Shown in pieces: positions 1 through 64,000 of a stretch of DNA of 64,000 bases (position 1 is the stretch's first letter; each line of letters begins with the position of its first letter). The notes beneath the pieces are model-generated. The model did not search any database, was not told the DNA's origin, and was given only the letters and a program-made list of their open reading frames with translations. The stretch spans positions 1-64,000 of the IMG/VR virus record IMGVR_UViG_3300035670_000089, one strand, 5' to 3'. The DNA is from a virus. The translations under genes were made by a program, and so were the position numbers.

Positions 1-693
1 GCCACACAAGGTTGTAAATTTCAAGATTGGACAAGATTAAAAAGCTCCAACGATTACCTATACGCTTTAGCCGACATTACAGGTATCCCCGTCTTTGAAC
101 TTATTCACACCAAGAGAGGAAACTCTGGAAGCTGGGGCCATCCCCTTGTTGCAATAGAAGTAGCAAGATGGATAAGCGCTAAATTTGGAGTGTGGTGTAA
201 TATCCATATCGGCAACCTTGTGCAGAGTTCAGAGATCCCCGTAATAAAAGATTTCCTCAAACAGGATCCCGTAATGAAGAATCCCGTAATGAAGAATCCC
301 GTAATGGAGAATCCCGTAATGAAGAATCCCGTAATGGAGAATCCCGTAATGGAGAATCAATCTCAGGAAACTCTATTGCCCCACCCCCGTAGAAAGAAAG
401 CTATAGAAGAGATTGAGGTATCCCCTCAAATGATTAGAGCTTGGGTGGTTTTATTGGACGCATCCGAATGGCTCACGAGTAAAGAAGTAGCTCTTAAAGC
501 CGGTATAGCGCCGCGGACAGCGAGTATGTACACAAAATACTTTACAGACTTAGGTCTGTTGGAACGGCTACAAGTTTTTCCCGCTTTCCGCTTCAAGATG
601 TACAACGATGCATATAGTCGCAATACACCCGCATACTCAAGATTAGAAGAAGTAAGAACAATTTTATCAAATAAGTTTAGTATTACTAAATAA
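1..693 (+). CDS. KilA-N domain protein with repeat linker and C-terminal winged-helix (5' partial)
   Basis: Frame 1 is open from base 1 and reads KFQDWTRLKSS...GSWGHPLVAIEVARWISAKFGVWCN, a typical KilA-N signature. A (PVM[K/E]N)n linker and the HTH-like segment WLTSKEVALKAGIAPRTASMYTKYFTDLGLL follow. The true start lies upstream of the window. Confidence 0.85.
   Translation, partial: ATQGCKFQDWTRLKSSNDYLYALADITGIPVFELIHTKRGNSGSWGHPLVAIEVARWISAKFGVWCNIHIGNLVQSSEIPVIKDFLKQDPVMKNPVMKNPVMENPVMKNPVMENPVMENQSQETLLPHPRRKKAIEEIEVSPQMIRAWVVLLDASEWLTSKEVALKAGIAPRTASMYTKYFTDLGLLERLQVFPAFRFKMYNDAYSRNTPAYSRLEEVRTILSNKFSITK
265..354 (+). repeat. In-frame 15-nt tandem repeat, 6 copies ((A/G)ATCCCGTAATG(A/G)AG)
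   Basis: Read directly from the sequence; encodes DPVMK/NPVMK/NPVME. Confidence 0.95.
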
Positions 694-700
694 ATATTTA

Positions 701-969
701 AGCCTGGTGTTGTACGGTTTGGGATTGCGGTAGGGTTAGTTTTGGTTTGGCTGGTTTCGGTTTAGTTGGGAGAGGTACAGCCAAATATTGTATGGTCTGG
801 GATTAGGGTGTGGTTGGTCGCGGTTAGGCCCAGTATGGGTGGTGTAGCCTGGTGAGGTCTGGAATTATGGTTTGGTGCCGTATTGTTTTGTATAGTAGGG
901 TTTAGTGCGGTCTGGAATTATGGTTTGGTACTGTACTGTTTTGTGTAGTAAGGTTTAGTGCGGAATTGT
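701..969 (+). repeat. G/T-rich 5-nt-periodic array (NGY-NN pentamers) divided by 8-nt GG(G/A)ATTRN linkers; candidate non-coding guide RNA array
   Basis: Example pentamer run: ggttt ggtgc cgtat tgttt tgtat agtag ggttt agtgc ggtct. Linkers lie at 721-728, 799-806, 861-868, 914-921 and 962-969. No ORF in the track covers it. Confidence 0.8.
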
Positions 970-1043
970 GGGTGTGTAGCTCAGATGGATAGAGCAGTCT
1001 CCTTCTAAGAGATCGGTCGGGGGTTCAAGTCCCTCCACACCTG
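970..1043 (+). tRNA. tRNA-Arg (anticodon UCU), CCA not encoded
   Basis: Acceptor stem GGGTGTG/CACACCT, D arm TAGCTCAGATGGATAGAGC, anticodon loop CTTCTAA, T loop GGTTCAAGTCC. Confidence 0.95.
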
Positions 1044-1128
1044 TTATCCTCGATAGGGGATAAAGATGCCCTACTAAACAAAGGGTAAAAAAAGAAGTCA
1101 ATAACGCTTAAACAGTTTGGAGACAACG

Positions 1129-1740
1129 ATGCACCCAATTATTGAGAAGTGCAAGAATAACGAAGAGATCACTTGGGGTGAATATGTAGAAGGCGCATCC
1201 AAGACCTTAAGTGATGTATGGCACGGAGATAAGTACCCAGTCAACTTAGCCTTGGCAGTAATGAACCAATTCATCACCGCCGGGATTATGTTGGACCAAC
1301 TCAAGAAGGCTCTCTATTACGGGAAGAATATTGAGGAGGTAGCCAATCTACATCAGGACTACATCAACGAAGTCTTGAAGTTGCCCCCCAACTCCTCTAT
1401 CACCTCTAGTGAGGATCAGTGGGAGTTAAACGAAGAAGGAAGAATTACACTACACGCAATCTTAGGGATTGCCACTGAGAGTGTAGAAATGGTAGAAGCA
1501 ATCGAGAAAAGCATTTCCAATAATGTAGAAATCGATACTGTAAATCTATCCGAAGAGTTAGGGGATTTAGCTTGGTATATCGCCGCGTTGTTCTATTTAG
1601 AACTATCCGGCTTTAATGAACCAAACCTAATCCTACGCAAGAATCTCCTGAAACTACATAAACGTTTCGGAGATAAATTTACCTTTGAGAAAGCGCTCAA
1701 TAGAGACCTAGTTGAAGAGCGTAAAATTCTTGAAGCGTAA
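1129..1740 (+). CDS. mazG: MazG-like nucleoside triphosphate pyrophosphohydrolase
   Basis: LHAILGIATESVEMVE and NLSEELGDLAWY motifs, plus NLLKLHKRF. Start moved to the ATG at 1129, which follows a GGAG RBS. Confidence 0.8.
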   Translation: MHPIIEKCKNNEEITWGEYVEGASKTLSDVWHGDKYPVNLALAVMNQFITAGIMLDQLKKALYYGKNIEEVANLHQDYINEVLKLPPNSSITSSEDQWELNEEGRITLHAILGIATESVEMVEAIEKSISNNVEIDTVNLSEELGDLAWYIAALFYLELSGFNEPNLILRKNLLKLHKRFGDKFTFEKALNRDLVEERKILEA

Positions 1741-1814
1741 ATAACCAAACCTTATAATAGATATAGGTGAGGTTTGTGCCCAAAGTAAAGACAAAACCTA
1801 AGGAGAAGTTATCA

Positions 1815-2681
1815 ATGACTACCCTCTGCGATGAAGTAAAGTATGTCATCAACGAAGACAATATTGTATTTTATTACAATAAAGAAATGCGGATTGTAAA
1901 TAAAGAAGATTTATATGTTTACAATTCATTAAGAGAAAGCTTAGTTGCAAATAACAACGAGTCGTTGCGTTATGTTGTGGACACTCGGACGGCCATTAAA
2001 GACAGCATTATCAACAAGGCCGAACTCTTCGGACTCGATAAGCGGATCCGGAAGTTAGACAAGGAGGGACTTCCGTTGGACCCTCTACTTAACTTTGTAG
2101 ATCGTTTACCGGAGAATATGTTGTACGACAATAAGCTCCTGGCGTTAGTGGGAACTACAGAGTTGCCCTTAACGTGGACGGGGGATATTGTGGCATATCA
2201 ACGAGCATCTTGGATTCCCTACGATCGTCGTCAACCACTTGAGAGTTGGGTAAGTGAGTTTAAACCGTACCATCGGGTAAGTTCCGGCTCAAACTCACTT
2301 TTAGTAGTAGGTGGGTTTAATTGGACACAACGGCAATGTGCGGATACCGGGTTAACCTTTGAAGTAATCGTACAGCCCGAGGATATTGTAAATTCTTACT
2401 ACTCTACTCACCAAAAGTCGACAGACTACGGAATGTGGTGTGTAAAAGAAGTGACGCAGTTATCTATCTTAGGGAAGATTGTACAGAACAGTGCGAAGGC
2501 TACTACCGGAGTAGTAGAGTTTGTTAACTCATGTAGTGAGTTAGGAGACCAAATGGTAGTGCGGCTGCCCTATAATATGAGTACTGCCTCAAGAATGGTT
2601 AGCGCTATGTTTAGCGTCCCTGAAGGAGCTAAATATAATAAGATGGCTGTCACCTCCGTGCCCGTCAGCGTAAGCTGTTAA
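1815..2681 (+). CDS. rIIB: rIIB-like protein (divergent)
   Basis: PLLNFVDRLPEN, ELPLTWTGDIVAYQ and EVIVQPEDIV resemble conserved rIIB blocks. It is adjacent to an rIIA-like gene. AGGAG RBS at 1801. Confidence 0.6.
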   Translation: MTTLCDEVKYVINEDNIVFYYNKEMRIVNKEDLYVYNSLRESLVANNNESLRYVVDTRTAIKDSIINKAELFGLDKRIRKLDKEGLPLDPLLNFVDRLPENMLYDNKLLALVGTTELPLTWTGDIVAYQRASWIPYDRRQPLESWVSEFKPYHRVSSGSNSLLVVGGFNWTQRQCADTGLTFEVIVQPEDIVNSYYSTHQKSTDYGMWCVKEVTQLSILGKIVQNSAKATTGVVEFVNSCSELGDQMVVRLPYNMSTASRMVSAMFSVPEGAKYNKMAVTSVPVSVSC

Positions 2682-2700
2682 ATTGTACTCTAATAACGAC

Positions 2701-2729
2701 TAAGACCCCCACTCCGGGGGTCTTATTTG
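2701..2729 (+). terminator. Putative intrinsic terminator
   Basis: TAAGACCCCC-actcc-GGGGGTCTTA hairpin followed by TTTG. Confidence 0.65.
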
Positions 2730-2764
2730 TATGTATACACATCTAACCACCCCAGAATTAGAAT

Positions 2765-4867
2765 ATGAAGCTACAGGATATCAATAGAGATGTACTGAAC
2801 AACTTAGATAATTCAGTAAGTTTTTCCTTATCGCAGAAAGAGGAAGACCAAGCTTTAGTGATGGATTTACTTCTGTCGAAGATGTATGCCACGCCAACTC
2901 TTTCAGCATGTAGAGAACTAATCTGCAACGCTATAGACGCGAACATCGAAGCGGGGAATGCAAACGAACCTGTCCGGGTAGAACATACACGAGGGATATT
3001 AAGCATTACCGATAGAGGACCGGGTCTATCGGAAGACCGCATCGTTAATGTCTACACCAAGTTTGGGAGTAGCACTAAACGGGAGGACAATACTGCTATC
3101 GGAGGATTCGGTATTGGAGCTAAGTCTGTCTTCTGTATTAGTGATACCCTTACGTTAATAACAACCTGCGACGGGTACACGTACAACTATATATTGTGGT
3201 TAGACGAGAAGAAGATCCCGAGGATTAGTTTAGTTGGTAAGGAGAAGACAAATAGTCCTACGGGAACTACAATACAGATTCCTATCCGAACGAATAGAGT
3301 AAACGATTGTATGATCTTAGCCCAAACCTTAGCGGCTTGGTCTAAAACCCCCATAGTGGTGATAGAGAATGAAGTTCCTTTAGAGCCGCGGCAGGACGCT
3401 GAGTATATTAGACTCGACGACCGCACTCTATTTAAGAACGGCACGGCTAGTCGGGATATACAGTACAAAGTACTAATTGGCGGTGTATTGTATCCATATA
3501 CCCAGTTAGGCACTAAAGCGGATAGATACTTTGATTTACGTCTTCCAAGTAATAGTCAAAGAATGTATTTCCAGACTACGGAATACAGTTGGGGTTGGTC
3601 TAAACGAAATGAACTCATCTTGGAATTCGATATTGGGGAGTTAACGCTTAGCGCTTCTAGAGAGTATATCCTTCAAAACGAACAAAACCTCGCGCTCATT
3701 CAGAAGAGACTCACAAACTGTTGCGCTAAATTAGAGAACATCCAGAACAGGTTAAATAGCTACCCCACTTGGAAAGAATACGTTGAGAACGAAGACTTTC
3801 ACCAAGGAGTACTCCATAGCCTTAACGCGAGGCGTATTATTAGTCCGGGTACCAGAGTTATAGATGTAGGGGAGACCTTAGACGAATTTGCCTGTATTCA
3901 GGATGTAGCAGTCTTCAAGGACGGCAAACAAATTCAACACATCGACCTTACACAGATTACGTTTATACAACTACTGCGGTCTAACCTGTATGTAGTAAGG
4001 CCTAAGGATGAGTTAGTCGTTAAGGACGAGCACCAGAATAACTACATGGTGATAACGGTCCGCACTTTCCAGAATAAATTTTGTGAGACCTACCACGACG
4101 CTATCAACTACCCTCTACCTTACCTCGAGAGACAGGAGAAACTAAGAATAGCTAAAGCTACCGCAGTATCTCACGACGGTATCGAAGGATTAGCTAAGTC
4201 TGGAAAATTACGGTATGTAGACTCAAAATTACTTAAAGACGCAAAGACTACCCTCTCCGTTGCAAAAGTAACCAGAGAATGTAATTTGGATAAGTTATGT
4301 GTATACGCCTACTCAGATAGTTTGAGTAGTAGTTATACATATCCTTGTAATTTCTTACTGGAGACTTTAGAGGCATTTAAGCTCGAGCAGTTATATATAC
4401 TCCCTCCAGATACCAAAGAGCCTAAGAACTTCCGTTTACTGACGCCGTTCCTAGAAGACTATATAAAAGGAATACAGGAGGAACTTGGAGATTGGTTCGG
4501 TTTTATATGCGCGCTCCTAAATAGAGTAACCTGTACAGGATTCCGAAAAGAGTTACCTGACTTGTTAAGTCTTGCCGAAGATTTAAATAACCAAGGCGCG
4601 GTGAACGCCTTAAAGTTATTCACTACCGAGTTAAGTAAATTACGGGCAATAAAGGTATGGAGATGGAATATCCTCTCAGAGGTGGACAGAAAAACCCAAG
4701 GCGATTACCGTTCGACGAATGCCCCCGATTGGATATGTAATTTTGGGATACCTTTACCCGAAGACGATGAGGTAAGAGCAAACTACCACAGTGTAGTCAA
4801 AGCAGCGCCTTCCTATTCTCCATTTTGGAGAAAAGTAATATTGCGGGCGTACAGAGGAGAGATGTAA
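2765..4867 (+). CDS. rIIA: rIIA-like protein with N-terminal GHKL (Hsp90-like) ATPase
   Basis: RELICNAIDA, ITDRGPGLS and FGSSTKRE..IGGFGIGAKS motifs; ELTLSASREYI. Confidence 0.85.
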   Translation: MKLQDINRDVLNNLDNSVSFSLSQKEEDQALVMDLLLSKMYATPTLSACRELICNAIDANIEAGNANEPVRVEHTRGILSITDRGPGLSEDRIVNVYTKFGSSTKREDNTAIGGFGIGAKSVFCISDTLTLITTCDGYTYNYILWLDEKKIPRISLVGKEKTNSPTGTTIQIPIRTNRVNDCMILAQTLAAWSKTPIVVIENEVPLEPRQDAEYIRLDDRTLFKNGTASRDIQYKVLIGGVLYPYTQLGTKADRYFDLRLPSNSQRMYFQTTEYSWGWSKRNELILEFDIGELTLSASREYILQNEQNLALIQKRLTNCCAKLENIQNRLNSYPTWKEYVENEDFHQGVLHSLNARRIISPGTRVIDVGETLDEFACIQDVAVFKDGKQIQHIDLTQITFIQLLRSNLYVVRPKDELVVKDEHQNNYMVITVRTFQNKFCETYHDAINYPLPYLERQEKLRIAKATAVSHDGIEGLAKSGKLRYVDSKLLKDAKTTLSVAKVTRECNLDKLCVYAYSDSLSSSYTYPCNFLLETLEAFKLEQLYILPPDTKEPKNFRLLTPFLEDYIKGIQEELGDWFGFICALLNRVTCTGFRKELPDLLSLAEDLNNQGAVNALKLFTTELSKLRAIKVWRWNILSEVDRKTQGDYRSTNAPDWICNFGIPLPEDDEVRANYHSVVKAAPSYSPFWRKVILRAYRGEM

Positions 4868-4931
4868 CAACCGCAAGACTAAGAGAAATTTTATTCCCTA
4901 AGGGGATGTTGTAAACATTGGAGACAATAAA

Positions 4932-5240
4932 ATGACCGACGTAAATGTATCAGAACTGTTCGACAATTACGAAGAAGACTTTACCGACGAGGTATTGGAA
5001 GAAACGTTCGACGCGTCCAAGCAGGTTATTATCCGTTACGGAACGGAAGAGTTTGCGGCTACCGTCAAGACCGGGCAGACTCTAATCGATATTGTTCGGG
5101 AGCGTAGCGGGGAAATCGGCGTGAGTGATATTCACCGTCTTAACTTCAAAGTTGAGACTGTCTATGTCACTCCGGATTACACCCCCAAACCCGGGGAAGT
5201 AATCACCGCCTCCGCCAACTCCGACAGTAAAGGGTACTAA
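4932..5240 (+). CDS. Ubiquitin-like (beta-grasp) protein with acidic N-terminal extension
   Basis: The ~70-aa core VIIRYG...GQTLIDIV...PDYTPKPGEVITAS ends DSKG-Y. It is the first gene of an E2/JAB/E1 cluster. The fold is inferred from pattern and context. Confidence 0.7.
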   Translation: MTDVNVSELFDNYEEDFTDEVLEETFDASKQVIIRYGTEEFAATVKTGQTLIDIVRERSGEIGVSDIHRLNFKVETVYVTPDYTPKPGEVITASANSDSKGY

Positions 5241-5252
5241 ACTCTAATCTAC

Positions 5253-5283
5253 AAGGCTCCTCCACAGGAGCCTTTTTATTTTT
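5253..5283 (+). terminator. Putative intrinsic terminator after Ubl gene
   Basis: AAGGCTCCT-ccac-AGGAGCCTT hairpin followed by a T-tract. Confidence 0.75.
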
Positions 5284-5298
5284 GAAGGAACCTGCAAA

Positions 5299-6801
5299 AT
5301 GTATAGATTCTTTTTTCCAAAGAATGCAACACATAAAGCTTTAATTCTAGAGAGTAGAAACATCGAAACTTCATGCGACGATCTCAAGAAGTTTGAGCTT
5401 CGGATTCTTGTCGATACTGCCCCTTTAGAACAGGAGGTATATTTAGACGAGGAGATTTTAGAGGAAGAAGCCGAGAATCTCTGTCAGAACTGCTCTATGT
5501 GGAATTACGGGCCAACCCACACCAAAATCCAGCAGGACTTAGTCGAACAACTTAAAGACCCCGAGAGGTTTGACAAGATTGTGAGTACCTGTAATTGGTT
5601 AGACGTGGAGGATATTAACAAATATCGTAACGACTTAAAATCATTTGTACAGCTCTTAGACTGGAGACATGGTGTTGTCCAGGATAAGATAAAAAGGTAT
5701 TACGAAAAGAATACCGATAAATGCGCGGGTAAAAGTAAGATGCACTCCTTGTTCGGCGGCGGGGCACCTATCCTAGAAAAGCCTTGTCGAGCAGGAAACG
5801 AACTTGCGTATACGTTAAAGATTAACGTACCCAGTCTTACTTGGGAACAACATATTACTTTCTTCCTCGATAACTTCTATTTAGGGCAGGACTCTAGAGA
5901 GTTTAGTATATTCGAGAATGGGGTAGGGCAACTGTTAGAGTACTTTAAGAATAATTGGCACTGCTATGAATTCTATCCGTATAGACTACCAAATGTATAC
6001 GAGTACGGAAAGATCTGTTGGGGAGATATTTCTACTCCTGCTGATTTAAGAGAAGCACAAAATGAATTCTACAGCGCCGCCTTCAATAAAGACCTGGCGC
6101 CCACACAGAATCGAGAAGGAAGCGACGATTATCCGTATAAGACAACTTACGAGCACCTTAAATACTACCGCGGAGGGGATGACATTCCCAGTACAGAGAA
6201 CTTAAGTATTTACACAAACGACGTAGTGAATATCCCTGTACCTAAAGAAGCCTTAGGGATATTGATATTTGAGAACGGTAAGTACCGCGCGAATCTTTAC
6301 AGTACAACGGAGACATCTGTCGGGTATAACACTAAAATAAAAATCGTTGCCCGATTTACTCTAGCCTTCATAACCACGTATGATCGCAGTACGAATATCG
6401 TTGACATAGTTGTACCGTTCCAGCACGGCTGTTTCCATACCTATAAGGATATTGAGATGCCGCCGACGTATAGCGTAAATGCCGAAAAGGTAAAATGTCT
6501 ACTGAAGGAGTACCGGGAGTACGCTAAATGTTGCGATAATTACACCACAGAACTAGAAGATCCTCAAGAAGAGCTAAAAGATCTAATCGAGTATGTCACT
6601 CAACATCATCTATTACAAGAGGACTTGTCTCAACTGCGCGAGGCATTACTGGAAGAGTTAAAAGAAATTCCAGACTGCGTAAGAGTAAGAGAGATAGTCA
6701 CCATAATAGAGGTTGCTATCCAAGACTCCCTTTATAAACGATTGGGAGAGTTATACAAAGGTAAATATTACGAGGTACCACAACATGCTTTCATTGTCTA
6801 A
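5299..6801 (+). CDS. Prokaryotic E2-like protein (Prok-E2_D / PRTRC protein B-like) with long N- and C-terminal extensions
   Basis: YRLPNVYEYGKICWG motif contains the candidate catalytic Cys and is followed by FYSAAFNKDL. It sits between the Ubl and JAB genes. Confidence 0.7.
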   Translation: MYRFFFPKNATHKALILESRNIETSCDDLKKFELRILVDTAPLEQEVYLDEEILEEEAENLCQNCSMWNYGPTHTKIQQDLVEQLKDPERFDKIVSTCNWLDVEDINKYRNDLKSFVQLLDWRHGVVQDKIKRYYEKNTDKCAGKSKMHSLFGGGAPILEKPCRAGNELAYTLKINVPSLTWEQHITFFLDNFYLGQDSREFSIFENGVGQLLEYFKNNWHCYEFYPYRLPNVYEYGKICWGDISTPADLREAQNEFYSAAFNKDLAPTQNREGSDDYPYKTTYEHLKYYRGGDDIPSTENLSIYTNDVVNIPVPKEALGILIFENGKYRANLYSTTETSVGYNTKIKIVARFTLAFITTYDRSTNIVDIVVPFQHGCFHTYKDIEMPPTYSVNAEKVKCLLKEYREYAKCCDNYTTELEDPQEELKDLIEYVTQHHLLQEDLSQLREALLEELKEIPDCVRVREIVTIIEVAIQDSLYKRLGELYKGKYYEVPQHAFIV

Positions 6802-7945
6802 TGCGCCCCAAACTCAAGAACGAGTATCATTCCTCCGTACAAAGGACGGATGTTATAAACTAAACCGGAGTCCGTATTGGGGAACTTACTACACCAAGAT
6901 TAATGACCCTAAAGGAGTAGATACCCCGAAGGACATCAATTGTCTACAACTCAAAGATAACTTTGAGAAGCTACCCTTTGATCTTCTAGGAGGAATTGTA
7001 ACCTTCTTCCGAGAGTATATGACAAAACAAAACGGTCGATATATCGAAGGAGCAACCGAGGTATCGGTCTGTCTACTTCGCTCTGAAACCGACCCGTCTC
7101 AATGGAAGGTAGTTGTACCTCTGCAAGAAGTAACGGCGGTGACTGTAGACGCACGCACTGAATATAGTTGCGATCTGTTTACCGGAGAAGAATATACTGT
7201 ATTCCCTCCTGAAGGTTGGCTCCATGCAGGCAGCCTCCACAGCCACCAACAAATGGATGCCTTTTGGAGCAGTCGGGATGACCAGGGAGAGTTAGAGGTA
7301 CCGGGGATGCATTGTACGGTAGGTTCTATTACCGACCATTCTTTCTCTATTTGCAGTTCTATCGTTCTAAATAAGAACCGCTATATATACGACCCGCGGC
7401 ATTTGTTAGAGATTCCGCCGAACAGTGTAGCTCCCTCGCCTACCTCGCCTAAGTCAATTTATAGCGCAACCCGGACTAAAGGAATCACTATCAACTTTAG
7501 CGAGAAGGTAGAAATCTCTGATGTCTGTCATAACTACGTCAATTTACCAAAAGTGTCCGCTACCTATTCTCACTACCGTAAGCCCAACGTTAAAATTGGT
7601 CTAGCCAATACTTCATACGAGTATGACGATTGGTACTACGGAAGTAGTTACAGTGGGCTCGGCGGAGCGTTCGGGGACGTTGGCTGGTATAACAGTTTTG
7701 AAGAGAAGGAAGAACTCGAGAAACAAGTAAAGCCGTGGTTAGAGAAAGTTGGCAACTTAGTGGAACCCGAGTACCCGGTTAATGTATCGATTAAGGAAGC
7801 TCTAGTGGAGTTAAACGAAGCCTTAGAGAAGTTGTGCCTGGTAGAAGGCGGGCACCAACTAATCGCGGCTTGTATTGGAAAGCATCTAGACTTCCCAACC
7901 AATTTGGAAGAAGCCGAGAAGATTGTTGAGTACCTGCTTGACTAA
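6785..7945 (+). CDS. JAB/MPN+ metallo-isopeptidase (PRTRC protein A-like)
   Basis: KLPFDLLGGIVTFFRE, upstream Glu in ATEVSV, and the JAMM motif HSHQQMDAFWSSRDD. Likely start is the ATG at 6785, overlapping the E2 gene end. Confidence 0.88.
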   Translation: MLSLSNAPQTQERVSFLRTKDGCYKLNRSPYWGTYYTKINDPKGVDTPKDINCLQLKDNFEKLPFDLLGGIVTFFREYMTKQNGRYIEGATEVSVCLLRSETDPSQWKVVVPLQEVTAVTVDARTEYSCDLFTGEEYTVFPPEGWLHAGSLHSHQQMDAFWSSRDDQGELEVPGMHCTVGSITDHSFSICSSIVLNKNRYIYDPRHLLEIPPNSVAPSPTSPKSIYSATRTKGITINFSEKVEISDVCHNYVNLPKVSATYSHYRKPNVKIGLANTSYEYDDWYYGSSYSGLGGAFGDVGWYNSFEEKEELEKQVKPWLEKVGNLVEPEYPVNVSIKEALVELNEALEKLCLVEGGHQLIAACIGKHLDFPTNLEEAEKIVEYLLD

Positions 7946-7952
7946 AGACAGT

Positions 7953-7972
7953 GGGGGTTTTATCCCCCTTTT
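7953..7972 (+). terminator. Weak terminator-like hairpin between JAB and E1
   Basis: GGGGG-ttttat-CCCCC-TTTT. Confidence 0.45.
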
Positions 7973-7992
7973 AACCCATTCGCAGTTTTACT

Positions 7993-8715
7993 ATGAAATT
8001 TAGCACTTGCCATATCATTGGAGCCGGGGGTACCGGAACCATCTTGATGGAACCTCTTATCCGGATGTTATCGTACCATCCAAATGGAACAAGGAAGTTC
8101 TATGTATACGACAAAGACCATTACGAACCGAAGAATAACGTAAGACAACTCTTCGACCCGCAGTACTGCGGTATGAATAAAGCGTTAGCCGCCGAGGAAC
8201 GATATAAGAGTATCTGCGATATCACCGGCATCCCTGAATACGTTAAGCGGCGGGAGTTTGGGGGGATGATTAGTAATGTCTACGATAGTTATAACGACGG
8301 GGCGGTTCTCATTATTCTAGCCGTCGACAACGAACGCACACGACATGAAGTCATTAAAGACTTGGATGAATTGAATCCACGTATCGACTTCGCGTGTGTC
8401 CTCCCCGGGAATGAATATAACACCGCCTCCTGTGTCTGGTATAACCGCGTAAAAGGGATGCTCAAACCTATCCACCCGTTTGAAGTCGTTACTAACTTTG
8501 CTGTCCCGACCGATCAACACCCAGGCAGTTGTGGATACGAGGCGGTCTCATCACCCCAGTTGATTAATGCGAACTTCGCTTCTGCCTTAATTACCTGTGA
8601 AGTGGTCTACGCCTTACTCGAGGATAAGAATCTTCCCTTCCGGGTTAACTACAGCAGTACTGAACTGAATATGTATACGGAAGGACGATTCCTCCCTGTC
8701 CAAGCCCTGATTTAA
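7993..8715 (+). CDS. ThiF/E1-like adenylating enzyme
   Basis: IIGAGGTG nucleotide-binding loop, YDKDHYEPKNNVRQ, NKA and AVDNERTR; candidate catalytic Cys in HPGSCG. Confidence 0.92.
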   Translation: MKFSTCHIIGAGGTGTILMEPLIRMLSYHPNGTRKFYVYDKDHYEPKNNVRQLFDPQYCGMNKALAAEERYKSICDITGIPEYVKRREFGGMISNVYDSYNDGAVLIILAVDNERTRHEVIKDLDELNPRIDFACVLPGNEYNTASCVWYNRVKGMLKPIHPFEVVTNFAVPTDQHPGSCGYEAVSSPQLINANFASALITCEVVYALLEDKNLPFRVNYSSTELNMYTEGRFLPVQALI

Positions 8716-8716
8716 C

Positions 8717-8751
8717 TGATACTCTGGACTATAGTTTAGTCCAGAGTATCA
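8717..8751. terminator. Perfect 15-bp stem-loop closing the Ubl operon
   Basis: TGATACTCTGGACTA-tagtt-TAGTCCAGAGTATCA, immediately after the E1 stop. Confidence 0.65.
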
Positions 8752-8817
8752 AACCAGCGTGGACTCCTAAATATATAGGTAGACTGTCTATATAAAAATA
8801 GGGAGATAACTAAAACA

Positions 8818-9123
8818 ATGAACGTCTTCAAAGGTTTTATACAATACATAGTGTTATGCTCTTATGATTACTTTGAAGGAAACAGAGAATGTTATCTAGT
8901 GTTGTACCGTAAATTAGAGTTAATCGACTTGACTCTATTGTTACCCTATACATTGTTTATGGTCCTAATGGATATACTAACCGGGGCCTACGGTTTAAGT
9001 TGGAAGACCGCAAGGAGATTTAAAACGATTGAAGAAGCGGTAAGCTATCTAATATACTTGCAGAGTCTACCTCAAGAAGACCAACTATCCTTCCTTTCTC
9101 TCCTAGAAAGAAAAATTATCTAA
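8818..9123 (+). CDS. Hypothetical protein, possibly membrane-associated
   Basis: ORF with GGGAG RBS and one hydrophobic stretch. Confidence 0.55.
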   Translation: MNVFKGFIQYIVLCSYDYFEGNRECYLVLYRKLELIDLTLLLPYTLFMVLMDILTGAYGLSWKTARRFKTIEEAVSYLIYLQSLPQEDQLSFLSLLERKII

Positions 9124-9151
9124 TTACCTGTAAATACGTACAAAGTGAATT

Positions 9152-9385
9152 ATGGAAGTAAATGTAGAGAAGTTCCGAGAATTGAAGCAGAAGGTTAAGA
9201 GTGACGAGGTGAGTATGAAGTTGATGTATATACTCTCCCTCGAGAATGAAGTAAGCGATAAGGTAATAGAGTTCGCTACGAGACTCGAGAGGATAACTGA
9301 TGTGTATATACACCCCACCGGTAAAGTAGGGATTAATGGGATTGTAAACGGGCTACACAGATACAAAGAGTTTAAGAGCGTTTGA
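9152..9385 (+). CDS. Hypothetical protein
   Basis: Co-oriented ORF with phage-like composition. Confidence 0.55.
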   Translation: MEVNVEKFRELKQKVKSDEVSMKLMYILSLENEVSDKVIEFATRLERITDVYIHPTGKVGINGIVNGLHRYKEFKSV

Positions 9386-9441
9386 GGCGCCAGAGAATAA
9401 ACTCAAAGCCGCAACCACTTTAAAAAACAAAGGGTAAATAC

Positions 9442-9735
9442 ATGATAACAAGCTATGTATACATAATTACCGACGGTGAATACTACAAGATCGGTAGGTC
9501 CTGTAACCCCCGTAGACGCCTAAAACAACTCCAAACCGCCTCTGTTAAAACTCTACGCTTTTACCGTATATACGTAGTAGATAAGAGAATGTGTATGAAG
9601 TTAGAGCGGAGGTTACACGCGATGTTATGGTTTGCTAAGGCGCGAGTAATGAGTGAGTGGTTTAACCTCCAGAAGGAGCACTTAGATTTTATAGACGATT
9701 GGATGAAGCAGCACACCGTTGCAGAGAGTTGCTGA
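9442..9735 (+). CDS. GIY-YIG superfamily protein (T5orf172/MUG113-like)
   Basis: YVYII...YKIGRSCNPRRRLKQLQT...LERRLH...EWF pattern. Confidence 0.85.
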   Translation: MITSYVYIITDGEYYKIGRSCNPRRRLKQLQTASVKTLRFYRIYVVDKRMCMKLERRLHAMLWFAKARVMSEWFNLQKEHLDFIDDWMKQHTVAESC

Positions 9736-9745
9736 AGACTTCAGC
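9731..9745. promoter_or_regulatory. Palindrome GCTGAAGACTTCAGC (copy 1)
   Basis: Identical 15-mer at 28423-28437; both copies lie at gene junctions. Confidence 0.4.
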
Positions 9746-9754
9746 GAGGTAACA

Positions 9755-10339
9755 ATGGAAATTATCATTCTGAATGGGCCGCCGCGGAGTGGCAAAGACA
9801 GTATAGCTAAGTATTTAGAGCCCTACGACTTTATCAACATCAAGTTTTCGAGAGTGTTAAAAGACGCGGCGCACGCGTTATACGGTTTAAACGTAGAGTA
9901 CGACCACTTTGAGAGTGGTAAAGACTCCCCACAAGAAGAATTTTATGGGTTAACCCCACGTGAGGTCTACATCAATCTCTCGGAGTTATACTTTAAGCCG
10001 ATGCACGGGAAGAACATCTTTGCTACATTAGGCGCGAAGAGTATACAAAACCAAATCGAGAAAGGGAAGACGAGATTCGTTATCACCGATTTAGGTTTTG
10101 AGTTGGAGTTGGACGAAATGCTTAAGATCTTTGGAGCCGACAGTTTATACTTCTTCTATGTAATGCGCCCCGGTGCTTCCTTTAAGAATGACTCTCGAAC
10201 CTTTATGCCTATATACACCCTGTTCCACAACAACATCCCCTTCAGCTATATCCATAACCGAGAGGGTATAGAGGAACTAAATCTAAAAGTAAGAAAGAGT
10301 TTTGAGAAGCTAGGAATAAAACTAGAACAACCTACCTAA
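9755..10339 (+). CDS. Deoxynucleoside monophosphate kinase
   Basis: IIILNGPPRSGKD P-loop, KFSRVLKD, TPREVY, VITDLGF and DSR motifs. ATG at 9755 follows a GAGG RBS. Confidence 0.85.
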   Translation: MEIIILNGPPRSGKDSIAKYLEPYDFINIKFSRVLKDAAHALYGLNVEYDHFESGKDSPQEEFYGLTPREVYINLSELYFKPMHGKNIFATLGAKSIQNQIEKGKTRFVITDLGFELELDEMLKIFGADSLYFFYVMRPGASFKNDSRTFMPIYTLFHNNIPFSYIHNREGIEELNLKVRKSFEKLGIKLEQPT

Positions 10340-10352
10340 GGAGAACTTAGAA

Positions 10353-10526
10353 ATGAACAGACGTACGAAGAGACGGTTGAGAGAAGTAGAGGGATGGATA
10401 AGAGATTTAATGTTGGGGTGTTCCTTTAGCTTATTCTGTGTGGTAACCTGGTCTATCCTGGATTACAAAGCAGAAACGAAAAAACAACATGAACCCCTAC
10501 CTGCTCAATATATATACCAAATCTGA
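10353..10526 (+). CDS. Small 57-aa predicted single-TM protein (not in ORF track)
   Basis: AAGGAG upstream; translation MNRRTKRRLREVEGWIRDLMLGCSFSLFCVVTWSILDYK...; fills the gap before thyX. Confidence 0.55.
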   Translation: MNRRTKRRLREVEGWIRDLMLGCSFSLFCVVTWSILDYKAETKKQHEPLPAQYIYQI

Positions 10527-10538
10527 GGGCGCTAACGT

Positions 10539-11270
10539 ATGAAGAATAAAGTTATCCTGTTGGGGTATTACGGAGGAGACGAGCGTCATTGTCTATCGGC
10601 GTGGCAGAGCACCAATGTAGAGTTAGGTATTGAACTCCCCGCCGATATCCTAGAAAGAGTTCACCGCCTCTACGAAGAGACCGTCCTCCTAAAGAAGAAA
10701 GGCCCCGAAGAACTTCTCTGTATGTTAGCCAAACACGGACATACCTCCCCCTTCCGTAAAAGCTATCTCGATTTTCAAATAACGGCTGATATAGCCTCAC
10801 ACATTCATAGTATTAAACATAAGGTGGGTGTAGAAATCAACAGCGAGTCGGCCCGCTACAAAGAGTTGGTAGATAAGTACTATATCCCTTGTGATTGGTT
10901 AGACTTGAAGGTCAACAATGAGAGTCTATACGAAGCTGGGTTAGCGCAGTACAAAGACTTAACTTGGGCGGAAGTATTAATGGAGCACAGTGAACACGGA
11001 AATAAGTTGTACCACGAGTGCGCTAAACAGACCACAGAGATATTGGGGCGTAAGAGAGCGAAAGAGAGTTCGAGGTATTTCTTAGGGTATAACAAGCAAC
11101 TTGATTACGACATGCAGATGTCCTTCCAAGCCTTTATACATTTCCTACAACTTAGAGGGAATCCCGCCGCCCAAATTGAAATAAAAGCTATCGCGTATAG
11201 AATGCTCCAACTTGTACGTGATATTCCGGGCAATCCTTTCGAGTACAGCTTAAAAGCCTTTGGGTATTAA
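10539..11270 (+). CDS. thyX: Flavin-dependent thymidylate synthase
   Basis: HTSPF, KHKVGVEINSESARY (variant of the RHR-x-SxRY motif), AKESSRYFL and HFLQLRGNPAAQIEI. Confidence 0.92.
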   Translation: MKNKVILLGYYGGDERHCLSAWQSTNVELGIELPADILERVHRLYEETVLLKKKGPEELLCMLAKHGHTSPFRKSYLDFQITADIASHIHSIKHKVGVEINSESARYKELVDKYYIPCDWLDLKVNNESLYEAGLAQYKDLTWAEVLMEHSEHGNKLYHECAKQTTEILGRKRAKESSRYFLGYNKQLDYDMQMSFQAFIHFLQLRGNPAAQIEIKAIAYRMLQLVRDIPGNPFEYSLKAFGY

Positions 11271-11272
11271 TT

Positions 11273-11419
11273 ATGAAAGCACTGTGGAAAAAAGAGATGG
11301 ACAAGATGCTAAAGAAATATTGCGAGAAGGAAGGACTAGACCCCAGAACCTTGGAGCCTATCCCAAGTCTTAAGAGTGACCGTAATAACCCCGTCGAGAT
11401 GAGTAACTCGAGAAACTAA
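11273..11419 (+). CDS. Possible 48-aa protein overlapping the recombinase 3' end
   Basis: ATG 2 nt after the thyX stop; translation MKALWKKEMDKMLKKYCEKEGLDPRTLEPIP... Confidence 0.35.
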   Translation: MKALWKKEMDKMLKKYCEKEGLDPRTLEPIPSLKSDRNNPVEMSNSRN

Positions 11420-12814
11420 TGCATCAAAGATAAGTTTAAGTCCAGATACATCTGTCTCTTCCCAAAATCCCGGTTGTGTGATAATGCGTTGTAGTTTAGA
11501 TAGATCGTATTTATATTCAAAAGTCTCTTCAAGCAGTTTACTTTTTAGAATAGTAAGCTGCTTTCTTTTCAACTCAATAATATCCACCAAGTCGGGGTCT
11601 TGTAGGGATTCTAGTTTATGTATACGAGTACAGAGTTCTACATATTCTGAAGACTCTTGAAGTATGGACTCACTATCTGAAACATCTTTTTGAGTCCAAA
11701 CTAAAGATAACTCTTCCGCCCGATCCATGATAGCCTCAATAGTCTTCTGGACATAGTCCTCCAAATGATAACCATGGCTACCTCTCTGGGAACATTCTGG
11801 TAATCCTAATCGGGAATAAAAGCGGGTATCGCAGTATAAATAAGTATAACGGAGTTTATTGCGTCTATTGATGCTAGTGCAACAGCGCATCTTCGTACCA
11901 CACTCTCCGCAGAAAATTAAACCAGATAGAGGATTAAGGATAGGGCGGTGTTTAGATGTATCGCCGCGGAATTTTGATCCTATAGATAAATAGTATTTAA
12001 TCTCGGACCATTCCTCCATTGATAATAAGGCTGGAGGATTATAATCCGAGGCCTGCCTTTTGTCCTTATCCTTCCAAAAATATATCAATTCTCCTCTCAA
12101 AATAGGTATGTTTAACCAATACTTAAACCCTACCGCTGTAAGCGGGAATACCTCGCCCTTCTTCGGGCGCCCTTGAATCTTAACATTGTACTTAGAGACC
12201 ATTGTACTTAATGTTTTTCGGAGAGACCAGTTATCCAAATAAAGCTCTATAAGCTCTCTAGCGACTTGAGCTTTGGTCTTATTAGTATCAAGAAAGAGAG
12301 AGTCGTCTAGGATAACTTTACCTTCAGGATTTAAACGATATCCAAAGGGAGTGGCGCAGCTTTTGTTATGAGCGCGGCGATATTTCATTCCTTGGATAGA
12401 ATTATATTTATTCATCTTTTGGGTAAGACTGGCCGCGGCGGCCATTACAGTATTGGTAAATTCTCCGTAAGGGGTATCAATATCTATACGCCCTTTATCT
12501 AATAAAACTACTTCTACTCCTAACTTCTGTAACTCTTCCGCTGCGTGTTCCCAATCCAGGACATTACGAGTAAATCTATCAAAACAAGGAACCACCAATA
12601 CATTTGATGTTCCAGTGCGTAACCGCTCCATTACAATCTGGTAACCGGCTCTTTTAGAAGTAGCCCCGGACTCAATATCCCAAAAGATATTTTCCTCGGA
12701 CACTCCATACTTACGGAGTTGTTGTATATATCTCTCTAGGGCATGTCCTTCTGTAAACTGTCTCTGAGTTGATACTCTACAATACCCTATTAATCTCTTG
12801 TCCTCCTTACCCAT
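11336..12814 (-). CDS. Large serine recombinase (integrase; XisF-like architecture)
   Basis: Catalytic Ser in IGYCRVSTQRQ, then ESG..R, FDRFTR and PFGYR; zinc ribbon LSGLIFCGECG...YLYC...C; coiled coil. Confidence 0.95.
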   Translation of the reverse strand: MGKEDKRLIGYCRVSTQRQFTEGHALERYIQQLRKYGVSEENIFWDIESGATSKRAGYQIVMERLRTGTSNVLVVPCFDRFTRNVLDWEHAAEELQKLGVEVVLLDKGRIDIDTPYGEFTNTVMAAAASLTQKMNKYNSIQGMKYRRAHNKSCATPFGYRLNPEGKVILDDSLFLDTNKTKAQVARELIELYLDNWSLRKTLSTMVSKYNVKIQGRPKKGEVFPLTAVGFKYWLNIPILRGELIYFWKDKDKRQASDYNPPALLSMEEWSEIKYYLSIGSKFRGDTSKHRPILNPLSGLIFCGECGTKMRCCTSINRRNKLRYTYLYCDTRFYSRLGLPECSQRGSHGYHLEDYVQKTIEAIMDRAEELSLVWTQKDVSDSESILQESSEYVELCTRIHKLESLQDPDLVDIIELKRKQLTILKSKLLEETFEYKYDLSKLQRIITQPGFWEETDVSGLKLIFDALVSRVTHLDGVITVTLKTWDRLQGSGV

Positions 12815-12864
12815 ACACTCTGGTCTCTCCCCTCCTTCTTACAACTCCCCTATATTACTGCGTC

Positions 12865-12912
12865 TTCTGTTTAAAAGCAAAACTCCCTGGGGTTTCTTTA
12901 CTTTAAACAGAA
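12865..12912. other. Putative attP site for the serine integrase
   Basis: 48-bp imperfect palindrome with outer arms TTCTGTTTAAA/TTTAAACAGAA and core CCC-TG-GGG exactly at the centre, 50 bp upstream of the recombinase start. Confidence 0.6.
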
Positions 12913-12975
12913 CAAGAGGATAAAAGTAGTTCAAAAATAGAGGGATAGTAGAAATAGGTATAGAAGGGTAAATGT

Positions 12976-13380
12976 ATGGCGACACCGGAGTTAGTTAACG
13001 GAGTACTCAATCTAGTACAATATGAAACCCCACCCTTAATTAGGTGGCCTATCGTAATGGGGGACACGTTTATCCGGAGTATTGGGGTAAGTGAGAGAGG
13101 GTTTGACTATACCGGTTCGACCGCTATACTCACGCTACGGGATGCAAAGAATGGCTTAGGTACTGTTCTATTCCAAGATGTCACTATACCTATGTACGAT
13201 ATAGTCGTGCCCGCTACTCCTGAGGAAACAGGCTCAGCTTCTTTTACATTGAATGTGCCTATCAGTATAACCTCGACACTATTGGACAAGAAGAATATAT
13301 ATGGAATCTGCCGTATCCTTAAACCGACTTCTACTATAGAGACTCTCTTCTTAATCGATCTTACTGTTATAAAGGGGTAA
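12976..13380 (+). CDS. Putative virion structural protein (Ig-like / BppU N-terminal-like)
   Basis: Beta-rich pattern GDTF...DYTGSTAILTLRD; first of three closely packed structural-type genes. Confidence 0.5.
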   Translation: MATPELVNGVLNLVQYETPPLIRWPIVMGDTFIRSIGVSERGFDYTGSTAILTLRDAKNGLGTVLFQDVTIPMYDIVVPATPEETGSASFTLNVPISITSTLLDKKNIYGICRILKPTSTIETLFLIDLTVIKG

Positions 13381-13385
13381 GTAAT

Positions 13386-13940
13386 ATGACCTGCATTAAT
13401 GTAACGAATTACCCCACCCCTATAGGGATTACAAAGAATGAAGATTCTATACTAGTCGGAAAGAACGAAACGGCTCTACTGGTGAGTAGGACTATCGTCC
13501 CGGCAATATATCTAAGTACCGATAAGACGCCGATAAATATACATATCGACGGAGATTGTCGCTATATGGCATTAATGCCAATGCCAGACTTTTCTTTTTA
13601 TATAGCGGGAGAAAGTATTGCGGCGTTCAGTGTAGTATATCAAGGAAATGATGAACTTATATATAGAGTAGATCTAGACATAGAGGAACAATTACTGCTG
13701 AATATAAAAGGAGTACTGGTTAACTCGGTTAATAATGGAGATAGAGGTCAAGTGCAACTAAACGGAGAGCTATACAATGGCTCATGGAATTGGGCACCCG
13801 AACTCCCCGTATATCTAACGTCTATAGGGGACTTAACCCAGGACATACCAGAAGAGTGGGTATACATGGAAATAGGGAGAGCTTTAAGTGAAACAACAAT
13901 ATTGCTTGATCTAGAAGAACCGATTGTTATCGTACCTTAG
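13386..13940 (+). CDS. Putative virion structural/decoration protein
   Basis: C-terminal AGESIAAF...VYLTSIGDLTQDIP...IGRALSETTILLDLEEPI parallels the next gene's C-terminal domain. Confidence 0.55.
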   Translation: MTCINVTNYPTPIGITKNEDSILVGKNETALLVSRTIVPAIYLSTDKTPINIHIDGDCRYMALMPMPDFSFYIAGESIAAFSVVYQGNDELIYRVDLDIEEQLLLNIKGVLVNSVNNGDRGQVQLNGELYNGSWNWAPELPVYLTSIGDLTQDIPEEWVYMEIGRALSETTILLDLEEPIVIVP

Positions 13941-13951
13941 GGGTAAAAACC

Positions 13952-14467
13952 ATGTCTGCTCTAAAATTTCTCACTAAAGTAAACGGCTTAACGAAGCTGA
14001 TTTCTGCTATCACCTCCTCTGCAGGTGTTGGCGATGCCAACAAAGTTCTCGCCACCAACTCCACCGGTAAGATTGATCCTTCTTTCTTACCCCCGGGTGT
14101 TGAACTCGCTGTAGAAAGTATTGTCACCTCTGAAGACCTCACCGCCGGTGACTTCGTTAACATCTACGACAACGGCGGTACCCGCACTATTCGTCTTGCC
14201 GATGCCTCCACCGATAAACCTGCGCACGGTTTCGTCCTTGCCGGTTTTCTAAATGGGGCTACCGCCAGCGTCTATACCCGCGGTACCAACAACCAACTCA
14301 CCGGTCTAACTGTTGGCACTAGATATTTCCTATCTGCCACTGCTCCCGGGGAAGTATCTACCACTGCACCCGCTGAAACCAGCGGCTACATCCATCAAGT
14401 GGTCGGTCCAGCCATTAATGACACCACCGTACAATTCGAGTACGATGATCCTATCTACATCGTGTAG
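13952..14467 (+). CDS. Putative virion structural/decoration protein
   Basis: GKIDPSFLP, EDLTAGDFVNIY, LADAS...AHGFV and GLTVGTRYFLSATAPG; strong C/T-ending codon bias suggests high expression. Confidence 0.65.
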   Translation: MSALKFLTKVNGLTKLISAITSSAGVGDANKVLATNSTGKIDPSFLPPGVELAVESIVTSEDLTAGDFVNIYDNGGTRTIRLADASTDKPAHGFVLAGFLNGATASVYTRGTNNQLTGLTVGTRYFLSATAPGEVSTTAPAETSGYIHQVVGPAINDTTVQFEYDDPIYIV

Positions 14468-14494
14468 ACCACGAGTAGGTCATAATGACGGAAC

Positions 14495-14519
14495 AAGGGG
14501 AGATTGACATACTCCCCTT
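14495..14519. terminator. Hairpin between convergent genes
   Basis: AAGGGGAG-n9-CTCCCCTT. Confidence 0.55.
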
Positions 14520-14521
14520 AT

Positions 14522-15058
14522 TTATGTATATACGTCCAAGCACTCGCTGTAGGTGGGTGCCTCAGAGAGACCTAAAGTTTGCCACCGAGGCGTCGGTGAG
14601 AGTTCAATAGCATAAAGTTGTAGGGTAGTCGGTTCAAATACCCCATCGCTACCAAGACAGACGAGGAAATAATAGAGAGCGGTAAAGACCTTCCGCCGGA
14701 ACATATAGGTAACCAAGTCCTGCATGGACTGAGAGGTCAAACTGTAGGAAATAAGTTCTATCAACAGCAGCGTAGAGAACTGAGAGATTTGAGCCAAGTT
14801 GTACCCCATCACCTCAAGGGCTGTGCCCTGGTGTAATTTTAGGTTGAATTGGGAATACCACACCTGAAAGTCCACGTACTGAAAGTACTTGTGTCTATCC
14901 AGCGGGGACATGTAGGAAATAATAGCATCGAGAGTAGGGGAAGGAACACTCTCGTACCACATCGCTACTGCCGTCCAGTCCTGTGCGGAGATAAATTGGG
15001 ATAGAGTTGGGTGGGAAGCAAGGCTTTCCATTACCGCAATGTCGTTACTCGTAATCAT
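14522..15058 (-). CDS. Hypothetical protein
   Basis: ATG at 15058 overlaps the TAA of the upstream gene (TAATG coupling). Confidence 0.65.
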   Translation of the reverse strand: MITSNDIAVMESLASHPTLSQFISAQDWTAVAMWYESVPSPTLDAIISYMSPLDRHKYFQYVDFQVWYSQFNLKLHQGTALEVMGYNLAQISQFSTLLLIELISYSLTSQSMQDLVTYMFRRKVFTALYYFLVCLGSDGVFEPTTLQLYAIELSPTPRWQTLGLSEAPTYSECLDVYT

Positions 15059-16329
15059 TAGATTTGCTCCCAAAACTGTATAGTTGTAGCTTCTACTACA
15101 ATATTTGAACCATCACACTCGACCACTAAAGCCCACACATCCGGAGTGCCGTCAAAAGACGACCCAAGAAAGTCTAAACTAGAGCCTTGAAAGGATGTCG
15201 TAGTCCCATAGTTGTTAGCTTTAGAACCTACACCGACCCATACGGAATTACTATCTGTATTGGTTATATCTATGGTATTAGGAACACCAAAGTCATATTG
15301 GATAGCTGAGTCAGAAAGAGATGTCCAAGTGGGTGTATAAGAGGAAGAGAAAGTAGGAAGACGAACTAACTTGATATAGTAGTTGGTATTCGTGCTAACC
15401 CACACCTCCATGTTCTTAACAATAACGCGAGAAGTTAAAGAAGACGGGTTTAGGCGAAACAGTATTAAAACTCTATTATTGAAGGAAGTAGATGTATTAT
15501 AAGGCGTATTAAGCGGGCGGGCTATCGAATAAGTATAACCTAATGCATCGAGACCCCCTTCCGATATAAGAGTACCGCAGATAGCGTCTAGATTCGCGGA
15601 GGTTCCTCCAGCCAAGGTTCTCTGTATTTCATAAGAGATGAAAAGGTTAGCAGTCCGCATATACACATCACTCCGAATGTTCGGGTGCTGGAATACATGG
15701 GCTACTACAGGAACTTGATTATAAACAAACCCAACCGCTACATCCCCTACTCCTAACCACTCCAACGTGATAAACCCAATGTGACACTTTGTAGGGTCAA
15801 AGTTATATCCCGTACTGGTGCCATCAAATTTATCCTTATTCCAATTCGCCTGCGTAACCCGAGAGGTCTCAACAACAGACCCCCCAACCGACGACCGAAT
15901 AACCCAAGACAGCGTAGTGCCGTTTTGCTCTAGGAAGATACCGTCGCTATCATCGAAGTATCCCGCGCGCTTAGTAACATTAGTCTGTCCCTCCCCTAAA
16001 TTAAAAGTAAAGAAGCATAGTAAAGATTTACCGGGTTGATAGAGACCGGCGATACTACTTCTAAGTCTCCGTAGTCCTACCGTCGTTCCTACGGTTAAAG
16101 TAGTCTCTGCTCTGGCTAAAGAATAAGTAGAGGAAGTCCCACTACCGCTTACTTCTCCCTCAGTTATTGTCTTATTACGTAGAGGGCCACTCTGGTTTAT
16201 TACCACTTGAGCTTTAGGTTCGGACACTCTAAGCCTGGAGAACATATCCACCAAGTTAGGCGGAAAGTTAAAGTCTATACTGTCTATCGCTACTTGATAG
16301 CCGCCGGCTAGGGTTACTATTCTACTCAT
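15058..16329 (-). CDS. Putative virion structural protein (beta-sandwich/lectin-like)
   Basis: DMFSRLRVSEP, YQPGKS, GYFDDSDGIFLE, QANWNKDKFDG and EWLGVGDV are blocks I recognise from a widespread phage virion-protein family. Confidence 0.65.
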   Translation of the reverse strand: MSRIVTLAGGYQVAIDSIDFNFPPNLVDMFSRLRVSEPKAQVVINQSGPLRNKTITEGEVSGSGTSSTYSLARAETTLTVGTTVGLRRLRSSIAGLYQPGKSLLCFFTFNLGEGQTNVTKRAGYFDDSDGIFLEQNGTTLSWVIRSSVGGSVVETSRVTQANWNKDKFDGTSTGYNFDPTKCHIGFITLEWLGVGDVAVGFVYNQVPVVAHVFQHPNIRSDVYMRTANLFISYEIQRTLAGGTSANLDAICGTLISEGGLDALGYTYSIARPLNTPYNTSTSFNNRVLILFRLNPSSLTSRVIVKNMEVWVSTNTNYYIKLVRLPTFSSSYTPTWTSLSDSAIQYDFGVPNTIDITNTDSNSVWVGVGSKANNYGTTTSFQGSSLDFLGSSFDGTPDVWALVVECDGSNIVVEATTIQFWEQI

Positions 16330-16331
16330 TG

Positions 16332-16383
16332 GTATTAAACGTTCGTATTAAACTTTACTAATATTTACTAATTAGTATTAACT
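16332..16383. repeat. Short direct repeats in divergent intergenic region (GTATTAAAC x3, TTTACTAAT x2)
   Basis: GTATTAAAC at 16332, 16345 and 16375; TTTACTAAT at 16354 and 16364. Confidence 0.75.
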
Positions 16384-16602
16384 ATCCGCTAAACCCAGTC
16401 TATAACGAAAAATATTACTTAACGGTTCTATCCTCGCTGACTCCCCCTCTTCGTGCATAATAATCAAAACACCCTAATTTTCTTTTAAAGCCGCGCGCTC
16501 CTTTAACTCAATATAGTCTAAAACAAAGGCTAAAGAAAGCGAAAAGTAGATAGAGAAGGCGTGAGTAGTTTGTAAATTTATATAGATAAAGGGGGACCAA
16601 TA

Positions 16603-17829
16603 ATGTATACAGATATAAAAGACAAAGTAGGGATAAAAGAGGCAGCGGAGAAGTACCGTATAAAGATAGAGACCCATGGAAATAGTCCCTGTCCGTTCTG
16701 CCAGGGGAAGTCCTCCCTAAGCGTTAAGAACAACAAGCACTTCAGATGCTTCCGTTGCGACGCTAGCGGGTCGGTAATAGACCTATTGATTCTAAGCGGT
16801 ATTTGTAAAACAGCGGCTCAAGCCGTATACCTACTTCGACAAGACTTCCATCTAGACTTCCATAATCCCTCCTCCACTCGAAGTAAACTACTCCGCAGAG
16901 TCTTCGATATATACTGCGAAGCTATGTCCTCCGATAAAGAGGGGACGGTAAAAGATTACTTAAGCAGTAGAGGTTGGCTTAACATAGATAAGGTCGGACT
17001 CTGCACCGGCAATAATGTCCTGCAATCCGCCGGAATAGATAAAGAAGAACTCGAAGCTAATGACCTCATAAGCTATATCGACGATAGCGGTAAGTACATA
17101 GAGTACTATGACAATCATATAGTATTTCCGGTCTATGACCGTATGGGTAATATCAAACACTTTAGTGCCAGAGCCCTCGACAACCGTAAGGTAAGATGGA
17201 AATCCACTAAAGGAGACCCCGCGATCACGAATTACTTCTATAACGCGAAAGACTTATACGAACCTAACTCGAAGTATATTGTGCTCTGCGAAGGGGTATC
17301 AGATTGTTTATCCCTAAAGCAGTTGAATATACCCACGATAGGACAGTTCGGTATCAACGTAGAACTTGGGTACTTCGCTGAAGACTTCAGTAAGTTTGAG
17401 TATATTGTGGCGGTATTCGACCGGGATAAATATGCTTTGGGGGATGTAAGAGGAGGGGAGTATATCTCCTGGACTCAGATGATGCCCCGCCTTATCAACC
17501 TTATGAGTCTTACCAATACTCCTATCTACTACCTTATGGCTCCAGATATTCCCGGTATTAAAGACATCAACGATTGGTTAGTCCAAATAGACTATGACCT
17601 AGATGAGTATCTAGAGTATGGTATTAAGAACTCTAAGCCGCTACCGAGTTTGGCGTATAAGATGTACAAGCAGAAGATAGAGAAGCACGGGGAGATTTGG
17701 AAGAGTTTGTCGGTAATGCCCGACCCAACTACCTCAGCTAGACTACAGAAGCTTATATTCGACCAGTATGGAGACTGGCGTAACTATATGACGAAGCTCT
17801 TCAGTAATGACCACAACCAATCTCGATGA
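16603..17829 (+). CDS. DNA primase (zinc finger + Toprim)
   Basis: CPFC...FRCFRC zinc finger, IVFPVYD...FSARAL, LCEGVSD, VFDRD and KDINDW. Confidence 0.9.
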   Translation: MYTDIKDKVGIKEAAEKYRIKIETHGNSPCPFCQGKSSLSVKNNKHFRCFRCDASGSVIDLLILSGICKTAAQAVYLLRQDFHLDFHNPSSTRSKLLRRVFDIYCEAMSSDKEGTVKDYLSSRGWLNIDKVGLCTGNNVLQSAGIDKEELEANDLISYIDDSGKYIEYYDNHIVFPVYDRMGNIKHFSARALDNRKVRWKSTKGDPAITNYFYNAKDLYEPNSKYIVLCEGVSDCLSLKQLNIPTIGQFGINVELGYFAEDFSKFEYIVAVFDRDKYALGDVRGGEYISWTQMMPRLINLMSLTNTPIYYLMAPDIPGIKDINDWLVQIDYDLDEYLEYGIKNSKPLPSLAYKMYKQKIEKHGEIWKSLSVMPDPTTSARLQKLIFDQYGDWRNYMTKLFSNDHNQSR

Positions 17830-18665
17830 TACCTAACTTCTATATATACGCAGACCCAGACCTCGCAGCGTTACCCTATGGGGTAACAATGATCTGTCTA
17901 AGAAGAGAGTTAAAAGAGGACGAGAAGAAAAGGTACACCGAAGCAACAAAGAATAAAGAATGGGAAAAGATTGAGGAATACTTAGAGAAGTTGGAGGAGG
18001 ACGAGGATATTGTATATCAGCACGAAACGATAGACGTAGCTGAGATTAATGTCCGCGGTCTAGACTCCGTATTAAAACGAAGAGTCGAAATCTATATTCC
18101 TCAATTTATCCTTAAGACTAGAATTAAGCCTGTATGTGTATACCGTAACTCTAAATGCCCGGTGTCTCTCCATTACAAGATGGAGATGGTGGGGAGTAGC
18201 TCTTGTGTAGAGTTAAGGATAGCGCGGGATATTAGTGTGGTAAAGAGAAGATGGTTAATCCTAAACCACTGGCATAAAAGTTATCCGCAGTATAACTGGA
18301 ACGAAAACCTAGGACTCCCCACCCTCCAACAATCCCTAACGTGTCTCCAATACGGCATAAATTATAAGTACCACTACTGGGAGTACCTAAAGACAATACC
18401 TAAAGTGTGGTTACATGTACTAAAGAAATACGATATGGATTTCTACTTCGGTAGGAACTACCTTAACGACCCGCCGGAGTGGTGGGTCAAGATATTCGAC
18501 TGTCCTTTCGATGCTTACCTATCTGAGAAGGATAAACAACTACTCAGAACCTTAGTGAAGGGAGAATATAAAGGGAGTGATTTCAAATTCTTCCTGGAAC
18601 GATATCCCTCTATACAGAACCCTAAATACATAACCGCCAATGAATGGGATTGGTTAATACCTTAG
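17826..18665 (+). CDS. RNase HII-like protein, apparently catalytically degenerate
   Basis: TIDVAEIN..GL and IARDISVVKRR...YPQYNWNENLGLPT...LQYG match the RNase HII layout. The N-terminal DEAGRG motif is replaced by DPDLAA. Confidence 0.5.
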   Translation: MIPNFYIYADPDLAALPYGVTMICLRRELKEDEKKRYTEATKNKEWEKIEEYLEKLEEDEDIVYQHETIDVAEINVRGLDSVLKRRVEIYIPQFILKTRIKPVCVYRNSKCPVSLHYKMEMVGSSSCVELRIARDISVVKRRWLILNHWHKSYPQYNWNENLGLPTLQQSLTCLQYGINYKYHYWEYLKTIPKVWLHVLKKYDMDFYFGRNYLNDPPEWWVKIFDCPFDAYLSEKDKQLLRTLVKGEYKGSDFKFFLERYPSIQNPKYITANEWDWLIP

Positions 18666-18684
18666 AACTAACTAGATAAATTTT

Positions 18685-19104
18685 ATGACGCACGACTACC
18701 AGATGAACTTTTATAAATTAATAAGGATGCAACCGAAGGGATTAACGTTGAAGAAGAAGTTAGTAAGGATAGATAGGTTGTCCTGTAGGGAAGCATTACA
18801 AAAAGCGCATACAGAGTTAAATCCAACCCTAACTTGGTTTTATGCATTAGGGTCAGTCTTATTGTTTTATTACCATAAACTCTGGGGGGCGGATATAAAA
18901 GACAATGGAGAGATACAAGAATTGTACGCGCAATTAATCGAGCTATGCTGTTACGAGCAGAGAGTAGATATTAGAGGCGCGGTACAAACACCGCGGGAGA
19001 CTTTAGATAAGATTCAAGAATACACTACACTAAGATATAGACTTACCAAATTGTTAGAAGAGGTAGGAGGTAGCTTAAGTGATATTAGCGATAGACCCCG
19101 GTAA
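18685..19104 (+). CDS. Hypothetical protein
   Basis: Co-oriented ORF in the replication cluster. Confidence 0.65.
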   Translation: MTHDYQMNFYKLIRMQPKGLTLKKKLVRIDRLSCREALQKAHTELNPTLTWFYALGSVLLFYYHKLWGADIKDNGEIQELYAQLIELCCYEQRVDIRGAVQTPRETLDKIQEYTTLRYRLTKLLEEVGGSLSDISDRPR

Positions 19105-19564
19105 TGAGATATCTGGTTTTGTATACTGCGACGAGTTTAATATTATCGAGGCTGGGAATATAAAGAATGAAGAACTACTCCAGTTAATGTTAAACGTAGA
19201 CTTCCAACACCTTGTCGTTGAAAGAATTAGCTCCTATGGGATGACTGTTGGACAAACGGTCTTCGATACCTGTATATGGATAGGGAGATTTATACAACAA
19301 GCTGAGGCGCATAAGAAATGTGCAACTCACTTGATACCAAGAATCCCTATCAAGGTACATCACTGTAAGACTGCTAAAGCTAAGGATAGCAATGTAATAC
19401 AAGCGTTAAAGGATAGATTTGGACCTAAAGGTACAAAGAAACAACCGGGCGCAACATATAAATTATCGAGTCATAGTTGGCAAGCCTACGCCATAGCTGT
19501 ATACTTCTTAGACACCCTTAAAGAACGAGAAATACTTTATAATAGTAAAGAAGCTATAAACTAA
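19079..19564 (+). CDS. RuvC-like Holliday junction resolvase
   Basis: MILAIDPG, LVVERISSYG, WIGRF and HSWQAYAIA; GTG start after GGAGG. Confidence 0.8.
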   Translation: MILAIDPGNEISGFVYCDEFNIIEAGNIKNEELLQLMLNVDFQHLVVERISSYGMTVGQTVFDTCIWIGRFIQQAEAHKKCATHLIPRIPIKVHHCKTAKAKDSNVIQALKDRFGPKGTKKQPGATYKLSSHSWQAYAIAVYFLDTLKEREILYNSKEAIN

Positions 19565-19571
19565 ACTAAAA

Positions 19572-20792
19572 ATGTCTAACCTAGAAACTCCGCAAGAAAC
19601 CGAAAAGAAAGTAAGCTATACAAAGTTAAGTACTTACTTGGACTGTCCTGAGTTATATCGTCTCCGATACATAAAGAAAGAGAAAGGGGAGGGTATGACG
19701 TTGCAGGAGCCGTTAATCAAGGGAGTGTTGGCGCACTTATGTATAGAGAATTACTTGCGGGGTTTAGATAAAGACGATGCTATCGATTTATCGTTACGGA
19801 CGTGGTTATTGAGTGCATGTAACCTAGAGGGTTCAGACACAGATAAATATGAAAAAGAGTGTGGTGCGCGGGGGCAGAAAGAGAACAAGCAGGTAAGTAT
19901 CTACGACCCCATCGATTTAGATAATCTATTCGATGACAATGTAAGCTCTGCGAGTAACATTATCAATATAGACGAGTTGTACGAGTATGGAACAGTATGC
20001 GGGCGGTTGCTCCAGAGGTGTTCTGAATCGTACAACAAGGTGGATAAGATACGGAATAAAGATGGTAGTGTACCGAAGAATCCGTTGGAGTATAGTCCTA
20101 CGGAGTTCAAAGCGGAGTACGAAGCGAAGCAACTGCACTTAAAGAAATTAGAGATAGATACGAGAGCCGCGAAGCAGAACCGGGCGTTTACGCGGATGTC
20201 GTTAGCGAACATCGTAGCGGAGGCGATCTCCTTCGTATATATATTCGAGGTGCCGGACATAGTTAAGAGTGTGGAGAAGATCGAGCACAAGTTAAACGAG
20301 ACGAAGGTGTGGTTCGGTGAGAAGAAGGATATATATTGGAACGGAGTAATCGATACCGAGTATTTAACGCATGAGGGTTCTACGATAATCAACGACCATA
20401 AGAGTGAGAAGTATAAGAGGAGAGGGGAGGACGTAGCGTTCGACCTGCAGTTAAACTCTTATGCCGCGGTGCGTTGTGAACAGGAGAACAAACTAGCGGA
20501 CTATATCTCCATCACCCATTTAGGTTCCGGGTCTTTACTAGTCGCCAAGACTGACGTAGAGGTACTTAATGAGTGTATGGATTACCTGGAGTCTATACAA
20601 AAGGATATAGACCGGGACATAGAGACGAAGGGTGTGGATAACAGTTGGAGTAAGAAGTGGCCCTCTAAGTATGGGTCTCCCTGTTTGCGGCGGAAGTTCG
20701 ATGCCATAGACCAAGTCTGTCCGTATATCCGAAAGTGCTGGCCGCTCTACAGCGAGGCTTTAGGTAGTGAGTTAGATGAGTTTCTACTTTAG
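19572..20792 (+). CDS. PD-(D/E)XK exonuclease (RecB/Cas4-like, probable Fe-S)
   Basis: SYTKLSTYLDCP, G..AH..IE, GVID, INDHKS and QLNSYA; C-terminal cysteines in PC...VCPYIRKC. Confidence 0.85.
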   Translation: MSNLETPQETEKKVSYTKLSTYLDCPELYRLRYIKKEKGEGMTLQEPLIKGVLAHLCIENYLRGLDKDDAIDLSLRTWLLSACNLEGSDTDKYEKECGARGQKENKQVSIYDPIDLDNLFDDNVSSASNIINIDELYEYGTVCGRLLQRCSESYNKVDKIRNKDGSVPKNPLEYSPTEFKAEYEAKQLHLKKLEIDTRAAKQNRAFTRMSLANIVAEAISFVYIFEVPDIVKSVEKIEHKLNETKVWFGEKKDIYWNGVIDTEYLTHEGSTIINDHKSEKYKRRGEDVAFDLQLNSYAAVRCEQENKLADYISITHLGSGSLLVAKTDVEVLNECMDYLESIQKDIDRDIETKGVDNSWSKKWPSKYGSPCLRRKFDAIDQVCPYIRKCWPLYSEALGSELDEFLL

Positions 20793-20843
20793 AGACAGTG
20801 TGGTAAAGTAAGCTAGATATGTCTCTTGATAATGGTTTTCTTT

Positions 20844-20872
20844 TCGTGGGTAGCCCTTACCCACGATTTTTT
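20844..20872 (+). terminator. Intrinsic terminator
   Basis: TCGTGGGTA-gccct-TACCCACGA-TTTTTT. Confidence 0.8.
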
Positions 20873-20910
20873 ATGCCAAAGTATAAAGATAGGTGTTAAG
20901 GGTGTAGACA

Positions 20911-21630
20911 ATGAAACAACCTAATAGAGAAAAGAAAACGAAGGCGGACATAACGGCGTACATGAGGGACCGATTAGGTATTTCAGTAGAGCAAGCCGGG
21001 CGGTATATGCAGGCATTAGCGGAGTACATCACGATAAGCCTGAGTCAGGATAATGAAGTGTTGTTGGCGAAACTGGGGAAGTTAATCGTCAAGAGGGGTC
21101 AACGCAATACGATTAAGTTCCGTCCGTCGCCTACATTGGTGGACTATATCGCCGCTACTCAAAGGAATAATTTCGAGATGGCGATCCTGGACTATATACA
21201 GGAAGAGAGCAATAACGAGAAGACCAAACAACATAAGATTAATCAACGCCTGGTTACCTGGAAGCGGATTAATACTACGTTCGACCGCTATCCAATGACG
21301 CGGTACAATCTCCTCCCATATCATCTACTGGCGTATTTACAGAGAGACTTCCCGTATAAGAGGGATTGGAAGCATCCCTTATCCGGGGAAGTACATCCAT
21401 GGGAACAGATTAAGGAAAAAATATTAATTTATCGGAACATGGACATAAATGGGTATATGGTTCTCTATACAATGTGGATCTGCATAGACGACCGTAAAGC
21501 TCGGTTAGCGCGGTGGGATATAAGCAATGAGACCTTAACCTACCAACTACAGAAGGCTTTAGATGCGATACTATTTATGCTCTGCTTCCCGGAGTTAGAA
21601 CCCGAGAATATCAAATCATTGTACGGTTAA
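20911..21630 (+). CDS. HU/IHF-like DNA-binding domain fused to a ~150-aa C-terminal domain
   Basis: TKADIT...LSQDNEVLLAKLGKLIVK...IKFRPSPTL is HU-like, with a shortened arm. Confidence 0.7.
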   Translation: MKQPNREKKTKADITAYMRDRLGISVEQAGRYMQALAEYITISLSQDNEVLLAKLGKLIVKRGQRNTIKFRPSPTLVDYIAATQRNNFEMAILDYIQEESNNEKTKQHKINQRLVTWKRINTTFDRYPMTRYNLLPYHLLAYLQRDFPYKRDWKHPLSGEVHPWEQIKEKILIYRNMDINGYMVLYTMWICIDDRKARLARWDISNETLTYQLQKALDAILFMLCFPELEPENIKSLYG

Positions 21631-21679
21631 GATACAAAAGAGCCGTCATCCCCGTTGTATTAAAGAGGAGTCTCTTAAG

Positions 21680-22447
21680 ATGTATAGTCCAGATGAGAAT
21701 GTCAAAGCTGAGGAGAAGGCCCTGCAGGCTCTCGCCTTTATAGAACAGATAGAGAATTGGATAAAAGATTATGAAATCTTCCGTAAAGGACTACCCGTAG
21801 AGTACCGCGGGGAGGCGGAGATATATGAAGCCCGTATTAAAGGCATCTATGAACTTGTCGGGGGAGGAGACGAAGGCGCGGCTTCTGTAATCGAAAACGC
21901 GAAGAAACTTTCTGAGTTGGCTCCCTCTAAGATACAACGGATGGGTATCGCCAAACAATTAATTAAACTCCGCGAAGAACAACGGTTCAATATAAAAGAA
22001 CTAGCTACAAGATTTGGTATTTCAACAAGTACAGTATCAGCGTTCTTCAAGGCGTATGATGAAGCGAAGCCGCAAGAGAAGAAGAGGTTAGCGAAGAATT
22101 CTATATATAACATCCAAGAGAATATGGAGAACCTACACGCTCATCTATTAAGAGCGATGGCCAGGTTTGAGTTAGACGGAGAGGTTAACGCTAAGAATAT
22201 GAGTGAGTACCGACAACTACTACAACTAGCGAATAAACAACTCCAGGAGTTTAATAACGCTAAGAAGTTTGAACGTCTCGCTTTAACTATAGAAGAAATC
22301 CTATTAAGATATTGCCCTAAGGAATTTTGGAATGTAATTATCGAGGAGTTTCAGAACTTGGGATTATCCGGGTTCTTAGATTCAAGTGGGGCAAAGTCTA
22401 TAGAGGAGGTTAAGAGAGTTAAGACTATAGAAGCTAACCCCAAGTAG
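21680..22447 (+). CDS. Helix-turn-helix DNA-binding protein
   Basis: LREEQRFNIKELATRFGISTSTVSAFF within an otherwise helical protein. Confidence 0.65.
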   Translation: MYSPDENVKAEEKALQALAFIEQIENWIKDYEIFRKGLPVEYRGEAEIYEARIKGIYELVGGGDEGAASVIENAKKLSELAPSKIQRMGIAKQLIKLREEQRFNIKELATRFGISTSTVSAFFKAYDEAKPQEKKRLAKNSIYNIQENMENLHAHLLRAMARFELDGEVNAKNMSEYRQLLQLANKQLQEFNNAKKFERLALTIEEILLRYCPKEFWNVIIEEFQNLGLSGFLDSSGAKSIEEVKRVKTIEANPK

Positions 22448-22524
22448 AAAAAATCAGTCTATCTTGAAAACACGGTGAGTTACTCTCACCCCTCCGAGTA
22501 CATAAACATTAAGCATTGTAATAT

Positions 22525-23502
22525 ATGAGTATCATCGACGAAAGACAGGCCTATAAGCCCTTTGAGTACGAGATAGCGCATCAATTCTGGGAGTTGCAGC
22601 AGCAAGACCATTGGTTGCACTTTGAGGTATTAACTATGCCTCAGTCCGTAGACGATTGGAATTATAAACTTACGGAAGAGGAGAAGAAGATTATAGCCGG
22701 AGTACTCTTAGGATTTACGCAGACAGAAGTCTATGTCGGGATGTATTGGGGGTCTAAAGTTACGAAATGGTTCCCCAAACCAGAGATTAGAGAAATGGCG
22801 TTGTGTTTCTCTAGTACTGAGACTATTCACCAAGTCGCCTATAACTATTTGTCCGACACATTAGGGTTAGAAGAACACGATGCATTCCTCCAAGAACCCA
22901 CCGCCGCCGCTAAACTAAATAACTTTATCCATCGTAATGAACAATCCCTTTACGATATTGCTCTCTCACTAGCTGTATACAGTGGTCTAGTCGAGGGAGT
23001 TTCTTTATACTCTTCTTTCGCAATCCTACTCTCCTTCTCTAAGAGGAATCTTTTAAAAGGGGTAGGGGAGATTATTACATGGTCGGTGCGGGATGAGCGG
23101 TTGCATTCCACGGCCGGCTGTTGGTTATACCGACAATTAGTGGAAGAGCATCCCTATCTACTAGAGACGGATTTAGAAGCGAAGATTGTAGAGGCGGCTA
23201 AGATAACCCTACAGTTAGAGTTTGACTTTATCGATATGGTCTTCGGACAGTATTCGATGGAGGGTATCAATGCGATGCAAGTCAAAGAGTTTATGAAGCA
23301 CCGCGTAAACAAACAACTCAAGGATCTAAATATAGGCCCTATCTACAGCATTGACGAGAAGCTACAAAGAGAAGTATCAGATTGGTTTTACCTTATGACG
23401 GAGAGTGAGAACCATACAGACTTCTTTGCGGCAAGAGTGACTAACTACACCAAAGGTTCTTTTGACCCTAATAAAGTAGACTGGGACGCCGCTTTCTCTT
23501 AA
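22525..23502 (+). CDS. nrdB: Ribonucleotide reductase class I beta subunit
   Basis: YKPFEY, ETIHQVAY, EGVSLYSSF, RDERLH and DFFAARVTNY. Confidence 0.95.
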   Translation: MSIIDERQAYKPFEYEIAHQFWELQQQDHWLHFEVLTMPQSVDDWNYKLTEEEKKIIAGVLLGFTQTEVYVGMYWGSKVTKWFPKPEIREMALCFSSTETIHQVAYNYLSDTLGLEEHDAFLQEPTAAAKLNNFIHRNEQSLYDIALSLAVYSGLVEGVSLYSSFAILLSFSKRNLLKGVGEIITWSVRDERLHSTAGCWLYRQLVEEHPYLLETDLEAKIVEAAKITLQLEFDFIDMVFGQYSMEGINAMQVKEFMKHRVNKQLKDLNIGPIYSIDEKLQREVSDWFYLMTESENHTDFFAARVTNYTKGSFDPNKVDWDAAFS

Positions 23503-23565
23503 TCCCGTAAAGAAACAATCACAACATACATAACCTTAAACCCGACATCTATAGAGGAATATACC

Positions 23566-26412
23566 ATGTTTATCGGCCCGAACTTTCTATCGGAGTCTAT
23601 CTCAACCTCCCAAAAATCCATACCCAACGTAGCTCAAGATTACGATTTCCTCCCCGACAATCCCGAGTGGTTAACCCCCGACGCGCTATTCACTCTGCAA
23701 AACGGGTATCTACATGAGGGGGAAACCACAAAAGAGATGTACATGCGAGTCTCTAAAGCCTCGGCGCATCGTCTCCACAAACCGGAATTAGCCGACGTCT
23801 TCTTCTCTCTATTCTGGTTAGGTTGGCTTGGCGGCGCTACTCCTGTCTTAGCCAACATGGGTAATGAACGAGGACTCCCTATCTCTTGTTACTCTCTCGA
23901 AGTAGAAGACTCCCTCTCGGGTATATTTGACAGTGTTGGAGAACTCGCACATCTTTCCTCCAAAGGAGGAGGAGTAGGAATCTACGCCGGCAATATTCGA
24001 GGTAGAGGCTCCTATATCCAAGGAGGAGGGAGATCCCACGGCGTTGTACCTTGGTGTAAAAACTTCGATAGCGCCACCGCTTCGGTTAGTCAATCCAATG
24101 TCCGACGCGGCGCTAGTGCAGTATACCTCCCCTTCTCCCACAGCGACATTCGAGAATTCCTTCGTATCCGTCGACCACAAGGAGATGAAAATCTACGGTG
24201 TATGAATATACATCACGCCGTTTGTCTAACCGACGAAGACATGGAACGGATAGTAGCCCGCGAACCCGAAGCGTTTGAGTTGTGGAAAGAAATCCTCCGC
24301 ACCCGCGTTGAAACCGGCGAACCCTTCCTCTTCTTTACCGACAACGTTAACCGTAACTCCCCTCCCGGTTATATCAAACATGGCTTAACGGTTAAGACTA
24401 GTAACATCTGTCTGTTGGGAGAAGAGTTAGTTACCACATCAGAAGGACCTAAAGCAATAAAAGAGCTAGTAGGTAAGACTGTAACCATCTGGGATGGAGA
24501 GAAGTGGGTAGAGAATAGCTCCTTTGGGTATAAGGGACACGCAAACCAACTGGTGGAGGTGACGTTCCGAGACGGGAGTAAAACCAGAACTACCTTAAAC
24601 CACCGTTTTCCAACGGAAGCTTTCGGCTTTGTAGAAGCTAAAGACCTTAAGCACGGTATGACTGTAGAGACTCACACGATTCAATATAGCGGAAACGTTG
24701 AGTTAGAAGCAGCGTACCTTAAAGGCTTTTTAACCGCCGACGGGACTAGTCACAATGACAAACCTATTCTATGGTTGTACGACACTAAGTACATGTGTCA
24801 GGAAAGAATTCTATCCGCCGTTAACTCTTTGCCAGCCGACTTGTCCTACAACGAGGGTTGTATAACAGAAGCCGGCGTCAGGGCTGCTGGAGACAATCGA
24901 GTAAATGTCTTAGGACTAACCGCGCGGAAAAATAATCTTCTGCCTTGGTGTAAAGAGTACAAGAAGGAACTACCTAAAGAATACTTAGACTGGACTCTAA
25001 ACAGTAAAGCAGAATTTCTAGCTGGAGTCTTTGACGGAGATGGCACCGTGGTAAATAACAGTTACGCTCGTTGTTACCAACTAGCTAGTGTCCATAAAGG
25101 CTTTCTAGAGCAAGTGCAGTTACTCCTAAAGAGCATCGGCGTACAAAGTACTTTAAACTGTATGCGGGAAGCGGGTAAAACAAACTTCAACGATGGGTAC
25201 GGAGACTATCCTACGTTGGCTTGCTATCGCCTTACGGTATCTAACAGCAGTGCGTATAAGTTAGCGGACATCTGTCACTTCTCAAGACTCGTTAAACTAG
25301 AACGTCCTACAAAACGAGGTGCGTATAAGACTAAACCTACGCACGGGGTTGTTAAGAGTGTAGAGATTATAGACGTAGAGCCCGTTGCTACCTACTGCAC
25401 CGAAGTCCCTAGTACTCACAAATTCGCTCTAACCGACGGAAGAATGACAGGCAACTGTACCGAGGTCACTGGATATACAGATGTAGAGCACACCTTTGTG
25501 TGTTGTCTATCGAGTATGAATCTAACGAAGTGGTGGGAATGGAAGGATACAAAGGCGGTCTATTACGCCACATGGTTCTTAGAAGGAGTCATGATGGAGT
25601 TCATAGCAAAAGCGGAAGATCGTAAGGGATTTGCTAGCGCTGTACGATTCGCTAAGAAGTCTCACATGTTAGGACTAGGCGTGTTGGGTTACCACAGTCT
25701 ACTCCAGAAAGAGAGACTACCTTTTGAGTCCTACGGGGCAAGATTACTAAACCGCGCGATCTTTAAACACCTCGCTAAAGAAACCCACGAAGCCTCAAAA
25801 GACATGGCTAAAGAGTACGGCGAACCTGAATGGTGTAAAGGTACGGGAGTACGCAATACTCATACTACAGCATTAGCCCCAACGGTATCCAACTCTTTGG
25901 TATGTGGACACGTATCCGCCGGGATTGAACCTTGGGCAGCGAACTGTTTCGAGAAGAGAGGCGCTAAGGGTGTAGTGTTATTCTACAATCCTATCTGTCG
26001 GGACATCCTAGCCTCCTATGGACAAGACACAGCGGAAGTATGGGATAGTATCTGTAAAGAGAAAGGTTCCGTACAGCACTTGGATTTCCTTAGTGAGGAA
26101 GATAAAGAGATTCTCTTAACCGCGCGGGAGATTTGTCAAATGGAGATTGTAGAGCAAGCTGCCGAGAGACAAAAATTGATGGATAGCTACTCCCAAGGTC
26201 AAGCGCAAAGCGTGAATCTATTCTTCTCTAAAGACGTAGACCCCACTTACTACGCTAAAGTGCATTATCGTGCCTGGTCATTAGGATTAAAAACTTTATA
26301 CTACTGTCGTAACGAACAATCCTCCAATGTACACTCCTCAGAAAAGCTACTTAAAAAGATGAAACGAGTCGTAAATAACGAGCCAGCGGAATGTACAGCC
26401 TGCCACGGTTAA
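23566..26412 (+). CDS. nrdA: Ribonucleotide reductase class I alpha subunit, intein-containing
   Basis: ATPVLAN, PISC, GGGVG, RRGA, TGEPF, SNI/CTE, LAPTVSNS, LKTLYY and C-terminal CTACHG. Confidence 0.95.
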   Translation: MFIGPNFLSESISTSQKSIPNVAQDYDFLPDNPEWLTPDALFTLQNGYLHEGETTKEMYMRVSKASAHRLHKPELADVFFSLFWLGWLGGATPVLANMGNERGLPISCYSLEVEDSLSGIFDSVGELAHLSSKGGGVGIYAGNIRGRGSYIQGGGRSHGVVPWCKNFDSATASVSQSNVRRGASAVYLPFSHSDIREFLRIRRPQGDENLRCMNIHHAVCLTDEDMERIVAREPEAFELWKEILRTRVETGEPFLFFTDNVNRNSPPGYIKHGLTVKTSNICLLGEELVTTSEGPKAIKELVGKTVTIWDGEKWVENSSFGYKGHANQLVEVTFRDGSKTRTTLNHRFPTEAFGFVEAKDLKHGMTVETHTIQYSGNVELEAAYLKGFLTADGTSHNDKPILWLYDTKYMCQERILSAVNSLPADLSYNEGCITEAGVRAAGDNRVNVLGLTARKNNLLPWCKEYKKELPKEYLDWTLNSKAEFLAGVFDGDGTVVNNSYARCYQLASVHKGFLEQVQLLLKSIGVQSTLNCMREAGKTNFNDGYGDYPTLACYRLTVSNSSAYKLADICHFSRLVKLERPTKRGAYKTKPTHGVVKSVEIIDVEPVATYCTEVPSTHKFALTDGRMTGNCTEVTGYTDVEHTFVCCLSSMNLTKWWEWKDTKAVYYATWFLEGVMMEFIAKAEDRKGFASAVRFAKKSHMLGLGVLGYHSLLQKERLPFESYGARLLNRAIFKHLAKETHEASKDMAKEYGEPEWCKGTGVRNTHTTALAPTVSNSLVCGHVSAGIEPWAANCFEKRGAKGVVLFYNPICRDILASYGQDTAEVWDSICKEKGSVQHLDFLSEEDKEILLTAREICQMEIVEQAAERQKLMDSYSQGQAQSVNLFFSKDVDPTYYAKVHYRAWSLGLKTLYYCRNEQSSNVHSSEKLLKKMKRVVNNEPAECTACHG
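24409..25455 (+). mobile_element. Intein (349 aa) with LAGLIDADG homing endonuclease in NrdA
   Basis: Starts CLLGEELV; block B TTLNHRF; LAGLIDADG-like LKGFLTADG and FLAGVFDGDG; ends MTGN followed by Cys+1. Confidence 0.93.
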
Positions 26413-26433
26413 ATTTATAGTTATTCGTAATCC

Positions 26434-26461
26434 AGGACTATACCCCACTTGGTATAGTCCT
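26434..26461 (+). terminator. Stem-loop after nrdA
   Basis: AGGACTATACC-ccactt-GGTATAGTCCT. Confidence 0.6.
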
Positions 26462-26483
26462 TACTCATACCCCTAGTATTCTT

Positions 26484-27062
26484 ATGAAGAAACCAATAAT
26501 AAAGATCTGTAAGTATGAAGAACTGGTTAGCAGGAAGTACAGCGACGACGAAGCTGTTATAATAATTTCCAGTTCTCTAAGTGAAGTCGAGGAAGTAAAG
26601 GGTATAGCCGAGCTTATCCTTCTACTTCTTTTTTCTGAAGAAGAAAATTATCTTTTGAGTACCAAAGGGGAAGAGATAGAAGAAGAGGAGGATATAGAAG
26701 AGAAGACGAGTATCGGTAGTCAATGCAGTCTAGAAGAGATAGAAGGCGTTGTTGACTTCGCTAACGCCATAGATGACTACCGAATTATCTTTATCTCCGA
26801 CCCGGGTGACCTCTCCCGCTCTTGGAATATCGCTCTAGGTCTAAACTACCTGTATACACATAACATTCGAGAAGCGTTGTCCTTAACTGTAAGGGAGCGC
26901 CCGGAGGTAAGACCCACGAAGATATGGCCCGCTATGTTATTCGATGAATTCTTCAAACTAAACAACCGTCTTGTACAAGAAGTAGATGACTATTTCGTTA
27001 CGGGTATGGTAATAGACTCTAAAGGAAATGTCATTCACAGTAAATGGTTTGATTTAGACTAG
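26484..27062 (+). CDS. Protein-tyrosine-phosphatase-like fold, no catalytic Cys
   Basis: AVIIIS...IIFISDPGDLSRSWNIAL...RPEVRP resembles the layout of small phage PTP-like proteins (HCxAGxSRS...RPxxxPN) but lacks His-Cys. Confidence 0.4.
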   Translation: MKKPIIKICKYEELVSRKYSDDEAVIIISSSLSEVEEVKGIAELILLLLFSEEENYLLSTKGEEIEEEEDIEEKTSIGSQCSLEEIEGVVDFANAIDDYRIIFISDPGDLSRSWNIALGLNYLYTHNIREALSLTVRERPEVRPTKIWPAMLFDEFFKLNNRLVQEVDDYFVTGMVIDSKGNVIHSKWFDLD

Positions 27063-27090
27063 GTTTAGAAAACCCTAAATTGCAAATACC

Positions 27091-28410
27091 ATGATTAAAA
27101 GATTCGTTCTGGACACAAACGTATTGCTAAACGATGTGGAAGCGATGTATAGATTTAGGGAACATGAGGTACATATACCCTACATCGTGTTAGAAGAGAT
27201 AGAGTCAAAGAAGAACGAACCTGGTGTAATTGGAGCTAATAGTAGAGAGTTCAGTAGAGTACTCTTAAAGTTACTGGAGGGTAGTGCAGACAGACCGGCG
27301 GACAGCACTGGGGATATAATCATCGGTGAAGATTATGCGCCGCCGTTAGTCGACCCCAAGTTACGAGTATCTAAAGGCGACGACCGGATTTTAAACTACT
27401 GTCTTGGTATCATAGACCTCAACCCTATATTGATAACAAAGGATCGTTATCTCCGGATAAAAGCTAAAATATTTGGTGTCCAGACCGAGGACTATCTCTA
27501 CGATAAAGTTAGAGAGGTATACACCGGGCACATTGAGTTACACACGGAAAGTGGAATAATCAACGAACTCCACCGCAACGGTTTTATAGATGTTGAGGAT
27601 AAATTACATCCCAACACCTGTGTAACCCTGGTGGATGAGATTAACCCTAACCACACCGCTCTCTGTATTTATCAAACGGGTAGTCTTAAAAAACTTACTA
27701 ACCCCGACAATAAGGTATACGGGATATACCCGCTAAACGCAGAACAGAAGTTTGCATTAGAGTTATTGTTAAACCCTGAGATCCATCTGGTATCGATTAC
27801 GGGTTCTACTGGGAGTGGAAAGAGTTTAATCTCTGTCGCCGCGGCATTACAACAGGTAGAGTCCAAAGGGTATCACCAACTCTTAATCACGCGGGCGGAA
27901 GTAGCCGTCGGAGAGAAACAAGGCTTTCTACCCGGGGGTATACAAGAGAAGACCGACCCGTGGTTAGAAGGGCTATACGGGTGTATAAACCAACTGTGCA
28001 AGCACAAGCCTGGGGATAAAAATGACTTCAAACCCCACGAGATGTTTGTCGGGAGAGGTATCGTTAAGCCAGCCCCTATTCAATATGTACGAGGTGTAAC
28101 CTGGGATAACAGTATAATTGTTATCGACGAGGCGCAGAACTTACATATCAATGAATTAAAGACTCTTATAACGAGAGCGGGTAAAGGAACTCCTCCCTCG
28201 AAAGTAATTCTTTTAGGGGACGTTAAGCAGATAGACCTTAAGATTAAATACTTGGATCAAGAGAACAACGGTCTATCCCAATGTATAGAGCGCTTTAAAG
28301 GTTGGAGACGGTACGGACATATAACTTTAACGAAGACCGTGCGCTCCGAGTTGGCGGAAGAAGCTGAGAAACGTCTCCACATTTCCCCATCGATGAACTT
28401 ACTACCTTAG
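27091..28410 (+). CDS. phoH: PIN-PhoH protein (PhoH2/YlaK type)
   Basis: PIN motifs FVLDTNVLL, DDRIL and TKDRYLRIKA; PhoH motifs NAEQ, GSTGSGKS, GFLPG, RGVT, IDEAQN, GDVKQID and RSELA. Confidence 0.93.
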   Translation: MIKRFVLDTNVLLNDVEAMYRFREHEVHIPYIVLEEIESKKNEPGVIGANSREFSRVLLKLLEGSADRPADSTGDIIIGEDYAPPLVDPKLRVSKGDDRILNYCLGIIDLNPILITKDRYLRIKAKIFGVQTEDYLYDKVREVYTGHIELHTESGIINELHRNGFIDVEDKLHPNTCVTLVDEINPNHTALCIYQTGSLKKLTNPDNKVYGIYPLNAEQKFALELLLNPEIHLVSITGSTGSGKSLISVAAALQQVESKGYHQLLITRAEVAVGEKQGFLPGGIQEKTDPWLEGLYGCINQLCKHKPGDKNDFKPHEMFVGRGIVKPAPIQYVRGVTWDNSIIVIDEAQNLHINELKTLITRAGKGTPPSKVILLGDVKQIDLKIKYLDQENNGLSQCIERFKGWRRYGHITLTKTVRSELAEEAEKRLHISPSMNLLP

Positions 28411-28422
28411 ACCCCTAGAGTC

Positions 28423-28437
28423 GCTGAAGACTTCAGC
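28423..28437. promoter_or_regulatory. Palindrome GCTGAAGACTTCAGC (copy 2)
   Basis: Intergenic and identical to 9731-9745. Confidence 0.4.
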
Positions 28438-28460
28438 AACTGAGTAATGGAGACATAATC

Positions 28461-28661
28461 ATGAACGAATCTTACTATAAACCTTACGTATTTATATACG
28501 GGGCTAGATATTATTTAGTAAAGGTAAAGAAAGAGAGCGGTAGATTCTATCTGATCTTGTCCTTCGACAAGGACAAAGGGATGGAACTACCCTACGAAAA
28601 GTACAAGAAGACTATGGCGATTATTAAAAGAGCGCCAGAGGATTGTTTACAGTTTATTTAG
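28461..28661 (+). CDS. Hypothetical protein
   Basis: GGAG RBS, 66 aa. Confidence 0.6.
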   Translation: MNESYYKPYVFIYGARYYLVKVKKESGRFYLILSFDKDKGMELPYEKYKKTMAIIKRAPEDCLQFI

Positions 28662-28985
28662 TTTATCTGCATTAACGATAAACGAGTAAGTAGACACTAC
28701 ATTAGTGAGTAGAGCTTGAACCTGTTCAGGGGATAGTTCTACTGCCGGGTCTACTTGAGTAATTACTTCTTTAATTAGGTCAGAGGCTTCTTCTTCTACT
28801 TGTGCCGCTGTATAATCTCGAAGCCACTTAAGCACAAGGTTATCGGTATCGATACGCTCCAGGATATAGGGAGTATATTTTTTGTATGCCAAGCCACTTA
28901 GATATACAACCAAAGGCTCCAGGGCGCCCTTCATGAAAAAGAGTCGGGCAGTAAAGGATAATAAGGAAATCAGGAGAGTAACCAT
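28647..28985 (-). CDS. Hypothetical protein with hydrophobic N-terminus
   Basis: ORF track; the start could be the internal Met (MKGALE). Confidence 0.55.
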   Translation of the reverse strand: MVTLLISLLSFTARLFFMKGALEPLVVYLSGLAYKKYTPYILERIDTDNLVLKWLRDYTAAQVEEEASDLIKEVITQVDPAVELSPEQVQALLTNVVSTYSFIVNADKLNKL

Positions 28986-29223
28986 AGATATACCGCAGTA
29001 TATATAAAATAGCCCGTAATCTCACACCATTCACATTAAGACTTTCATCCTAAGATAAATTACGGTACAAGTAGGAAACCACAAAAACTACTTTACTTAA
29101 TTTAAGGATCTCTTATGCCAAGGTACTTAACGAGTAATTATCCATGACGTGGTTCCCCTTCTGGATAACTTAAACGAGAGTTAATGGCGAACCCCCCGAC
29201 CTCATACCTACTTCCAGCTTAAT

Positions 29224-29343
29224 TCAAAATTTATCCTTACCTCTCGGCTCAAACGTATCCAAGTAAGCTAATACGAAAATAGTATAGAGAACAGGCGTAG
29301 AGATAAAGAAAACTAGAAATAATCCAACACTAAGTTCGACCAT
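29224..29343 (-). CDS. Possible 39-aa single-TM peptide (not in ORF track)
   Basis: Translation MVELSVGLFLVFFISTPVLYTIFVLAYLDTFEPRGKDKF. Confidence 0.35.
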   Translation of the reverse strand: MVELSVGLFLVFFISTPVLYTIFVLAYLDTFEPRGKDKF

Positions 29344-29423
29344 GGACTTAACCCAAAATTAGACTCATTCCTAACCTACTATATAATAGGTAGTACAAAG
29401 GTCTAACTTAGTGGTTTGATAAC

Positions 29424-29921
29424 ATGTCAGTAAATGCACTAGTTCTGTTAAGTACAATATCTCTTACTTTAGGAGTCGCCATGCCGATAAAAACAGAAGC
29501 GTTAGTGACGAGGGTAATAGATGGAGACACCATAGTGGTTAACTACGAAAAACAAAACAAAAAAACGAATGAGTTAAAGGTTAGGTTAGCCTGCATAGAC
29601 GCGGCGGAAATAAAACAACCGAAAGGGCTAGAGGCCAAAAAATATTTAGAACAAAGAGTATTGAAAAAGAAAATAAAATTACATATTTACGACTCAGATA
29701 TATACGGCAGAGCCATCGCAAAAGTCTATATAGGTGGAAAGTTAGTTAACCTAGACTTAGTACAGGCAGGATACGCCTGGGTATACGAGTCGTATCTAGA
29801 ACCCTGCAAAAAGGAGAAGGAAGCGTTAAGAAAAGGGCAGGCGGATGCACAAAAGAAAAAGTTAGGGATATGGAGTGCTAGAAAAGCTATAGCACCGTGG
29901 ATATGGCGACGGAAGCATTAG
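29424..29921 (+). CDS. Thermonuclease (SNase family) with signal/anchor sequence
   Basis: VIDGDT, VRLACIDAAE, DIYGRAIA, NLDLVQAGYAW, LGIW and PWIWR. Confidence 0.93.
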   Translation: MSVNALVLLSTISLTLGVAMPIKTEALVTRVIDGDTIVVNYEKQNKKTNELKVRLACIDAAEIKQPKGLEAKKYLEQRVLKKKIKLHIYDSDIYGRAIAKVYIGGKLVNLDLVQAGYAWVYESYLEPCKKEKEALRKGQADAQKKKLGIWSARKAIAPWIWRRKH

Positions 29922-32900
29922 AACTCTTGGGGTTGGAAACGACCCCATTGGTCTTTATTGTGGGAAGTTGAAGCATCCGCAGAAGACATCGAGGTTTCCA
30001 TAACTCCCATCTCCCACATAATAGGAGCAAAACCTCCCTGAGCCTTTTGGTAAAGCGCCGCCGCTTCATCATCCACTCTATTTATACGAATACTCGTCTG
30101 TTCAACTCCGCTCTCATCCTTATCTGTAATAACATCCGCGGTTCTCTTATACTCGGTTTGGACATAAGGAATATTGTTCGGGTCAGCCGAAGGATAGTTA
30201 GAAGCATTACCCGCATCAGACGGCGGCGGCACCGTTAATTTACCCTTAGGTCCTTTAGACTCCTCCACCCGCTTTTGGATATTCTTCTTAACCTTATCCA
30301 CAAACTGTTGCGCGTTTAGAATAACCTTTACATACTCCGCGGGTAACTTCGCCTCCGTCACAATAATACGGATACGTCTCTCAATCTCAGTTTTGACCTT
30401 CTCAGCCTCTCTCTGTATATCTATACCCTCATAGTCCTTAGGCTTGACTTCATACCCACTCTTCTCCTTACTACCCCATAAAACATCAGTTAATACACCT
30501 ACTAGTTCATTAACAATAGGAGATCTAGAACGAGAAGTAGTACCGCTCTGCCATAAAGGAGGTTTAGTATATGTAGGAGATTTTTCCTTCCGTTCTTTTA
30601 CGGGGTTACCTTCTCCCCATAGAGGAGTGCGGTTATTAACGTTACGCGGGGTATTGGTATCCCGGTCCCTCCATAAAGGCTCAACAGGTTTATTGACATT
30701 ATTAGGTTTCTCCTTAGAGGAGGAGCCAGGCGTATGAATACCCCATTGAGTCGTTGAAGGATTATCTCTATCCGTTTCGAGAATAGAGAAATCTTCAACG
30801 CGGGGTTTAGGTCCATCAGAAGGCTCAATAGCATTAGGTACACCCCTAACTGGATCATCCGGCCCTGTATGAATCCAACCATCAGGAGTTTGACCCGTGT
30901 ACCCCCCTGGGGACTTCCAATCTGCAGGAGCTTTACCGGTATACCCCCCAGGGGACTTCCACCCCTCAGGAGGTTTACCTGTATATCCTCCGGGGGATTT
31001 CCAATCTGCAGGAGGCTTACCTGTATATCCTCCGGGGGATTTCCAATCCGCGGGGGGTTTACCTGTGTACCCCCCAGGCGATTTCCAATCCGCGGGGGGT
31101 TTACCTGTCCATCCACCCTCTTTATTGGGAGGTCTACTCCCTGCTTGTCCCCATACGGGTCCACTCTTCTGTTCGGGACGACTACCTGCTTGTCCCCATA
31201 CGGGTCCTTGAGGTGGACCACTTCCTATTTCAGGTCTATGTCCAGGTTGACCCCATACCGGTGTCTTAATTTTGTATCTAGGGTCTAGTTGTACCGGTAG
31301 TTTAGTGTTGTATACAGAGTTAGGATCAGGTATAGCGGTAGAGTCTGTATAGATATCTTGAGGATCCCACTGCGCTACGATACGAGGTTTAGGGGTGGAC
31401 ATGACCGCAGACAACTCTTGAGAGTTAGGCACCATTTGTACCGGCATATCCGATACCCCTGCAGAGGCCATAAGATATTCACCCCTCTCTTCGGCTTTTA
31501 ATTTACTCTTTTGATTACGTTTAGGTTTCTCTTGTAAGATCTGTACTTCAAGTTTAGTAATCTTATTCTTCTTAATGAACTCATCTACAAGTTTAGTATG
31601 AGCTTTCTCTATAACACCTATACAACCAGCGGTACCGGCACCTCTACCTTCATCAGTATGTATACCTAAAGCAGACCGTTGAGTATTACCTTTAAAGAGG
31701 ATAGGGATAAATATACCCATCACAACGGGGTCAGTGGACATAAAGGATTGCCCAACAATATAATTACCGTCGGGTAAAGGAGCAAGTTTACCGGCGACAT
31801 GACGTTGCTTTGTGGTATCTGTTTGAGTACCTACCACTCCACTAACTGCCGGTACAGATCCCACGAGTTTATCTCCTTCCCACATCTCCAAGGCTAAAGG
31901 ATAAAAACCCGCGTATTTACCTTCACGAATTTGGTCCCCAGTACGCACTAATCGTAGGAAGCCCGTTTGGTTTTTAGGAGGTACTTTATTCTGAAAAGCT
32001 TTAGGTCTGACTAAACCTTCCCCTATCTCTCGGAACAGTATCTCGCCCTGCATTAAGAGATTTTCATAACTACTCCGGTTTAAAAGTGCATCGAAGTCTA
32101 CAGGACTAACCCGACGGTGCTTCCTCTTCGTACTCTCATCTCTTTGTCTTTTTTGTTGTCTATCGCGTGCATAAGCATCTCTGCCCTGTGTATAGATAAG
32201 ATTCTCAAGTTTATTGGAGGCGAGGAGAGTTTCGCCGTTGTAGACCGCTTCAGGAATTTCAGTAGTCGAAGTGACCTTACGTACGACATTGTCTTTCCTA
32301 GATTTATTTCGGTCAAAAGTTCGTTTAGCTTTACCCAATTCTCTCTCAACTTCTTGAGGCGAAAATTCAGCACCTAAAGCAGGTGGAGGAAAGAATATAT
32401 CTAACCCAGGAATATTTTCCGCAATCCGTCTTAAGACGCCGCGGTCGGAAGACTCTCGTACTCGAGGTTCTTGACCTTTAAAGAGTTTATGAACAACGTC
32501 GTAGTCGTACTCCCGGAACAATCTAAATACCGCGAATGTAAATTTACGCTCATCCTCAGTTAAACCATAATTCTCGGGCTTACCCCCAACTGTCTTAGAC
32601 GCATGAGTACCCATAGCGGAAGCGGACACTTCGTCTAAGAAACGTTCAAACACATACCGACTCGATTCCGCCGAGAAGTCCATCAATGCTTTAGTCTTAA
32701 GGTGATCCTTAACGCGGATGTCCGCCAACATCTCTATAAATTTAGTGGCTTCCGGTATACTCTCCTTACCGTACATACCTTGAACAGAACTAAGCGTGGA
32801 CAAGATAGCACTACTCACCGCGTTCTGTCTCTCTGGATCAGTGAGAACATCCATCAAAGTCTTGACGTTATATTCTTTTGCTACTGCTTCAGCGTATTTA

Positions 32901-35900
32901 CGAGGGTCTTGGATTTTAGTGAGTTTCTTACTACGTTGGTAGTTCTGGGCGTGTGTATACTCATGCACCACCGTATTGATGGTCTCCGGGATGTCAGCAG
33001 TATGGTTCACTCTCGGATTGATAACAATTTCGTTGTAGTAAGAACTGTAAGTCCCTGCACTATTAATTAGCTCATATTTAAGCTCTAGACCCGGAGTGTT
33101 ATAAAGTTTGTTAAGTCTCTTCTCCAACTTGTCCAAAGACTTACTGCTTACACCCTCTCGAGAGAATACAAGCTCTTCTAAAGCAGCCCCCGTCACCTGT
33201 CGTAAGAAGGGAATAGGAACCTGTTTTTGTTTTTTCGTTTTAGGGGTTCTAGCATCCGCTATAAGAATCGGCATCCCCATATCGGATACACCGGCAGACG
33301 CTACGAGTACTCCTCCATCAGTTTGAGCGCGGGCTAACGCTTTCGGTTCAGGACTGGGCGCATTAACGTACTTGTTATCTCTTTTTTCTTCTGGAAGTGT
33401 AGACTGTTTTGAAGAGGTATTTTTCTCTAGGTCTACAATAATAACAGGAACCTTATTATCCTTTATAAATTTGTAGACCTTATCCCGATTGGCTCTCTCC
33501 ACAATGCCAATACAACCTTCGGTGCCAGGTTTACCGTCATCCCAATGAATACCCAACGCACTTCTACTAGTAGGGAAATTAGGAGTGATCGGTAAAAATA
33601 ATCCACCTACATCCTTTTCATTACTACGGAAAGGAGTTCTAGCTAGGGTGTAGGAGCCATCGGGAAGAGGACGATGACTCCCAGCGACATCACGATTTCC
33701 TCTCTGATGCTCTGGACGCCCACTAACTGCGTCTACAGCACCTACCAACTTACCATTCTTCCACATCTGAAGAGAGTAAATAGGAGACCCATGTTGCGTC
33801 TTTCTATTGGTGGGTACTAAAGTCACCAAACTTGGGAACAACTTCGTGTCTAAGTCCAACCTCTGGTCGTATCGTCTTGTCTGCGTTTGAGATGTCTGTC
33901 GTGAATTTGTTCTCTGCTGCTGCTTAGGTTGTTGAGGTTTAGATCGTTGTTGCTTCTGTTTCTTAGATTGAGGGGTACTTAAAACGCGGTAAGACATATT
34001 TCTTATCTCACCCTGTTCGATAGGAGCTATCTTCTCAAAAGCCCCTGCAGATAAGTCAAACATTCTACGCGGAGTAAGCGGACCGTTATCGTTAACCCGT
34101 ACGACAACACTCTTTCCGTTATCGTCATTACGGATTTCTATCATCGTTCCGTAGGGGAACATCGGACGACCGTTTACCAATTTAGCCGCAACAGTCATAG
34201 CGGTGGGATCCATCTTCTCACCTGTGGCTGTGCCTTTACCAGCGAAGCCGTCTCCTCTACCGTAGTAGCTTGCTCTCTTATCAGTCTTTATCCAAGCAGG
34301 GCCGGAAGACTTCTGCTGTTTAGGTTGACTTTGAGGCGGTGTACTCTTACCCGGGGGTGAAGGAATTGGGGTTACTGGAATGTTAGGAGCAAAAGCTTCT
34401 TTAGGTCTACTCTGTTGAGACGCTGGAGCGGCATCTTGGAATCTATAGGTTCCAGGTTGCATACCAGCACCATGGAAAAATTCGTATACCGCTTCCCCTT
34501 TTGCGTTATATCCAATAATTTGTTGTCCCGAACGACCTTGTTTACCTACAGTGAAATATCCTCCGGGAATAACCGGAATAATGTAGTTAACGTTGGCACC
34601 CCCATCTGTACTGGATGTTTTAGCCTTACCGGTATACCTAGCTTTACCTTTAATAGGGACATAAAAGTCCATCGCAAAACGAGAACTATGTCCCCTATGT
34701 GCAACCTGCGCCGCGCGTATTTTCCTTAATTTCTCTTTAAAACTATCGGTAGAGCGGTAGACCACACCTCCTACAGCCCTATTAGAAAATTCTATTCTTC
34801 TCCCTTCCGCTTCATAACCTCGGGCAACCGCGTCCATTAACGCGACTCTCTGTTCATCAGACACCCCACCATAAATCTTAAAGTCAATATGATAAGGGTC
34901 ACCTCCGCCCCCGTGTATAGTCTTCATTGGAGTTTTATACGCGGAGCCATTACTTACTAAACCACCAACTGCTCCTCTAGAAGTACTGACCGAAGTCTGT
35001 TCCGCCATACGCTGAGATTGAGAACCACCTTTAGCAGTGTTCTTAGGAGCAGGGGGCGGAGTTTGAGGTTGTTTAACCTCTACGTTGGGCTTACCTCCTA
35101 GAAGAACAAAACCCACGTAAGGTCTAGAGTCGGTGTGAGCACCATTAATAATAGTCTCGAAGTGAAGGTGCGGTCCGGTAGAACCACCCGTAGATCCAAC
35201 TTGACCTATAGCAGAGCCTGCCTTCAAGGTAGACCCTACTTTTAAGAAAGCTTGGCCTCGCATATGCATGACTCTAAACTTCATGCCATTACCCGCATCT
35301 AATTCAGCCCAATACCCAGCGCCGCCCTCTTGATACCCTACTTTAGTGACAACCGTATCTTTCGTGAAGGAGATAAACATCCCATCGACGCCTTTCCCGC
35401 CAACTGAAGCAACATCTACCCCGCGGTGCATCTTCCGCTTACCGGATATAGGATGAACCCGCATCCCATACCCCGAATTAATATCTGAAGCTTTAACCTG
35501 GGTAGCTCCTTTTACTTGTACTCCGTCGGGAGAAGCTTCACTCCACATACCCCCTTTATCAAACACAAAATTCCCGCCACTCTCGGCATACCGCTGTCGA
35601 GTCGCGATTAAAGCCTCGATAGACTTCTCATAGGAGGTACTATGTCTATTTCCTCCAACACTGTCGTAAGCGCCCCGTCCGGATTTACCGTATTCAATCG
35701 AGGCCCACTCTAAAGCTAAAGCTTTCTGTGCCGCAACGATATCATCACTCTGTCCCGTTATATACTTCCAGATAGCGGGGCGTTTCCATTGGAGTAAAGA
35801 TACCGCCAACCGCATTTGAGTGTCTTCATTAAACGGAGTATTCGGGTCTATACCCGTATTCTTAACCGCCCCGGCTAAAGTAGACGGAATAAATTGATAC

Positions 35901-38900
35901 CGCCCTACCGCGAATACTTTTCCTTTACTCTGCGCCTCCATTATCTCCGCTAAAGTGGTCTCTTGTACCCTCTTACCGAAGACAGACTCCCAACTACTAT
36001 TCATAGAGTCTCCGGCTTTGCCTCGGTTAAAGGAACCCCAGTCTCCCTCTCCCGCCGAAATCATATTCAAGATGTCTGCAAACGTACCCCGGACATCCCC
36101 TTGGATAAGACCCATGAAGTCATTACCTGCTCGGAAAGCCGCTTGCATTCCGCCCGCAATCCGATCCGCTACCCCCTTAAAGAGTTTGGTCTTCGCTTCG
36201 TAAATAAATCTACTTGCTCCTGTTACCGCTTTCCACGCTAATCCGAAGAAGTCGAGAATACTCCGCCACGGCCCTTTCTCTCCTTTCAGTTTGTCCTCAT
36301 ATAACTTATACTCCTCCGCAAATGTAGACTTCTGCTTCTTCGCGTCTTGAGCCGCTTTATTTACCTTCTCTTTATCCTTACTACTCTTCTCCTCCTTCTC
36401 CAACTTGTTGACCTTACTAGGAAGTTTTACCTTAGTCTCTTTCTGTAATGAGGTCTCTTTAGACAACACCCCAGATAATAATTGCAGCGCGGGGTCGTTC
36501 GCCGGAGTATAAATAGTCTTATCCCCCAGCGCACCAGAAGTAACTCCGCTTCCTACTCCACTAACTCCTCCACCCACCGAACTAAGAGTTCTACCGCGTT
36601 GGGTCTGTACCCGTAGTCCAGACTGTTCTACAACCTTACGAGAAGTAAACGAGTTTCTCTTTTCAGCTTCAGTACTACGAAGGACAGCCAGAGAACCTAC
36701 ATACATCGCGGTGCCCACACCGAAACCCATCGAGAGCATTTGCTTCTGCTCTTCCCAGTCTTTCTGTTCCTCCGCCGTCCGTTTCCTCTTTAACCACCAC
36801 TTCTCATACGCCTTACCCCCAACATCCAAGGCTTGATTAGTAAGACTATAGATTCCATAAGCCATCAAAGCCACACTACCTAAAGTCCCTAAGGTAGCTA
36901 TAGCCGCGGCGCTTGAAGCGGCCATAGCGCCTAACCCCGCCATGGCAGCCCCAAAGGCTAAGCCTCCGAGAATACTCATACCAAAGTTCGTCGCTGTTTC
37001 TCCTGCGGACTTCCCACTTAATATATCGTCCGCTAACTGTAAACCGGTACCGAGAAGAGCCATAGCGCCGCCTTTACCTTTAAGGCCAAACTTCCCGGTG
37101 TCAGTCTTACCTACTCCAAACGTCCCTTCGACAATACCGCGCATACTAAACTCAGCGCGTAGTCCTTGCCCAAATCGTCCGAAGAATCCAGCTTGGCCTC
37201 CAACACCTACATTCCCAAACCGCGTATCCAGCTTGGAACCCCAAGTCTCTAACTTACCGCTACCTTCCCATACTCCTCTCCCTAAATTACTAGCAACCGT
37301 CTTTACTCCACTAACAGCTTTATCCGCCGCGCCTTTAGTCTTATCGATAATGGTGTCTAAGATAAGACCCTGGATATCTATACCCTGCGCGGTACCTCTA
37401 CGAACGTTACTCCACCGCTCTCTACGCCCCGCTGCTTTAGATTGTTTTTGTACCCGTACAAATCCCCCCGGAGCTTTCTTTCTTTGTGGGGGTTTAAAGC
37501 CCATTTCTACTTGTACGTCGAAGCCCGCGGCTTTCATCATGCGGTTATATGCAGCTTCAAAACCTTTATCCGGAGCTTCATGTGTATGAAGTCCTTTACC
37601 CACACTATTAACAGGGAACTCTTCATAAACCTCAGCCGCCGCGTTATACGCGCTAAGTTCATCTATAAAGCCGCCTGTAAGTTTACGGAACAGCCGGTCA
37701 TCTTCAATACTTAATTGCCCAGTCTCGGCTCTCTCCGCTAATTTATTTATTTGGGAGACTACATCCTGATTAGGTCTAGTGTAATTAGTTCCCTCTACCG
37801 TTTGTACGCCTAGAACCCCAACCGCATAGTGGTGGGAAGAAGATAGAGCGCCTCTATATACGTATTGCCGGCGCTGTTTACTCTCTAGACTTACTTCAAT
37901 AAAATCACTACGCAACTTATTTGTAAGAAGCGTCTCTTTTAGAAAACTTACATACTCTTTAGCGCTATCAAAGAAATCTGTTTTAGAGGTATACCTAGTG
38001 TTATACGCGTGAGCCTGTTCATGCACAAGCGTGTCTAGAATATCCAACGAAGTATCACCACGCGCGAGATTAACACTAACTACATGTCTTCGTGGGTCAT
38101 AGTACCCTTTATATGTAGATTTAGGGTCGCGTACAATCTCTAAAGTTGGAGCCTTCTCATGGGGGAACATCCGCTCAATCTGTTCGTTTGCGAATCTTAT
38201 CTCCTCCTCCTGCATAAAGGAATCTCCGCGGAAAACCATATCTGGCCTTTCCTCAAAATAGAACGAGGGTCCATTCCATAACCTATCCCACAACCCAACT
38301 TTTTGTTTTCTAACCCCGGCATTGCTTAAATCTACTCTTTGAGTGGCGGCCTCCCCTTTCAAGTTTTGAATATCGTTAGATTTTTGTAACGCGTTTAGCC
38401 TCTCATTGATATAATCCGCTTGAGCTAACTCTCTCGCAACTTTAGCTTCAACTTCTCCTGTGTTAGGCACTAAATCTGTATTTAAGGTCTCGTTGGCGCT
38501 CTGTCTTAATTTAGCCTCACGTTCTCTCAGAGAATCAAAACCATCTTCCCAAAGAAGGTCGTCATCTACAGACTCAATAAATATTCTGGCGCTGCGGGAT
38601 GCATCAGCCCCCGCGCGTAAGTCTTGGAGCATCCCAGCTTTACCCGCATAGACTAAATTGTGGTCTATAGGGCGTAAAGATTCAGAGGGAGGTTTAGAAG
38701 TCTCTGCATCCGGCTTAGATTGCGGCGTTGGTTTAGTTGGGGGTAAGGGCGGAGGTGTTGGTGTTGGTTTAGTTGGAGGTAGAGGTGGAGGTGTTGGTTT
38801 AGATGATTCCACCGTGGGTTTAGATACGGGTCCGGGACTCTCGGCTGTCGGTGTAGTCGGAGTTGGGGACTTACCGGAGCGTAAGTCTTCAAGTTCTTTA

Positions 38901-41900
38901 TGTTTTGCCGCAAGCTCCGCTTCCTTACGCGCAATCTCCTCTTCCCGATCTTTAAATTTATCGTGAGAACTCTTCTGCTTCTCTCTATATTTCGCCTCAA
39001 TCATCTCCTCTTCAGATAATGCCGGAGTAGGAGGAGTAGGAGGAGTAGGAGGAGTAAGAGGAGTCGGAGGTTTAGATTCTAATTCTGCTCGTTTGCGAGC
39101 GGCTTCGGCTTCAACGGCTTCTCTCTGTTGTTGCGTCTCATTTTGAAGCTGTCTCTTCTTAGCTTTAGCTTCATCTTCTATTTGTTTTAGCTCTGGAGGA
39201 ATAATCTGCTCCTTCGCCGCTATAACCGCCGCGCGTTCAGCTACTATACCTAAACGCTCGTTCTTGCTTAAAGTTCGCCCCGTCCTCTTGTCTTTAGACA
39301 ACCTTAAAGTTAAGTCTTGCTCTATAAGAGTAAGTTGCTCGTAACTATATTGCCCACTTGTATACTTATCTATTTGGTCCGAACGGTATTGTAATACCGC
39401 CGGCGCAAATGACGGTTTAGACGACGTAGTCTGAGGTTTAGGGGTAGGCTTCGGAGTAGGTTTAGGAGTAGGTTTAGGAGTAGGGGCAGGGGTAGGTTTA
39501 GGGGTAGGTTTAGGGGTAGGTTTAGGGGGTTCCCCCAAAATCGTTTTAGCGGTTTCTACTCGTTCTTCCGCCGCTTCCTCGTTTAACTTTTGGGTATTCT
39601 CTGCAGAAGTCTCCGGGGGTTGTGGTTTAGGTGTGGGTTTAGGTGTAGGTTTAGCTGGCTCTACCGGTTCCGCTGTTTCAACCGGGGTCTTCGTTTCTTC
39701 AGGAGATTGAGGTGTAGCGCCCATCTCTTCCTTAATATTTGTCTTAGCTTTCTCCTGAGTTTGCTTTAGGTCTCTCTCTAACTTCCTATTCCAGAGCGAC
39801 CGCCCTAACTTATACGCACCGTAAAGTCCACCCGCCAGAAGAGCGTGTCCCCCAATGGTGGCGTATAACTCATCATGATTCTTCTCTTTATTAAATAAGT
39901 AAGCTTCCTGCGAGATAACAGAACCTAAATAGTTACCGATATACCCGCCGATAATACCGCCGACTATCGCTCCCGGAAATCCTCCAAGTAATCCTCCAAT
40001 GACCGCCCCCACACCCGCGCCCACAAGCGCACCGGTTAAACCACCTTTACTAGCGGAGTCAGCGTATTTGACGTACTCCGCCTGCGAAGTGATATTAGCG
40101 CGCTGTAATCGCTGCCAATATCTCTGTCCTTGACCAAACCCACCAGATACTTCAGACGCAAAGGAACCAATTATGTTTAGCGCGGTACCTATACGGGGTA
40201 CCACACTTAACCCTGTAAATATCCCCGTGACGTTACGTTTGTTGATGTCTACAATTTCTTGGCGGGGACTGGTTTTGTAATGTCGAAGGTTTTCCGCGGC
40301 TTGAGAATTACTGTGCAGAGTAAATGGAGCGGCTACAACCGCAATCGCGGCGTCAAAAGCTCTACTCGTTACAATTCTGAATATCTGTCCGCTTAAGGAA
40401 CGCCCCGCTACTTCTTTAGTAGCTTCCCTACTCGCCGCTCGGTACAGTTCCTTCTGGAACATTCTATTCCGTGCTGCCTTTGAAAAAGCTTGTCTACCCC
40501 CACCGCGCGCCATTCTCTCTGCGGTAAGTCTCGCGGCTTCTCTATACACCCGCGCCTGAGTACTTCGTACCGAGGATTTTACGCCCTCTTCGACTAAATC
40601 GTCTCCAGCGCTAGCTACACCTCTATAAAGAGAAGAGTACCGAGTACCTTTTAAACGGGAGGGACTAACTCTTGAAGCGTAAAGCCTGGGTAGTCTTGAT
40701 GTTTTTGCCGACGCCGGACTAAACCTTAAAGAATCTCCCTTTAAGAAAGGAGACCGCATAAATAAGTCTCTGGTCTTATTCACTTCGTTAAGATATCTCC
40801 AACCAGAGACCGCCCCGGTAGTTACACCGTAACCTATACCCGCGACAGCTAACCCGAAGACTCCAAACTCCACAACGTCTCTAGTTGTAACTTGGGACTC
40901 ATCCGCCGTTCCTTCATCCGCATAGGCTGAGGGGGGCATCAGCATATCCCCTATACCCGGTAAAGCAGATATAGTTTTACCTATTAAAGACCGACGTCGG
41001 GTACCCCGCTCGGAATACATTCTATCCCCCAACCAATTCCCTACGAATTCCCCAACACTATTTTGGAGAATCATCGTTGTGGAGATCTGTTTAGCCCAAC
41101 TAAGGTTTATCTTACCTCGGGTGACTCCACTGAGAATCAGACTACCTAGGTTTACAGATGCACCTATAGCGGCGCCCGCTACATCTCTACTCGCGGCTCT
41201 ATATTCTTGAATATCACTATAGCCGCCCAGACTATTAAGTCTCCACATAGAAAAAGACATTAGAGCGGTGTCTACCCCTGTGGACATCAATGCATTTATA
41301 GTTCCTCTACCTAAACTCCTAAGAGGTCTAAAAGCAGAACTGTCATACGCTTTCTTAGCCGCCATTGGTAGCGACTCGGATAAGAAGGTTGTAAGTCCAT
41401 TCCTAAAAGGTTGACTCCCGAATAAGAATTCGTGTACCCCTCCCCATATTTTATGGAATAGAGATTGTTGTGGCCGAGGGGGTAACGGTGTAGTCGGGGA
41501 GGTTGGTGGAATATTAGGCGCAGAACCTCTTCTAAATGTAAAGTTCGCAAGAGAACTTACAAGACCGCCGATTCCTTTACTAATACCCTTCAGTATTGGT
41601 AAGCCCACAGTCCGGAGTCCAAAAGGATCGAATAAGTCTTCCACTTCACGGAAGATAATATTGTTCTGCCGAACCGGAACATAATTCGGATTAAGGATAT
41701 TCCGAGCGTCTTGTACAATTCCCCTAAAGGAGAATTTAAAACCATACCGTATAGCGTCGGTGGCTCCATAAGCTCCTCCACCGATAAACTGCCACTTTCT
41801 TCTTTCGTCTCTATACTCTTCAGTGGTTTGGTCTTCGTCTTTATGTAGGAAATTATATAAGAATCCTGTTAAGAAATACCCTTTCAGAAAACCCGTACCC

Positions 41901-44900
41901 GCACCCAACGCCATACGAGAGGACGCTCTACCAATACGAACACGCTCCGGGGCTAAGTCTTTAAATGTGCGCCCAGCCTCTCTGGCCTTAGCAGCCTCTC
42001 GGGCATAGTTCATCATTCTTCTTTCATACCCGCGGCGAATACCGCCCTTGATGCCCATATACGTCACCGATGTAGCACCCGAAACCCCCAAGGATAATTT
42101 TGTATAATCCTCGTCGGACATACCGGTGGCGGACGTAACTAAAGACCTCCCGTACTGCATTAAGCCAAAGGTAGCCCCTCCGACTAATGCTCCTTTGCCT
42201 AAATATTCAAATACAAAAGGAAGAGCAGATCTGCCTATCCCTTTATATTTCAGCATGTCATTTAACTGAGCATTATTTATATTGACCAACTCTTCCGCAG
42301 TCAATCCACTAAGTTCCTCAAACTTCTTAATGTTTTGGTTAGCGAAATAAGTGTCTACTACATCTAACCCAGACTTAATCTGTCTGGTTAACGGACCCAT
42401 AAACGAATTGGCAAAACTAGCCGCCCCAGACATTCCCCAAATAAAGGGGTCAATCTGTCGATACTTACGTCTCTCCCTATCCGATAGAGAGTTACTAAAT
42501 ATAGCGGTGAGAACCCCGTAAGTAATCAGTCCGGTTAGGGCTCCCCGGGATACTCTATTATTCCCAATGCCCGACAGCACTCCTTTAAAGGCATCTCCAA
42601 TTCTTTCGCCGGTGGATACAATAGCCCCACCCATTCGCATAATGCCAGAGGTGTCTATAGATGCCCCTTTAAAGGGGGCAGTAATATTACCGTATATAGT
42701 GGACGCTGTGTCTCTAAGAACATTAGGAGTCTCTCGAATAGCGTAAGCCGTGTTATCCGCCACCTTCGCTAGAGTATAGGATGTAGAACCTACACTCTCC
42801 TGCGGTATTTTATTAGTTACATACGAACCAACCACCGCCGTCCCTATAGAGCCAAACGGAGTTTCGTTTATACGTTGTCGGTAGGGTCTACCATGCAACA
42901 TATCTCCTAATTGATTCCGTCTCAATGCGGCTAAGGTTAACAGTTGAGACATATACGGCTTAGGTCCAAAAGGAGCTAAGACCCGGAATGCATATCCTTT
43001 TGTATCGAAATAACGCTGGTAGGTTGTGTATTCGCCAAAGCCATTAATCCTCCCCTGTAGGAATGGATTAACTAGTTCATCGTCGAGGCCCGCTTGTGTA
43101 GAAGCTGCGCGGGCATAACGTTCTCTATTCTTCTCGGCGATATAATCGCTGATGTCTCTCTCATTCGTCTCCCAAGGTACGGGACCTTGGAAGGTTATCA
43201 ACCCTTTACTATACTTCGTGTCTCTATTCCACCAAGCTTCGCTGGTCTCAGGAAGTACAGCGTTCGTTATATAGGCAAGAGGAGTCCCCTCAAACTTACG
43301 GTACAAAGAGGTAATAGTAGGGTCTAGCGCTCTAGCAGGTAATCCTAAGACTTGCAACGTCTCATTCAACACCGGGACTCCGACTAAAGTATTAATAATC
43401 GGAGCCAGGACACGGTTGGCGAGAGGTTTAAATATATGTCGGTCTAAATGCCGAACGCCCTTAGTAATACTATCTGTGATTCTTCCTTCATTAAACTTCT
43501 GGTCAAGGAAATAACCACCGAGGATAGCCCCCGTTGCTACCCAACCAGCAGGGGTAAACATACTCTTCGCGGCGAAGGAGAGTAATGTCATACCTATACC
43601 GGTCTCAATTATCATATTCGCCGCGGCTTCCGACGCCCTCATTCTCTCCATCGGAGATTTCTCCGACGCGGCCTGAGTAACCATACTGTAGACTGGGTAG
43701 AACGTAGCGACCTCCATCGCTTTACCCAGGAGTCCAAAGGCTCCGGTAGCGGCTTCTCGAAGACTACCGAGATACCCTACTCTAGCGACTCTATCTGTAG
43801 TACTCATACTAAATAGAGAAGCATTCCGATTATTTAAAAGCCGCCGTGCAATTTCCCGTTGTTCCCTCGGGGATATTTTCTTACGGGGAAGACGTTGAGG
43901 TACATGAGACGCCCCCTCGTCTTGTATCGCGGAATTTAGGATAGCATCCTGTATATCCAGAATCCGCTCTGCAATATTCTGAATAATGTTGTACTTATTC
44001 TGCGGCGTAACATGCGTGGAGTTTATCTCGTCAGTAATAAGAGAGCTAAGTTTCCCAAACTTATCCTCAATAAGATCGTCCACTGCTGCATCTATACCTG
44101 TAGCAGACGAACTGTCAATAAAGAATTCTAGGAGGCGTTTCGTAGAACCGTCGTTAACGTCGATAGAAGCATCCAGGAGTATATCTCGTAGCTCCCGCTT
44201 AATCCTACCGGTGAGGTCTTCAACCTCTTTTCCAATATCGACTCCCGGTTTTTTCTTACTCTCGACGAGAGTATCTATCTGTTTTACAAACTCACTCTCT
44301 CTATCAGGGAGGTCCTCGACATAAGAGGACAACCTACTGTTTAAATCTACAAACTGATCTTGTATCTTACGAGCGTTTTGAGTACTAACCGTTAAAGTTT
44401 CGCTACCTAACCGCAATCTACGCGCACCTTTAGTTTGGCGTTGCCGACCCTGAACTTGGAAGTTATCCCCAGAACTTACAATAGTAAAGTTAGAGTTTTG
44501 TATACTCGCAATCCGTTCAGCGACTTTCTCCTCCATACCTCGAATCGTTCCACCTTCCCCAAAAGCGGCAAACGCGGACACCGTTGTCATCAATGAGAAT
44601 GTCGTCGCGGCGGTAACCGCAGTAAATGTCAAAGCGGTGGTCAAGGTCATAATTACCGTAGACCCTACAAAAGGCACCGTCTTCTGTTCTACTTCCCCCT
44701 TAGAGTTTGTCGAACTATACTCCCTCAGTTTGGGGAAGTAAGCCATCTTTAAGGGCTCAATGAAATAACTGAAGATATTTCCCCGTTGGGCTTGTTTACG
44801 AGATTCCATAAGACCTGCGAAGTCCATCGTAGGTTTCTCAAAACTCCCTGTGGTTAAGAACCTTCCCCCCACATTAAAGGTGTTAAGAAATAAATCCAGT

Positions 44901-47900
44901 ACTCCAGGTTGTTGAGATTCCGCGCCGGGTACATATTGAAATATTCCATCCAGGTCGTACTTAGTCCAATCCACACTCTTCAGACCTTCGACGAGAACAT
45001 CCCCCACCTTAAGGTTTTCGATACGCCCCGAGCGCGCCATCTCTAAGAAGTAGTCTATAAACAGTTCAGAACCCCGCTGTCTAGCGGCATGTTGGGCGTA
45101 GAATTCTCTAACCTCTGCCGCCATGGCTAATTCTCTACTAGAGCCACCTAAAGCTTGGACTTCGCTAGCGGTAGTTTTACCGTATAAACGAGATGGAGTT
45201 TTCTTAGGAGTAGCTCCTCGAATCTTTGCCACCGCTTTATCGGAGTATTCTCCTTTAGTAGAGAGGATAGCAGAAAGGACTTTAGCGTCATCAGCGGAGA
45301 TGGACTCCATGTTCATGTATACCTTGGACTGGGATATATCCGCCCCCGGAGATTGAGCCTGTAGATACGCACGCCAGGTCTCAGTTCCTTCCGACATACC
45401 CCAAGCACCGAAGATATTCGCAAAAGGATTAGGGTTGTCTTTATACATCCCCGTCATCTTCCGAATATCGCCGAACAACCCCAAGGTAAATAAATTAAGA
45501 AGATTAGGGATAAAGTTCTCTTTATTCGCGGGTGCGAATGGACTAGAGTACCCTAGAGCTCTTCTAGCCGCACTCATTCGTTTGAAGTCTGAAGAACTTT
45601 CAGTACCACTAAAGACTTTAAGAGGTCCCTCAAAGAATCCTCTTACGAATCTATTCCCTTCTCCTTCTGCTCTACTGTCGGAGAACATGGTGTTATAAAC
45701 GAGTCCGGCTAGACCAACTAGAGCCCCAGCTCTCACTATAGACATCCCTGCCAAACGCATTCTTATAGCGTTAGAGCGGACTAGTTTAGGTTCCGCATAT
45801 CTCAAAACATCGTCTACCTGTTGGAATAACTCCTTACCTTTCCCGGGTAGTATTTTACCGGCTTCAACTTCATTAAAAGTCCCGCGGGCATATCTATTTA
45901 CCAACTCAGGCCATTTCTCCGCATCTAAGTCTCTGAGTACTGAGTCTCCATGTGCCGCCTTCGCCAGTAGATTTAGAGCTTCATCCTGATAAGTAGCGTA
46001 CATTTGACGCTGTGTCCCTCTTAAACTAAAGGGACTTATTCCGTATGAAGGGGGTGTATCTACAAAAGATTTAGCGGAATCAAAGACCCGGCCTGAGTAA
46101 AGAGCAGTAGAGATAACGGTAGTCAAACCTACCGCCGCACCGATTCTATACTCATTCGCTTGACGTAAAGCCTCGTAGGGATTCGCCGTAGAGCCGACAT
46201 TACTCAACCCCGCCGCTTCGTAATAAGAACCTAAAGAACTGTATTCTGAACCTTTACCGACAGCCCCAAACCCTATAGCCGCTGCGAGTAGTAGTGGAGT
46301 CATTTTGCGGAAACTAGGTCCTAAGAACCGAGCGTCCTTAACGTCGTAGAATCGAGTTGATGTCCCAATAGAGCGCATCAATAGATTCGGCATAACAGTT
46401 TGAGGAACTTGAGACCACCGCGCTAGTTTCTCGTACTGCTCAACTCCTAATTGGAGGTAACCTAGTGCGCTTCTTGCGCCTTCTAGTTCCTTCTTAACCG
46501 AAGGAATACTACTTAAATGTGCCCAAGCACCACTTTGCTGTACACCCTGCCATATATTCCCGGCTACTCCGGCTGCTCCAACAAAGACTAGAGAACGAGT
46601 GAAGTACGAGTCTTTATCAAAGACCGGGGTAAAACTATCAAATAGATTACCTTGTAGATATGACTCTCTAGACTCGCGGGCTAACTCCTTAGTATCTCTA
46701 GTATCCTCTATACCCCCGGGATAGAGTCTCTGATACCGTTTCTCCGCCACCTGTTCCGCTCGAGTAGTTACAGAATTAATTCGTAAAGATAGAGGATAAC
46801 TAGGAATAGAACCCATCCCTAAAATAGGTAGGAACTGGAAGCCGGCGCTGAAAGCGTATTTATTCCCCTGAGGGTCTGTTTTACTCACCAGGGTTATTTG
46901 AAAGATTGGGTTAGGTTGTTGATGGGCCCAGGTATACCCAACACGTTCTTTACCTTTATCCGCCTGTAACGCCCGGTCCGCCAACAGCCCTAACAGCGCA
47001 ATATTAGCTAAACCACTCTTAGGTATATAACGAGTATTGAGAATATCTTGGTCTTCAACGTCTTCCCCCGTACGCTCTTTAGCTAATTTTTTATATTTAT
47101 CCACAGTGCGGCGGATAGAAGAGGACATAGTGGTGGAGAATACAATATCCTCATCGGTCTTCAATCCTCCGTCATCCCCGTAGTCTTTCTTGAACACATT
47201 AGCAAGAGCCGCGGCGGTATTAAAACCACCTTGAAGGACAAACAAGGAAGCAATAGCTCCCACGGTGGCCATACCAAAGCTAAAGCGAGTAACATTGCGC
47301 CCCTTCGTAAAGCGAGTGTTTATACTCTCTAACTGCTGCACTACAGCTTTATTCGATTCATCATTAAATAACTTCTTAAACTCAGCGTCACTACGAGCAA
47401 AGGTAGATAGCCTGTCGTCTATCCGTAAAGAATAGAACATCTTACCCGAGGCTACACCAGCACCTAACACTGTGGGTACTTTTAGCCAATCTGGGACTAC
47501 CCCGGTGTACTGCACTTGCGAAAAATCAGCACTGCCGTCTTTAACGGTGTCCTTCGCATTTATACCGTATAGCATTTGGGATATCAAATCTTGACCCCGG
47601 TTCTGCATTAGGTATTTATCTAACACACGGTCTACCGCTAATACAGCACCCACGGAAGCTAAAGCTTTTCTTCCGATAGCCGCGGCATGTACTGATTTGA
47701 TGGTGTTACTAAGACCCTTATGTCGATAAGCGGAGAGTTGTTGGTGTCTTGAGAATAGATCGTCGTACTCAGTCAATACCTGCTGTATTCTATTCAAAGC
47801 AGGACTACTCGCGGTATCGTCGGCTAGTTGAGATAATAGATCACTATTACTCATTATCGCGGCGATAGCCGGTTCTTGATGTCTTAACTGTTTCCCTAAG

Positions 47901-50900
47901 TGGAGTATTTCGCCAGACTCTTTGAGGGTTTTAACTAAACCGTGCTCGTACATCCGGCGGGCGGTCAACGTTATATTCGACGATAACTCGATTAGTCCTT
48001 GGAAACCCGGGCCCAACGCCCCCTTTAAGGAGAGTACCTGATTGGGTAGAGGACCTTGATTCGCTTCCACTAAGTCCGGTGTCCACGTTCCCGTAATCCC
48101 TCTAGCTTTTCTTACTCCCGGAAGATAATATATAGGATTGAACGCGATATATCTCGAGATATCATCCAAGTGCCGCGCGATATCCTCTAAACGTTGTTTC
48201 CCGAAGTTCATGGGTTCAATAGAGGAGAAGGTCTCCGACTTATACCTGATATATATAGGTTGAGACAAGACTTCTCGGAGGCCTTTTACAGAGTTCTCAA
48301 AACTAAGTTGGGTCTCTACATCCCCTACAATCGATATAGACCGTAAGATCGGTTCAATAACATTCTCAAAGTTACTGTCGTCGAGTAGACGTAGTCTATT
48401 TACTACGTTTAAAGAACCGTATTGATTCGGAGCGGGGTCTCTATATAAACCAGACTCTAAGTCCATAACCCCGTCAGTAACCCCAAAGGTCTGTTTTTTA
48501 ATGCGGTGGACTTCTTCTGCTATCTCCGTCGTCGCAACATCTAACTCTCCTTTCTTGACGGCATAGTTCCCTATACGATCTATTTCCCTCCGGAAAGTCT
48601 CCACACCCTCATCGGCGGGGTCTCCAGATTCCATTAAATTCTTTACAAACTGCAACGCAGTTTTATTATCCGAGGCATCGATAAACTCCTTAACTGCCCC
48701 GGCATCATTCATCTTACCGAGGATGGAGTATTCGAGCATAGCGTCAATTACGTTAGACCCGATTAAACCCTTGGCCGTAAATTTATCTGCAACAGCATTA
48801 AGAGAGTAGAACAAATCGCGGTGTTGCATCGGGAGTTGTCTTGCTCTAGCCCAACCAAAGAAACCCTTGTTAGTGGACGAGGACATAACTCTCTCCATAC
48901 CGGCAGTCTCTAACTCCGCTTTAAAGATTGAGAGAGAGTGACTAAATCCAAAGTAGAAGAGTAAGGCGTTAGTAGTAGCACTAGCCGTAGAGTAGGAGGA
49001 CGATATGAGAGTCTCGAAGAATCCCCTCTTCTCTTTACTCTCGTATTGAGATTTATGTAATCCTTGAGGGTCGTCCTCCAAAGCTTTACCTTTTTCCGCA
49101 GCGTAAAGCTGCTTCATCGTGTAATACCCTGTCAAATAATCTAAGGTACGCCCAAAGAGAGTTAGACCTGTACCCACCAAGCCGCGGTCTTTCTCGTAAG
49201 CCTCGGGGAATTTCTCGTTTATAAGTGCGCCCCATCCTCGTAGAGTACCCGGGCTAAGTTGTCTATCTAGAGAAGCATAAAGGGCATAGCGGAATTTATC
49301 CCCAGGCTCAGTGACATCATCTTTAGTTTTACCGGTAAGGCTATATATATAATCTTGGTATGGAGTGGGGCGTTCTCCTTTAAACATCGAGAAGAACCTA
49401 TCGTCTATAGATGTAGGAAGATAAATCGTCCCGGTGGTCTCTCTTGATATTGTGTCCCCCATATCGGATTTATCGGTATACTTAGGCCTAAATAATGTGG
49501 AGAACAGTCCTCTATCATACGCAGTGGTTTTTGAGGATAGTTGTCGCCCAGAGAACAGTGGGAAGTTCCTCTCGTTAAGTTCCTTATTCTTAGTATTTAA
49601 ATCAGGGTCAGGAGTATCCGTAGGCAATAAGGTCTTAGTTATACCTTGCGCTTGCCACCTCTCAATTTCTTTAATACCAGCTTTCGAGATATTAGGGTCG
49701 CGTATAACCACCCCAATCTCGGTCACAAAGTTATTACTACTTTTACTGAAGTTGTGGGAAGTGATATAGGACCAGACATCGCTAAATATAGATTTAGCGT
49801 GAAGCATGACGTTAGCCTGCTCATCGGTTAACCTCACTTCTATCTTCGGACTTGAGTTCACCAAAGACATTAGTAAGTCCGATTGTATCTCTGGACTAGT
49901 AGCGGCGGTTTTCCCCGCTGGATTATTAGACACAATTACTATCTTATTTATATCCGGGTCTTTACTCTTAGCAACCACCTCTTTAAATAACTCTTTATCG
50001 GTAGCCGCGAATAGAGTCATATATAAGTTACCTTTGGCAGACTGCACTAGCTCTTTATGTCTCTGCTGCGATTCTCCACCTTTACCGCCAATAATTACAT
50101 TAGGAAGATTCGGCGGAGTCTCCTTAGGGTCTTGAGCCGATTTGTTTATATACTGTATAGCCTGCTTTATCTGCTTAACGACTGCATTATCTTCTATAAC
50201 AGCGGAGAAGTTCAACTGTTTCGTCGTATTACTTTTTGTTTCCTGGGCTTCACCTAAGTTAGCAGTGGATATTAAGGCGACTTCATCAGAACGAGAGGTA
50301 GCCGCCGCTTTAGCGTGTCCGTGAGTATTGTCACCCTGAGTTCTACTCTCATAAGTTTTTCCCGCGTATACACCCCTTATATTAGACCGTTCGGTTATCC
50401 TACCGCTAAGCATCCGACCTAAAGTAGGGGTATCCATAATTGCTAAAGACGCCGCAGTGGCAGCAGCGGCTCCCGCTAGTAGACCCGCTGCCCGAGCTAC
50501 TCTATTTTTACCTAAGTTATACCCAACTACAGCACCGCCTGCAGCCGCTAAAACAGTAGGGACATAATTATCATTAAGGGGAGTAACATCCGAGTAGACG
50601 TTGAGTTTACCTTTTAGGCCGTAGTCCTCTATATTAGCGCCCAAACTAACCGACATAAAGTTGCCGCTCTTTATATTTTCGGGAGAAGGGTCTTCAGCCA
50701 AGGAGTTTAATCTACGGTAAAGTCTATCCTCAAGACGTCGACTCTGCGTCGACATACTATAGTACGAACCGATTAAGCGGTCTTTCTTGTTATGCACTTT
50801 ATCTAAGAAAGAAGAATAACCCTCTTCAGTCTTAGAACCAGAATAGAGAGTTACCTCCGACAATCCGGAGTAGGTAATACCTTCTTCAGTTCTGTTTACC

Positions 50901-50917
50901 TTGGTGCCCAAAACCAT
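29918..50917 (-). CDS. Giant 6999-aa tape-measure-like multi-enzyme virion protein
   Basis: Uninterrupted 21-kb ORF in the morphogenesis module. It has N-terminal PLD motifs (HAK at aa 201 and 373), many Gly/Ala hydrophobic helices and Pro-rich linkers. Further motifs: HEQAH and HEYTH zincin sites, lysozyme-like AVGRYQFIPSTL, M23 HRGVD/HLHFE, RlpA-like DPBB (ASYYG...VRVNDNGP...DLSAGAF), and two PLPDGxY...GIH...GTxGCIG domains. Confidence 0.85.
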   Translation of the reverse strand: MVLGTKVNRTEEGITYSGLSEVTLYSGSKTEEGYSSFLDKVHNKKDRLIGSYYSMSTQSRRLEDRLYRRLNSLAEDPSPENIKSGNFMSVSLGANIEDYGLKGKLNVYSDVTPLNDNYVPTVLAAAGGAVVGYNLGKNRVARAAGLLAGAAAATAASLAIMDTPTLGRMLSGRITERSNIRGVYAGKTYESRTQGDNTHGHAKAAATSRSDEVALISTANLGEAQETKSNTTKQLNFSAVIEDNAVVKQIKQAIQYINKSAQDPKETPPNLPNVIIGGKGGESQQRHKELVQSAKGNLYMTLFAATDKELFKEVVAKSKDPDINKIVIVSNNPAGKTAATSPEIQSDLLMSLVNSSPKIEVRLTDEQANVMLHAKSIFSDVWSYITSHNFSKSSNNFVTEIGVVIRDPNISKAGIKEIERWQAQGITKTLLPTDTPDPDLNTKNKELNERNFPLFSGRQLSSKTTAYDRGLFSTLFRPKYTDKSDMGDTISRETTGTIYLPTSIDDRFFSMFKGERPTPYQDYIYSLTGKTKDDVTEPGDKFRYALYASLDRQLSPGTLRGWGALINEKFPEAYEKDRGLVGTGLTLFGRTLDYLTGYYTMKQLYAAEKGKALEDDPQGLHKSQYESKEKRGFFETLISSSYSTASATTNALLFYFGFSHSLSIFKAELETAGMERVMSSSTNKGFFGWARARQLPMQHRDLFYSLNAVADKFTAKGLIGSNVIDAMLEYSILGKMNDAGAVKEFIDASDNKTALQFVKNLMESGDPADEGVETFRREIDRIGNYAVKKGELDVATTEIAEEVHRIKKQTFGVTDGVMDLESGLYRDPAPNQYGSLNVVNRLRLLDDSNFENVIEPILRSISIVGDVETQLSFENSVKGLREVLSQPIYIRYKSETFSSIEPMNFGKQRLEDIARHLDDISRYIAFNPIYYLPGVRKARGITGTWTPDLVEANQGPLPNQVLSLKGALGPGFQGLIELSSNITLTARRMYEHGLVKTLKESGEILHLGKQLRHQEPAIAAIMSNSDLLSQLADDTASSPALNRIQQVLTEYDDLFSRHQQLSAYRHKGLSNTIKSVHAAAIGRKALASVGAVLAVDRVLDKYLMQNRGQDLISQMLYGINAKDTVKDGSADFSQVQYTGVVPDWLKVPTVLGAGVASGKMFYSLRIDDRLSTFARSDAEFKKLFNDESNKAVVQQLESINTRFTKGRNVTRFSFGMATVGAIASLFVLQGGFNTAAALANVFKKDYGDDGGLKTDEDIVFSTTMSSSIRRTVDKYKKLAKERTGEDVEDQDILNTRYIPKSGLANIALLGLLADRALQADKGKERVGYTWAHQQPNPIFQITLVSKTDPQGNKYAFSAGFQFLPILGMGSIPSYPLSLRINSVTTRAEQVAEKRYQRLYPGGIEDTRDTKELARESRESYLQGNLFDSFTPVFDKDSYFTRSLVFVGAAGVAGNIWQGVQQSGAWAHLSSIPSVKKELEGARSALGYLQLGVEQYEKLARWSQVPQTVMPNLLMRSIGTSTRFYDVKDARFLGPSFRKMTPLLLAAAIGFGAVGKGSEYSSLGSYYEAAGLSNVGSTANPYEALRQANEYRIGAAVGLTTVISTALYSGRVFDSAKSFVDTPPSYGISPFSLRGTQRQMYATYQDEALNLLAKAAHGDSVLRDLDAEKWPELVNRYARGTFNEVEAGKILPGKGKELFQQVDDVLRYAEPKLVRSNAIRMRLAGMSIVRAGALVGLAGLVYNTMFSDSRAEGEGNRFVRGFFEGPLKVFSGTESSSDFKRMSAARRALGYSSPFAPANKENFIPNLLNLFTLGLFGDIRKMTGMYKDNPNPFANIFGAWGMSEGTETWRAYLQAQSPGADISQSKVYMNMESISADDAKVLSAILSTKGEYSDKAVAKIRGATPKKTPSRLYGKTTASEVQALGGSSRELAMAAEVREFYAQHAARQRGSELFIDYFLEMARSGRIENLKVGDVLVEGLKSVDWTKYDLDGIFQYVPGAESQQPGVLDLFLNTFNVGGRFLTTGSFEKPTMDFAGLMESRKQAQRGNIFSYFIEPLKMAYFPKLREYSSTNSKGEVEQKTVPFVGSTVIMTLTTALTFTAVTAATTFSLMTTVSAFAAFGEGGTIRGMEEKVAERIASIQNSNFTIVSSGDNFQVQGRQRQTKGARRLRLGSETLTVSTQNARKIQDQFVDLNSRLSSYVEDLPDRESEFVKQIDTLVESKKKPGVDIGKEVEDLTGRIKRELRDILLDASIDVNDGSTKRLLEFFIDSSSATGIDAAVDDLIEDKFGKLSSLITDEINSTHVTPQNKYNIIQNIAERILDIQDAILNSAIQDEGASHVPQRLPRKKISPREQREIARRLLNNRNASLFSMSTTDRVARVGYLGSLREAATGAFGLLGKAMEVATFYPVYSMVTQAASEKSPMERMRASEAAANMIIETGIGMTLLSFAAKSMFTPAGWVATGAILGGYFLDQKFNEGRITDSITKGVRHLDRHIFKPLANRVLAPIINTLVGVPVLNETLQVLGLPARALDPTITSLYRKFEGTPLAYITNAVLPETSEAWWNRDTKYSKGLITFQGPVPWETNERDISDYIAEKNRERYARAASTQAGLDDELVNPFLQGRINGFGEYTTYQRYFDTKGYAFRVLAPFGPKPYMSQLLTLAALRRNQLGDMLHGRPYRQRINETPFGSIGTAVVGSYVTNKIPQESVGSTSYTLAKVADNTAYAIRETPNVLRDTASTIYGNITAPFKGASIDTSGIMRMGGAIVSTGERIGDAFKGVLSGIGNNRVSRGALTGLITYGVLTAIFSNSLSDRERRKYRQIDPFIWGMSGAASFANSFMGPLTRQIKSGLDVVDTYFANQNIKKFEELSGLTAEELVNINNAQLNDMLKYKGIGRSALPFVFEYLGKGALVGGATFGLMQYGRSLVTSATGMSDEDYTKLSLGVSGATSVTYMGIKGGIRRGYERRMMNYAREAAKAREAGRTFKDLAPERVRIGRASSRMALGAGTGFLKGYFLTGFLYNFLHKDEDQTTEEYRDERRKWQFIGGGAYGATDAIRYGFKFSFRGIVQDARNILNPNYVPVRQNNIIFREVEDLFDPFGLRTVGLPILKGISKGIGGLVSSLANFTFRRGSAPNIPPTSPTTPLPPRPQQSLFHKIWGGVHEFLFGSQPFRNGLTTFLSESLPMAAKKAYDSSAFRPLRSLGRGTINALMSTGVDTALMSFSMWRLNSLGGYSDIQEYRAASRDVAGAAIGASVNLGSLILSGVTRGKINLSWAKQISTTMILQNSVGEFVGNWLGDRMYSERGTRRRSLIGKTISALPGIGDMLMPPSAYADEGTADESQVTTRDVVEFGVFGLAVAGIGYGVTTGAVSGWRYLNEVNKTRDLFMRSPFLKGDSLRFSPASAKTSRLPRLYASRVSPSRLKGTRYSSLYRGVASAGDDLVEEGVKSSVRSTQARVYREAARLTAERMARGGGRQAFSKAARNRMFQKELYRAASREATKEVAGRSLSGQIFRIVTSRAFDAAIAVVAAPFTLHSNSQAAENLRHYKTSPRQEIVDINKRNVTGIFTGLSVVPRIGTALNIIGSFASEVSGGFGQGQRYWQRLQRANITSQAEYVKYADSASKGGLTGALVGAGVGAVIGGLLGGFPGAIVGGIIGGYIGNYLGSVISQEAYLFNKEKNHDELYATIGGHALLAGGLYGAYKLGRSLWNRKLERDLKQTQEKAKTNIKEEMGATPQSPEETKTPVETAEPVEPAKPTPKPTPKPQPPETSAENTQKLNEEAAEERVETAKTILGEPPKPTPKPTPKPTPAPTPKPTPKPTPKPTPKPQTTSSKPSFAPAVLQYRSDQIDKYTSGQYSYEQLTLIEQDLTLRLSKDKRTGRTLSKNERLGIVAERAAVIAAKEQIIPPELKQIEDEAKAKKRQLQNETQQQREAVEAEAARKRAELESKPPTPLTPPTPPTPPTPALSEEEMIEAKYREKQKSSHDKFKDREEEIARKEAELAAKHKELEDLRSGKSPTPTTPTAESPGPVSKPTVESSKPTPPPLPPTKPTPTPPPLPPTKPTPQSKPDAETSKPPSESLRPIDHNLVYAGKAGMLQDLRAGADASRSARIFIESVDDDLLWEDGFDSLREREAKLRQSANETLNTDLVPNTGEVEAKVARELAQADYINERLNALQKSNDIQNLKGEAATQRVDLSNAGVRKQKVGLWDRLWNGPSFYFEERPDMVFRGDSFMQEEEIRFANEQIERMFPHEKAPTLEIVRDPKSTYKGYYDPRRHVVSVNLARGDTSLDILDTLVHEQAHAYNTRYTSKTDFFDSAKEYVSFLKETLLTNKLRSDFIEVSLESKQRRQYVYRGALSSSHHYAVGVLGVQTVEGTNYTRPNQDVVSQINKLAERAETGQLSIEDDRLFRKLTGGFIDELSAYNAAAEVYEEFPVNSVGKGLHTHEAPDKGFEAAYNRMMKAAGFDVQVEMGFKPPQRKKAPGGFVRVQKQSKAAGRRERWSNVRRGTAQGIDIQGLILDTIIDKTKGAADKAVSGVKTVASNLGRGVWEGSGKLETWGSKLDTRFGNVGVGGQAGFFGRFGQGLRAEFSMRGIVEGTFGVGKTDTGKFGLKGKGGAMALLGTGLQLADDILSGKSAGETATNFGMSILGGLAFGAAMAGLGAMAASSAAAIATLGTLGSVALMAYGIYSLTNQALDVGGKAYEKWWLKRKRTAEEQKDWEEQKQMLSMGFGVGTAMYVGSLAVLRSTEAEKRNSFTSRKVVEQSGLRVQTQRGRTLSSVGGGVSGVGSGVTSGALGDKTIYTPANDPALQLLSGVLSKETSLQKETKVKLPSKVNKLEKEEKSSKDKEKVNKAAQDAKKQKSTFAEEYKLYEDKLKGEKGPWRSILDFFGLAWKAVTGASRFIYEAKTKLFKGVADRIAGGMQAAFRAGNDFMGLIQGDVRGTFADILNMISAGEGDWGSFNRGKAGDSMNSSWESVFGKRVQETTLAEIMEAQSKGKVFAVGRYQFIPSTLAGAVKNTGIDPNTPFNEDTQMRLAVSLLQWKRPAIWKYITGQSDDIVAAQKALALEWASIEYGKSGRGAYDSVGGNRHSTSYEKSIEALIATRQRYAESGGNFVFDKGGMWSEASPDGVQVKGATQVKASDINSGYGMRVHPISGKRKMHRGVDVASVGGKGVDGMFISFTKDTVVTKVGYQEGGAGYWAELDAGNGMKFRVMHMRGQAFLKVGSTLKAGSAIGQVGSTGGSTGPHLHFETIINGAHTDSRPYVGFVLLGGKPNVEVKQPQTPPPAPKNTAKGGSQSQRMAEQTSVSTSRGAVGGLVSNGSAYKTPMKTIHGGGGDPYHIDFKIYGGVSDEQRVALMDAVARGYEAEGRRIEFSNRAVGGVVYRSTDSFKEKLRKIRAAQVAHRGHSSRFAMDFYVPIKGKARYTGKAKTSSTDGGANVNYIIPVIPGGYFTVGKQGRSGQQIIGYNAKGEAVYEFFHGAGMQPGTYRFQDAAPASQQSRPKEAFAPNIPVTPIPSPPGKSTPPQSQPKQQKSSGPAWIKTDKRASYYGRGDGFAGKGTATGEKMDPTAMTVAAKLVNGRPMFPYGTMIEIRNDDNGKSVVVRVNDNGPLTPRRMFDLSAGAFEKIAPIEQGEIRNMSYRVLSTPQSKKQKQQRSKPQQPKQQQRTNSRQTSQTQTRRYDQRLDLDTKLFPSLVTLVPTNRKTQHGSPIYSLQMWKNGKLVGAVDAVSGRPEHQRGNRDVAGSHRPLPDGSYTLARTPFRSNEKDVGGLFLPITPNFPTSRSALGIHWDDGKPGTEGCIGIVERANRDKVYKFIKDNKVPVIIVDLEKNTSSKQSTLPEEKRDNKYVNAPSPEPKALARAQTDGGVLVASAGVSDMGMPILIADARTPKTKKQKQVPIPFLRQVTGAALEELVFSREGVSSKSLDKLEKRLNKLYNTPGLELKYELINSAGTYSSYYNEIVINPRVNHTADIPETINTVVHEYTHAQNYQRSKKLTKIQDPRKYAEAVAKEYNVKTLMDVLTDPERQNAVSSAILSTLSSVQGMYGKESIPEATKFIEMLADIRVKDHLKTKALMDFSAESSRYVFERFLDEVSASAMGTHASKTVGGKPENYGLTEDERKFTFAVFRLFREYDYDVVHKLFKGQEPRVRESSDRGVLRRIAENIPGLDIFFPPPALGAEFSPQEVERELGKAKRTFDRNKSRKDNVVRKVTSTTEIPEAVYNGETLLASNKLENLIYTQGRDAYARDRQQKRQRDESTKRKHRRVSPVDFDALLNRSSYENLLMQGEILFREIGEGLVRPKAFQNKVPPKNQTGFLRLVRTGDQIREGKYAGFYPLALEMWEGDKLVGSVPAVSGVVGTQTDTTKQRHVAGKLAPLPDGNYIVGQSFMSTDPVVMGIFIPILFKGNTQRSALGIHTDEGRGAGTAGCIGVIEKAHTKLVDEFIKKNKITKLEVQILQEKPKRNQKSKLKAEERGEYLMASAGVSDMPVQMVPNSQELSAVMSTPKPRIVAQWDPQDIYTDSTAIPDPNSVYNTKLPVQLDPRYKIKTPVWGQPGHRPEIGSGPPQGPVWGQAGSRPEQKSGPVWGQAGSRPPNKEGGWTGKPPADWKSPGGYTGKPPADWKSPGGYTGKPPADWKSPGGYTGKPPEGWKSPGGYTGKAPADWKSPGGYTGQTPDGWIHTGPDDPVRGVPNAIEPSDGPKPRVEDFSILETDRDNPSTTQWGIHTPGSSSKEKPNNVNKPVEPLWRDRDTNTPRNVNNRTPLWGEGNPVKERKEKSPTYTKPPLWQSGTTSRSRSPIVNELVGVLTDVLWGSKEKSGYEVKPKDYEGIDIQREAEKVKTEIERRIRIIVTEAKLPAEYVKVILNAQQFVDKVKKNIQKRVEESKGPKGKLTVPPPSDAGNASNYPSADPNNIPYVQTEYKRTADVITDKDESGVEQTSIRINRVDDEAAALYQKAQGGFAPIMWEMGVMETSMSSADASTSHNKDQWGRFQPQEF
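30866..31117 (-). repeat. 42-nt tandem repeat, ~6 copies (GGYTGKPPADWKSP)
   Basis: Read from the translation and DNA; preceded by three PVWGQ units. Confidence 0.92.
38690..39680 (-). repeat. Pro/Thr/Lys-rich repeats (PKPT, PPT, PTPPPLPPTK)
   Basis: 12-nt and 9-nt tandem units, e.g. at ~39434-39530 and ~39022-39070. Confidence 0.85.
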
Positions 50918-50931
50918 ATACTGTCACCCCT

Positions 50932-51558
50932 CTAATACCGGATACGAGTTACGCCCTCTAAGTTATCTAACTTATACTCCACCAAACGGTCTAAGGTTGC
51001 GGCGGGTTGATAATTCACACTTATCGTTGTCCCTACCGCGGGGGTACTGAGCCACGTTACTCTATTCCACTCCGAGATAAAATCACTGGCGGGCGAGACA
51101 TTATTTACCTGCCATACAAATATCGGGAGCGTTAAATACTGCTGCTCCTCTTCCACTACAAACGTATAGTTAAGAATCTTAGGGATAGGGGGGACTAACC
51201 AATGTTGGGTATCAATAGGGATCTGACTCCCTTGGCGGAAGTACTCCACAATATACCTCCCCTTCGGATAGTATAAATCCGAGGGTACTAACTGATAACG
51301 GAAGACTCCGTTCTCCGGTAATTTAATGGTGACCGAGTCCGAGAGGTGTTGTTGTAGACCCCGTTGACTGCTCCGCGGCGGCGTAATCCGCATAAAGTAC
51401 TTTGGTTTATACTGCCCTCTTCTCTTATGATTTACATCCTGCTCTTCTGAATCCCTTAAAGCACTACGAAAATCAATGGCTACCGGCGTATACTTCTGCA
51501 TTAAAGTATTCGCGCCTAAAGTATAACCAGAATAAAAGGGGTCTAAGTAATAAGTCAT
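50932..51558 (-). CDS. Hypothetical protein, probably structural
   Basis: Lies between the terminase and the giant gene; beta-rich. Confidence 0.6.
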   Translation of the reverse strand: MTYYLDPFYSGYTLGANTLMQKYTPVAIDFRSALRDSEEQDVNHKRRGQYKPKYFMRITPPRSSQRGLQQHLSDSVTIKLPENGVFRYQLVPSDLYYPKGRYIVEYFRQGSQIPIDTQHWLVPPIPKILNYTFVVEEEQQYLTLPIFVWQVNNVSPASDFISEWNRVTWLSTPAVGTTISVNYQPAATLDRLVEYKLDNLEGVTRIRY

Positions 51559-51610
51559 CGCCGGAAATAGGAGTATAAAACCTCTATCTCCAGCTTACTC
51601 TCGCGCTCCT

Positions 51611-54559
51611 TCAATATTGGTCAAAGGGATGCACCGCTACTCCCATATCTGAGTTCCCCCAACCGGATTTAGAGTAATTCGTGCGGACACTCCTTACAAA
51701 TTCTTTCCTATCTACAGAGAACCCCTCAACAACACTATCCTTATCGTCTCTAAGACTCTTCTTCCCTTTCTTAAAGGTTAAGGATTGCCCTGATGTAACC
51801 GAACTGGACTTCGCAAGTTCATTCCCTATTAACTGCCAAGTCACCGCGGCTATGCAGTCTGCGATATCCTTACTGTTATGGACGAAAACTCCCGCGCTAA
51901 GGGCAAAATTATCCCATTCATCAACTTCTAAATCGTAAACAGGTACGGCAGTCTCCAATATTACGGGTATAACAGCCCGTACCTTATGGTTATTTCCCTT
52001 TCCTCTATATCTAAAATCTTCCCAACCTTTGTACCCTTGTGAAGCTACACAACGAATTACTGCGTCTTTAGTGCATTTCAAAGTATTGCATACGTCCATA
52101 AGCCGCTTATTACGGTTTTCAAAGGCTTGTACCACTTCCTCAAATGTCACAACACTACGTTGGTTGTCATCCTTAAGGCTATAGGCGTCCCCAGCAGTAA
52201 ATTTGAGATGAAAATATTCTTTCTCGAAACTCTCCCAGGAATCAAATCCGCAATCTCTTAAAAGACGTATCACCAAATTCCTCGATAAATCTAAATAAGT
52301 CGCGGCCTGATGCGCATTAGAGCACCCTACCTTAAGAGCCTCGTATAAAACCGACGTGTCCACATCTCTTCTAAAAAGACCTGTTTTCCTCGCTCTCTCT
52401 AAATACCACTCGGAAGAGCGGCTTCGCATAGACTCAGATCTTTTTCTTCTTGTAGATTCTTTTTTATTAAAAGCAATAGTGCCCTCGGAAAGTTTATGTC
52501 TATACGTAGGATCTTTTTTGTGAGCCTCAGCCGTATGGTAAGAAGTGTGTTGCGATCTTGGTATGACTTCTAAATTCTCCGGGCGGTTATCCGTCTTAAC
52601 GTGATTTTTGTGGTGGACTATCTCACTATCTTCTAGTTCAGGATAACCAAGAGCCATACGATGAGTCCAAATAAACTCTCCGATACTTTTGACTTTTTCG
52701 TAACCTCCGCCTATAGGCCAGGATAAATGTAAAGGCATAAGTCTAGTAACCCCTGGAATAATATCCGCCGCCTTTATATAACTACCGGTTCTGGTCATGA
52801 AAGGATGATCCGGAGTACACCGAATAACTGCCCCATTATCCAAAACAACATCTACTAACTCTTTAACTTCTTTAGTCTTACGCCCTCTAGCCAGACCCGG
52901 GACAACCGTCCCATCAGGTTTACAACTATAAACCCACACTTCTTTACCTTCTAACTCAGCTATAGTAGGGCGAGTACCATCTAATAAAGGAATCCGTGTA
53001 TCCCCCGTGAAACAACCTCCGGGCCTATGGTCGATTTTCACATTCCGGATTAACTCTAAGTTTAGTAGTTCATCCTTTAGTAGATTCGTCCAAGGGGAGT
53101 TCTTCGGTAGATATAATCTATCCTCGTGGAGGAGTTTACGTACAGCGTCATACATCGCCAACTGTTTATTGTTCGCGAAATGTATAGTCTCCGTAGGTAT
53201 CCCGCTGGACTTCAACCGCTGCAAAGTCTCCGCAGATTCCTTTTGGTCCGCGGTTACCTTCGATAAGGGCTGTCTAGCATGTATCTGATAAATACACTGT
53301 TGGACGTTCACAATAGATACCGTAGCGCCATCCACAGGTATCCACGCCATAATCCCATCTATAATGACGCAGTCCTTACCGTCGATATTCTCTAAATGTC
53401 CGTAGGCTAAAGCATATGCGTCCCTGGTGATAGCGGGGTCCAAGTGCATAACCGTATACCCGCGATATACCGGTAAATCTTCTACATTAAGCCGGATTAA
53501 TCGGTCTTCTTGTACTGGTAGTTCCGTTACTCTAAGGAGAGACATCTTACGGAATGCTCTCTTAACCTCTCTCTCTTCTAAGAAGGCGTTCTCGTTTGCC
53601 TGGCGGATTCCTTCGTATAACAACTCCGCTTTCTTGCGGTTAGATATATACATAGAATCCACAACTGGATTATTGCGACTTGCATGGATTGGGTTTACCA
53701 TCCAAGACTTCAAGCGGAAGCCAATCCAACCTGAACTCTGAGTAGAATCCTCGTACAGTTTTACAAGGGCGTCCCCTTCACACCTGGCGGAGGAGATAAT
53801 AACCCGTTTAGCATCACTCGCAAAAGGTAAGCCCCCCGCGCCTAAATCATCCCAAAGGTTCAGGGCGTTAGATTCTCCATTCTTATCGTCGAACATCGCC
53901 CCTTCATCCAAAATAATCAGGATAGGACTACCCCCTACCTGAGTCTCAGACTTAGAGTTACCGGAGTATATATACAACAGCTTCTCGTCATACCGTATCA
54001 TCTTTTCCTGGGCGTCTATTTTACCGGCATCGATAAGCCGCCTCAAGAAGAAGACATTCTGCATCATCGCCTTCGCTTGACCGTAAATAGTCTTACTAGC
54101 TTGTTCAGCAGAAGGAGCAACGCAGATAATCGAGATTAGAGTCGAAGACGCGATTCCATAATTCAACTGTGGAGAATCCATCCGCGCCAAGAGTTCAAAC
54201 TCATAATTAATGATAAGAGACCCCATTAGGGATTTTCCACTACGCCGCCCCGCCTCTAAAACTAAGTTCTGTCTCTTTATTGGACCGTAATCAAAATCGT
54301 AGGTAGTCCTATCCAGGGTCTTCCAGTACTCCAAGATAGAATATTCCTGGTCTGTGAGTTCTACACCGTAGTAGGTCTTTAAGATAAGACGTTGCTGCGG
54401 AGTAAGCTCAATACCCAACGTCTCCTTGTCGACACCCCCGTTGTCGTACCAGTCGATAATGTCGGAGTACTCTACTCCACTGGCGAACTTAGACTCTAAA
54501 TTAGAGACAAACCCGCCAAAGAAATCGCTTACATCAAAAGCCCCTTTAGATATACTCAT
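51611..54559 (-). CDS. terL: Terminase large subunit, intein-containing
   Basis: LTPQQ, Walker A EAGRRSGKS, APSAEQA, Walker B IILDEGA, IISS; nuclease HLDPA...D and IDHRPGG/SKDIAD. Confidence 0.92.
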   Translation of the reverse strand: MSISKGAFDVSDFFGGFVSNLESKFASGVEYSDIIDWYDNGGVDKETLGIELTPQQRLILKTYYGVELTDQEYSILEYWKTLDRTTYDFDYGPIKRQNLVLEAGRRSGKSLMGSLIINYEFELLARMDSPQLNYGIASSTLISIICVAPSAEQASKTIYGQAKAMMQNVFFLRRLIDAGKIDAQEKMIRYDEKLLYIYSGNSKSETQVGGSPILIILDEGAMFDDKNGESNALNLWDDLGAGGLPFASDAKRVIISSARCEGDALVKLYEDSTQSSGWIGFRLKSWMVNPIHASRNNPVVDSMYISNRKKAELLYEGIRQANENAFLEEREVKRAFRKMSLLRVTELPVQEDRLIRLNVEDLPVYRGYTVMHLDPAITRDAYALAYGHLENIDGKDCVIIDGIMAWIPVDGATVSIVNVQQCIYQIHARQPLSKVTADQKESAETLQRLKSSGIPTETIHFANNKQLAMYDAVRKLLHEDRLYLPKNSPWTNLLKDELLNLELIRNVKIDHRPGGCFTGDTRIPLLDGTRPTIAELEGKEVWVYSCKPDGTVVPGLARGRKTKEVKELVDVVLDNGAVIRCTPDHPFMTRTGSYIKAADIIPGVTRLMPLHLSWPIGGGYEKVKSIGEFIWTHRMALGYPELEDSEIVHHKNHVKTDNRPENLEVIPRSQHTSYHTAEAHKKDPTYRHKLSEGTIAFNKKESTRRKRSESMRSRSSEWYLERARKTGLFRRDVDTSVLYEALKVGCSNAHQAATYLDLSRNLVIRLLRDCGFDSWESFEKEYFHLKFTAGDAYSLKDDNQRSVVTFEEVVQAFENRNKRLMDVCNTLKCTKDAVIRCVASQGYKGWEDFRYRGKGNNHKVRAVIPVILETAVPVYDLEVDEWDNFALSAGVFVHNSKDIADCIAAVTWQLIGNELAKSSSVTSGQSLTFKKGKKSLRDDKDSVVEGFSVDRKEFVRSVRTNYSKSGWGNSDMGVAVHPFDQY
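51875..53014 (-). mobile_element. Intein (380 aa) with HNH endonuclease in TerL
   Basis: Starts CFTGDTRI; CTPDHPF; HNH segment WTHRMA...VHHKNHVKTDNRPENLEVI...H...H; ends VYDLEV...FVHN followed by Ser+1. Confidence 0.93.
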
Positions 54560-54563
54560 CTAC

Positions 54564-55430
54564 TTAAACCAATTTATTGAAGAGTAAGGTCAGATGAAGA
54601 ATGGTCTGAGTAGGCACCGCCGCCGCTAATTCCAACGCCACAAAAGAACCCTTCGGTATCGGCTTCACAGGTTTATCCACCGGGTATACCCCAACCTCTT
54701 CCATTAATACATTTGTGGGGATAATGCTGATATGTTTACGAAGACCTTCAGTGAATACCGTATTGGGTAGATATTCTGTCCAAGTACTCGTATCCAGAAA
54801 GTCATGCCCATCCTCATCTTCGTTGTAATAAATTATTCTCCCTGTAATATCTTCAGTATACTCATTGTAAGAGTACACATCAACTAACCAGAAAGGTAAG
54901 TGTGTAAAAGGGAGGAGGGGGTAGAGAAGGCGGGTGGGGGATATAGAGAGATGTTCAATATGGGAAGCGGCGGCTAGGGCTCTAAGTTGTAGTTGAGATA
55001 TAAAGCCCGGGAAGCCGAAACCTTCTCTCTGTTGGAACTCTTCGTTTTGGATAGGGATACCAAAAGATATAATCTGGGAGTCCTCGGTGGTATTCACGCC
55101 GAATAGAATTTTATTATCTACATCGGCGCGGGGGGCTTTGTAGAAGAGAAGAGTATTCTCAAGAGTTTTAGAGGCAGAACGAGTAACGCGGATTTCAGAG
55201 CCGGAGATATAGTCAACCACCGCCGCGCCTTCATCGTAAAAGATTTCTTCGCCTACCTCATCGTAGATATAGACTTCGTCCCCTATACGGATATCGTAGA
55301 ATCTAAAATCCGGGATAGTCGCGCGGATATGTTCGTGATTATTATATTTAGTTAACCATTGATAGATATCATCGCCAGTATTATCGAAGACGCCCCGGGG
55401 GATATACACCTTAGGTATTACGGTGTCCAT
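54564..55430 (-). CDS. Hypothetical protein (tail/baseplate module)
   Basis: Overlaps the upstream gene; operon context. Confidence 0.6.
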   Translation of the reverse strand: MDTVIPKVYIPRGVFDNTGDDIYQWLTKYNNHEHIRATIPDFRFYDIRIGDEVYIYDEVGEEIFYDEGAAVVDYISGSEIRVTRSASKTLENTLLFYKAPRADVDNKILFGVNTTEDSQIISFGIPIQNEEFQQREGFGFPGFISQLQLRALAAASHIEHLSISPTRLLYPLLPFTHLPFWLVDVYSYNEYTEDITGRIIYYNEDEDGHDFLDTSTWTEYLPNTVFTEGLRKHISIIPTNVLMEEVGVYPVDKPVKPIPKGSFVALELAAAVPTQTILHLTLLFNKLV

Positions 55431-58006
55431 GATTCTTCTCCTCTACTCGAGTAAGTCGTGTATGTCTTGTAAACTAGTCCCACCGGTAATGTCTCTTTCA
55501 AGAACTTATCGTATTGATGAGGTAATTTATTACCAATGTCTATATCCAGTTTAGGTAGATAATTTACTAACGGATATATCAATACCGGGCCGTCCTCTAC
55601 TAACACCCTCTCAATTGGCGTAGCTTTAAACTGCTCTATCGTATAGACTGAATACCCCTCGGGTAGAACAAAATTGTCCATACCGCCTTCTACATACGCC
55701 GGGTGCTTTATCGGGAACCCCGGCACCTCTCTCTTCACCCAGTCCCCATCTACATACTTAAACCCTATCGCATAATACTCCTCAGGAGTTAGCTCACCCG
55801 TATATACAGATAAAGTATCACTATAATTACAAACAGCATCCGGAACATAGAGGTTAATAAGAGGCGAGAAAGATGGAAATTCCGGGTATATCAGAGTAGC
55901 ATCCACGCCCAGGAAGTTATTGAGGAAATCCATAAAACTCAGCAGAGCTACATCGGGACGGGAGAAGTAACGAGATATCTTATCCCGGAGGAATCCGCCT
56001 TGGGATACTGGAATCGGACAAGCTAGAGATAACTCTGCCCATTTATATAGGTCGTCCGACATTGCAGTTGTATAAGAAACAGCAGCCTCAGACTTTAATA
56101 AACCCAGCGCCCAATCGAAGTATAGATTTGCTTCTGCGTAGAGCATACTGCCGATAACCGAATGCACGGACTCTAACGCTTCCTCTCCAAACCAACGCTT
56201 CCCATAAGGCATCATTCTCCGTAGTTCTTGTAAGGTGTAGTTAACTATCCCGTACGCCTCTATACCCTTACTGTTAAACATCTCCGCCGGTATCGGATTG
56301 TATGACGACAAGAAAGAACGTACTAAACTTAGTCTTACTAAATAATCTGTAGGAAGTTCATCCCCCTCTAGTTGACTTTTCTGTACCTCAAATATCGTTA
56401 AGGCCCACTCGGGTATATACAGCTCCTCGTCGTACAACTCTACATTAGGGTTATCTAGGGTGTAGGTAAATATCGTCTCTCCAAAGAATAACGACCCCCG
56501 CAGAGTATCCAGAATTCGATACGCCCACAAAATAATGTAGTCCGGTATATACGGGGAATCCTCAGGATGCAACACTAAAAGTTCCGCGCGGATATCCTCG
56601 TACTGTTGAAGTGTATAAATCAAGGACTCCTTGTCGGGGAAGTATAGATACCAAAGGGCTTTAGTCGCAAGAGAACTAAGTAGGGTATACAGACGTAGAG
56701 CTTCAGAGGAAGTAGAATCGTTTACGAGGAACGGGGATTCGTAAACACTAAAGGGGTCTTTATAGTTCCGATCGACGAACTCATAATACAGCGGGTGGGA
56801 TAACTCTACCGGGGACTCTAGTATCTTGGTGTGGAGTCTAGCGCATAGTCTATGCACGAAGGTATCGTAATCTATTCCAAGATATAGATGTAAGAATATA
56901 TCGGTTTGATAGGAGGCCTTATGACAAGGCGCATCGTAGGAGTATTGTCCTAAATGCTCCTTATAAGAGCACCAGCCGGAAACCGGAGATATGGAGTAAA
57001 CACAGAAGTACGCCAAAGCTTTAAGAGAGATTAGGAGTTCTTCGATGAATAATCCTCTTTTACCGTATAGAGGAAGTTCATTCAGGGGTAACCTATCCTG
57101 AAGGAAACTTATGCCGCTACAGATAGCTGTGCCTAAGAGTGCATTGGGATATATTTCCTTTAAGCCCCGGGTTGTATATATACCCCCTAGGTCTAAATAA
57201 TACTCAAACCCCCAAAGCCCTTCTGGATTAAGAGATAACTTACCCTCCTCGTTATCGAAGAGGAACCACCGTCTAAGTTTGGCTTGGCGGACAAACTCCT
57301 TAATTATGGAGAGGACAAGATATACGTCCTCGTAAGATATAGCCATGAATAATCCATACGCTATAACCTCCGGATTCGTAGTCTCCATAGAGGAGTCTAT
57401 CTGTATAGAGGGAAACCACCCACCATCGGTATGCGGAAGTCTAGCTCGAGATACAAAACTAGGAGCATCCGGAATCTCGTTTAGAACAACATCTCCAGAG
57501 GTATTTACGTCCAGGTCTACCAAGAGAGAAGCGGAGCCTAAGACCGACTGTAGTTTATATGTCTCTTTACCTTGAGGGGTAGCCTTAAGTTTATACTCAA
57601 ACGGGCGATCGAAATAGTATTCGTATTCTCGAGTGTCAGGATGAATAGGAGTATAAAATCTAGGGTCATCGGGGCGATGCTCAAAGACTATTTTATACAT
57701 CTGGTCGTTATCAACATCCTTTAATCCACTTCTCATGCGGTAGAGAGATAGCGGAACTTTTGTATATATACTCGCTGTTGACCATACTGGTACCGGACTA
57801 CTCGCCTTCATCGGCGCCAAGAAGTTCTCGTACTTTATCTCTATCGCGCGGGCATCTGTAGGGCCATCTACTACGGTAGTAACTTGGGTATAGGGTTTAC
57901 TTGTAAAGAACGCGGGGGCAGTAACCGAGAGTTTTTCTCCATCGTCTAGAGAGGATAAACTCTGGTTAGCGTGAGTAAAGAGGGGTCTTAAATATTCTGG
58001 TACCAT
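55418..58006 (-). CDS. Putative baseplate/tail protein
   Basis: Directly follows the baseplate J-like gene. ELRRMMPYGKRWF...DDLYKW...FLKETLPVG resembles wedge (P2 gpI / Mu gp48-like) C-termini. Confidence 0.5.
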   Translation of the reverse strand: MVPEYLRPLFTHANQSLSSLDDGEKLSVTAPAFFTSKPYTQVTTVVDGPTDARAIEIKYENFLAPMKASSPVPVWSTASIYTKVPLSLYRMRSGLKDVDNDQMYKIVFEHRPDDPRFYTPIHPDTREYEYYFDRPFEYKLKATPQGKETYKLQSVLGSASLLVDLDVNTSGDVVLNEIPDAPSFVSRARLPHTDGGWFPSIQIDSSMETTNPEVIAYGLFMAISYEDVYLVLSIIKEFVRQAKLRRWFLFDNEEGKLSLNPEGLWGFEYYLDLGGIYTTRGLKEIYPNALLGTAICSGISFLQDRLPLNELPLYGKRGLFIEELLISLKALAYFCVYSISPVSGWCSYKEHLGQYSYDAPCHKASYQTDIFLHLYLGIDYDTFVHRLCARLHTKILESPVELSHPLYYEFVDRNYKDPFSVYESPFLVNDSTSSEALRLYTLLSSLATKALWYLYFPDKESLIYTLQQYEDIRAELLVLHPEDSPYIPDYIILWAYRILDTLRGSLFFGETIFTYTLDNPNVELYDEELYIPEWALTIFEVQKSQLEGDELPTDYLVRLSLVRSFLSSYNPIPAEMFNSKGIEAYGIVNYTLQELRRMMPYGKRWFGEEALESVHSVIGSMLYAEANLYFDWALGLLKSEAAVSYTTAMSDDLYKWAELSLACPIPVSQGGFLRDKISRYFSRPDVALLSFMDFLNNFLGVDATLIYPEFPSFSPLINLYVPDAVCNYSDTLSVYTGELTPEEYYAIGFKYVDGDWVKREVPGFPIKHPAYVEGGMDNFVLPEGYSVYTIEQFKATPIERVLVEDGPVLIYPLVNYLPKLDIDIGNKLPHQYDKFLKETLPVGLVYKTYTTYSSRGEESWTP

Positions 58007-59085
58007 GTTGAAGCCGCGGGGTAAGTAACTTTAATATCTCCGAGAACAATAACCTCATCAGAGAGAGAGACAATATCCTCGGTGGGTTCGATAATCTTCA
58101 CACTCCGCACCAAAGGAGAAATTAATCCCTCTACAGTCTGTATAGAAAAAGTATCCCCAATACCTAAACTTTTAACCGCGGCAGTAACTATTGCGTTCAC
58201 CCTCTGCGTTAAATTATTCAGGTCGGCATCTCTCCCACTATAAGGGCGCATCTCTACGTGGACATCCACCACCTTTCGCCTTGCTTGAATAATTACCGGA
58301 ATAACTCCCATAGAGATATCCGGGCGGATATACGTTAGAATTTCTTCTCTTTGTCTATCTGTATAATTCTGTTCGGAGTCTAACCAAATCTCTACAACAC
58401 CGGGAATAGATGTCCGGACATATACCCGCTCCACCAGAGGGTACTGTAGAAGTTTCGCTTCAATCGTACTTTGAGTAGAGGAAGAAGACCTAGAGAGATA
58501 TGCTATTAATCTATTCCGGTAGGATAAGTCGGGCTCGACATCTCTCCCCCCGATTAAGTCTCCATAATACCTGTCGGTATAATTACTCCCAACAATAACC
58601 TGAGTATCCGGAAAGTCTGGAGAGAATAACTTTGTACCCGCGGGTAAATTATGTTCCGCGCCGGGGTTTAAAGATACTACCGGGATTACTGTATTAAGAA
58701 AGGGGTATACTGTGACGACGCCGCTGTTTACAGTGTAGAACTCCAAGCCGTTTTCCAGATATACCAGAGAGGTCAATTGTGGAATCTGAATATTCTGCTC
58801 GAAAGACCGCATCATTACAAAACCAGTAGCAACCTGAGCGCCTTCTCGAACGAGAAAACTAGAACCTATCCGGTCTAGATACTCCCCGGTAGCCGTCAAT
58901 ATACTAGTATTAGCTTGAGACTCAATTAAACGGTAATCTTGTTGAGCTGCGATAACAGAGGAAGCGCGGGATAGAGTATACGCCAGGGAGCCTTCTATTC
59001 TATCGACAACCAGTCCGCTTCCAGATTGGATAAGAGCGGAAAAGTAATCCTGTTGTATCTCGTCTACACTTCTTGGACTTAACAT
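57988..59085 (-). CDS. Baseplate J-like wedge protein
   Basis: TATGEYLDRIG...REGAQVATG, PGAEHNLPAGT, GGRDVEPDLSYRNR and PGVVEIW. Confidence 0.88.
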   Translation of the reverse strand: MLSPRSVDEIQQDYFSALIQSGSGLVVDRIEGSLAYTLSRASSVIAAQQDYRLIESQANTSILTATGEYLDRIGSSFLVREGAQVATGFVMMRSFEQNIQIPQLTSLVYLENGLEFYTVNSGVVTVYPFLNTVIPVVSLNPGAEHNLPAGTKLFSPDFPDTQVIVGSNYTDRYYGDLIGGRDVEPDLSYRNRLIAYLSRSSSSTQSTIEAKLLQYPLVERVYVRTSIPGVVEIWLDSEQNYTDRQREEILTYIRPDISMGVIPVIIQARRKVVDVHVEMRPYSGRDADLNNLTQRVNAIVTAAVKSLGIGDTFSIQTVEGLISPLVRSVKIIEPTEDIVSLSDEVIVLGDIKVTYPAASTWYQNI

Positions 59086-59093
59086 TTTTACTC

Positions 59094-59555
59094 CTAAAAG
59101 GACACATCTAACTGTTGTGTCTGTGTATCACTAAATTCTAAGCCGTTTATCTTATACTCAATCTCTAAGTCTATTCTACCGATACCGGTAGTTTCCATCG
59201 ATTTACTCAAACGCAACAAAGTAATAGTGGTTCTCTTTTCTTTATCCCCACTTACCAACGCTGTACTCTGAATCTCATCGATAAACGAGATAGGCTCCGA
59301 TAAATACTGATCTAAATCTGTTCCATACTCTCTATTAAGAACTTCAACCGAATCTCCTAAACGAACCATCCGCGCATAACCGTTCTTCGGAGTCGCAATG
59401 CGACGCGCTAAAGCTTCAGATATAGATTCTCTGTCGCGGCTGTACTCCAATCTACCCTTAGCGTCCAACTTCAGGTCATACTCAAAACCATAGTCATTGG
59501 TAGGGAACAAATCTAAGAGCATGTCCGCCCCATACTTCTCATATAAATAACTCAT
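59094..59555 (-). CDS. gp25/GPW-like baseplate wedge protein
   Basis: DL...GRL...SISEALARRIATPKN...EYGTDL...EKR pattern; lies just upstream of baseplate J. Confidence 0.7.
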   Translation of the reverse strand: MSYLYEKYGADMLLDLFPTNDYGFEYDLKLDAKGRLEYSRDRESISEALARRIATPKNGYARMVRLGDSVEVLNREYGTDLDQYLSEPISFIDEIQSTALVSGDKEKRTTITLLRLSKSMETTGIGRIDLEIEYKINGLEFSDTQTQQLDVSF

Positions 59556-59573
59556 ACACCCGAGGCCTCCCGT

Positions 59574-60182
59574 CTACGAAAGCACTAAATAATTGGAGCT
59601 TCTACTATCACTATTCTCCCCCGTTAAAACCGAAAGCGTGTTCCCCTCCGTAATCGTCCAGGTCATCCGACCAAACCTACCTAATGGTTGCCGCGCCTTC
59701 GTATAGTTCATAACCTCCAGGTGATAAACACCTGGAGTCCATAAACCACTCCCCTCAATCTCACAGGTATGTAATTTATCTATATCATTACCCACCGCAA
59801 TAATCCTGCGGTCTGTCCCTCTCAATGTCCAACCAACCTCTCCTAACTCCTTCGTCCCCGCATTCCTACACTTAACCGATAAACTCCCAAACTCCCGGAA
59901 GATTATTCTCTTTGGAGTCGGTTCAACCCATTTATACATCTCAGCTTGAGTAACTTTCTTCTCCGTGCTTAACATGACAAACGCTAAGTTGCCGGAAGTC
60001 CGAATTACTACTCCCACTACCTCAGAATCGAACAATAAGGTTTGCCCTACATTTAACGGGTCAGTCTGTACTCTCACCGTTACTTCATTCTTTAATTGAG
60101 AGACTACCGTGTATATACCTCTGGGCCTCTCTAAAGAGTTATCGAGGATATACGCCGATGCAGGCTGATTAATATCAAACAT
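59574..60182 (-). CDS. Hypothetical protein
   Basis: GAGGA RBS; baseplate module context. Confidence 0.6.
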   Translation of the reverse strand: MFDINQPASAYILDNSLERPRGIYTVVSQLKNEVTVRVQTDPLNVGQTLLFDSEVVGVVIRTSGNLAFVMLSTEKKVTQAEMYKWVEPTPKRIIFREFGSLSVKCRNAGTKELGEVGWTLRGTDRRIIAVGNDIDKLHTCEIEGSGLWTPGVYHLEVMNYTKARQPLGRFGRMTWTITEGNTLSVLTGENSDSRSSNYLVLS

Positions 60183-60205
60183 TATTTCTTCCTCGTGTTA
60201 TGTAT

Positions 60206-61753
60206 CTACGCCGTTTCTTCATCAGGAGTAGGGTAATCGGTATCGGGTTCCGGCTCTACTGAAGATATAGAAAAGAAGGTCGGAAAGATATTTTCGGTAT
60301 CCACGCCGTAGTTTATCTGAGGTTGAGATTTAGGCACAGGAGCAGAGTTGTAATAATCCAAAGGCGTTAAGGAAGGATAAGTCTTAAACTTGAAGCCATT
60401 GCTACCTCCACTAAGAAGACCGAAGAATGCGTCCGCGCCGGGGATATTATTGAGAAGTCCCGTTGCATCTAACACAGAATTTAGGGCTCCCCCTAAATCT
60501 CCATTAAGGATATCGCTAAAACCAGGGATAACATCGTTAACCGCATCGGTTAACACTCCAGTAACGCCACCGGTCAAAGCATCTACTACTCCAGCCGCTC
60601 CGCCGCTTTGAAGAAGACTATCCAACCCATCCGATAAAACACCGCCGACCACATTACCCACAGTTCCCGTTAAGAAATCACCCCCCGCATCTTGAACAGC
60701 GCCTAAGACCATATTCGAGAAACCGGAACCAATAGCTCCGTCTACCATAAAGTTGGTAGCGTTCATGAAACTTGAGAAGTTCCCGTTCGCTAAAGCCCCT
60801 GCAGCGGAGACTATAGGTAAGTCCCCAACTATATCTCCTAACGTTCCTCCAACAACGCTCCCTAAGACATTGGAGAGAGAACCTTTAATGGAGTCGATAA
60901 AGGATGGCGCTAGATTACTAGTAACGGCATCTAGATTGACTCTTCCACCTAAAGTAGCAGACATTCCCACATAGACTACCGGAGCATCTATATAAATAGG
61001 CCCCCCACTATTCAAAGCCATTAAGGTACTGGAGCCCATAATATTGGGGCCGGTGGAGTTGACTAACAATTCCCCTCCAGTCTTTATAACTCCTCCCATA
61101 AGAGATTCAAGATGAAATCCCTTCTTAGCGTCGACGTTAAAAGTCCCGTCGGTCATATTCCCGATACCAACTTTTGCATCTAGGGATATAGATTTGTCCC
61201 TCGATGTAAACTTCACATCGTTGATAGCGCCCAACTCAAAGATTCCATATTTGGAACCCACCTTAGAGCGCAGGGATATCGGGAGCTTAGTACTCTGACC
61301 TACTTGAAGACGATAGTAATCCGCGTAGGACTCATTCTTAGAGATATGGTCTACATGGATACCCGCGCCGATAAAGTCTTGACTCTCGATATATCTATAG
61401 TTGTTCTCCCCCATCAATACATTTATATTCTGCGCGCGAGTCCAACGGTTGATAGAGCTTATTTGAGTATGGAAGGTTTGTTCATGGTTATTCTTAGCTT
61501 GATGGATAGATACGTTGGCATTGTGCGATATCTGTGGGGCGTAAACATCAAAAGCGACGCCGCAGTTAAAACGTTGAATTTTAGCTTCATCCTGTTTTTG
61601 AGCCGAACTCCTGTTAAAGGATATGTTATTCCAATGGTTGTCTAACTGCGGTATCTGCGAACCAAGTATCGTCGAGAGGGATACAGAATTAGCATCTTTA
61701 TAAAATTTAATTGGGTTAGAACCAGAACCAAAACCAAAAGGAAGAGTAGACAT
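60206..61753 (-). CDS. Putative baseplate spike/hub protein (beta-helix-like repeats, Gly-rich C-terminus)
   Basis: ~8-aa periodic beta segments (SISLDAKV GIGNMTDG TFNVDAKK...PIYIDAPVVYVG), typical of gp5/gpV C-termini, upstream of the gp25-like gene. Confidence 0.5.
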   Translation of the reverse strand: MSTLPFGFGSGSNPIKFYKDANSVSLSTILGSQIPQLDNHWNNISFNRSSAQKQDEAKIQRFNCGVAFDVYAPQISHNANVSIHQAKNNHEQTFHTQISSINRWTRAQNINVLMGENNYRYIESQDFIGAGIHVDHISKNESYADYYRLQVGQSTKLPISLRSKVGSKYGIFELGAINDVKFTSRDKSISLDAKVGIGNMTDGTFNVDAKKGFHLESLMGGVIKTGGELLVNSTGPNIMGSSTLMALNSGGPIYIDAPVVYVGMSATLGGRVNLDAVTSNLAPSFIDSIKGSLSNVLGSVVGGTLGDIVGDLPIVSAAGALANGNFSSFMNATNFMVDGAIGSGFSNMVLGAVQDAGGDFLTGTVGNVVGGVLSDGLDSLLQSGGAAGVVDALTGGVTGVLTDAVNDVIPGFSDILNGDLGGALNSVLDATGLLNNIPGADAFFGLLSGGSNGFKFKTYPSLTPLDYYNSAPVPKSQPQINYGVDTENIFPTFFSISSVEPEPDTDYPTPDEETA

Positions 61754-61806
61754 AAATAAAATGATAAAAGAGCGACCTACTATAAGTATCCCTAGTATAG
61801 ATATCC

Positions 61807-62520
61807 CTAACCCACAATAGAAGAGTCATTACCGATACCGATATCCACGGCGCTAGGATCATAAGGGTTAGATAATACGGAGTCGTTAGCTGATCCCCAA
61901 AGAGGATCATTCCCTCCAAAAGGATCATCCGCGGGTGTAACCACATCGCCCCATAGTGGATCATTCTCTCCTCCATCTCCCCAGAGAGGTTCTTCCCCAG
62001 GCTCGAAGTTAGGTAAAGTATCTGTTCCGCCAGAACCGTCAGTAGTATCCTGACCGTCCCCGTCTCCATCATCCCCTCCGTTGTCGTTTAAACTCTTCGT
62101 TAAAGCCGCCACCCATCTCTCTAATACAGGAATCTCAGACTCGACATGTACATCCCTAACCTGGGATAAAAACCCGTTGACCCGACCGGTCTGTTCTTCA
62201 CGCGCACCATCAACCCGAGCTTTATTAAAATTACTGTCGTACTCAGAGTCCTTCAATATATGCCTACTTAACCCCGCCGCCGCCCATCTATCAGCTTCAG
62301 AGCCTCTTGGGACTCTGCTATAATTGAGTACGTTAATATTAAAATAATCCTCAACAAGATTATTAGAAAGTTGTTTAACCTGAGCTTGAGGGTCAGCGGG
62401 AGGAGTACCTGTCTCAGTAACTTGAGAGTTAGAATGATTAGACAAAGCCTGCAATTCCTCTCGAGAAATTGTAGACTTATCGATGTTGTCCGTAGTAGCG
62501 ACATAGGCAGAATAAGTCAA
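61807..62520 (-). CDS. Hypothetical protein with acidic C-terminal D/E-PLWG repeats
   Basis: ORF overlaps the upstream stop; EPLWGD, DPLWGD, DPFGG and DPLWGS. Confidence 0.6.
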   Translation of the reverse strand: MTYSAYVATTDNIDKSTISREELQALSNHSNSQVTETGTPPADPQAQVKQLSNNLVEDYFNINVLNYSRVPRGSEADRWAAAGLSRHILKDSEYDSNFNKARVDGAREEQTGRVNGFLSQVRDVHVESEIPVLERWVAALTKSLNDNGGDDGDGDGQDTTDGSGGTDTLPNFEPGEEPLWGDGGENDPLWGDVVTPADDPFGGNDPLWGSANDSVLSNPYDPSAVDIGIGNDSSIVG

Positions 62521-63935
62521 GGTAATACCTCCAAAAGCTTAACTCCGGTGTTATTCGTCTCATAGAAGATTTCCGCAGGTTCCCCATCTTTACCCGCTGT
62601 CCGCACCACCCGGTCTCGTAAGATACTCCCCCCAGTAAAGCGAGTAACATCAAAGACAATACTATCCCCTATATAACTCCGCGCTTTCAAAACAATACTC
62701 TCACTACCCACCGTTGAGATGTTAGACAACGCTTGATACCGTAAATCACCTATCCTCGGTATCATATCCACCTTAATATCCCCAATACTCCCAAACTCTC
62801 CATTTATCACTTCTCCTAATCTCCCTGACTCTGTTTTCCCTATTACCTCACTCCCCGAACTCTCTAACCAGGGCAACAATAACCTCAACATATTATTCGC
62901 ATTCTCTTCAGCGCTGTATACATAATTCGCTATTTGTAGAGCTTTAAAGCCGTCGTAGGATAAGGCCAGGGCTTTAGCGACGTTATACTTCAACTCCGCG
63001 TATTGGGAATACTCTTTAAGAAATATCTGTAAATCTGTAAAGAGAATATTTGGAGGTAAGGTATTCAAGACCTGAGCTGCCTTTACCAAACCTTCTATAA
63101 CTAAAGCCTGGAATAACATCCTCACTCCCAACGGTTTAGCTATAGAGAGAACCCCCTTAGCCGCTTTACGAAGTGTTTCGATTCTTACTTGGTCATCTCC
63201 AAAAGCCGCGATTAATATAGTAAGAAGTTCCTCCGGATAATTACCAAATAACACCCGCAAGGAAAGAGAAGAGGCATCCTGTAGTTCAACCCCATTTCGT
63301 CTTGCGTACAGTTTAGCTGCATACCTAGAGTCTTCCGGGTCAGTAACGGACAATAAATCTCGAAAGGCGTTTAACGCCGAGTTATCAAATGAACTGTCTA
63401 GCCTCAATATATTCTTAATCCCTTGCAGTCTAGTTTGGGGACTATCCGCCGTGCGATAACCTTGAAAGTTCCAAAAGACTTCTACAAGTCGAGAGAACAT
63501 CTCTACCGGGTGCCCCTTCAGATTACTGTATAAGAAGTTAAAGGCAAAGGTTCCGAGGTGCCCGGCGTAGGTGAAATCTACATTGTCGGTATAGTCCTTC
63601 ATCAAGTAAGGCCAATACTTCTTCATCTCTAACTCCGATAACGCCTTGTCAACATGCGGCGTCAATTCGGATTGAGATGTATCTGTATACATAACACTCT
63701 GTAATGAGTGGTAAATGACTTGAGTTACAAGATAATCCCTGTAGTGAAGAACGGTCTTCGTTCTAGCTTTAGAGTAAGAATCAGAGTACTCCTTCATCAG
63801 AGTCATCAGATTAGTCTGCCCTGCCAGGATGTGAAATATATACTGGCGGTACGTTAAAAACTCCCTATGGTTTGTCCAACCATACTTAAGGAACCAAGGA
63901 GGGATAGGTAAGTGGGATAACAGTTTAGTCTGCAT
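62517..63935 (-). CDS. Hypothetical protein (tail module)
   Basis: 472-aa co-oriented ORF with no recognised motif. Confidence 0.65.
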   Translation of the reverse strand: MQTKLLSHLPIPPWFLKYGWTNHREFLTYRQYIFHILAGQTNLMTLMKEYSDSYSKARTKTVLHYRDYLVTQVIYHSLQSVMYTDTSQSELTPHVDKALSELEMKKYWPYLMKDYTDNVDFTYAGHLGTFAFNFLYSNLKGHPVEMFSRLVEVFWNFQGYRTADSPQTRLQGIKNILRLDSSFDNSALNAFRDLLSVTDPEDSRYAAKLYARRNGVELQDASSLSLRVLFGNYPEELLTILIAAFGDDQVRIETLRKAAKGVLSIAKPLGVRMLFQALVIEGLVKAAQVLNTLPPNILFTDLQIFLKEYSQYAELKYNVAKALALSYDGFKALQIANYVYSAEENANNMLRLLLPWLESSGSEVIGKTESGRLGEVINGEFGSIGDIKVDMIPRIGDLRYQALSNISTVGSESIVLKARSYIGDSIVFDVTRFTGGSILRDRVVRTAGKDGEPAEIFYETNNTGVKLLEVLP

Positions 63936-64000
63936 TGGTCTTTATGTATTTTTGAGTAAAGTGAGGGTCAGCGCCCAAGGGGTAATCATCAAAAGCAATA

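Follow-up and report, generated by a model that had tools for sequence, protein, structure and literature searches.

The window analyzed here is a stretch of 64,000 nucleotides from an IMG/VR virus record of 97.6 kb. Its positions 4932-8715 hold four co-oriented genes on the + strand, which a preliminary description had read as a contiguous unit for a ubiquitin-like protein (Ubl), an E2, a JAB peptidase, and an E1, closed by a 15-bp hairpin (Table 1). An ORF check found all four reading frames on that strand, and every motif quoted earlier is present in their translations. The closing hairpin is real: it folds at -25.1 kcal/mol (z = -6.2), and 0 of 200 shuffles fold equally well. No T-run follows it, which sets it apart from canonical intrinsic terminators, and it may act as a terminator or as a processing site. 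Between the Ubl and E2 genes, at 5253-5274, lies another hairpin, missing from the earlier description (-14.2 kcal/mol, z = -2.5), which is a putative terminator.

Table 1. Genes and hairpins of the cassette, in window positions
Feature	Position	Strand	Description
Ubl precursor	4932..5240	+	102 aa; acidic disordered leader ~1-28, beta-grasp core 31-95, tail ...SKG-Y
Terminator-like hairpin and T-tract between Ubl and E2	5253..5284	+	9-bp GC-rich stem, then TTTTTATTTTTG
E2-like carrier	5299..6801	+	500 aa; tetracysteine module, E2 core, variable C-terminal region of ~230 aa
JAB/JAMM metallopeptidase	6785..7945	+	386 aa from ATG 6785; conserved active-site N-terminal half, variable C-terminal half
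Minimal E1, ThiF/UBA-type adenylating enzyme	7993..8715	+	240 aa; candidate catalytic Cys180
Hairpin directly 3' of the E1 stop codon	8717..8751	+	perfect 15-bp stem, 5-nt loop

As for the tag, the preliminary description had staked its reading on a beta-grasp fold of the 102-aa protein, and this fold is what the AlphaFold model displays (alignment A2; pLDDT 74.6 overall, 84-89 in the core), with strands and helix in the order bb-a-bb-b. The best Foldseek matches of the model are SUMO, ubiquitin, ISG15, and the bacterial Ubl 8tyx (E 4e-4 to 3e-3, probability 1.00, TM to target 0.6-0.7). The protein ends in ...SDSKGY. Among its relatives G88 and K100 are invariant, and the terminal Lys-Gly is exposed or capped with 1-11 variable residues, with the exception of L004, whose terminus is Lys-Ala. 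What follows the Lys-Gly is Y, A, F, S, LG, VY, AA, RH, DPKAQ, QPDSKGGFQSV, or nothing. Because a conserved Lys-Gly is followed by 0-11 unconserved residues, the Ubl looks like a capped precursor, and its C-terminal pattern looks like the one expected of a peptidase-matured tag.

The peptidase gene is open from 6713; the ATG at 6785 is the likely start, since it agrees with the N-termini of the homologues, and from there the gene shares its first 17 nt with the end of the E2 gene. The HSH-x7-S-x2-D motif reported earlier as intact is indeed there, in HSHQQMDAFWSSRD, and E91, H151, S152, H153, S161, and D164 (A4 numbering; counting from the ATG adds 1) are invariant in the seven aligned sequences. 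The E...HxH-x7-S-xx-D motif also occurs in most of the further JAB loci. Pfam Prok-JAB scores 13.7 bits on the protein of the window, under the gathering threshold of 25, and 24.2 bits on that of L087; all seven JAB members match it weakly, the best at 2.9e-4. Group I introns, which typically insert into strongly constrained genes, split the JAB gene in four relatives, and in L005 the intron break falls within the DNA coding for the JAMM motif.

The assignment of the 500-aa protein as an E2 is supported at the family level. Prok-E2_D (PF14460), the only Pfam family to match the E2 family, is found in 14 of its 19 members (E<=0.01; best 6.6e-11). On the protein of the window it gives 6.1e-5 and 23.2 bits, just under the gathering threshold of 25, which five relatives exceed (P0017, P0018, P0019, P0021, and P0022; 25.8-42.7 bits). 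The candidate carries LPNVYEYGKICWG at residues 230-242, and within this core (N232/V233...C240-W-G) no change occurs at N232, V233, C240, W241, or G242 in 19 sequences. In a second set C240 is kept in 18 of 18, and C240 together with four further cysteines in 17-18 of 18. As in E2/UBC proteins, then, a conserved Asn (N232) precedes the conserved Cys (C240). Upstream of the core, C62, C65, C142, and C163 form a tetracysteine module that is probably zinc-binding. The structural model, of mean pLDDT 58, has four strands at 172-227, the N232/C240 loop, and a helix at 250-259, an order compatible with UBC around the Cys. No UBC chain was retrieved for this protein by Foldseek, by a wide VIA-align run (both on the pLDDT 58 model), or by a PDB profile search, and the poor model leaves the UBC fold unconfirmed. 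In the ESM Atlas a Prok-E2_D cluster ranks first by structure, with a TM of only 0.21/0.43.

The 240-aa protein, described earlier as ThiF/E1, proves to be a bona fide ThiF/UBA-type enzyme. It matches Pfam ThiF (PF00899) at 6e-13 with 48.9 bits, above the cut-off of 28.1, and carries GAGGTG at residues 10-15, N48-x2-R51-Q52, and PGSC at 177-180. Invariant in 15 sequences are G10, G12, G13, G15, D40, D42, R51, Q52, K63, D112, and C180, and the protein has the ATP/Mg-site elements of ThiF-MoeB-UBA enzymes (GxGxxG, Arg/Gln, Lys, and Asp). The best PDB match of the E1 profile is UBA5 (3.3e-11, residues 5-221), and in this alignment the conserved Cys180 of PGsC stands opposite the Cys of GVCAAS in UBA5, which we take to be the catalytic Cys250 of that enzyme. 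Placed there by the alignment, C180 is the candidate thioester Cys.

Do these proteins conjugate anything to proteins at all? The E1 could instead only adenylate or thiocarboxylate the Ubl, as a sulfur carrier of the ThiS/MoaD/CysO type working with a Mec+-like JAB, or it could activate the C-terminus for peptide modification of the MccB/PaaA type. Trios of E1, beta-grasp protein, and JAB are known in sulfur transfer (Iyer 2006, PMC1779556), the E1 also matches the NCBIfam ThiF model NF006395 (1.5e-5), and the Ubl of one relative weakly matches Pfam ThiS (0.0062). However, a Cys-bearing protein of the Prok-E2_D type is kept in every complete locus, and UBA5 matches the E1 profile better (3e-11) than ThiF or MoeB do (3e-7 to 6e-5). 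Moreover, the earlier claim that thiamine, molybdopterin, and sulfur-transfer genes are absent nearby agrees with the scan of the neighbors, which gave no match to a rhodanese, desulfurase, thiamine, or molybdopterin family. A role devoid of protein conjugation is thus very improbable.

The operon survey found the cassette in about 28 other viral contigs of 40-371 kb. Gene order varies while content is kept (Ubl-E2-JAB-E1, Ubl-JAB-E2-E1, or with the Ubl unlinked), and among 24 non-redundant loci the E1 is present in 24, the JAB in 23, the E2 in 22, and the Ubl in 20. Where the Ubl is missing, either the contig stops (L094, L097) or a Ubl gene lies at another place in that genome (G001, G002). 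The parts of the cassette are inherited together, all or none. Since the same four families occur together in every complete related locus, the unit is beyond chance, and its identification as Ubl, E2, JAB, and E1 in one conserved unit of a phage record is upheld. Comparison of the sequences confirms the predicted content as a complete four-part ubiquitin-style tagging set: a tag, an activating enzyme, a carrier enzyme, and a trimming protease. No paper describing this phage cassette was found in a literature search.

The E1 is 40-62% identical between genomes, and 237 unnamed metagenomic clusters belong to its family at E<=1e-10. In the same cassette-bearing genomes the rIIA, a virion protein, and another large protein of the window are absent or weakly matched. 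Two pattern-based scans of limited sensitivity over 185,579 prokaryote species genomes yielded a single match, on a 4-kb MAG contig. Read within the limited sensitivity of these two scans, the cassette is virus-restricted and almost absent from bacterial genomes. GenBank phages gave only one weak match.

The genes around the cassette include rIIA-like, MazG-like, dNMP-kinase-like, ThyX, RNR, and primase genes, a neighborhood of the early/replication type; T5orf172 is also among the scanned neighbors. The rIIA-like gene, directly upstream of the Ubl (2765-4867; phrog_612, 9.5e-56), had escaped the preliminary description. No fifth gene conserved across all cassette loci was found, and no target, E3, or sensor gene was identified for the cassette. 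The genome also encodes unusual giant proteins.

These giant proteins bring virion morphogenesis to mind: the Ubl and JAB might act like the lambda tail-assembly proteins I and K, with the E1 and E2 assisting the attachment or processing of a structural protein, such as one of the giant virion proteins. Iyer et al. [quoted passage not shown] Yet the lambda-type systems are without E1 or E2, the cassette sits among replication and nucleotide-metabolism genes, outside the structural module, and it is common to phages with no detectable relationship among their structural proteins. A part in morphogenesis is accordingly quite doubtful.

How, then, might the cassette work? The Ubl would be made as a capped precursor ending ...K-G-Y, perhaps in larger amounts than the enzymes, given the terminator-like hairpin behind its gene. 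The JAB metallopeptidase is predicted to cut off the residues beyond Gly101, after which the minimal E1 would adenylate Gly101 and hold the Ubl as a thioester on Cys180. From there the Ubl would be handed to Cys240 of the E2-like protein and moved onto lysines of target proteins. The tetracysteine module and the variable C-terminal domain of the E2 may be built-in substrate selectors, and the JAB perhaps reverses conjugation too. Gene content, motifs, the beta-grasp fold, E1 homology, co-inheritance, and virus restriction are shown by the data above, while we infer the thioester chemistry, the JAB processing, the zinc site, and the targets of this scheme.

Another question is whom the tagging would serve. 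With the same chemistry, the cassette could be defense or superinfection-exclusion cargo that, in the manner of Bil, tags structural proteins of competing phages and protects the infected cell or lysogen to the benefit of the resident phage. Bil has the same four parts, and its demonstrated targets are phage proteins (10.1101/2023.09.04.556158; PMC11601603). Conservation is higher in the cassette than in the phage backbone, which suggests horizontal movement resembling that of defense cargo. A serine recombinase/integrase gene lies 2.6 kb away, so that temperate behavior is still conceivable; this gene, however, is not conserved among cassette-bearing loci. Prophage defense cargo would normally appear in bacterial and archaeal genomes, and in the two scans of 185,579 species the cassette is nearly missing there. 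The PADLOC defense models, in a release that may hold no Bil models, gave no match for Ubl, E2, or JAB at E<=0.1, and the E1 reached only CBASS E1-E2 models, and these weakly. Such a Bil-like function is on the whole unlikely, and a lysogen-protecting defense role is the less likely one. We consider it probable that the locus is a working Ubl-conjugation cascade, an accessory cassette of large, apparently lytic phages, most likely serving the phage during infection. Its most likely role would be to modify host or host-defense proteins at that stage, for takeover or counter-defense.

Among known systems, UBA5-UFM1 shares with the cassette a small single-domain E1 with a conserved Cys at the aligned position. 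It differs in that the phage set has no UFC1-like E2, no similarity to UFM1, and low identity, and the resemblance to UBA5 probably reflects a shared minimal adenylation domain, not orthology.

Type II CBASS, with Cap2 and Cap3, likewise employs E1, E2, and JAB chemistry in the conflict between phage and bacterium, and Cap2 chains are listed among the PDB matches of the E1 profile. Cap2, however, is an E2-E1 fusion and the tag there is the CD-NTase, whereas the phage E1 and E2 are separate and a dedicated beta-grasp protein is the tag. No CD-NTase or effector was seen near the cassette, and the only PADLOC match of the E1, to CBASS E1-E2 models, is weak (1.4e-6) and covers residues 7-73. Membership in type II CBASS is rejected.

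The bacterial BilABCD system, which tags a central tail fiber of phages, is the only system of such architecture with targets demonstrated experimentally (10.1101/2023.09.04.556158; PMC11601603). Its types I and II resemble the cassette in having separate Ubl, E2, JAB deubiquitinase, and E1, with a C-terminal Gly on the Ubl for conjugation. Bil is bacterial and anti-phage, whereas the cassette is phage-encoded and scarcely found in bacteria. The BilA of type I carries two beta-grasp domains, while the phage Ubl has one plus an acidic leader. Searches of PADLOC and PDB profiles gave no sequence-level match to Bil proteins, and the sole link is structural, through the bacterial Ubl 8tyx among the Foldseek matches.

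The PRTRC comparison proposed in the preliminary description turned out to be the right one: in NCBIfam its models come closest to the E1, E2, and JAB, all scoring far below cut-off. The E1 scores 42.2 bits on PRTRC_ThiF (5.6e-11, residues 6-214 of 240; cut-off 144.75), the E2 17.1 bits on PRTRC_B (cut-off 131.45), and the JAB 17.8 bits on PRTRC_A (0.0019; cut-off 101.8). PRTRC_C matched neither the Ubl of the window nor any of 8 relatives, and the scanned neighbors showed no ParB-related or alpha-helical PRTRC partner; membership in PRTRC (NCBIfam TIGR03735/6/7/8) is rejected on these grounds. The PRTRC cassette, carried by plasmids and ICEs (TIGR03735-03738), is presumably the same as class 6d and as Pfam Prok-E2_D. 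Class 6d operons consist of Ubl, JAB, E1-like, and E2-like genes (Iyer, Burroughs & Aravind 2006, PMC1779556). In both cases the four protein classes are separate genes on a mobile element, and the E2 has a conserved Cys but lacks the classical HPN histidine. In the 6d E2s a His on the C-terminal side of the Cys is reported as absolutely conserved (Iyer et al., PMC1779556), whereas the phage E2 has W-G after the Cys. The carrier is a phage here and a plasmid or ICE in PRTRC, and the phage E2, of 330-520 aa, combines a tetracysteine module with a long variable tail, while the PRTRC_B model has 228 positions. In the titles and abstracts of the best-ranked literature mentioning PRTRC, no mechanistic work on it is apparent. 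Although it fails the PRTRC thresholds, the cassette is most like these uncharacterized class 6d/PRTRC operons.

The four genes that the preliminary description had placed side by side in one orientation are all found as open reading frames, together with every motif it had quoted: the Ubl tail ...SKGY, LPNVYEYGKICWG, HSH-x7-S-x2-D, GAGGTG, N-x2-RQ and PGSC. The 15-bp hairpin said to close the unit is there as well, with a perfect stem and, on inspection of the sequence, no T-tract. The most economical reading is that the genes specify a genuine conjugation cascade, the chemical steps of which we infer. What the cassette displays directly is a parts list, a set of motifs, one fold and co-inheritance; at the level of identity, the four protein families, their motifs, the Ubl fold and the shared inheritance support the original view of a conjugation unit.

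Features of the cassette in the window, and group I introns in the JAB gene of related viral contigs
Feature	Position	Strand	Remarks
Ubl	4932-5240	+	102 aa
Terminator-like hairpin and T-run	5253-5284	+	3' of the Ubl gene
E2 candidate	5299-6801	+	500 aa
JAB	6713/6785-7945	+	410 aa, or 386 aa counted from ATG
E1	7993-8715	+	240 aa
Closing hairpin	8717-8751	+	perfect 15-bp stem, -25.1 kcal/mol, z = -6.2
JAB group I intron	L005:4649-5757		RF00028
JAB group I intron	L091:5046-5286		RF00028
JAB group I intron	L092:5078-5318		RF00028
JAB group I intron	L101:4966-5202		RF00028

The C-terminus of Ubl is the most telling feature of the cassette. Its relatives end in an invariant Lys-Gly pair, followed by 0 or 1-11 unconserved residues, the one exception being the Lys-Ala of contig L004; such a tail would be expected if the Gly of the tag is uncovered by a peptidase. 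Ubl has no Pfam or NCBIfam match. A beta-grasp fold for the 102-aa protein had been named beforehand as a point on which the identification could fail, and this fold is indeed what emerges: the AlphaFold model, with eight relatives as input, has a core pLDDT of 84-89 and the beta-grasp order of elements, and its Foldseek matches are SUMO, ubiquitin, ISG15 and the bacterial Ubl of entry 8tyx. In L006, a 370.8-kb genome with terminal repeats, two Ubl copies occur (3008-3334 and 4482-4808); their C-terminal halves are identical, and both finish precisely at ...EQKG, with no capping residue.

E1 passes the Pfam ThiF model (48.9 bits, cut-off 28.1), and its ATP/Mg-site residues are invariant across the family. 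The best solved-structure match of a profile built from 15 family members is UBA5 (3.3e-11, residues 5-221), ranking above TcdA, the NEDD8 and SUMO E1s, ThiF and MoeB. The same alignment sets the invariant Cys180 (PGSC) against the Cys in GVCAAS of UBA5, the catalytic Cys250 of that enzyme. Could the cassette be a sulfur carrier instead? This is unlikely, because UBA5 is a closer match to E1 than ThiF or MoeB, all complete loci keep a Cys-bearing E2, and no sulfur-metabolism family was matched among the neighbours scanned, in keeping with the initial remark that sulfur-transfer genes are absent from the vicinity.

Within the conjugation cascade, E2 is the weakest of the four identifications. 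With Prok-E2_D the window protein reaches 23.2 bits (cut-off 25); 14 of its 19 relatives match this family, several above threshold. LPNVYEYGKICWG spans residues 230-242 of the 500-aa protein, and N232, V233, C240, W241 and G242 are invariant in the family. Nearly all members retain four more cysteines (C62, C65, C142 and C163), a pattern suggestive of a zinc site. A UBC fold was not recovered by Foldseek against the PDB, by VIA-align wide or by a PDB profile search, and the model is poor (pLDDT 58 over 500 residues); around Cys240 it places four strands, the Asn/Cys loop and then a helix, an order that, as modelled, is compatible with the UBC core. A second, shorter E2 paralogue of 314 aa (NVYRDGEICWG) lies between JAB and E1 in two related loci (L002:7070-8014 and L003:5954-6898), which therefore have two E2s per one E1.

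JAB scores weakly against Prok-JAB and PRTRC_A, and its profile gave no meaningful match among PDB sequences; the E...HxH...S..D residues are invariant in the family. Its start is most likely ATG 6785, since the N-termini of the homologues agree with it; from there the gene has a 17-nt overlap with the E2 stop. In the ESM Atlas, E2 and JAB alike have mainly viral clusters as neighbours, and some of the neighbours bear the label Prok-E2_D or Prok-JAB. In four contigs the JAB gene is split by group I introns (Rfam Intron_gpI, 55-83 bits). The one in L005 carries a LAGLIDADG homing-endonuclease ORF (4685-5590) and breaks the coding sequence immediately after HSHNTM, within the JAMM motif; the remaining three leave no complete motif in the first fragment of the gene. 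Intron insertion of this kind is typical of expressed genes under strong constraint.

How would the cascade run? JAB would trim the Ubl precursor, E1 would adenylate Gly101 and then hold the tag as a thioester at Cys180, and Ubl would be passed on to Cys240 of E2, from which target lysines would receive it. JAB might also reverse the modification.

The family is found in two sets of IMG/VR contigs, L002-L008 (56-371 kb) and L087-L107 (40-284 kb), and a 104-kb NCBI contig carries both P0002, a related protein, and P0017, an E2 relative. E1 has about 15 close clusters, and a profile search at E<=1e-10 returned 237, all unnamed and metagenomic. HMMs built from the window's family detected E1 in 24 of 24 non-redundant loci, JAB in 23, E2 in 22 and Ubl in 20. 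Two of the four loci without Ubl are cut by a contig end, and the other two (genomes G001 and G002) have their Ubl gene at a distance of 8-20 kb. The order of the genes varies (Ubl-E2-JAB-E1, Ubl-JAB-E2-E1, or Ubl unlinked) and their content is constant. At L084:1798-3279 and L085:1866-3296 the unlinked Ubl sits directly upstream of a sigma-70-like gene, which appears to be split by a large intein-like insertion.

Beyond the four, no gene is shared by all loci. Two candidates were rejected, a 77-aa ORF at 9152-9385, present only in G003/L003, and the rIIA-like neighbour, which is not adjacent at other loci. An unannotated ORF of about 112 aa directly 3' of E1 (L087:7717-8112) recurs at 13 loci of the Ubl-JAB-E2-E1 clade. 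The window lacks it, and Pfam has no match for it; it may be a fifth component peculiar to this clade.

In viral contigs of more distant kinship an E1 is accompanied by candidates for E2 and JAB (E2-JAB-E1: L009, L010, L011, L030 and L034) or by a JAB candidate (JAB-E1: L012, L018, L026, L029 and L076), so that related cassettes reach beyond the two clades analysed; in several of these ten contigs E1 is longer, about 380-440 aa. A different small ThiF-like E1 recurs in L020 (7962-10073) and about 50 similar gut-type contigs (L019-L080), with a 205-228-aa ORF about 0.8 kb downstream that has an E2-like N-x8-CMG motif (NMLTGNAMCMG). Both proteins fall below the PRTRC cut-offs, and together they possibly represent a further E1/E2 family of viruses or MGEs. 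These contigs were rejected as true PRTRC comparators, the E1 of L020 being below the PRTRC cut-off and its neighbours having no NCBIfam match.

Outside these contigs relatives are scarce. A first pattern scan of 185,579 prokaryote species genomes found none, and a second scan of the same genomes gave a single match, on a 4-kb contig from the MAG of an uncultured bacterium. Viral contigs were scanned with the single proteins E1 and E2, and no relatives were found; megablast of the cassette region against GenBank phages had no match, and tblastn of E1 against the same phages had one weak match (MT835919, 27% identity). The cassette looks compact, complete and restricted to phage genomes. Vertical inheritance with the phage backbone was considered and rejected: in the five related genomes searched a virion protein, rIIA and another large window protein are absent or 33-40% identical over part of their length, and E1 is 40-62% identical across related genomes. 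Because the backbone is less conserved than the cassette, the latter seems either to pass between large phages that are otherwise distantly related or to be much more strongly constrained. It occurs widely among large uncultured phages and has stayed intact despite gene-order shuffling, duplication and intron invasion.

The source record of the window is 97.6 kb long, with a completeness of 66% by CheckV, and the genes around the cassette are of early or replication type: rIIA, MazG-like, dNMP-kinase-like, ThyX, RNR, primase and PhoH. Since nearly every member of the family comes from a viral contig and the cassette lies in this early-type region, a phage-side role, in host takeover or counter-defence, is favoured over exclusion of the Bil type. 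A bolder version of the phage-side role, possible but rather doubtful at present, makes the Ubl writer a weapon of large lytic phages. Host proteins would be tagged early, whether defence sensors and effectors or central machinery, and thereby inactivated or redirected, and the fast-varying C-terminal domains of E2 and JAB would act as host-specific target selectors.

Other features of the window deserve mention. A large serine recombinase/integrase (11336-12814, minus strand; phrog_95, 1e-53) lies 2.6 kb downstream of the cassette and hints that the phage may be temperate; it is not conserved at other cassette loci. The sole Rfam match is a tRNA gene (970-1043, plus strand, 61 bits). A retron link was rejected, the 97.6-kb record giving no RVT_1 match. 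On the minus strand, 29918-50917 is one ORF of 6999 aa, and 51611-54559 encodes a 982-aa protein with terminase-large-subunit matches and an HNH endonuclease segment (residues about 616-822), perhaps an intein or an inserted endonuclease.

As for known systems, the PRTRC comparison drawn at the outset holds to the extent that PRTRC models, which together with Prok-E2_D we take to be the class 6d operon, are the best NCBIfam matches of the cassette, yet all lie far below their cut-offs. Unlike PRTRC, the cassette has no PRTRC_C or ParB partner that could be found, and its element is a phage instead of a plasmid or ICE. Of the systems described so far, the class 6d operon of Iyer et al. 2006 (PMC1779556) comes closest. 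If the conjugation reading is true, the 6d/Prok-E2_D branch, long uncharacterised since its prediction in 2006, would gain a function, and the question is experimentally accessible, the four proteins being small enough to reconstitute directly in E. coli. A literature search found no description of a complete phage-encoded cascade. Among bacterial ubiquitination-like systems in the literature consulted, conjugation has been demonstrated for Bil, Bub and CBASS Cap2/3, and CBASS and Bil are anti-phage defences (PMC11601603). All of these are host-encoded, whereas the cassette is phage-encoded; if it conjugates proteins, the same chemistry would be deployed on the phage side of the conflict. Should it also prove to be a weapon, it would be, so far as we have found, the first offensive Ubl conjugation system in prokaryotic viruses, and the mirror image of the bacterial Bil defence.

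Follow-up and report, generated by a model that had tools for sequence, protein, structure and literature searches.

Several phages pack very large proteins into their particles and pass them into the host, namely N4 vRNAP (3500 aa), P1 DarB (2255 aa), T7 gp16 (1318 aa) and phiKZ gp181 (2237 aa), of which T7 gp16 and phiKZ gp181 include a lytic transglycosylase. Membrane insertion has been described for T5 pb2 and T7 gp15/16, and T5 pb2 is ejected first and aids infection. The tape measure protein (TMP) of TM4 is likewise ejected first and aids the infection of thick-walled cells (PMC1796659). In the Anabaena myophage A-1(L), the DPBB and peptidase domains of the hub lyse Anabaena cells (PMC10966104). 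Ma-LMM01 gp120 and MaMV-DH01 ORF143 (2898-2899 aa) and the protein WOL31340 of the Microcoleus phage My-WqHQDG (4151 aa) are encoded in one and the same slot (TerL, small ORF(s), giant), which is also the slot of the giant gene studied here. All three are annotated as hypothetical, and the searchable literature gives no published function for them, with gp120 and ORF143 left unannotated in that on the Ma-LMM01 group.

The window analysed here spans 64,000 nucleotides of the virus record IMGVR_UViG_3300035670_000089, which consists of one metagenomic contig (66% complete). We found that it encodes, exactly as the preliminary description had claimed, a single 6999-aa ORF (P0001), the reading frame of which is uninterrupted over 21 kb (Table 1). 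One incomplete metagenomic contig leaves room for an artefact, that is, for several genes read through as one or for the assembly chimera against which the preliminary description had cautioned. Set against this are the 21-kb open frame itself and the colinear giants present in independent assemblies from IMG, ENA, Logan and NCBI; furthermore, P0011, P0012 and P0016 keep the same order of body, Gly-TM block, C-terminal modules and W/P repeats. Because the family members are colinear, the chimera is rejected, and we regard an artefact of any kind as hardly credible.

Table 1. Position of the giant ORF, its regions and modules, and its upstream neighbours in the window.
Feature	Residues (aa)	Coordinates	Strand	Description
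Whole giant ORF P0001	1-6999	29918..50917	(-)	ATG start
PLD-like domain	~190-425	49643..50350	(-)	PLDc_2 and two HxK half-sites
Conserved family body	~430-2870	42308..49630	(-)	Mostly helical (predicted), hydrophobic/Gly-rich segments, invariant polar motifs
Signature motif region	546-669	48911..49282	(-)	Invariant columns in family alignment
Lineage-specific Gly-rich/hydrophobic region	2871-3740	39698..42307	(-)	Glycine zipper at aa ~3620-3670
Pro/Thr/Lys-rich hinge	3741-4075	38693..39697	(-)	Coiled acidic/basic stretches
Zincin 1		37568..38230	(-)	HEQAH at aa 4299-4303 (38009-38023)
Gly-rich block	4484-4760	36638..37468	(-)	Three TM-like helices
Lysozyme-like/lytic-transglycosylase-like domain	~4940-5115	35573..36100	(-)	AGEG...GRYQF...EWAS
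M23 metallopeptidase	5146-5270	35108..35482	(-)	HRGVD, HLH
"His unit"	5315 to ~5500-5535	34418..34975	(-)	Compact alpha/beta domain
RlpA-like DPBB	5548-5639	34001..34276	(-)	Pfam DPBB_1
YkuD (L,D-transpeptidase-fold) domain 1	5715-5846	33380..33775	(-)	Predicted catalytic Cys5802
Zincin 2, SprT-like/DUF6782	~5928-6100	32618..33136	(-)	HEYTH at aa 5985-5989
YkuD domain 2	6342-6478	31484..31894	(-)	Predicted catalytic Cys6432
Trp/Pro repeat region	~6517-6800	30518..31369	(-)	Tandem 14-aa unit and P[LV]W[GQR] motifs
p208		50932..51558	(-)	Conserved partner gene directly upstream of the giant, apparently beta-rich
Large terminase (TerL)		51611..54559	(-)	Intein with HNH endonuclease; conserved upstream neighbour

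An exhaustive HMMER search recovered 29 cluster representatives, nearly all of them 3.2-7.9 kaa long and colinear over aa ~200-2870, a count that is to be read as a lower bound (at least 29 clusters). A word-based protein search yielded a single relative of similar length (P0004) and no shorter ones. The giant belongs to a family of giant proteins that is undescribed in the searchable literature and that Ma-LMM01-related (Fukuivirus-like) cyanomyophages carry as a core late gene. As comparable giants form 29 or more clusters and reach 7866 aa, the earlier statement that size and diversity are exceptional has to be tempered. Nonetheless, giants of 3-8 kaa would rank with the largest phage proteins known to us, and they take 10-20% of the coding capacity of their genomes. 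By hhalign, the signature region aligns with aa 530-640 of Ma-LMM01 gp120 (probability 97.3%, E 1.9e-11); gp120, in the equivalent gene position, is a real, distant homologue of the giant.

The gene order baseplate J, p862, p288, TerL, p208, giant is found in 15 independent viral contigs wherever the flank is present, and the order from baseplate J to the giant also holds in a 96%-complete relative. The giant follows TerL and p208 at the operon end in the 13/15 loci with a flank reaching TerL, and in G002; no gene of the late structural operon comes after it. The p208 gene, which ends 14 nt before the ATG of the giant, has a homologue (30-53% identical) in 15/15 loci; it has no Pfam or PHROG hit, and its ESM Atlas leads are weak, with none usable. 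Cysteine makes up 1.8% in the early genes and 0.49% in the virion module, and the giant has 2 Cys in its 6999 aa, both being the predicted catalytic residues of YkuD. Most relatives (4-8 kaa) have 0 Cys. The genome furthermore encodes a Mu-like prohead protease and a second giant (3747 aa), which is Cys-free, has a DYDGD motif and is conserved in relatives.

With a gene beside TerL and head-type neighbours, the giant could be a capsid-internal cargo that is injected once the DNA channel has opened, accompanied by the second giant as a putative virion RNA polymerase; N4 vRNAP, P1 DarB and T7 gp14-16 are the models for such a role. The presence and conservation of the second Cys-free giant are in line with it, as are the prohead protease, which could process cargo, and one relative that ends in a non-specific nuclease, an activity most sensible inside the cell. 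However, enzymes that cut the wall have to act before the DNA enters, i.e. at the tail tip, none of the known internal or ejection proteins is homologous to the giant, and no targeting module common to the two giants was found. We consider the cargo reading unlikely.

At the N-terminus, the predicted PLD pair is confirmed by a Pfam PLDc_2 match at aa 289-420 (E 2.4e-10, 40.8 bits versus a cut-off of 27) and by two HAK motifs (aa 201-203 and aa 373-375), of which the latter is canonical (HxKx4Dx6TSxN). With both HxK half-sites in one chain, the pair falls in the PLD (HKD) superfamily. PLDc_2 is also present in the Microcoleus phage giant and in P0004. A PLD head common to both giants of the genome finds no support (BLAST E 0.36, nothing by hhalign, P0003 without a Pfam hit).

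The body that follows is colinear in the 29 cluster representatives and in 14/15 viral loci. Its signature motif reads D..LS.PG.G..N...Y..G.G....GR.LD..TG.Y ... GFFE ... YFG..H, and dozens of polar residues are invariant in the body across the family of at least 30 members. Searches with the body in Pfam, in PHROGs (segments of 16 members) and in the PDB (sequence search with aa 1-3600) gave no hit to ejection proteins, TMPs or any other known family. The only tblastn match of aa 1-3000 in phages is the PLD of the Microcoleus phage, and neither tblastn with aa 3001-5000 nor megablast of the giant gene against phages gave a match. Of the earlier claim of more than 3000 aa of helical/TM-like sequence, the character is partly borne out by 13 hydrophobic 19-mers in the giant and by a mostly helical AF2 model (aa 430-1629, ~75% helix, helices of 15-50 residues), the low confidence of which (pLDDT 51.7) tempers the claim and makes the model too poor for a fold search.

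The preliminary description called this body tape-measure-like. If the giant were the tail tape measure proper, the body would lie in the tail lumen and set the tail length, and the C-terminal enzymes at the hub would be the first to leave, an extreme form of what is known from T5 pb2 or mycobacteriophage TMPs. No convincing TMP was found between tube and baseplate here, in Ma-LMM01 or in the 96%-complete relative, and the genomes of five relatives have no PhageMin_Tail (PF10145) hit. The predicted helices with Gly-rich hydrophobic segments agree with such a role, and the muralytic domains lie toward the C-terminus, the end at which a TMP contacts the hub. Furthermore, PLWG motifs are common to the giant and baseplate-module proteins (P[LV]WG motifs are found only in the giant and two tail-module proteins, p237 and p449), and PHROGs holds M23-carrying TMP families with profiles of up to 5002 positions (phrog_23188). 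However, the matches of the giant to the TMP families phrog_23188 and phrog_10030 cover the M23 domain only, and its gene lies after TerL, outside the tail module and not between tube and hub. The many invariant polar residues are unusual for a ruler, the upstream p208 looks beta-rich rather than chaperone-like, and p472 and p449, for which tblastn against phages gave no match, are other candidates in the canonical position. Tails of the Ma-LMM01 group are up to 260 nm long, and reportedly 209 nm according to the isolation paper of 2006; for a protein of 2898 aa a whole-length ruler does not fit. At the 1.5 Å per residue of the A-1(L) ruler (~689 aa for 1045 Å, PMC10966104), a ruler of 2,600-3,300 aa implies a tail of 400-500 nm. 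The tape-measure-like label is thus not sustained by gene position, family matches or the motif-rich body, which is unlike a simple ruler. We keep a TMP role as a tentative alternative because no other clear TMP was found in the 96%-complete relative.

Between the body and the enzymes, the lineage-specific region has no counterpart in relatives by phmmer (aa 2871-3740), and its Gly-zipper Pfam matches stay below cut-off. The Pro-rich hinge was found where it had been placed, with 16% Pro and short tandem arrays. Hydrophobic 19-mers of the Gly-rich block lie at aa 4645, 4671 and 4728, and this block is 43-54% identical in P0011, P0012, P0013 and P0016. Toward the C-terminal end, the Trp/Pro repeats consist of a 42-nt unit (14 aa, GGYTGKPPADWKSP) in 5.4 copies and of six P[LV]W[GQR] motifs.

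The domain calls bear out about nine predicted catalytic-type modules, mostly peptidoglycan-directed, and PLD, M23, RlpA-like DPBB and YkuD (two domains) were verified by Pfam, as was, in a long piece of sequence, a SprT-like zincin. The M23 domain scores 53.5 bits versus a cut-off of 28.7 (aa 5163-5263), carries the zinc motifs HRGVD at aa 5164 and HLH at aa 5250, matches PDB M23 chains at E 2e-12, and is 38% identical to Ma-LMM01 gp95, the gene of which adjoins a baseplate protein. The DPBB_1 profile reaches 55.2 bits versus a cut-off of 28.8, and in the PDB the domain matches 4avr (E 5.8e-11) and residues 286-371 of the A-1(L) hub gp15 (8kea_A, E 1.4e-9). The two units described earlier as His/Cys domains are YkuD domains: the first scores 26.2 bits versus a cut-off of 23.4, the second is its 44%-identical paralogue (E 2e-26), and their motifs read IHWDD...TEGCIG and IHTDE...TAGCIG. 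Zincin 2 matches the SprT-like family with 27.8 bits in this long piece (cut-off 25.6) but 24.0 bits in a short piece, and DUF6782 with 23.9 bits.

Three further units, the lysozyme-like domain, zincin 1 and the "His unit", are present as located in the preliminary description, with weaker support than the other modules. Zincin 1 may be a SprT-like paralogue of zincin 2, as suggested by a weak SprT-like match (E 0.17) and a pairwise E value of 0.003 between the two. The lysozyme-like domain matches phrog_37890 (E 3e-28) and phrog_30077 (E 3e-24), both of unknown function, and Pfam SLT below cut-off (E 0.076). Its AGEG, GRYQF and EWAS motifs are conserved. Searched against the PDB as a single sequence it gave no match, and a 3-sequence profile, lytic-transglycosylase-like, matched the lysozyme domain of A-1(L) gp15 at E 0.016. 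The "His unit" has no Pfam hit and is kept at 34-51% identity in at least 8 giants; the word-based protein search found no stand-alone homologue, so that it is so far seen inside giants only. Foldseek with this unit returned nothing and the ESM Atlas no usable lead, and its AF2 core (pLDDT >90) resembles LytM/M23 domains and the peptidase domain of the A-1(L) hub weakly (Z 3-3.9 by VIA-align, 3.9 for gp15).

The position at the operon end, the Cys depletion as in virion proteins and the modules matching baseplate lysins of A-1(L) and Ma-LMM01 make an ejected, envelope-breaching role, as proposed in the preliminary description, the best fit. We therefore favour, with moderate confidence, a virion-borne giant that leaves the particle through the contractile tail during infection to breach the envelope of the host; its residence in the virion, its ejection, its insertion into membranes and an order of action are what we infer for it. 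The 13 hydrophobic/Gly-zipper segments would suit an insertion into membranes of the kind known from T5 pb2 or T7 gp15/16. Counting against the ejected role, a chain of ~770 kDa per copy is difficult to accommodate in the tail lumen. A filamentous-cyanobacterial host is plausible by sequence, given relatives that are phages of Microcystis and Microcoleus and module matches to an Anabaena phage.

For the ejected protein we propose that the N-terminal ~2,600-aa body (PLD-like head, signature region, helical Gly-zipper/TM-like stretches) would be the common delivery or conduit part, which may keep the chain translocation-competent and probably inserts into host membranes, and that the Pro-rich hinge would act as a flexible spacer. 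The exchangeable C-terminal cassette of lysozyme-like, M23, hub-peptidase-like, RlpA-like DPBB, two YkuD and two SprT-like zincin units would then cut glycan strands, peptide stems and cross-links of the thick cyanobacterial sacculus. The combination of TM-like helices with numerous peptidoglycan hydrolase modules, and the murein hydrolase or muramidase names given automatically to relatives in their sources, might instead suggest a non-virion, late, membrane-anchored super-lysin or wall remodelling factory that works from inside the cell and serves lysis or passage between filament cells. Lysis, however, leaves the conserved body unexplained, and the fixed place next to TerL in the structural operon, the virion-like Cys depletion and modules that resemble baseplate lysins, not endolysins, all speak against it, which makes this reading improbable.

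C-terminal cassettes vary in content and order between relatives, with the body staying colinear in those giants whose similarity is detectable. One relative (L016) carries Polysacc_deac_1, Amidase_2, Phage_lysozyme and Endonuclease_NS, and another (L010) M23 and a beta-lactamase/S11-like domain. A conserved putative delivery region with a variable cassette corresponds to the polymorphic multi-effector architecture, which is a class of architecture and not a homology family. A further reading, which we regard as doubtful, takes the giants as the phage counterpart of polymorphic/MARTX-type toxins: a Cys-free body would thread the tail and deliver lineage-specific effectors (wall enzymes, PLD and, in some relatives, a nuclease) to periplasm and cell, and the chain may replace tape measure and hub lysins. 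The embedded SprT-like zincins would possibly free the enzymes by cutting the polyprotein after delivery; such self-cleavage is only an idea.

The family gives a conserved core gene, one without assigned function, to the lineage of Ma-LMM01, the reference phage of bloom-forming Microcystis. If the giant is ejected as we favour, it would show a myovirus carrying a whole wall-degrading toolkit on one chain, exchangeable between hosts, and would supply enzymes against the cyanobacterial wall from which bloom-control enzybiotics could be drawn. It would also pose a problem of packaging and translocation, that of moving a 770-kDa chain along a tube of 4 nm, for which Ma-LMM01 and MaMV are cultivable.

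Among described proteins, gp120, ORF143 and WOL31340 share the Gly-rich hydrophobic character of the present giant and are shorter, without Pfam-detectable wall enzymes; in Ma-LMM01, M23 is encoded in the separate baseplate-module gene gp95. The PLD-like head of the My-WqHQDG giant aligns with that of the present giant (BLAST E 1e-15), whereas gp120 shows an HSK motif by eye only and no Pfam hit. The injected giants N4 vRNAP, P1 DarB, T7 gp16 and phiKZ gp181 have no sequence relation to the protein described here, which carries far more modules. Polymorphic toxins and MARTX have a conserved N-terminal delivery region, for which the body of the giant is the putative counterpart, and share with the giant a swapped C-terminal effector cassette; here the protein is phage-encoded, lacks a MARTX-type CPD, and its predicted effectors are mostly peptidoglycan enzymes. 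Muralytic TMPs (T5 pb2, TM4 Tmp and staphylococcal phage TMPs) are long, helical and Gly-rich hydrophobic, with M23 and/or transglycosylase domains toward the C-terminus, which resembles the predicted make-up of the giant. Compared with them, the giant is 3-6 times longer, has 8-9 predicted catalytic-type modules versus 1-2, and combines a gene outside the tail module with a motif-rich body that lacks a TMP-family match. Finally, three modules of the giant find their best PDB matches in the lysozyme, DPBB ("endoglucanase") and peptidase domains of A-1(L) gp15 (PDB 8KEA), the lytic-transglycosylase-like and peptidase matches being weak; in A-1(L) these enzymes decorate an 899-aa hub barrel protein, whereas the giant is not a hub protein and carries them in a row at its C-terminus.

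The giant is encoded by a single unbroken ORF of 6999 codons with an ATG start. The window that holds it covers positions 1 to 64,000 of an IMG/VR viral record 97,570 bp long, with a CheckV completeness of 66%. All the landmarks that a preliminary description had read from the sequence were found in place. Pfam supports the PLD, M23 and DPBB domains, identifies zincin 2 as SprT-like and assigns the first His/Cys domain to YkuD; the second is also a YkuD domain, a paralogue of the first with 44% identity. Both the Pro-rich hinge and the Trp/Pro repeats were confirmed. Zincin 1, the lysozyme/lytic-transglycosylase-like (LT-like) unit and the "His unit", a compact alpha/beta domain at aa 5315-5500, are positioned as described, although with weaker support than the Pfam-backed domains.

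The body of the protein (aa ~430-2870) contains dozens of invariant or near-invariant Gly, Pro, Asp, Arg, Gln, Tyr and His positions and has no match in Pfam, PHROG or PDB; an AF2 model from 16 sequences gives mainly helix, though at a confidence too low to rely on (pLDDT 52). The stretch at aa 2870-4480 is lineage-specific. Searched exhaustively with HMMER, 1.84 billion cluster representatives yielded 29 proteins matching aa 430-1629, almost all of 3.2-7.9 kaa, and these are colinear with this giant across aa ~200-2870. Assemblies made independently at IMG, ENA, Logan and NCBI share the body, and in three relatives (P0011, P0012 and P0016) it is followed by later blocks in the same order, which excludes for practical purposes an assembly chimera, named in the preliminary description as a refutation. 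Furthermore, the family profile matches Ma-LMM01 gp120 (probability 97.3%, E 1.9e-11; aa 546-669 versus gp120 aa 530-640) over the signature motif region, indicating that the Ma-LMM01-type giants are distant family members. We found no paper assigning a function to this family.

The virus is a contractile-tailed phage with its late operon on the minus strand. Microcystis phage Ma-LMM01 has distant relatives (24-36% identity) of TerL, the capsid protein, the sheath and the tube. One giant ORF also fills the slot after TerL in Ma-LMM01 (the run gp118, gp119, gp120, in which gp120, of 2898 aa, is the giant), in MaMV-DH01 (the run ORF141-143) and in Microcoleus phage My-WqHQDG, where the protein has 4151 aa; each of the three is annotated as hypothetical. 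Using the family alignment, we recovered 15 IMG/VR loci. In every one of them the gene just upstream of the giant is a homologue of p208, a beta-rich protein with no family assigned, making p208 a candidate partner or adaptor; where the flank reaches, TerL (13 loci), p862 (10), baseplate J (9) and p288 (6) recur, and a 190-kb relative, 96% complete, also keeps the layout. TerL itself is interrupted by an intein with an HNH endonuclease (Intein_splicing and HNH_3), and its homologues in relatives range from ~600 to ~1470 aa, so intein load differs among lineages.

Features of the late operon (in order) and of other loci discussed
Feature	Position	Strand	Remark
Portal		-	Mu type
Protease		-	Mu-like
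Major capsid protein		-	
Sheath		-	994 aa
334-aa gene		-	homologue of Ma-LMM01 gp92; tube position
795-aa gene		-	homologue of Ma-LMM01 gp93
Several proteins		-	small/mid-size
Baseplate J		-	
p862		-	
p288		-	
TerL	window 51611-54559	-	
p208	window 50932-51558	-	
Giant	window 29918-50917	-	last gene listed
p237	window 61807-62520	-	P[LV]WG 3x
p449	G000:C1:64595-65944	-	P[LV]WG 1x
P0003 (second giant)	G000:C1:85395-96638 = L005:5395-16638	+	3747 aa; outside window
Cassette region of the giant in L010	15372-19571	+	complete relative
Cassette region of the giant in L016	20900-25099	+	complete relative

The same genome carries a second giant ORF, P0003, which lacks cysteine and has no match in Pfam or PDB. 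It contains LGDYDGDSFQ, a motif reminiscent of the loop that binds metal in two-barrel RNA polymerases. Sequence comparison did not support the idea that the two giants start with related PLD modules. A Cys-free homologue of 3211 aa occupies the same place in the 96%-complete relative.

From relative to relative the C-terminal enzyme set varies in content and order, as a cassette. L016 ends in a polysaccharide deacetylase, Amidase_2, a phage lysozyme and a non-specific nuclease of DNA and RNA (Endonuclease_NS), and L010 ends in M23 with a beta-lactamase/S11-like (DD-carboxypeptidase-like) domain; among other complete relatives, two end in M23 alone and three in nothing recognised by Pfam. The best solved relative of the DPBB is gp15 (8KEA; residues 286-371, E 1.4e-9), the baseplate hub of Anabaena myophage A-1(L). 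The same protein is the best solved relative of the LT-like profile (residues 153-257, E 0.016) and, weakly, of the His unit (residues 736-856, Z 3.9). The authors of its structure called these three regions, in this order, endoglucanase, lysozyme and peptidase domains, and demonstrated lysis of Anabaena cells by the first and third (PMC10966104). Furthermore, the M23 domain shows 38% identity to Ma-LMM01 gp95, whose gene adjoins that of a baseplate protein. This kinship indicates that enzymes borne on baseplate proteins in other cyanomyophages are here strung on the C-terminus of the giant.

Cysteine makes up 1.8% of residues in early plus-strand genes, 1.3% in TerL and 0.49% in the virion module, and 0.03% and 0% in the two giants. 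At the virion-module rate ~34 would be expected in this giant; there are two (aa 5802 and 6432), each a YkuD catalytic residue, and in most relatives, at 4-8 kaa, cysteine is absent altogether. The motif P[LV]WG occurs six times in the C-terminal region and, among the other real ORFs of the genome, only in p237 and p449, both of the tail/baseplate module, with ~1 chance match expected in the whole proteome from composition; these proteins may share it for docking or for binding to the wall.

Collectively, we consider the giant probably a virion-borne, ejected envelope breacher, the better supported reading, which covers two narrower ones. One is that it is the tail tape measure protein (TMP). 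Its body is helical-looking and Gly-rich, no convincing TMP was found in the interval from tube to baseplate of this genome, of Ma-LMM01 or of the near-complete relative, and a PhageMin_Tail match is absent from five relatives. However, the gene sits outside the tail module, TMP PHROG matches are confined to M23, the body is motif-rich, unlike rulers, and the conserved p208 resembles a beta-sandwich protein rather than a helical chaperone. With the A-1(L) ratio of 1.5 A per residue (PMC10966104), the body would mean a 400-500 nm tail, and MaMV-DH01 has a 260 nm tail yet a giant of 2899 aa. Moreover, p472 and p449, which matched nothing in the phage collection, are possible small TMPs in the canonical position. 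The preliminary description had called the body tape-measure-like, and two tests of TMP membership came out negative. On this balance we keep the TMP reading as a tentative sub-hypothesis. Beside it, at nearly the same modest probability, we keep the reading that the giant is capsid cargo, ejected likewise.

Only domain identities, intact catalytic motifs, conservation and cassette exchange were observed; beyond these we infer the mechanism of an ejected breacher. The chain would exit the particle following sheath contraction. The LT-like and DPBB units of the cassette would cut glycan strands, while M23, the hub-peptidase-like unit and the two YkuD domains would cut peptide stems and cross-links, and the targets of the SprT-like zincins may be proteins of the wall or outer layer or else the chain, which they would then process. 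The Pro-rich hinge would bridge the wall, insertion into the membranes may fall to the Gly-TM block and to the body's hydrophobic Gly-zipper helices, and the PLD head would work on phospholipid or nucleic acid.

The functionally nearest systems include the muralytic TMPs T5 pb2 and TM4 Tmp and, with no sequence link beyond shared enzyme domains, the injected giants N4 vRNAP, P1 DarB, T7 gp16 and phiKZ gp181 and the enzyme-laden hub of A-1(L). Equally without such a link, the architecture of the giant is similar to that of polymorphic multi-effector proteins.
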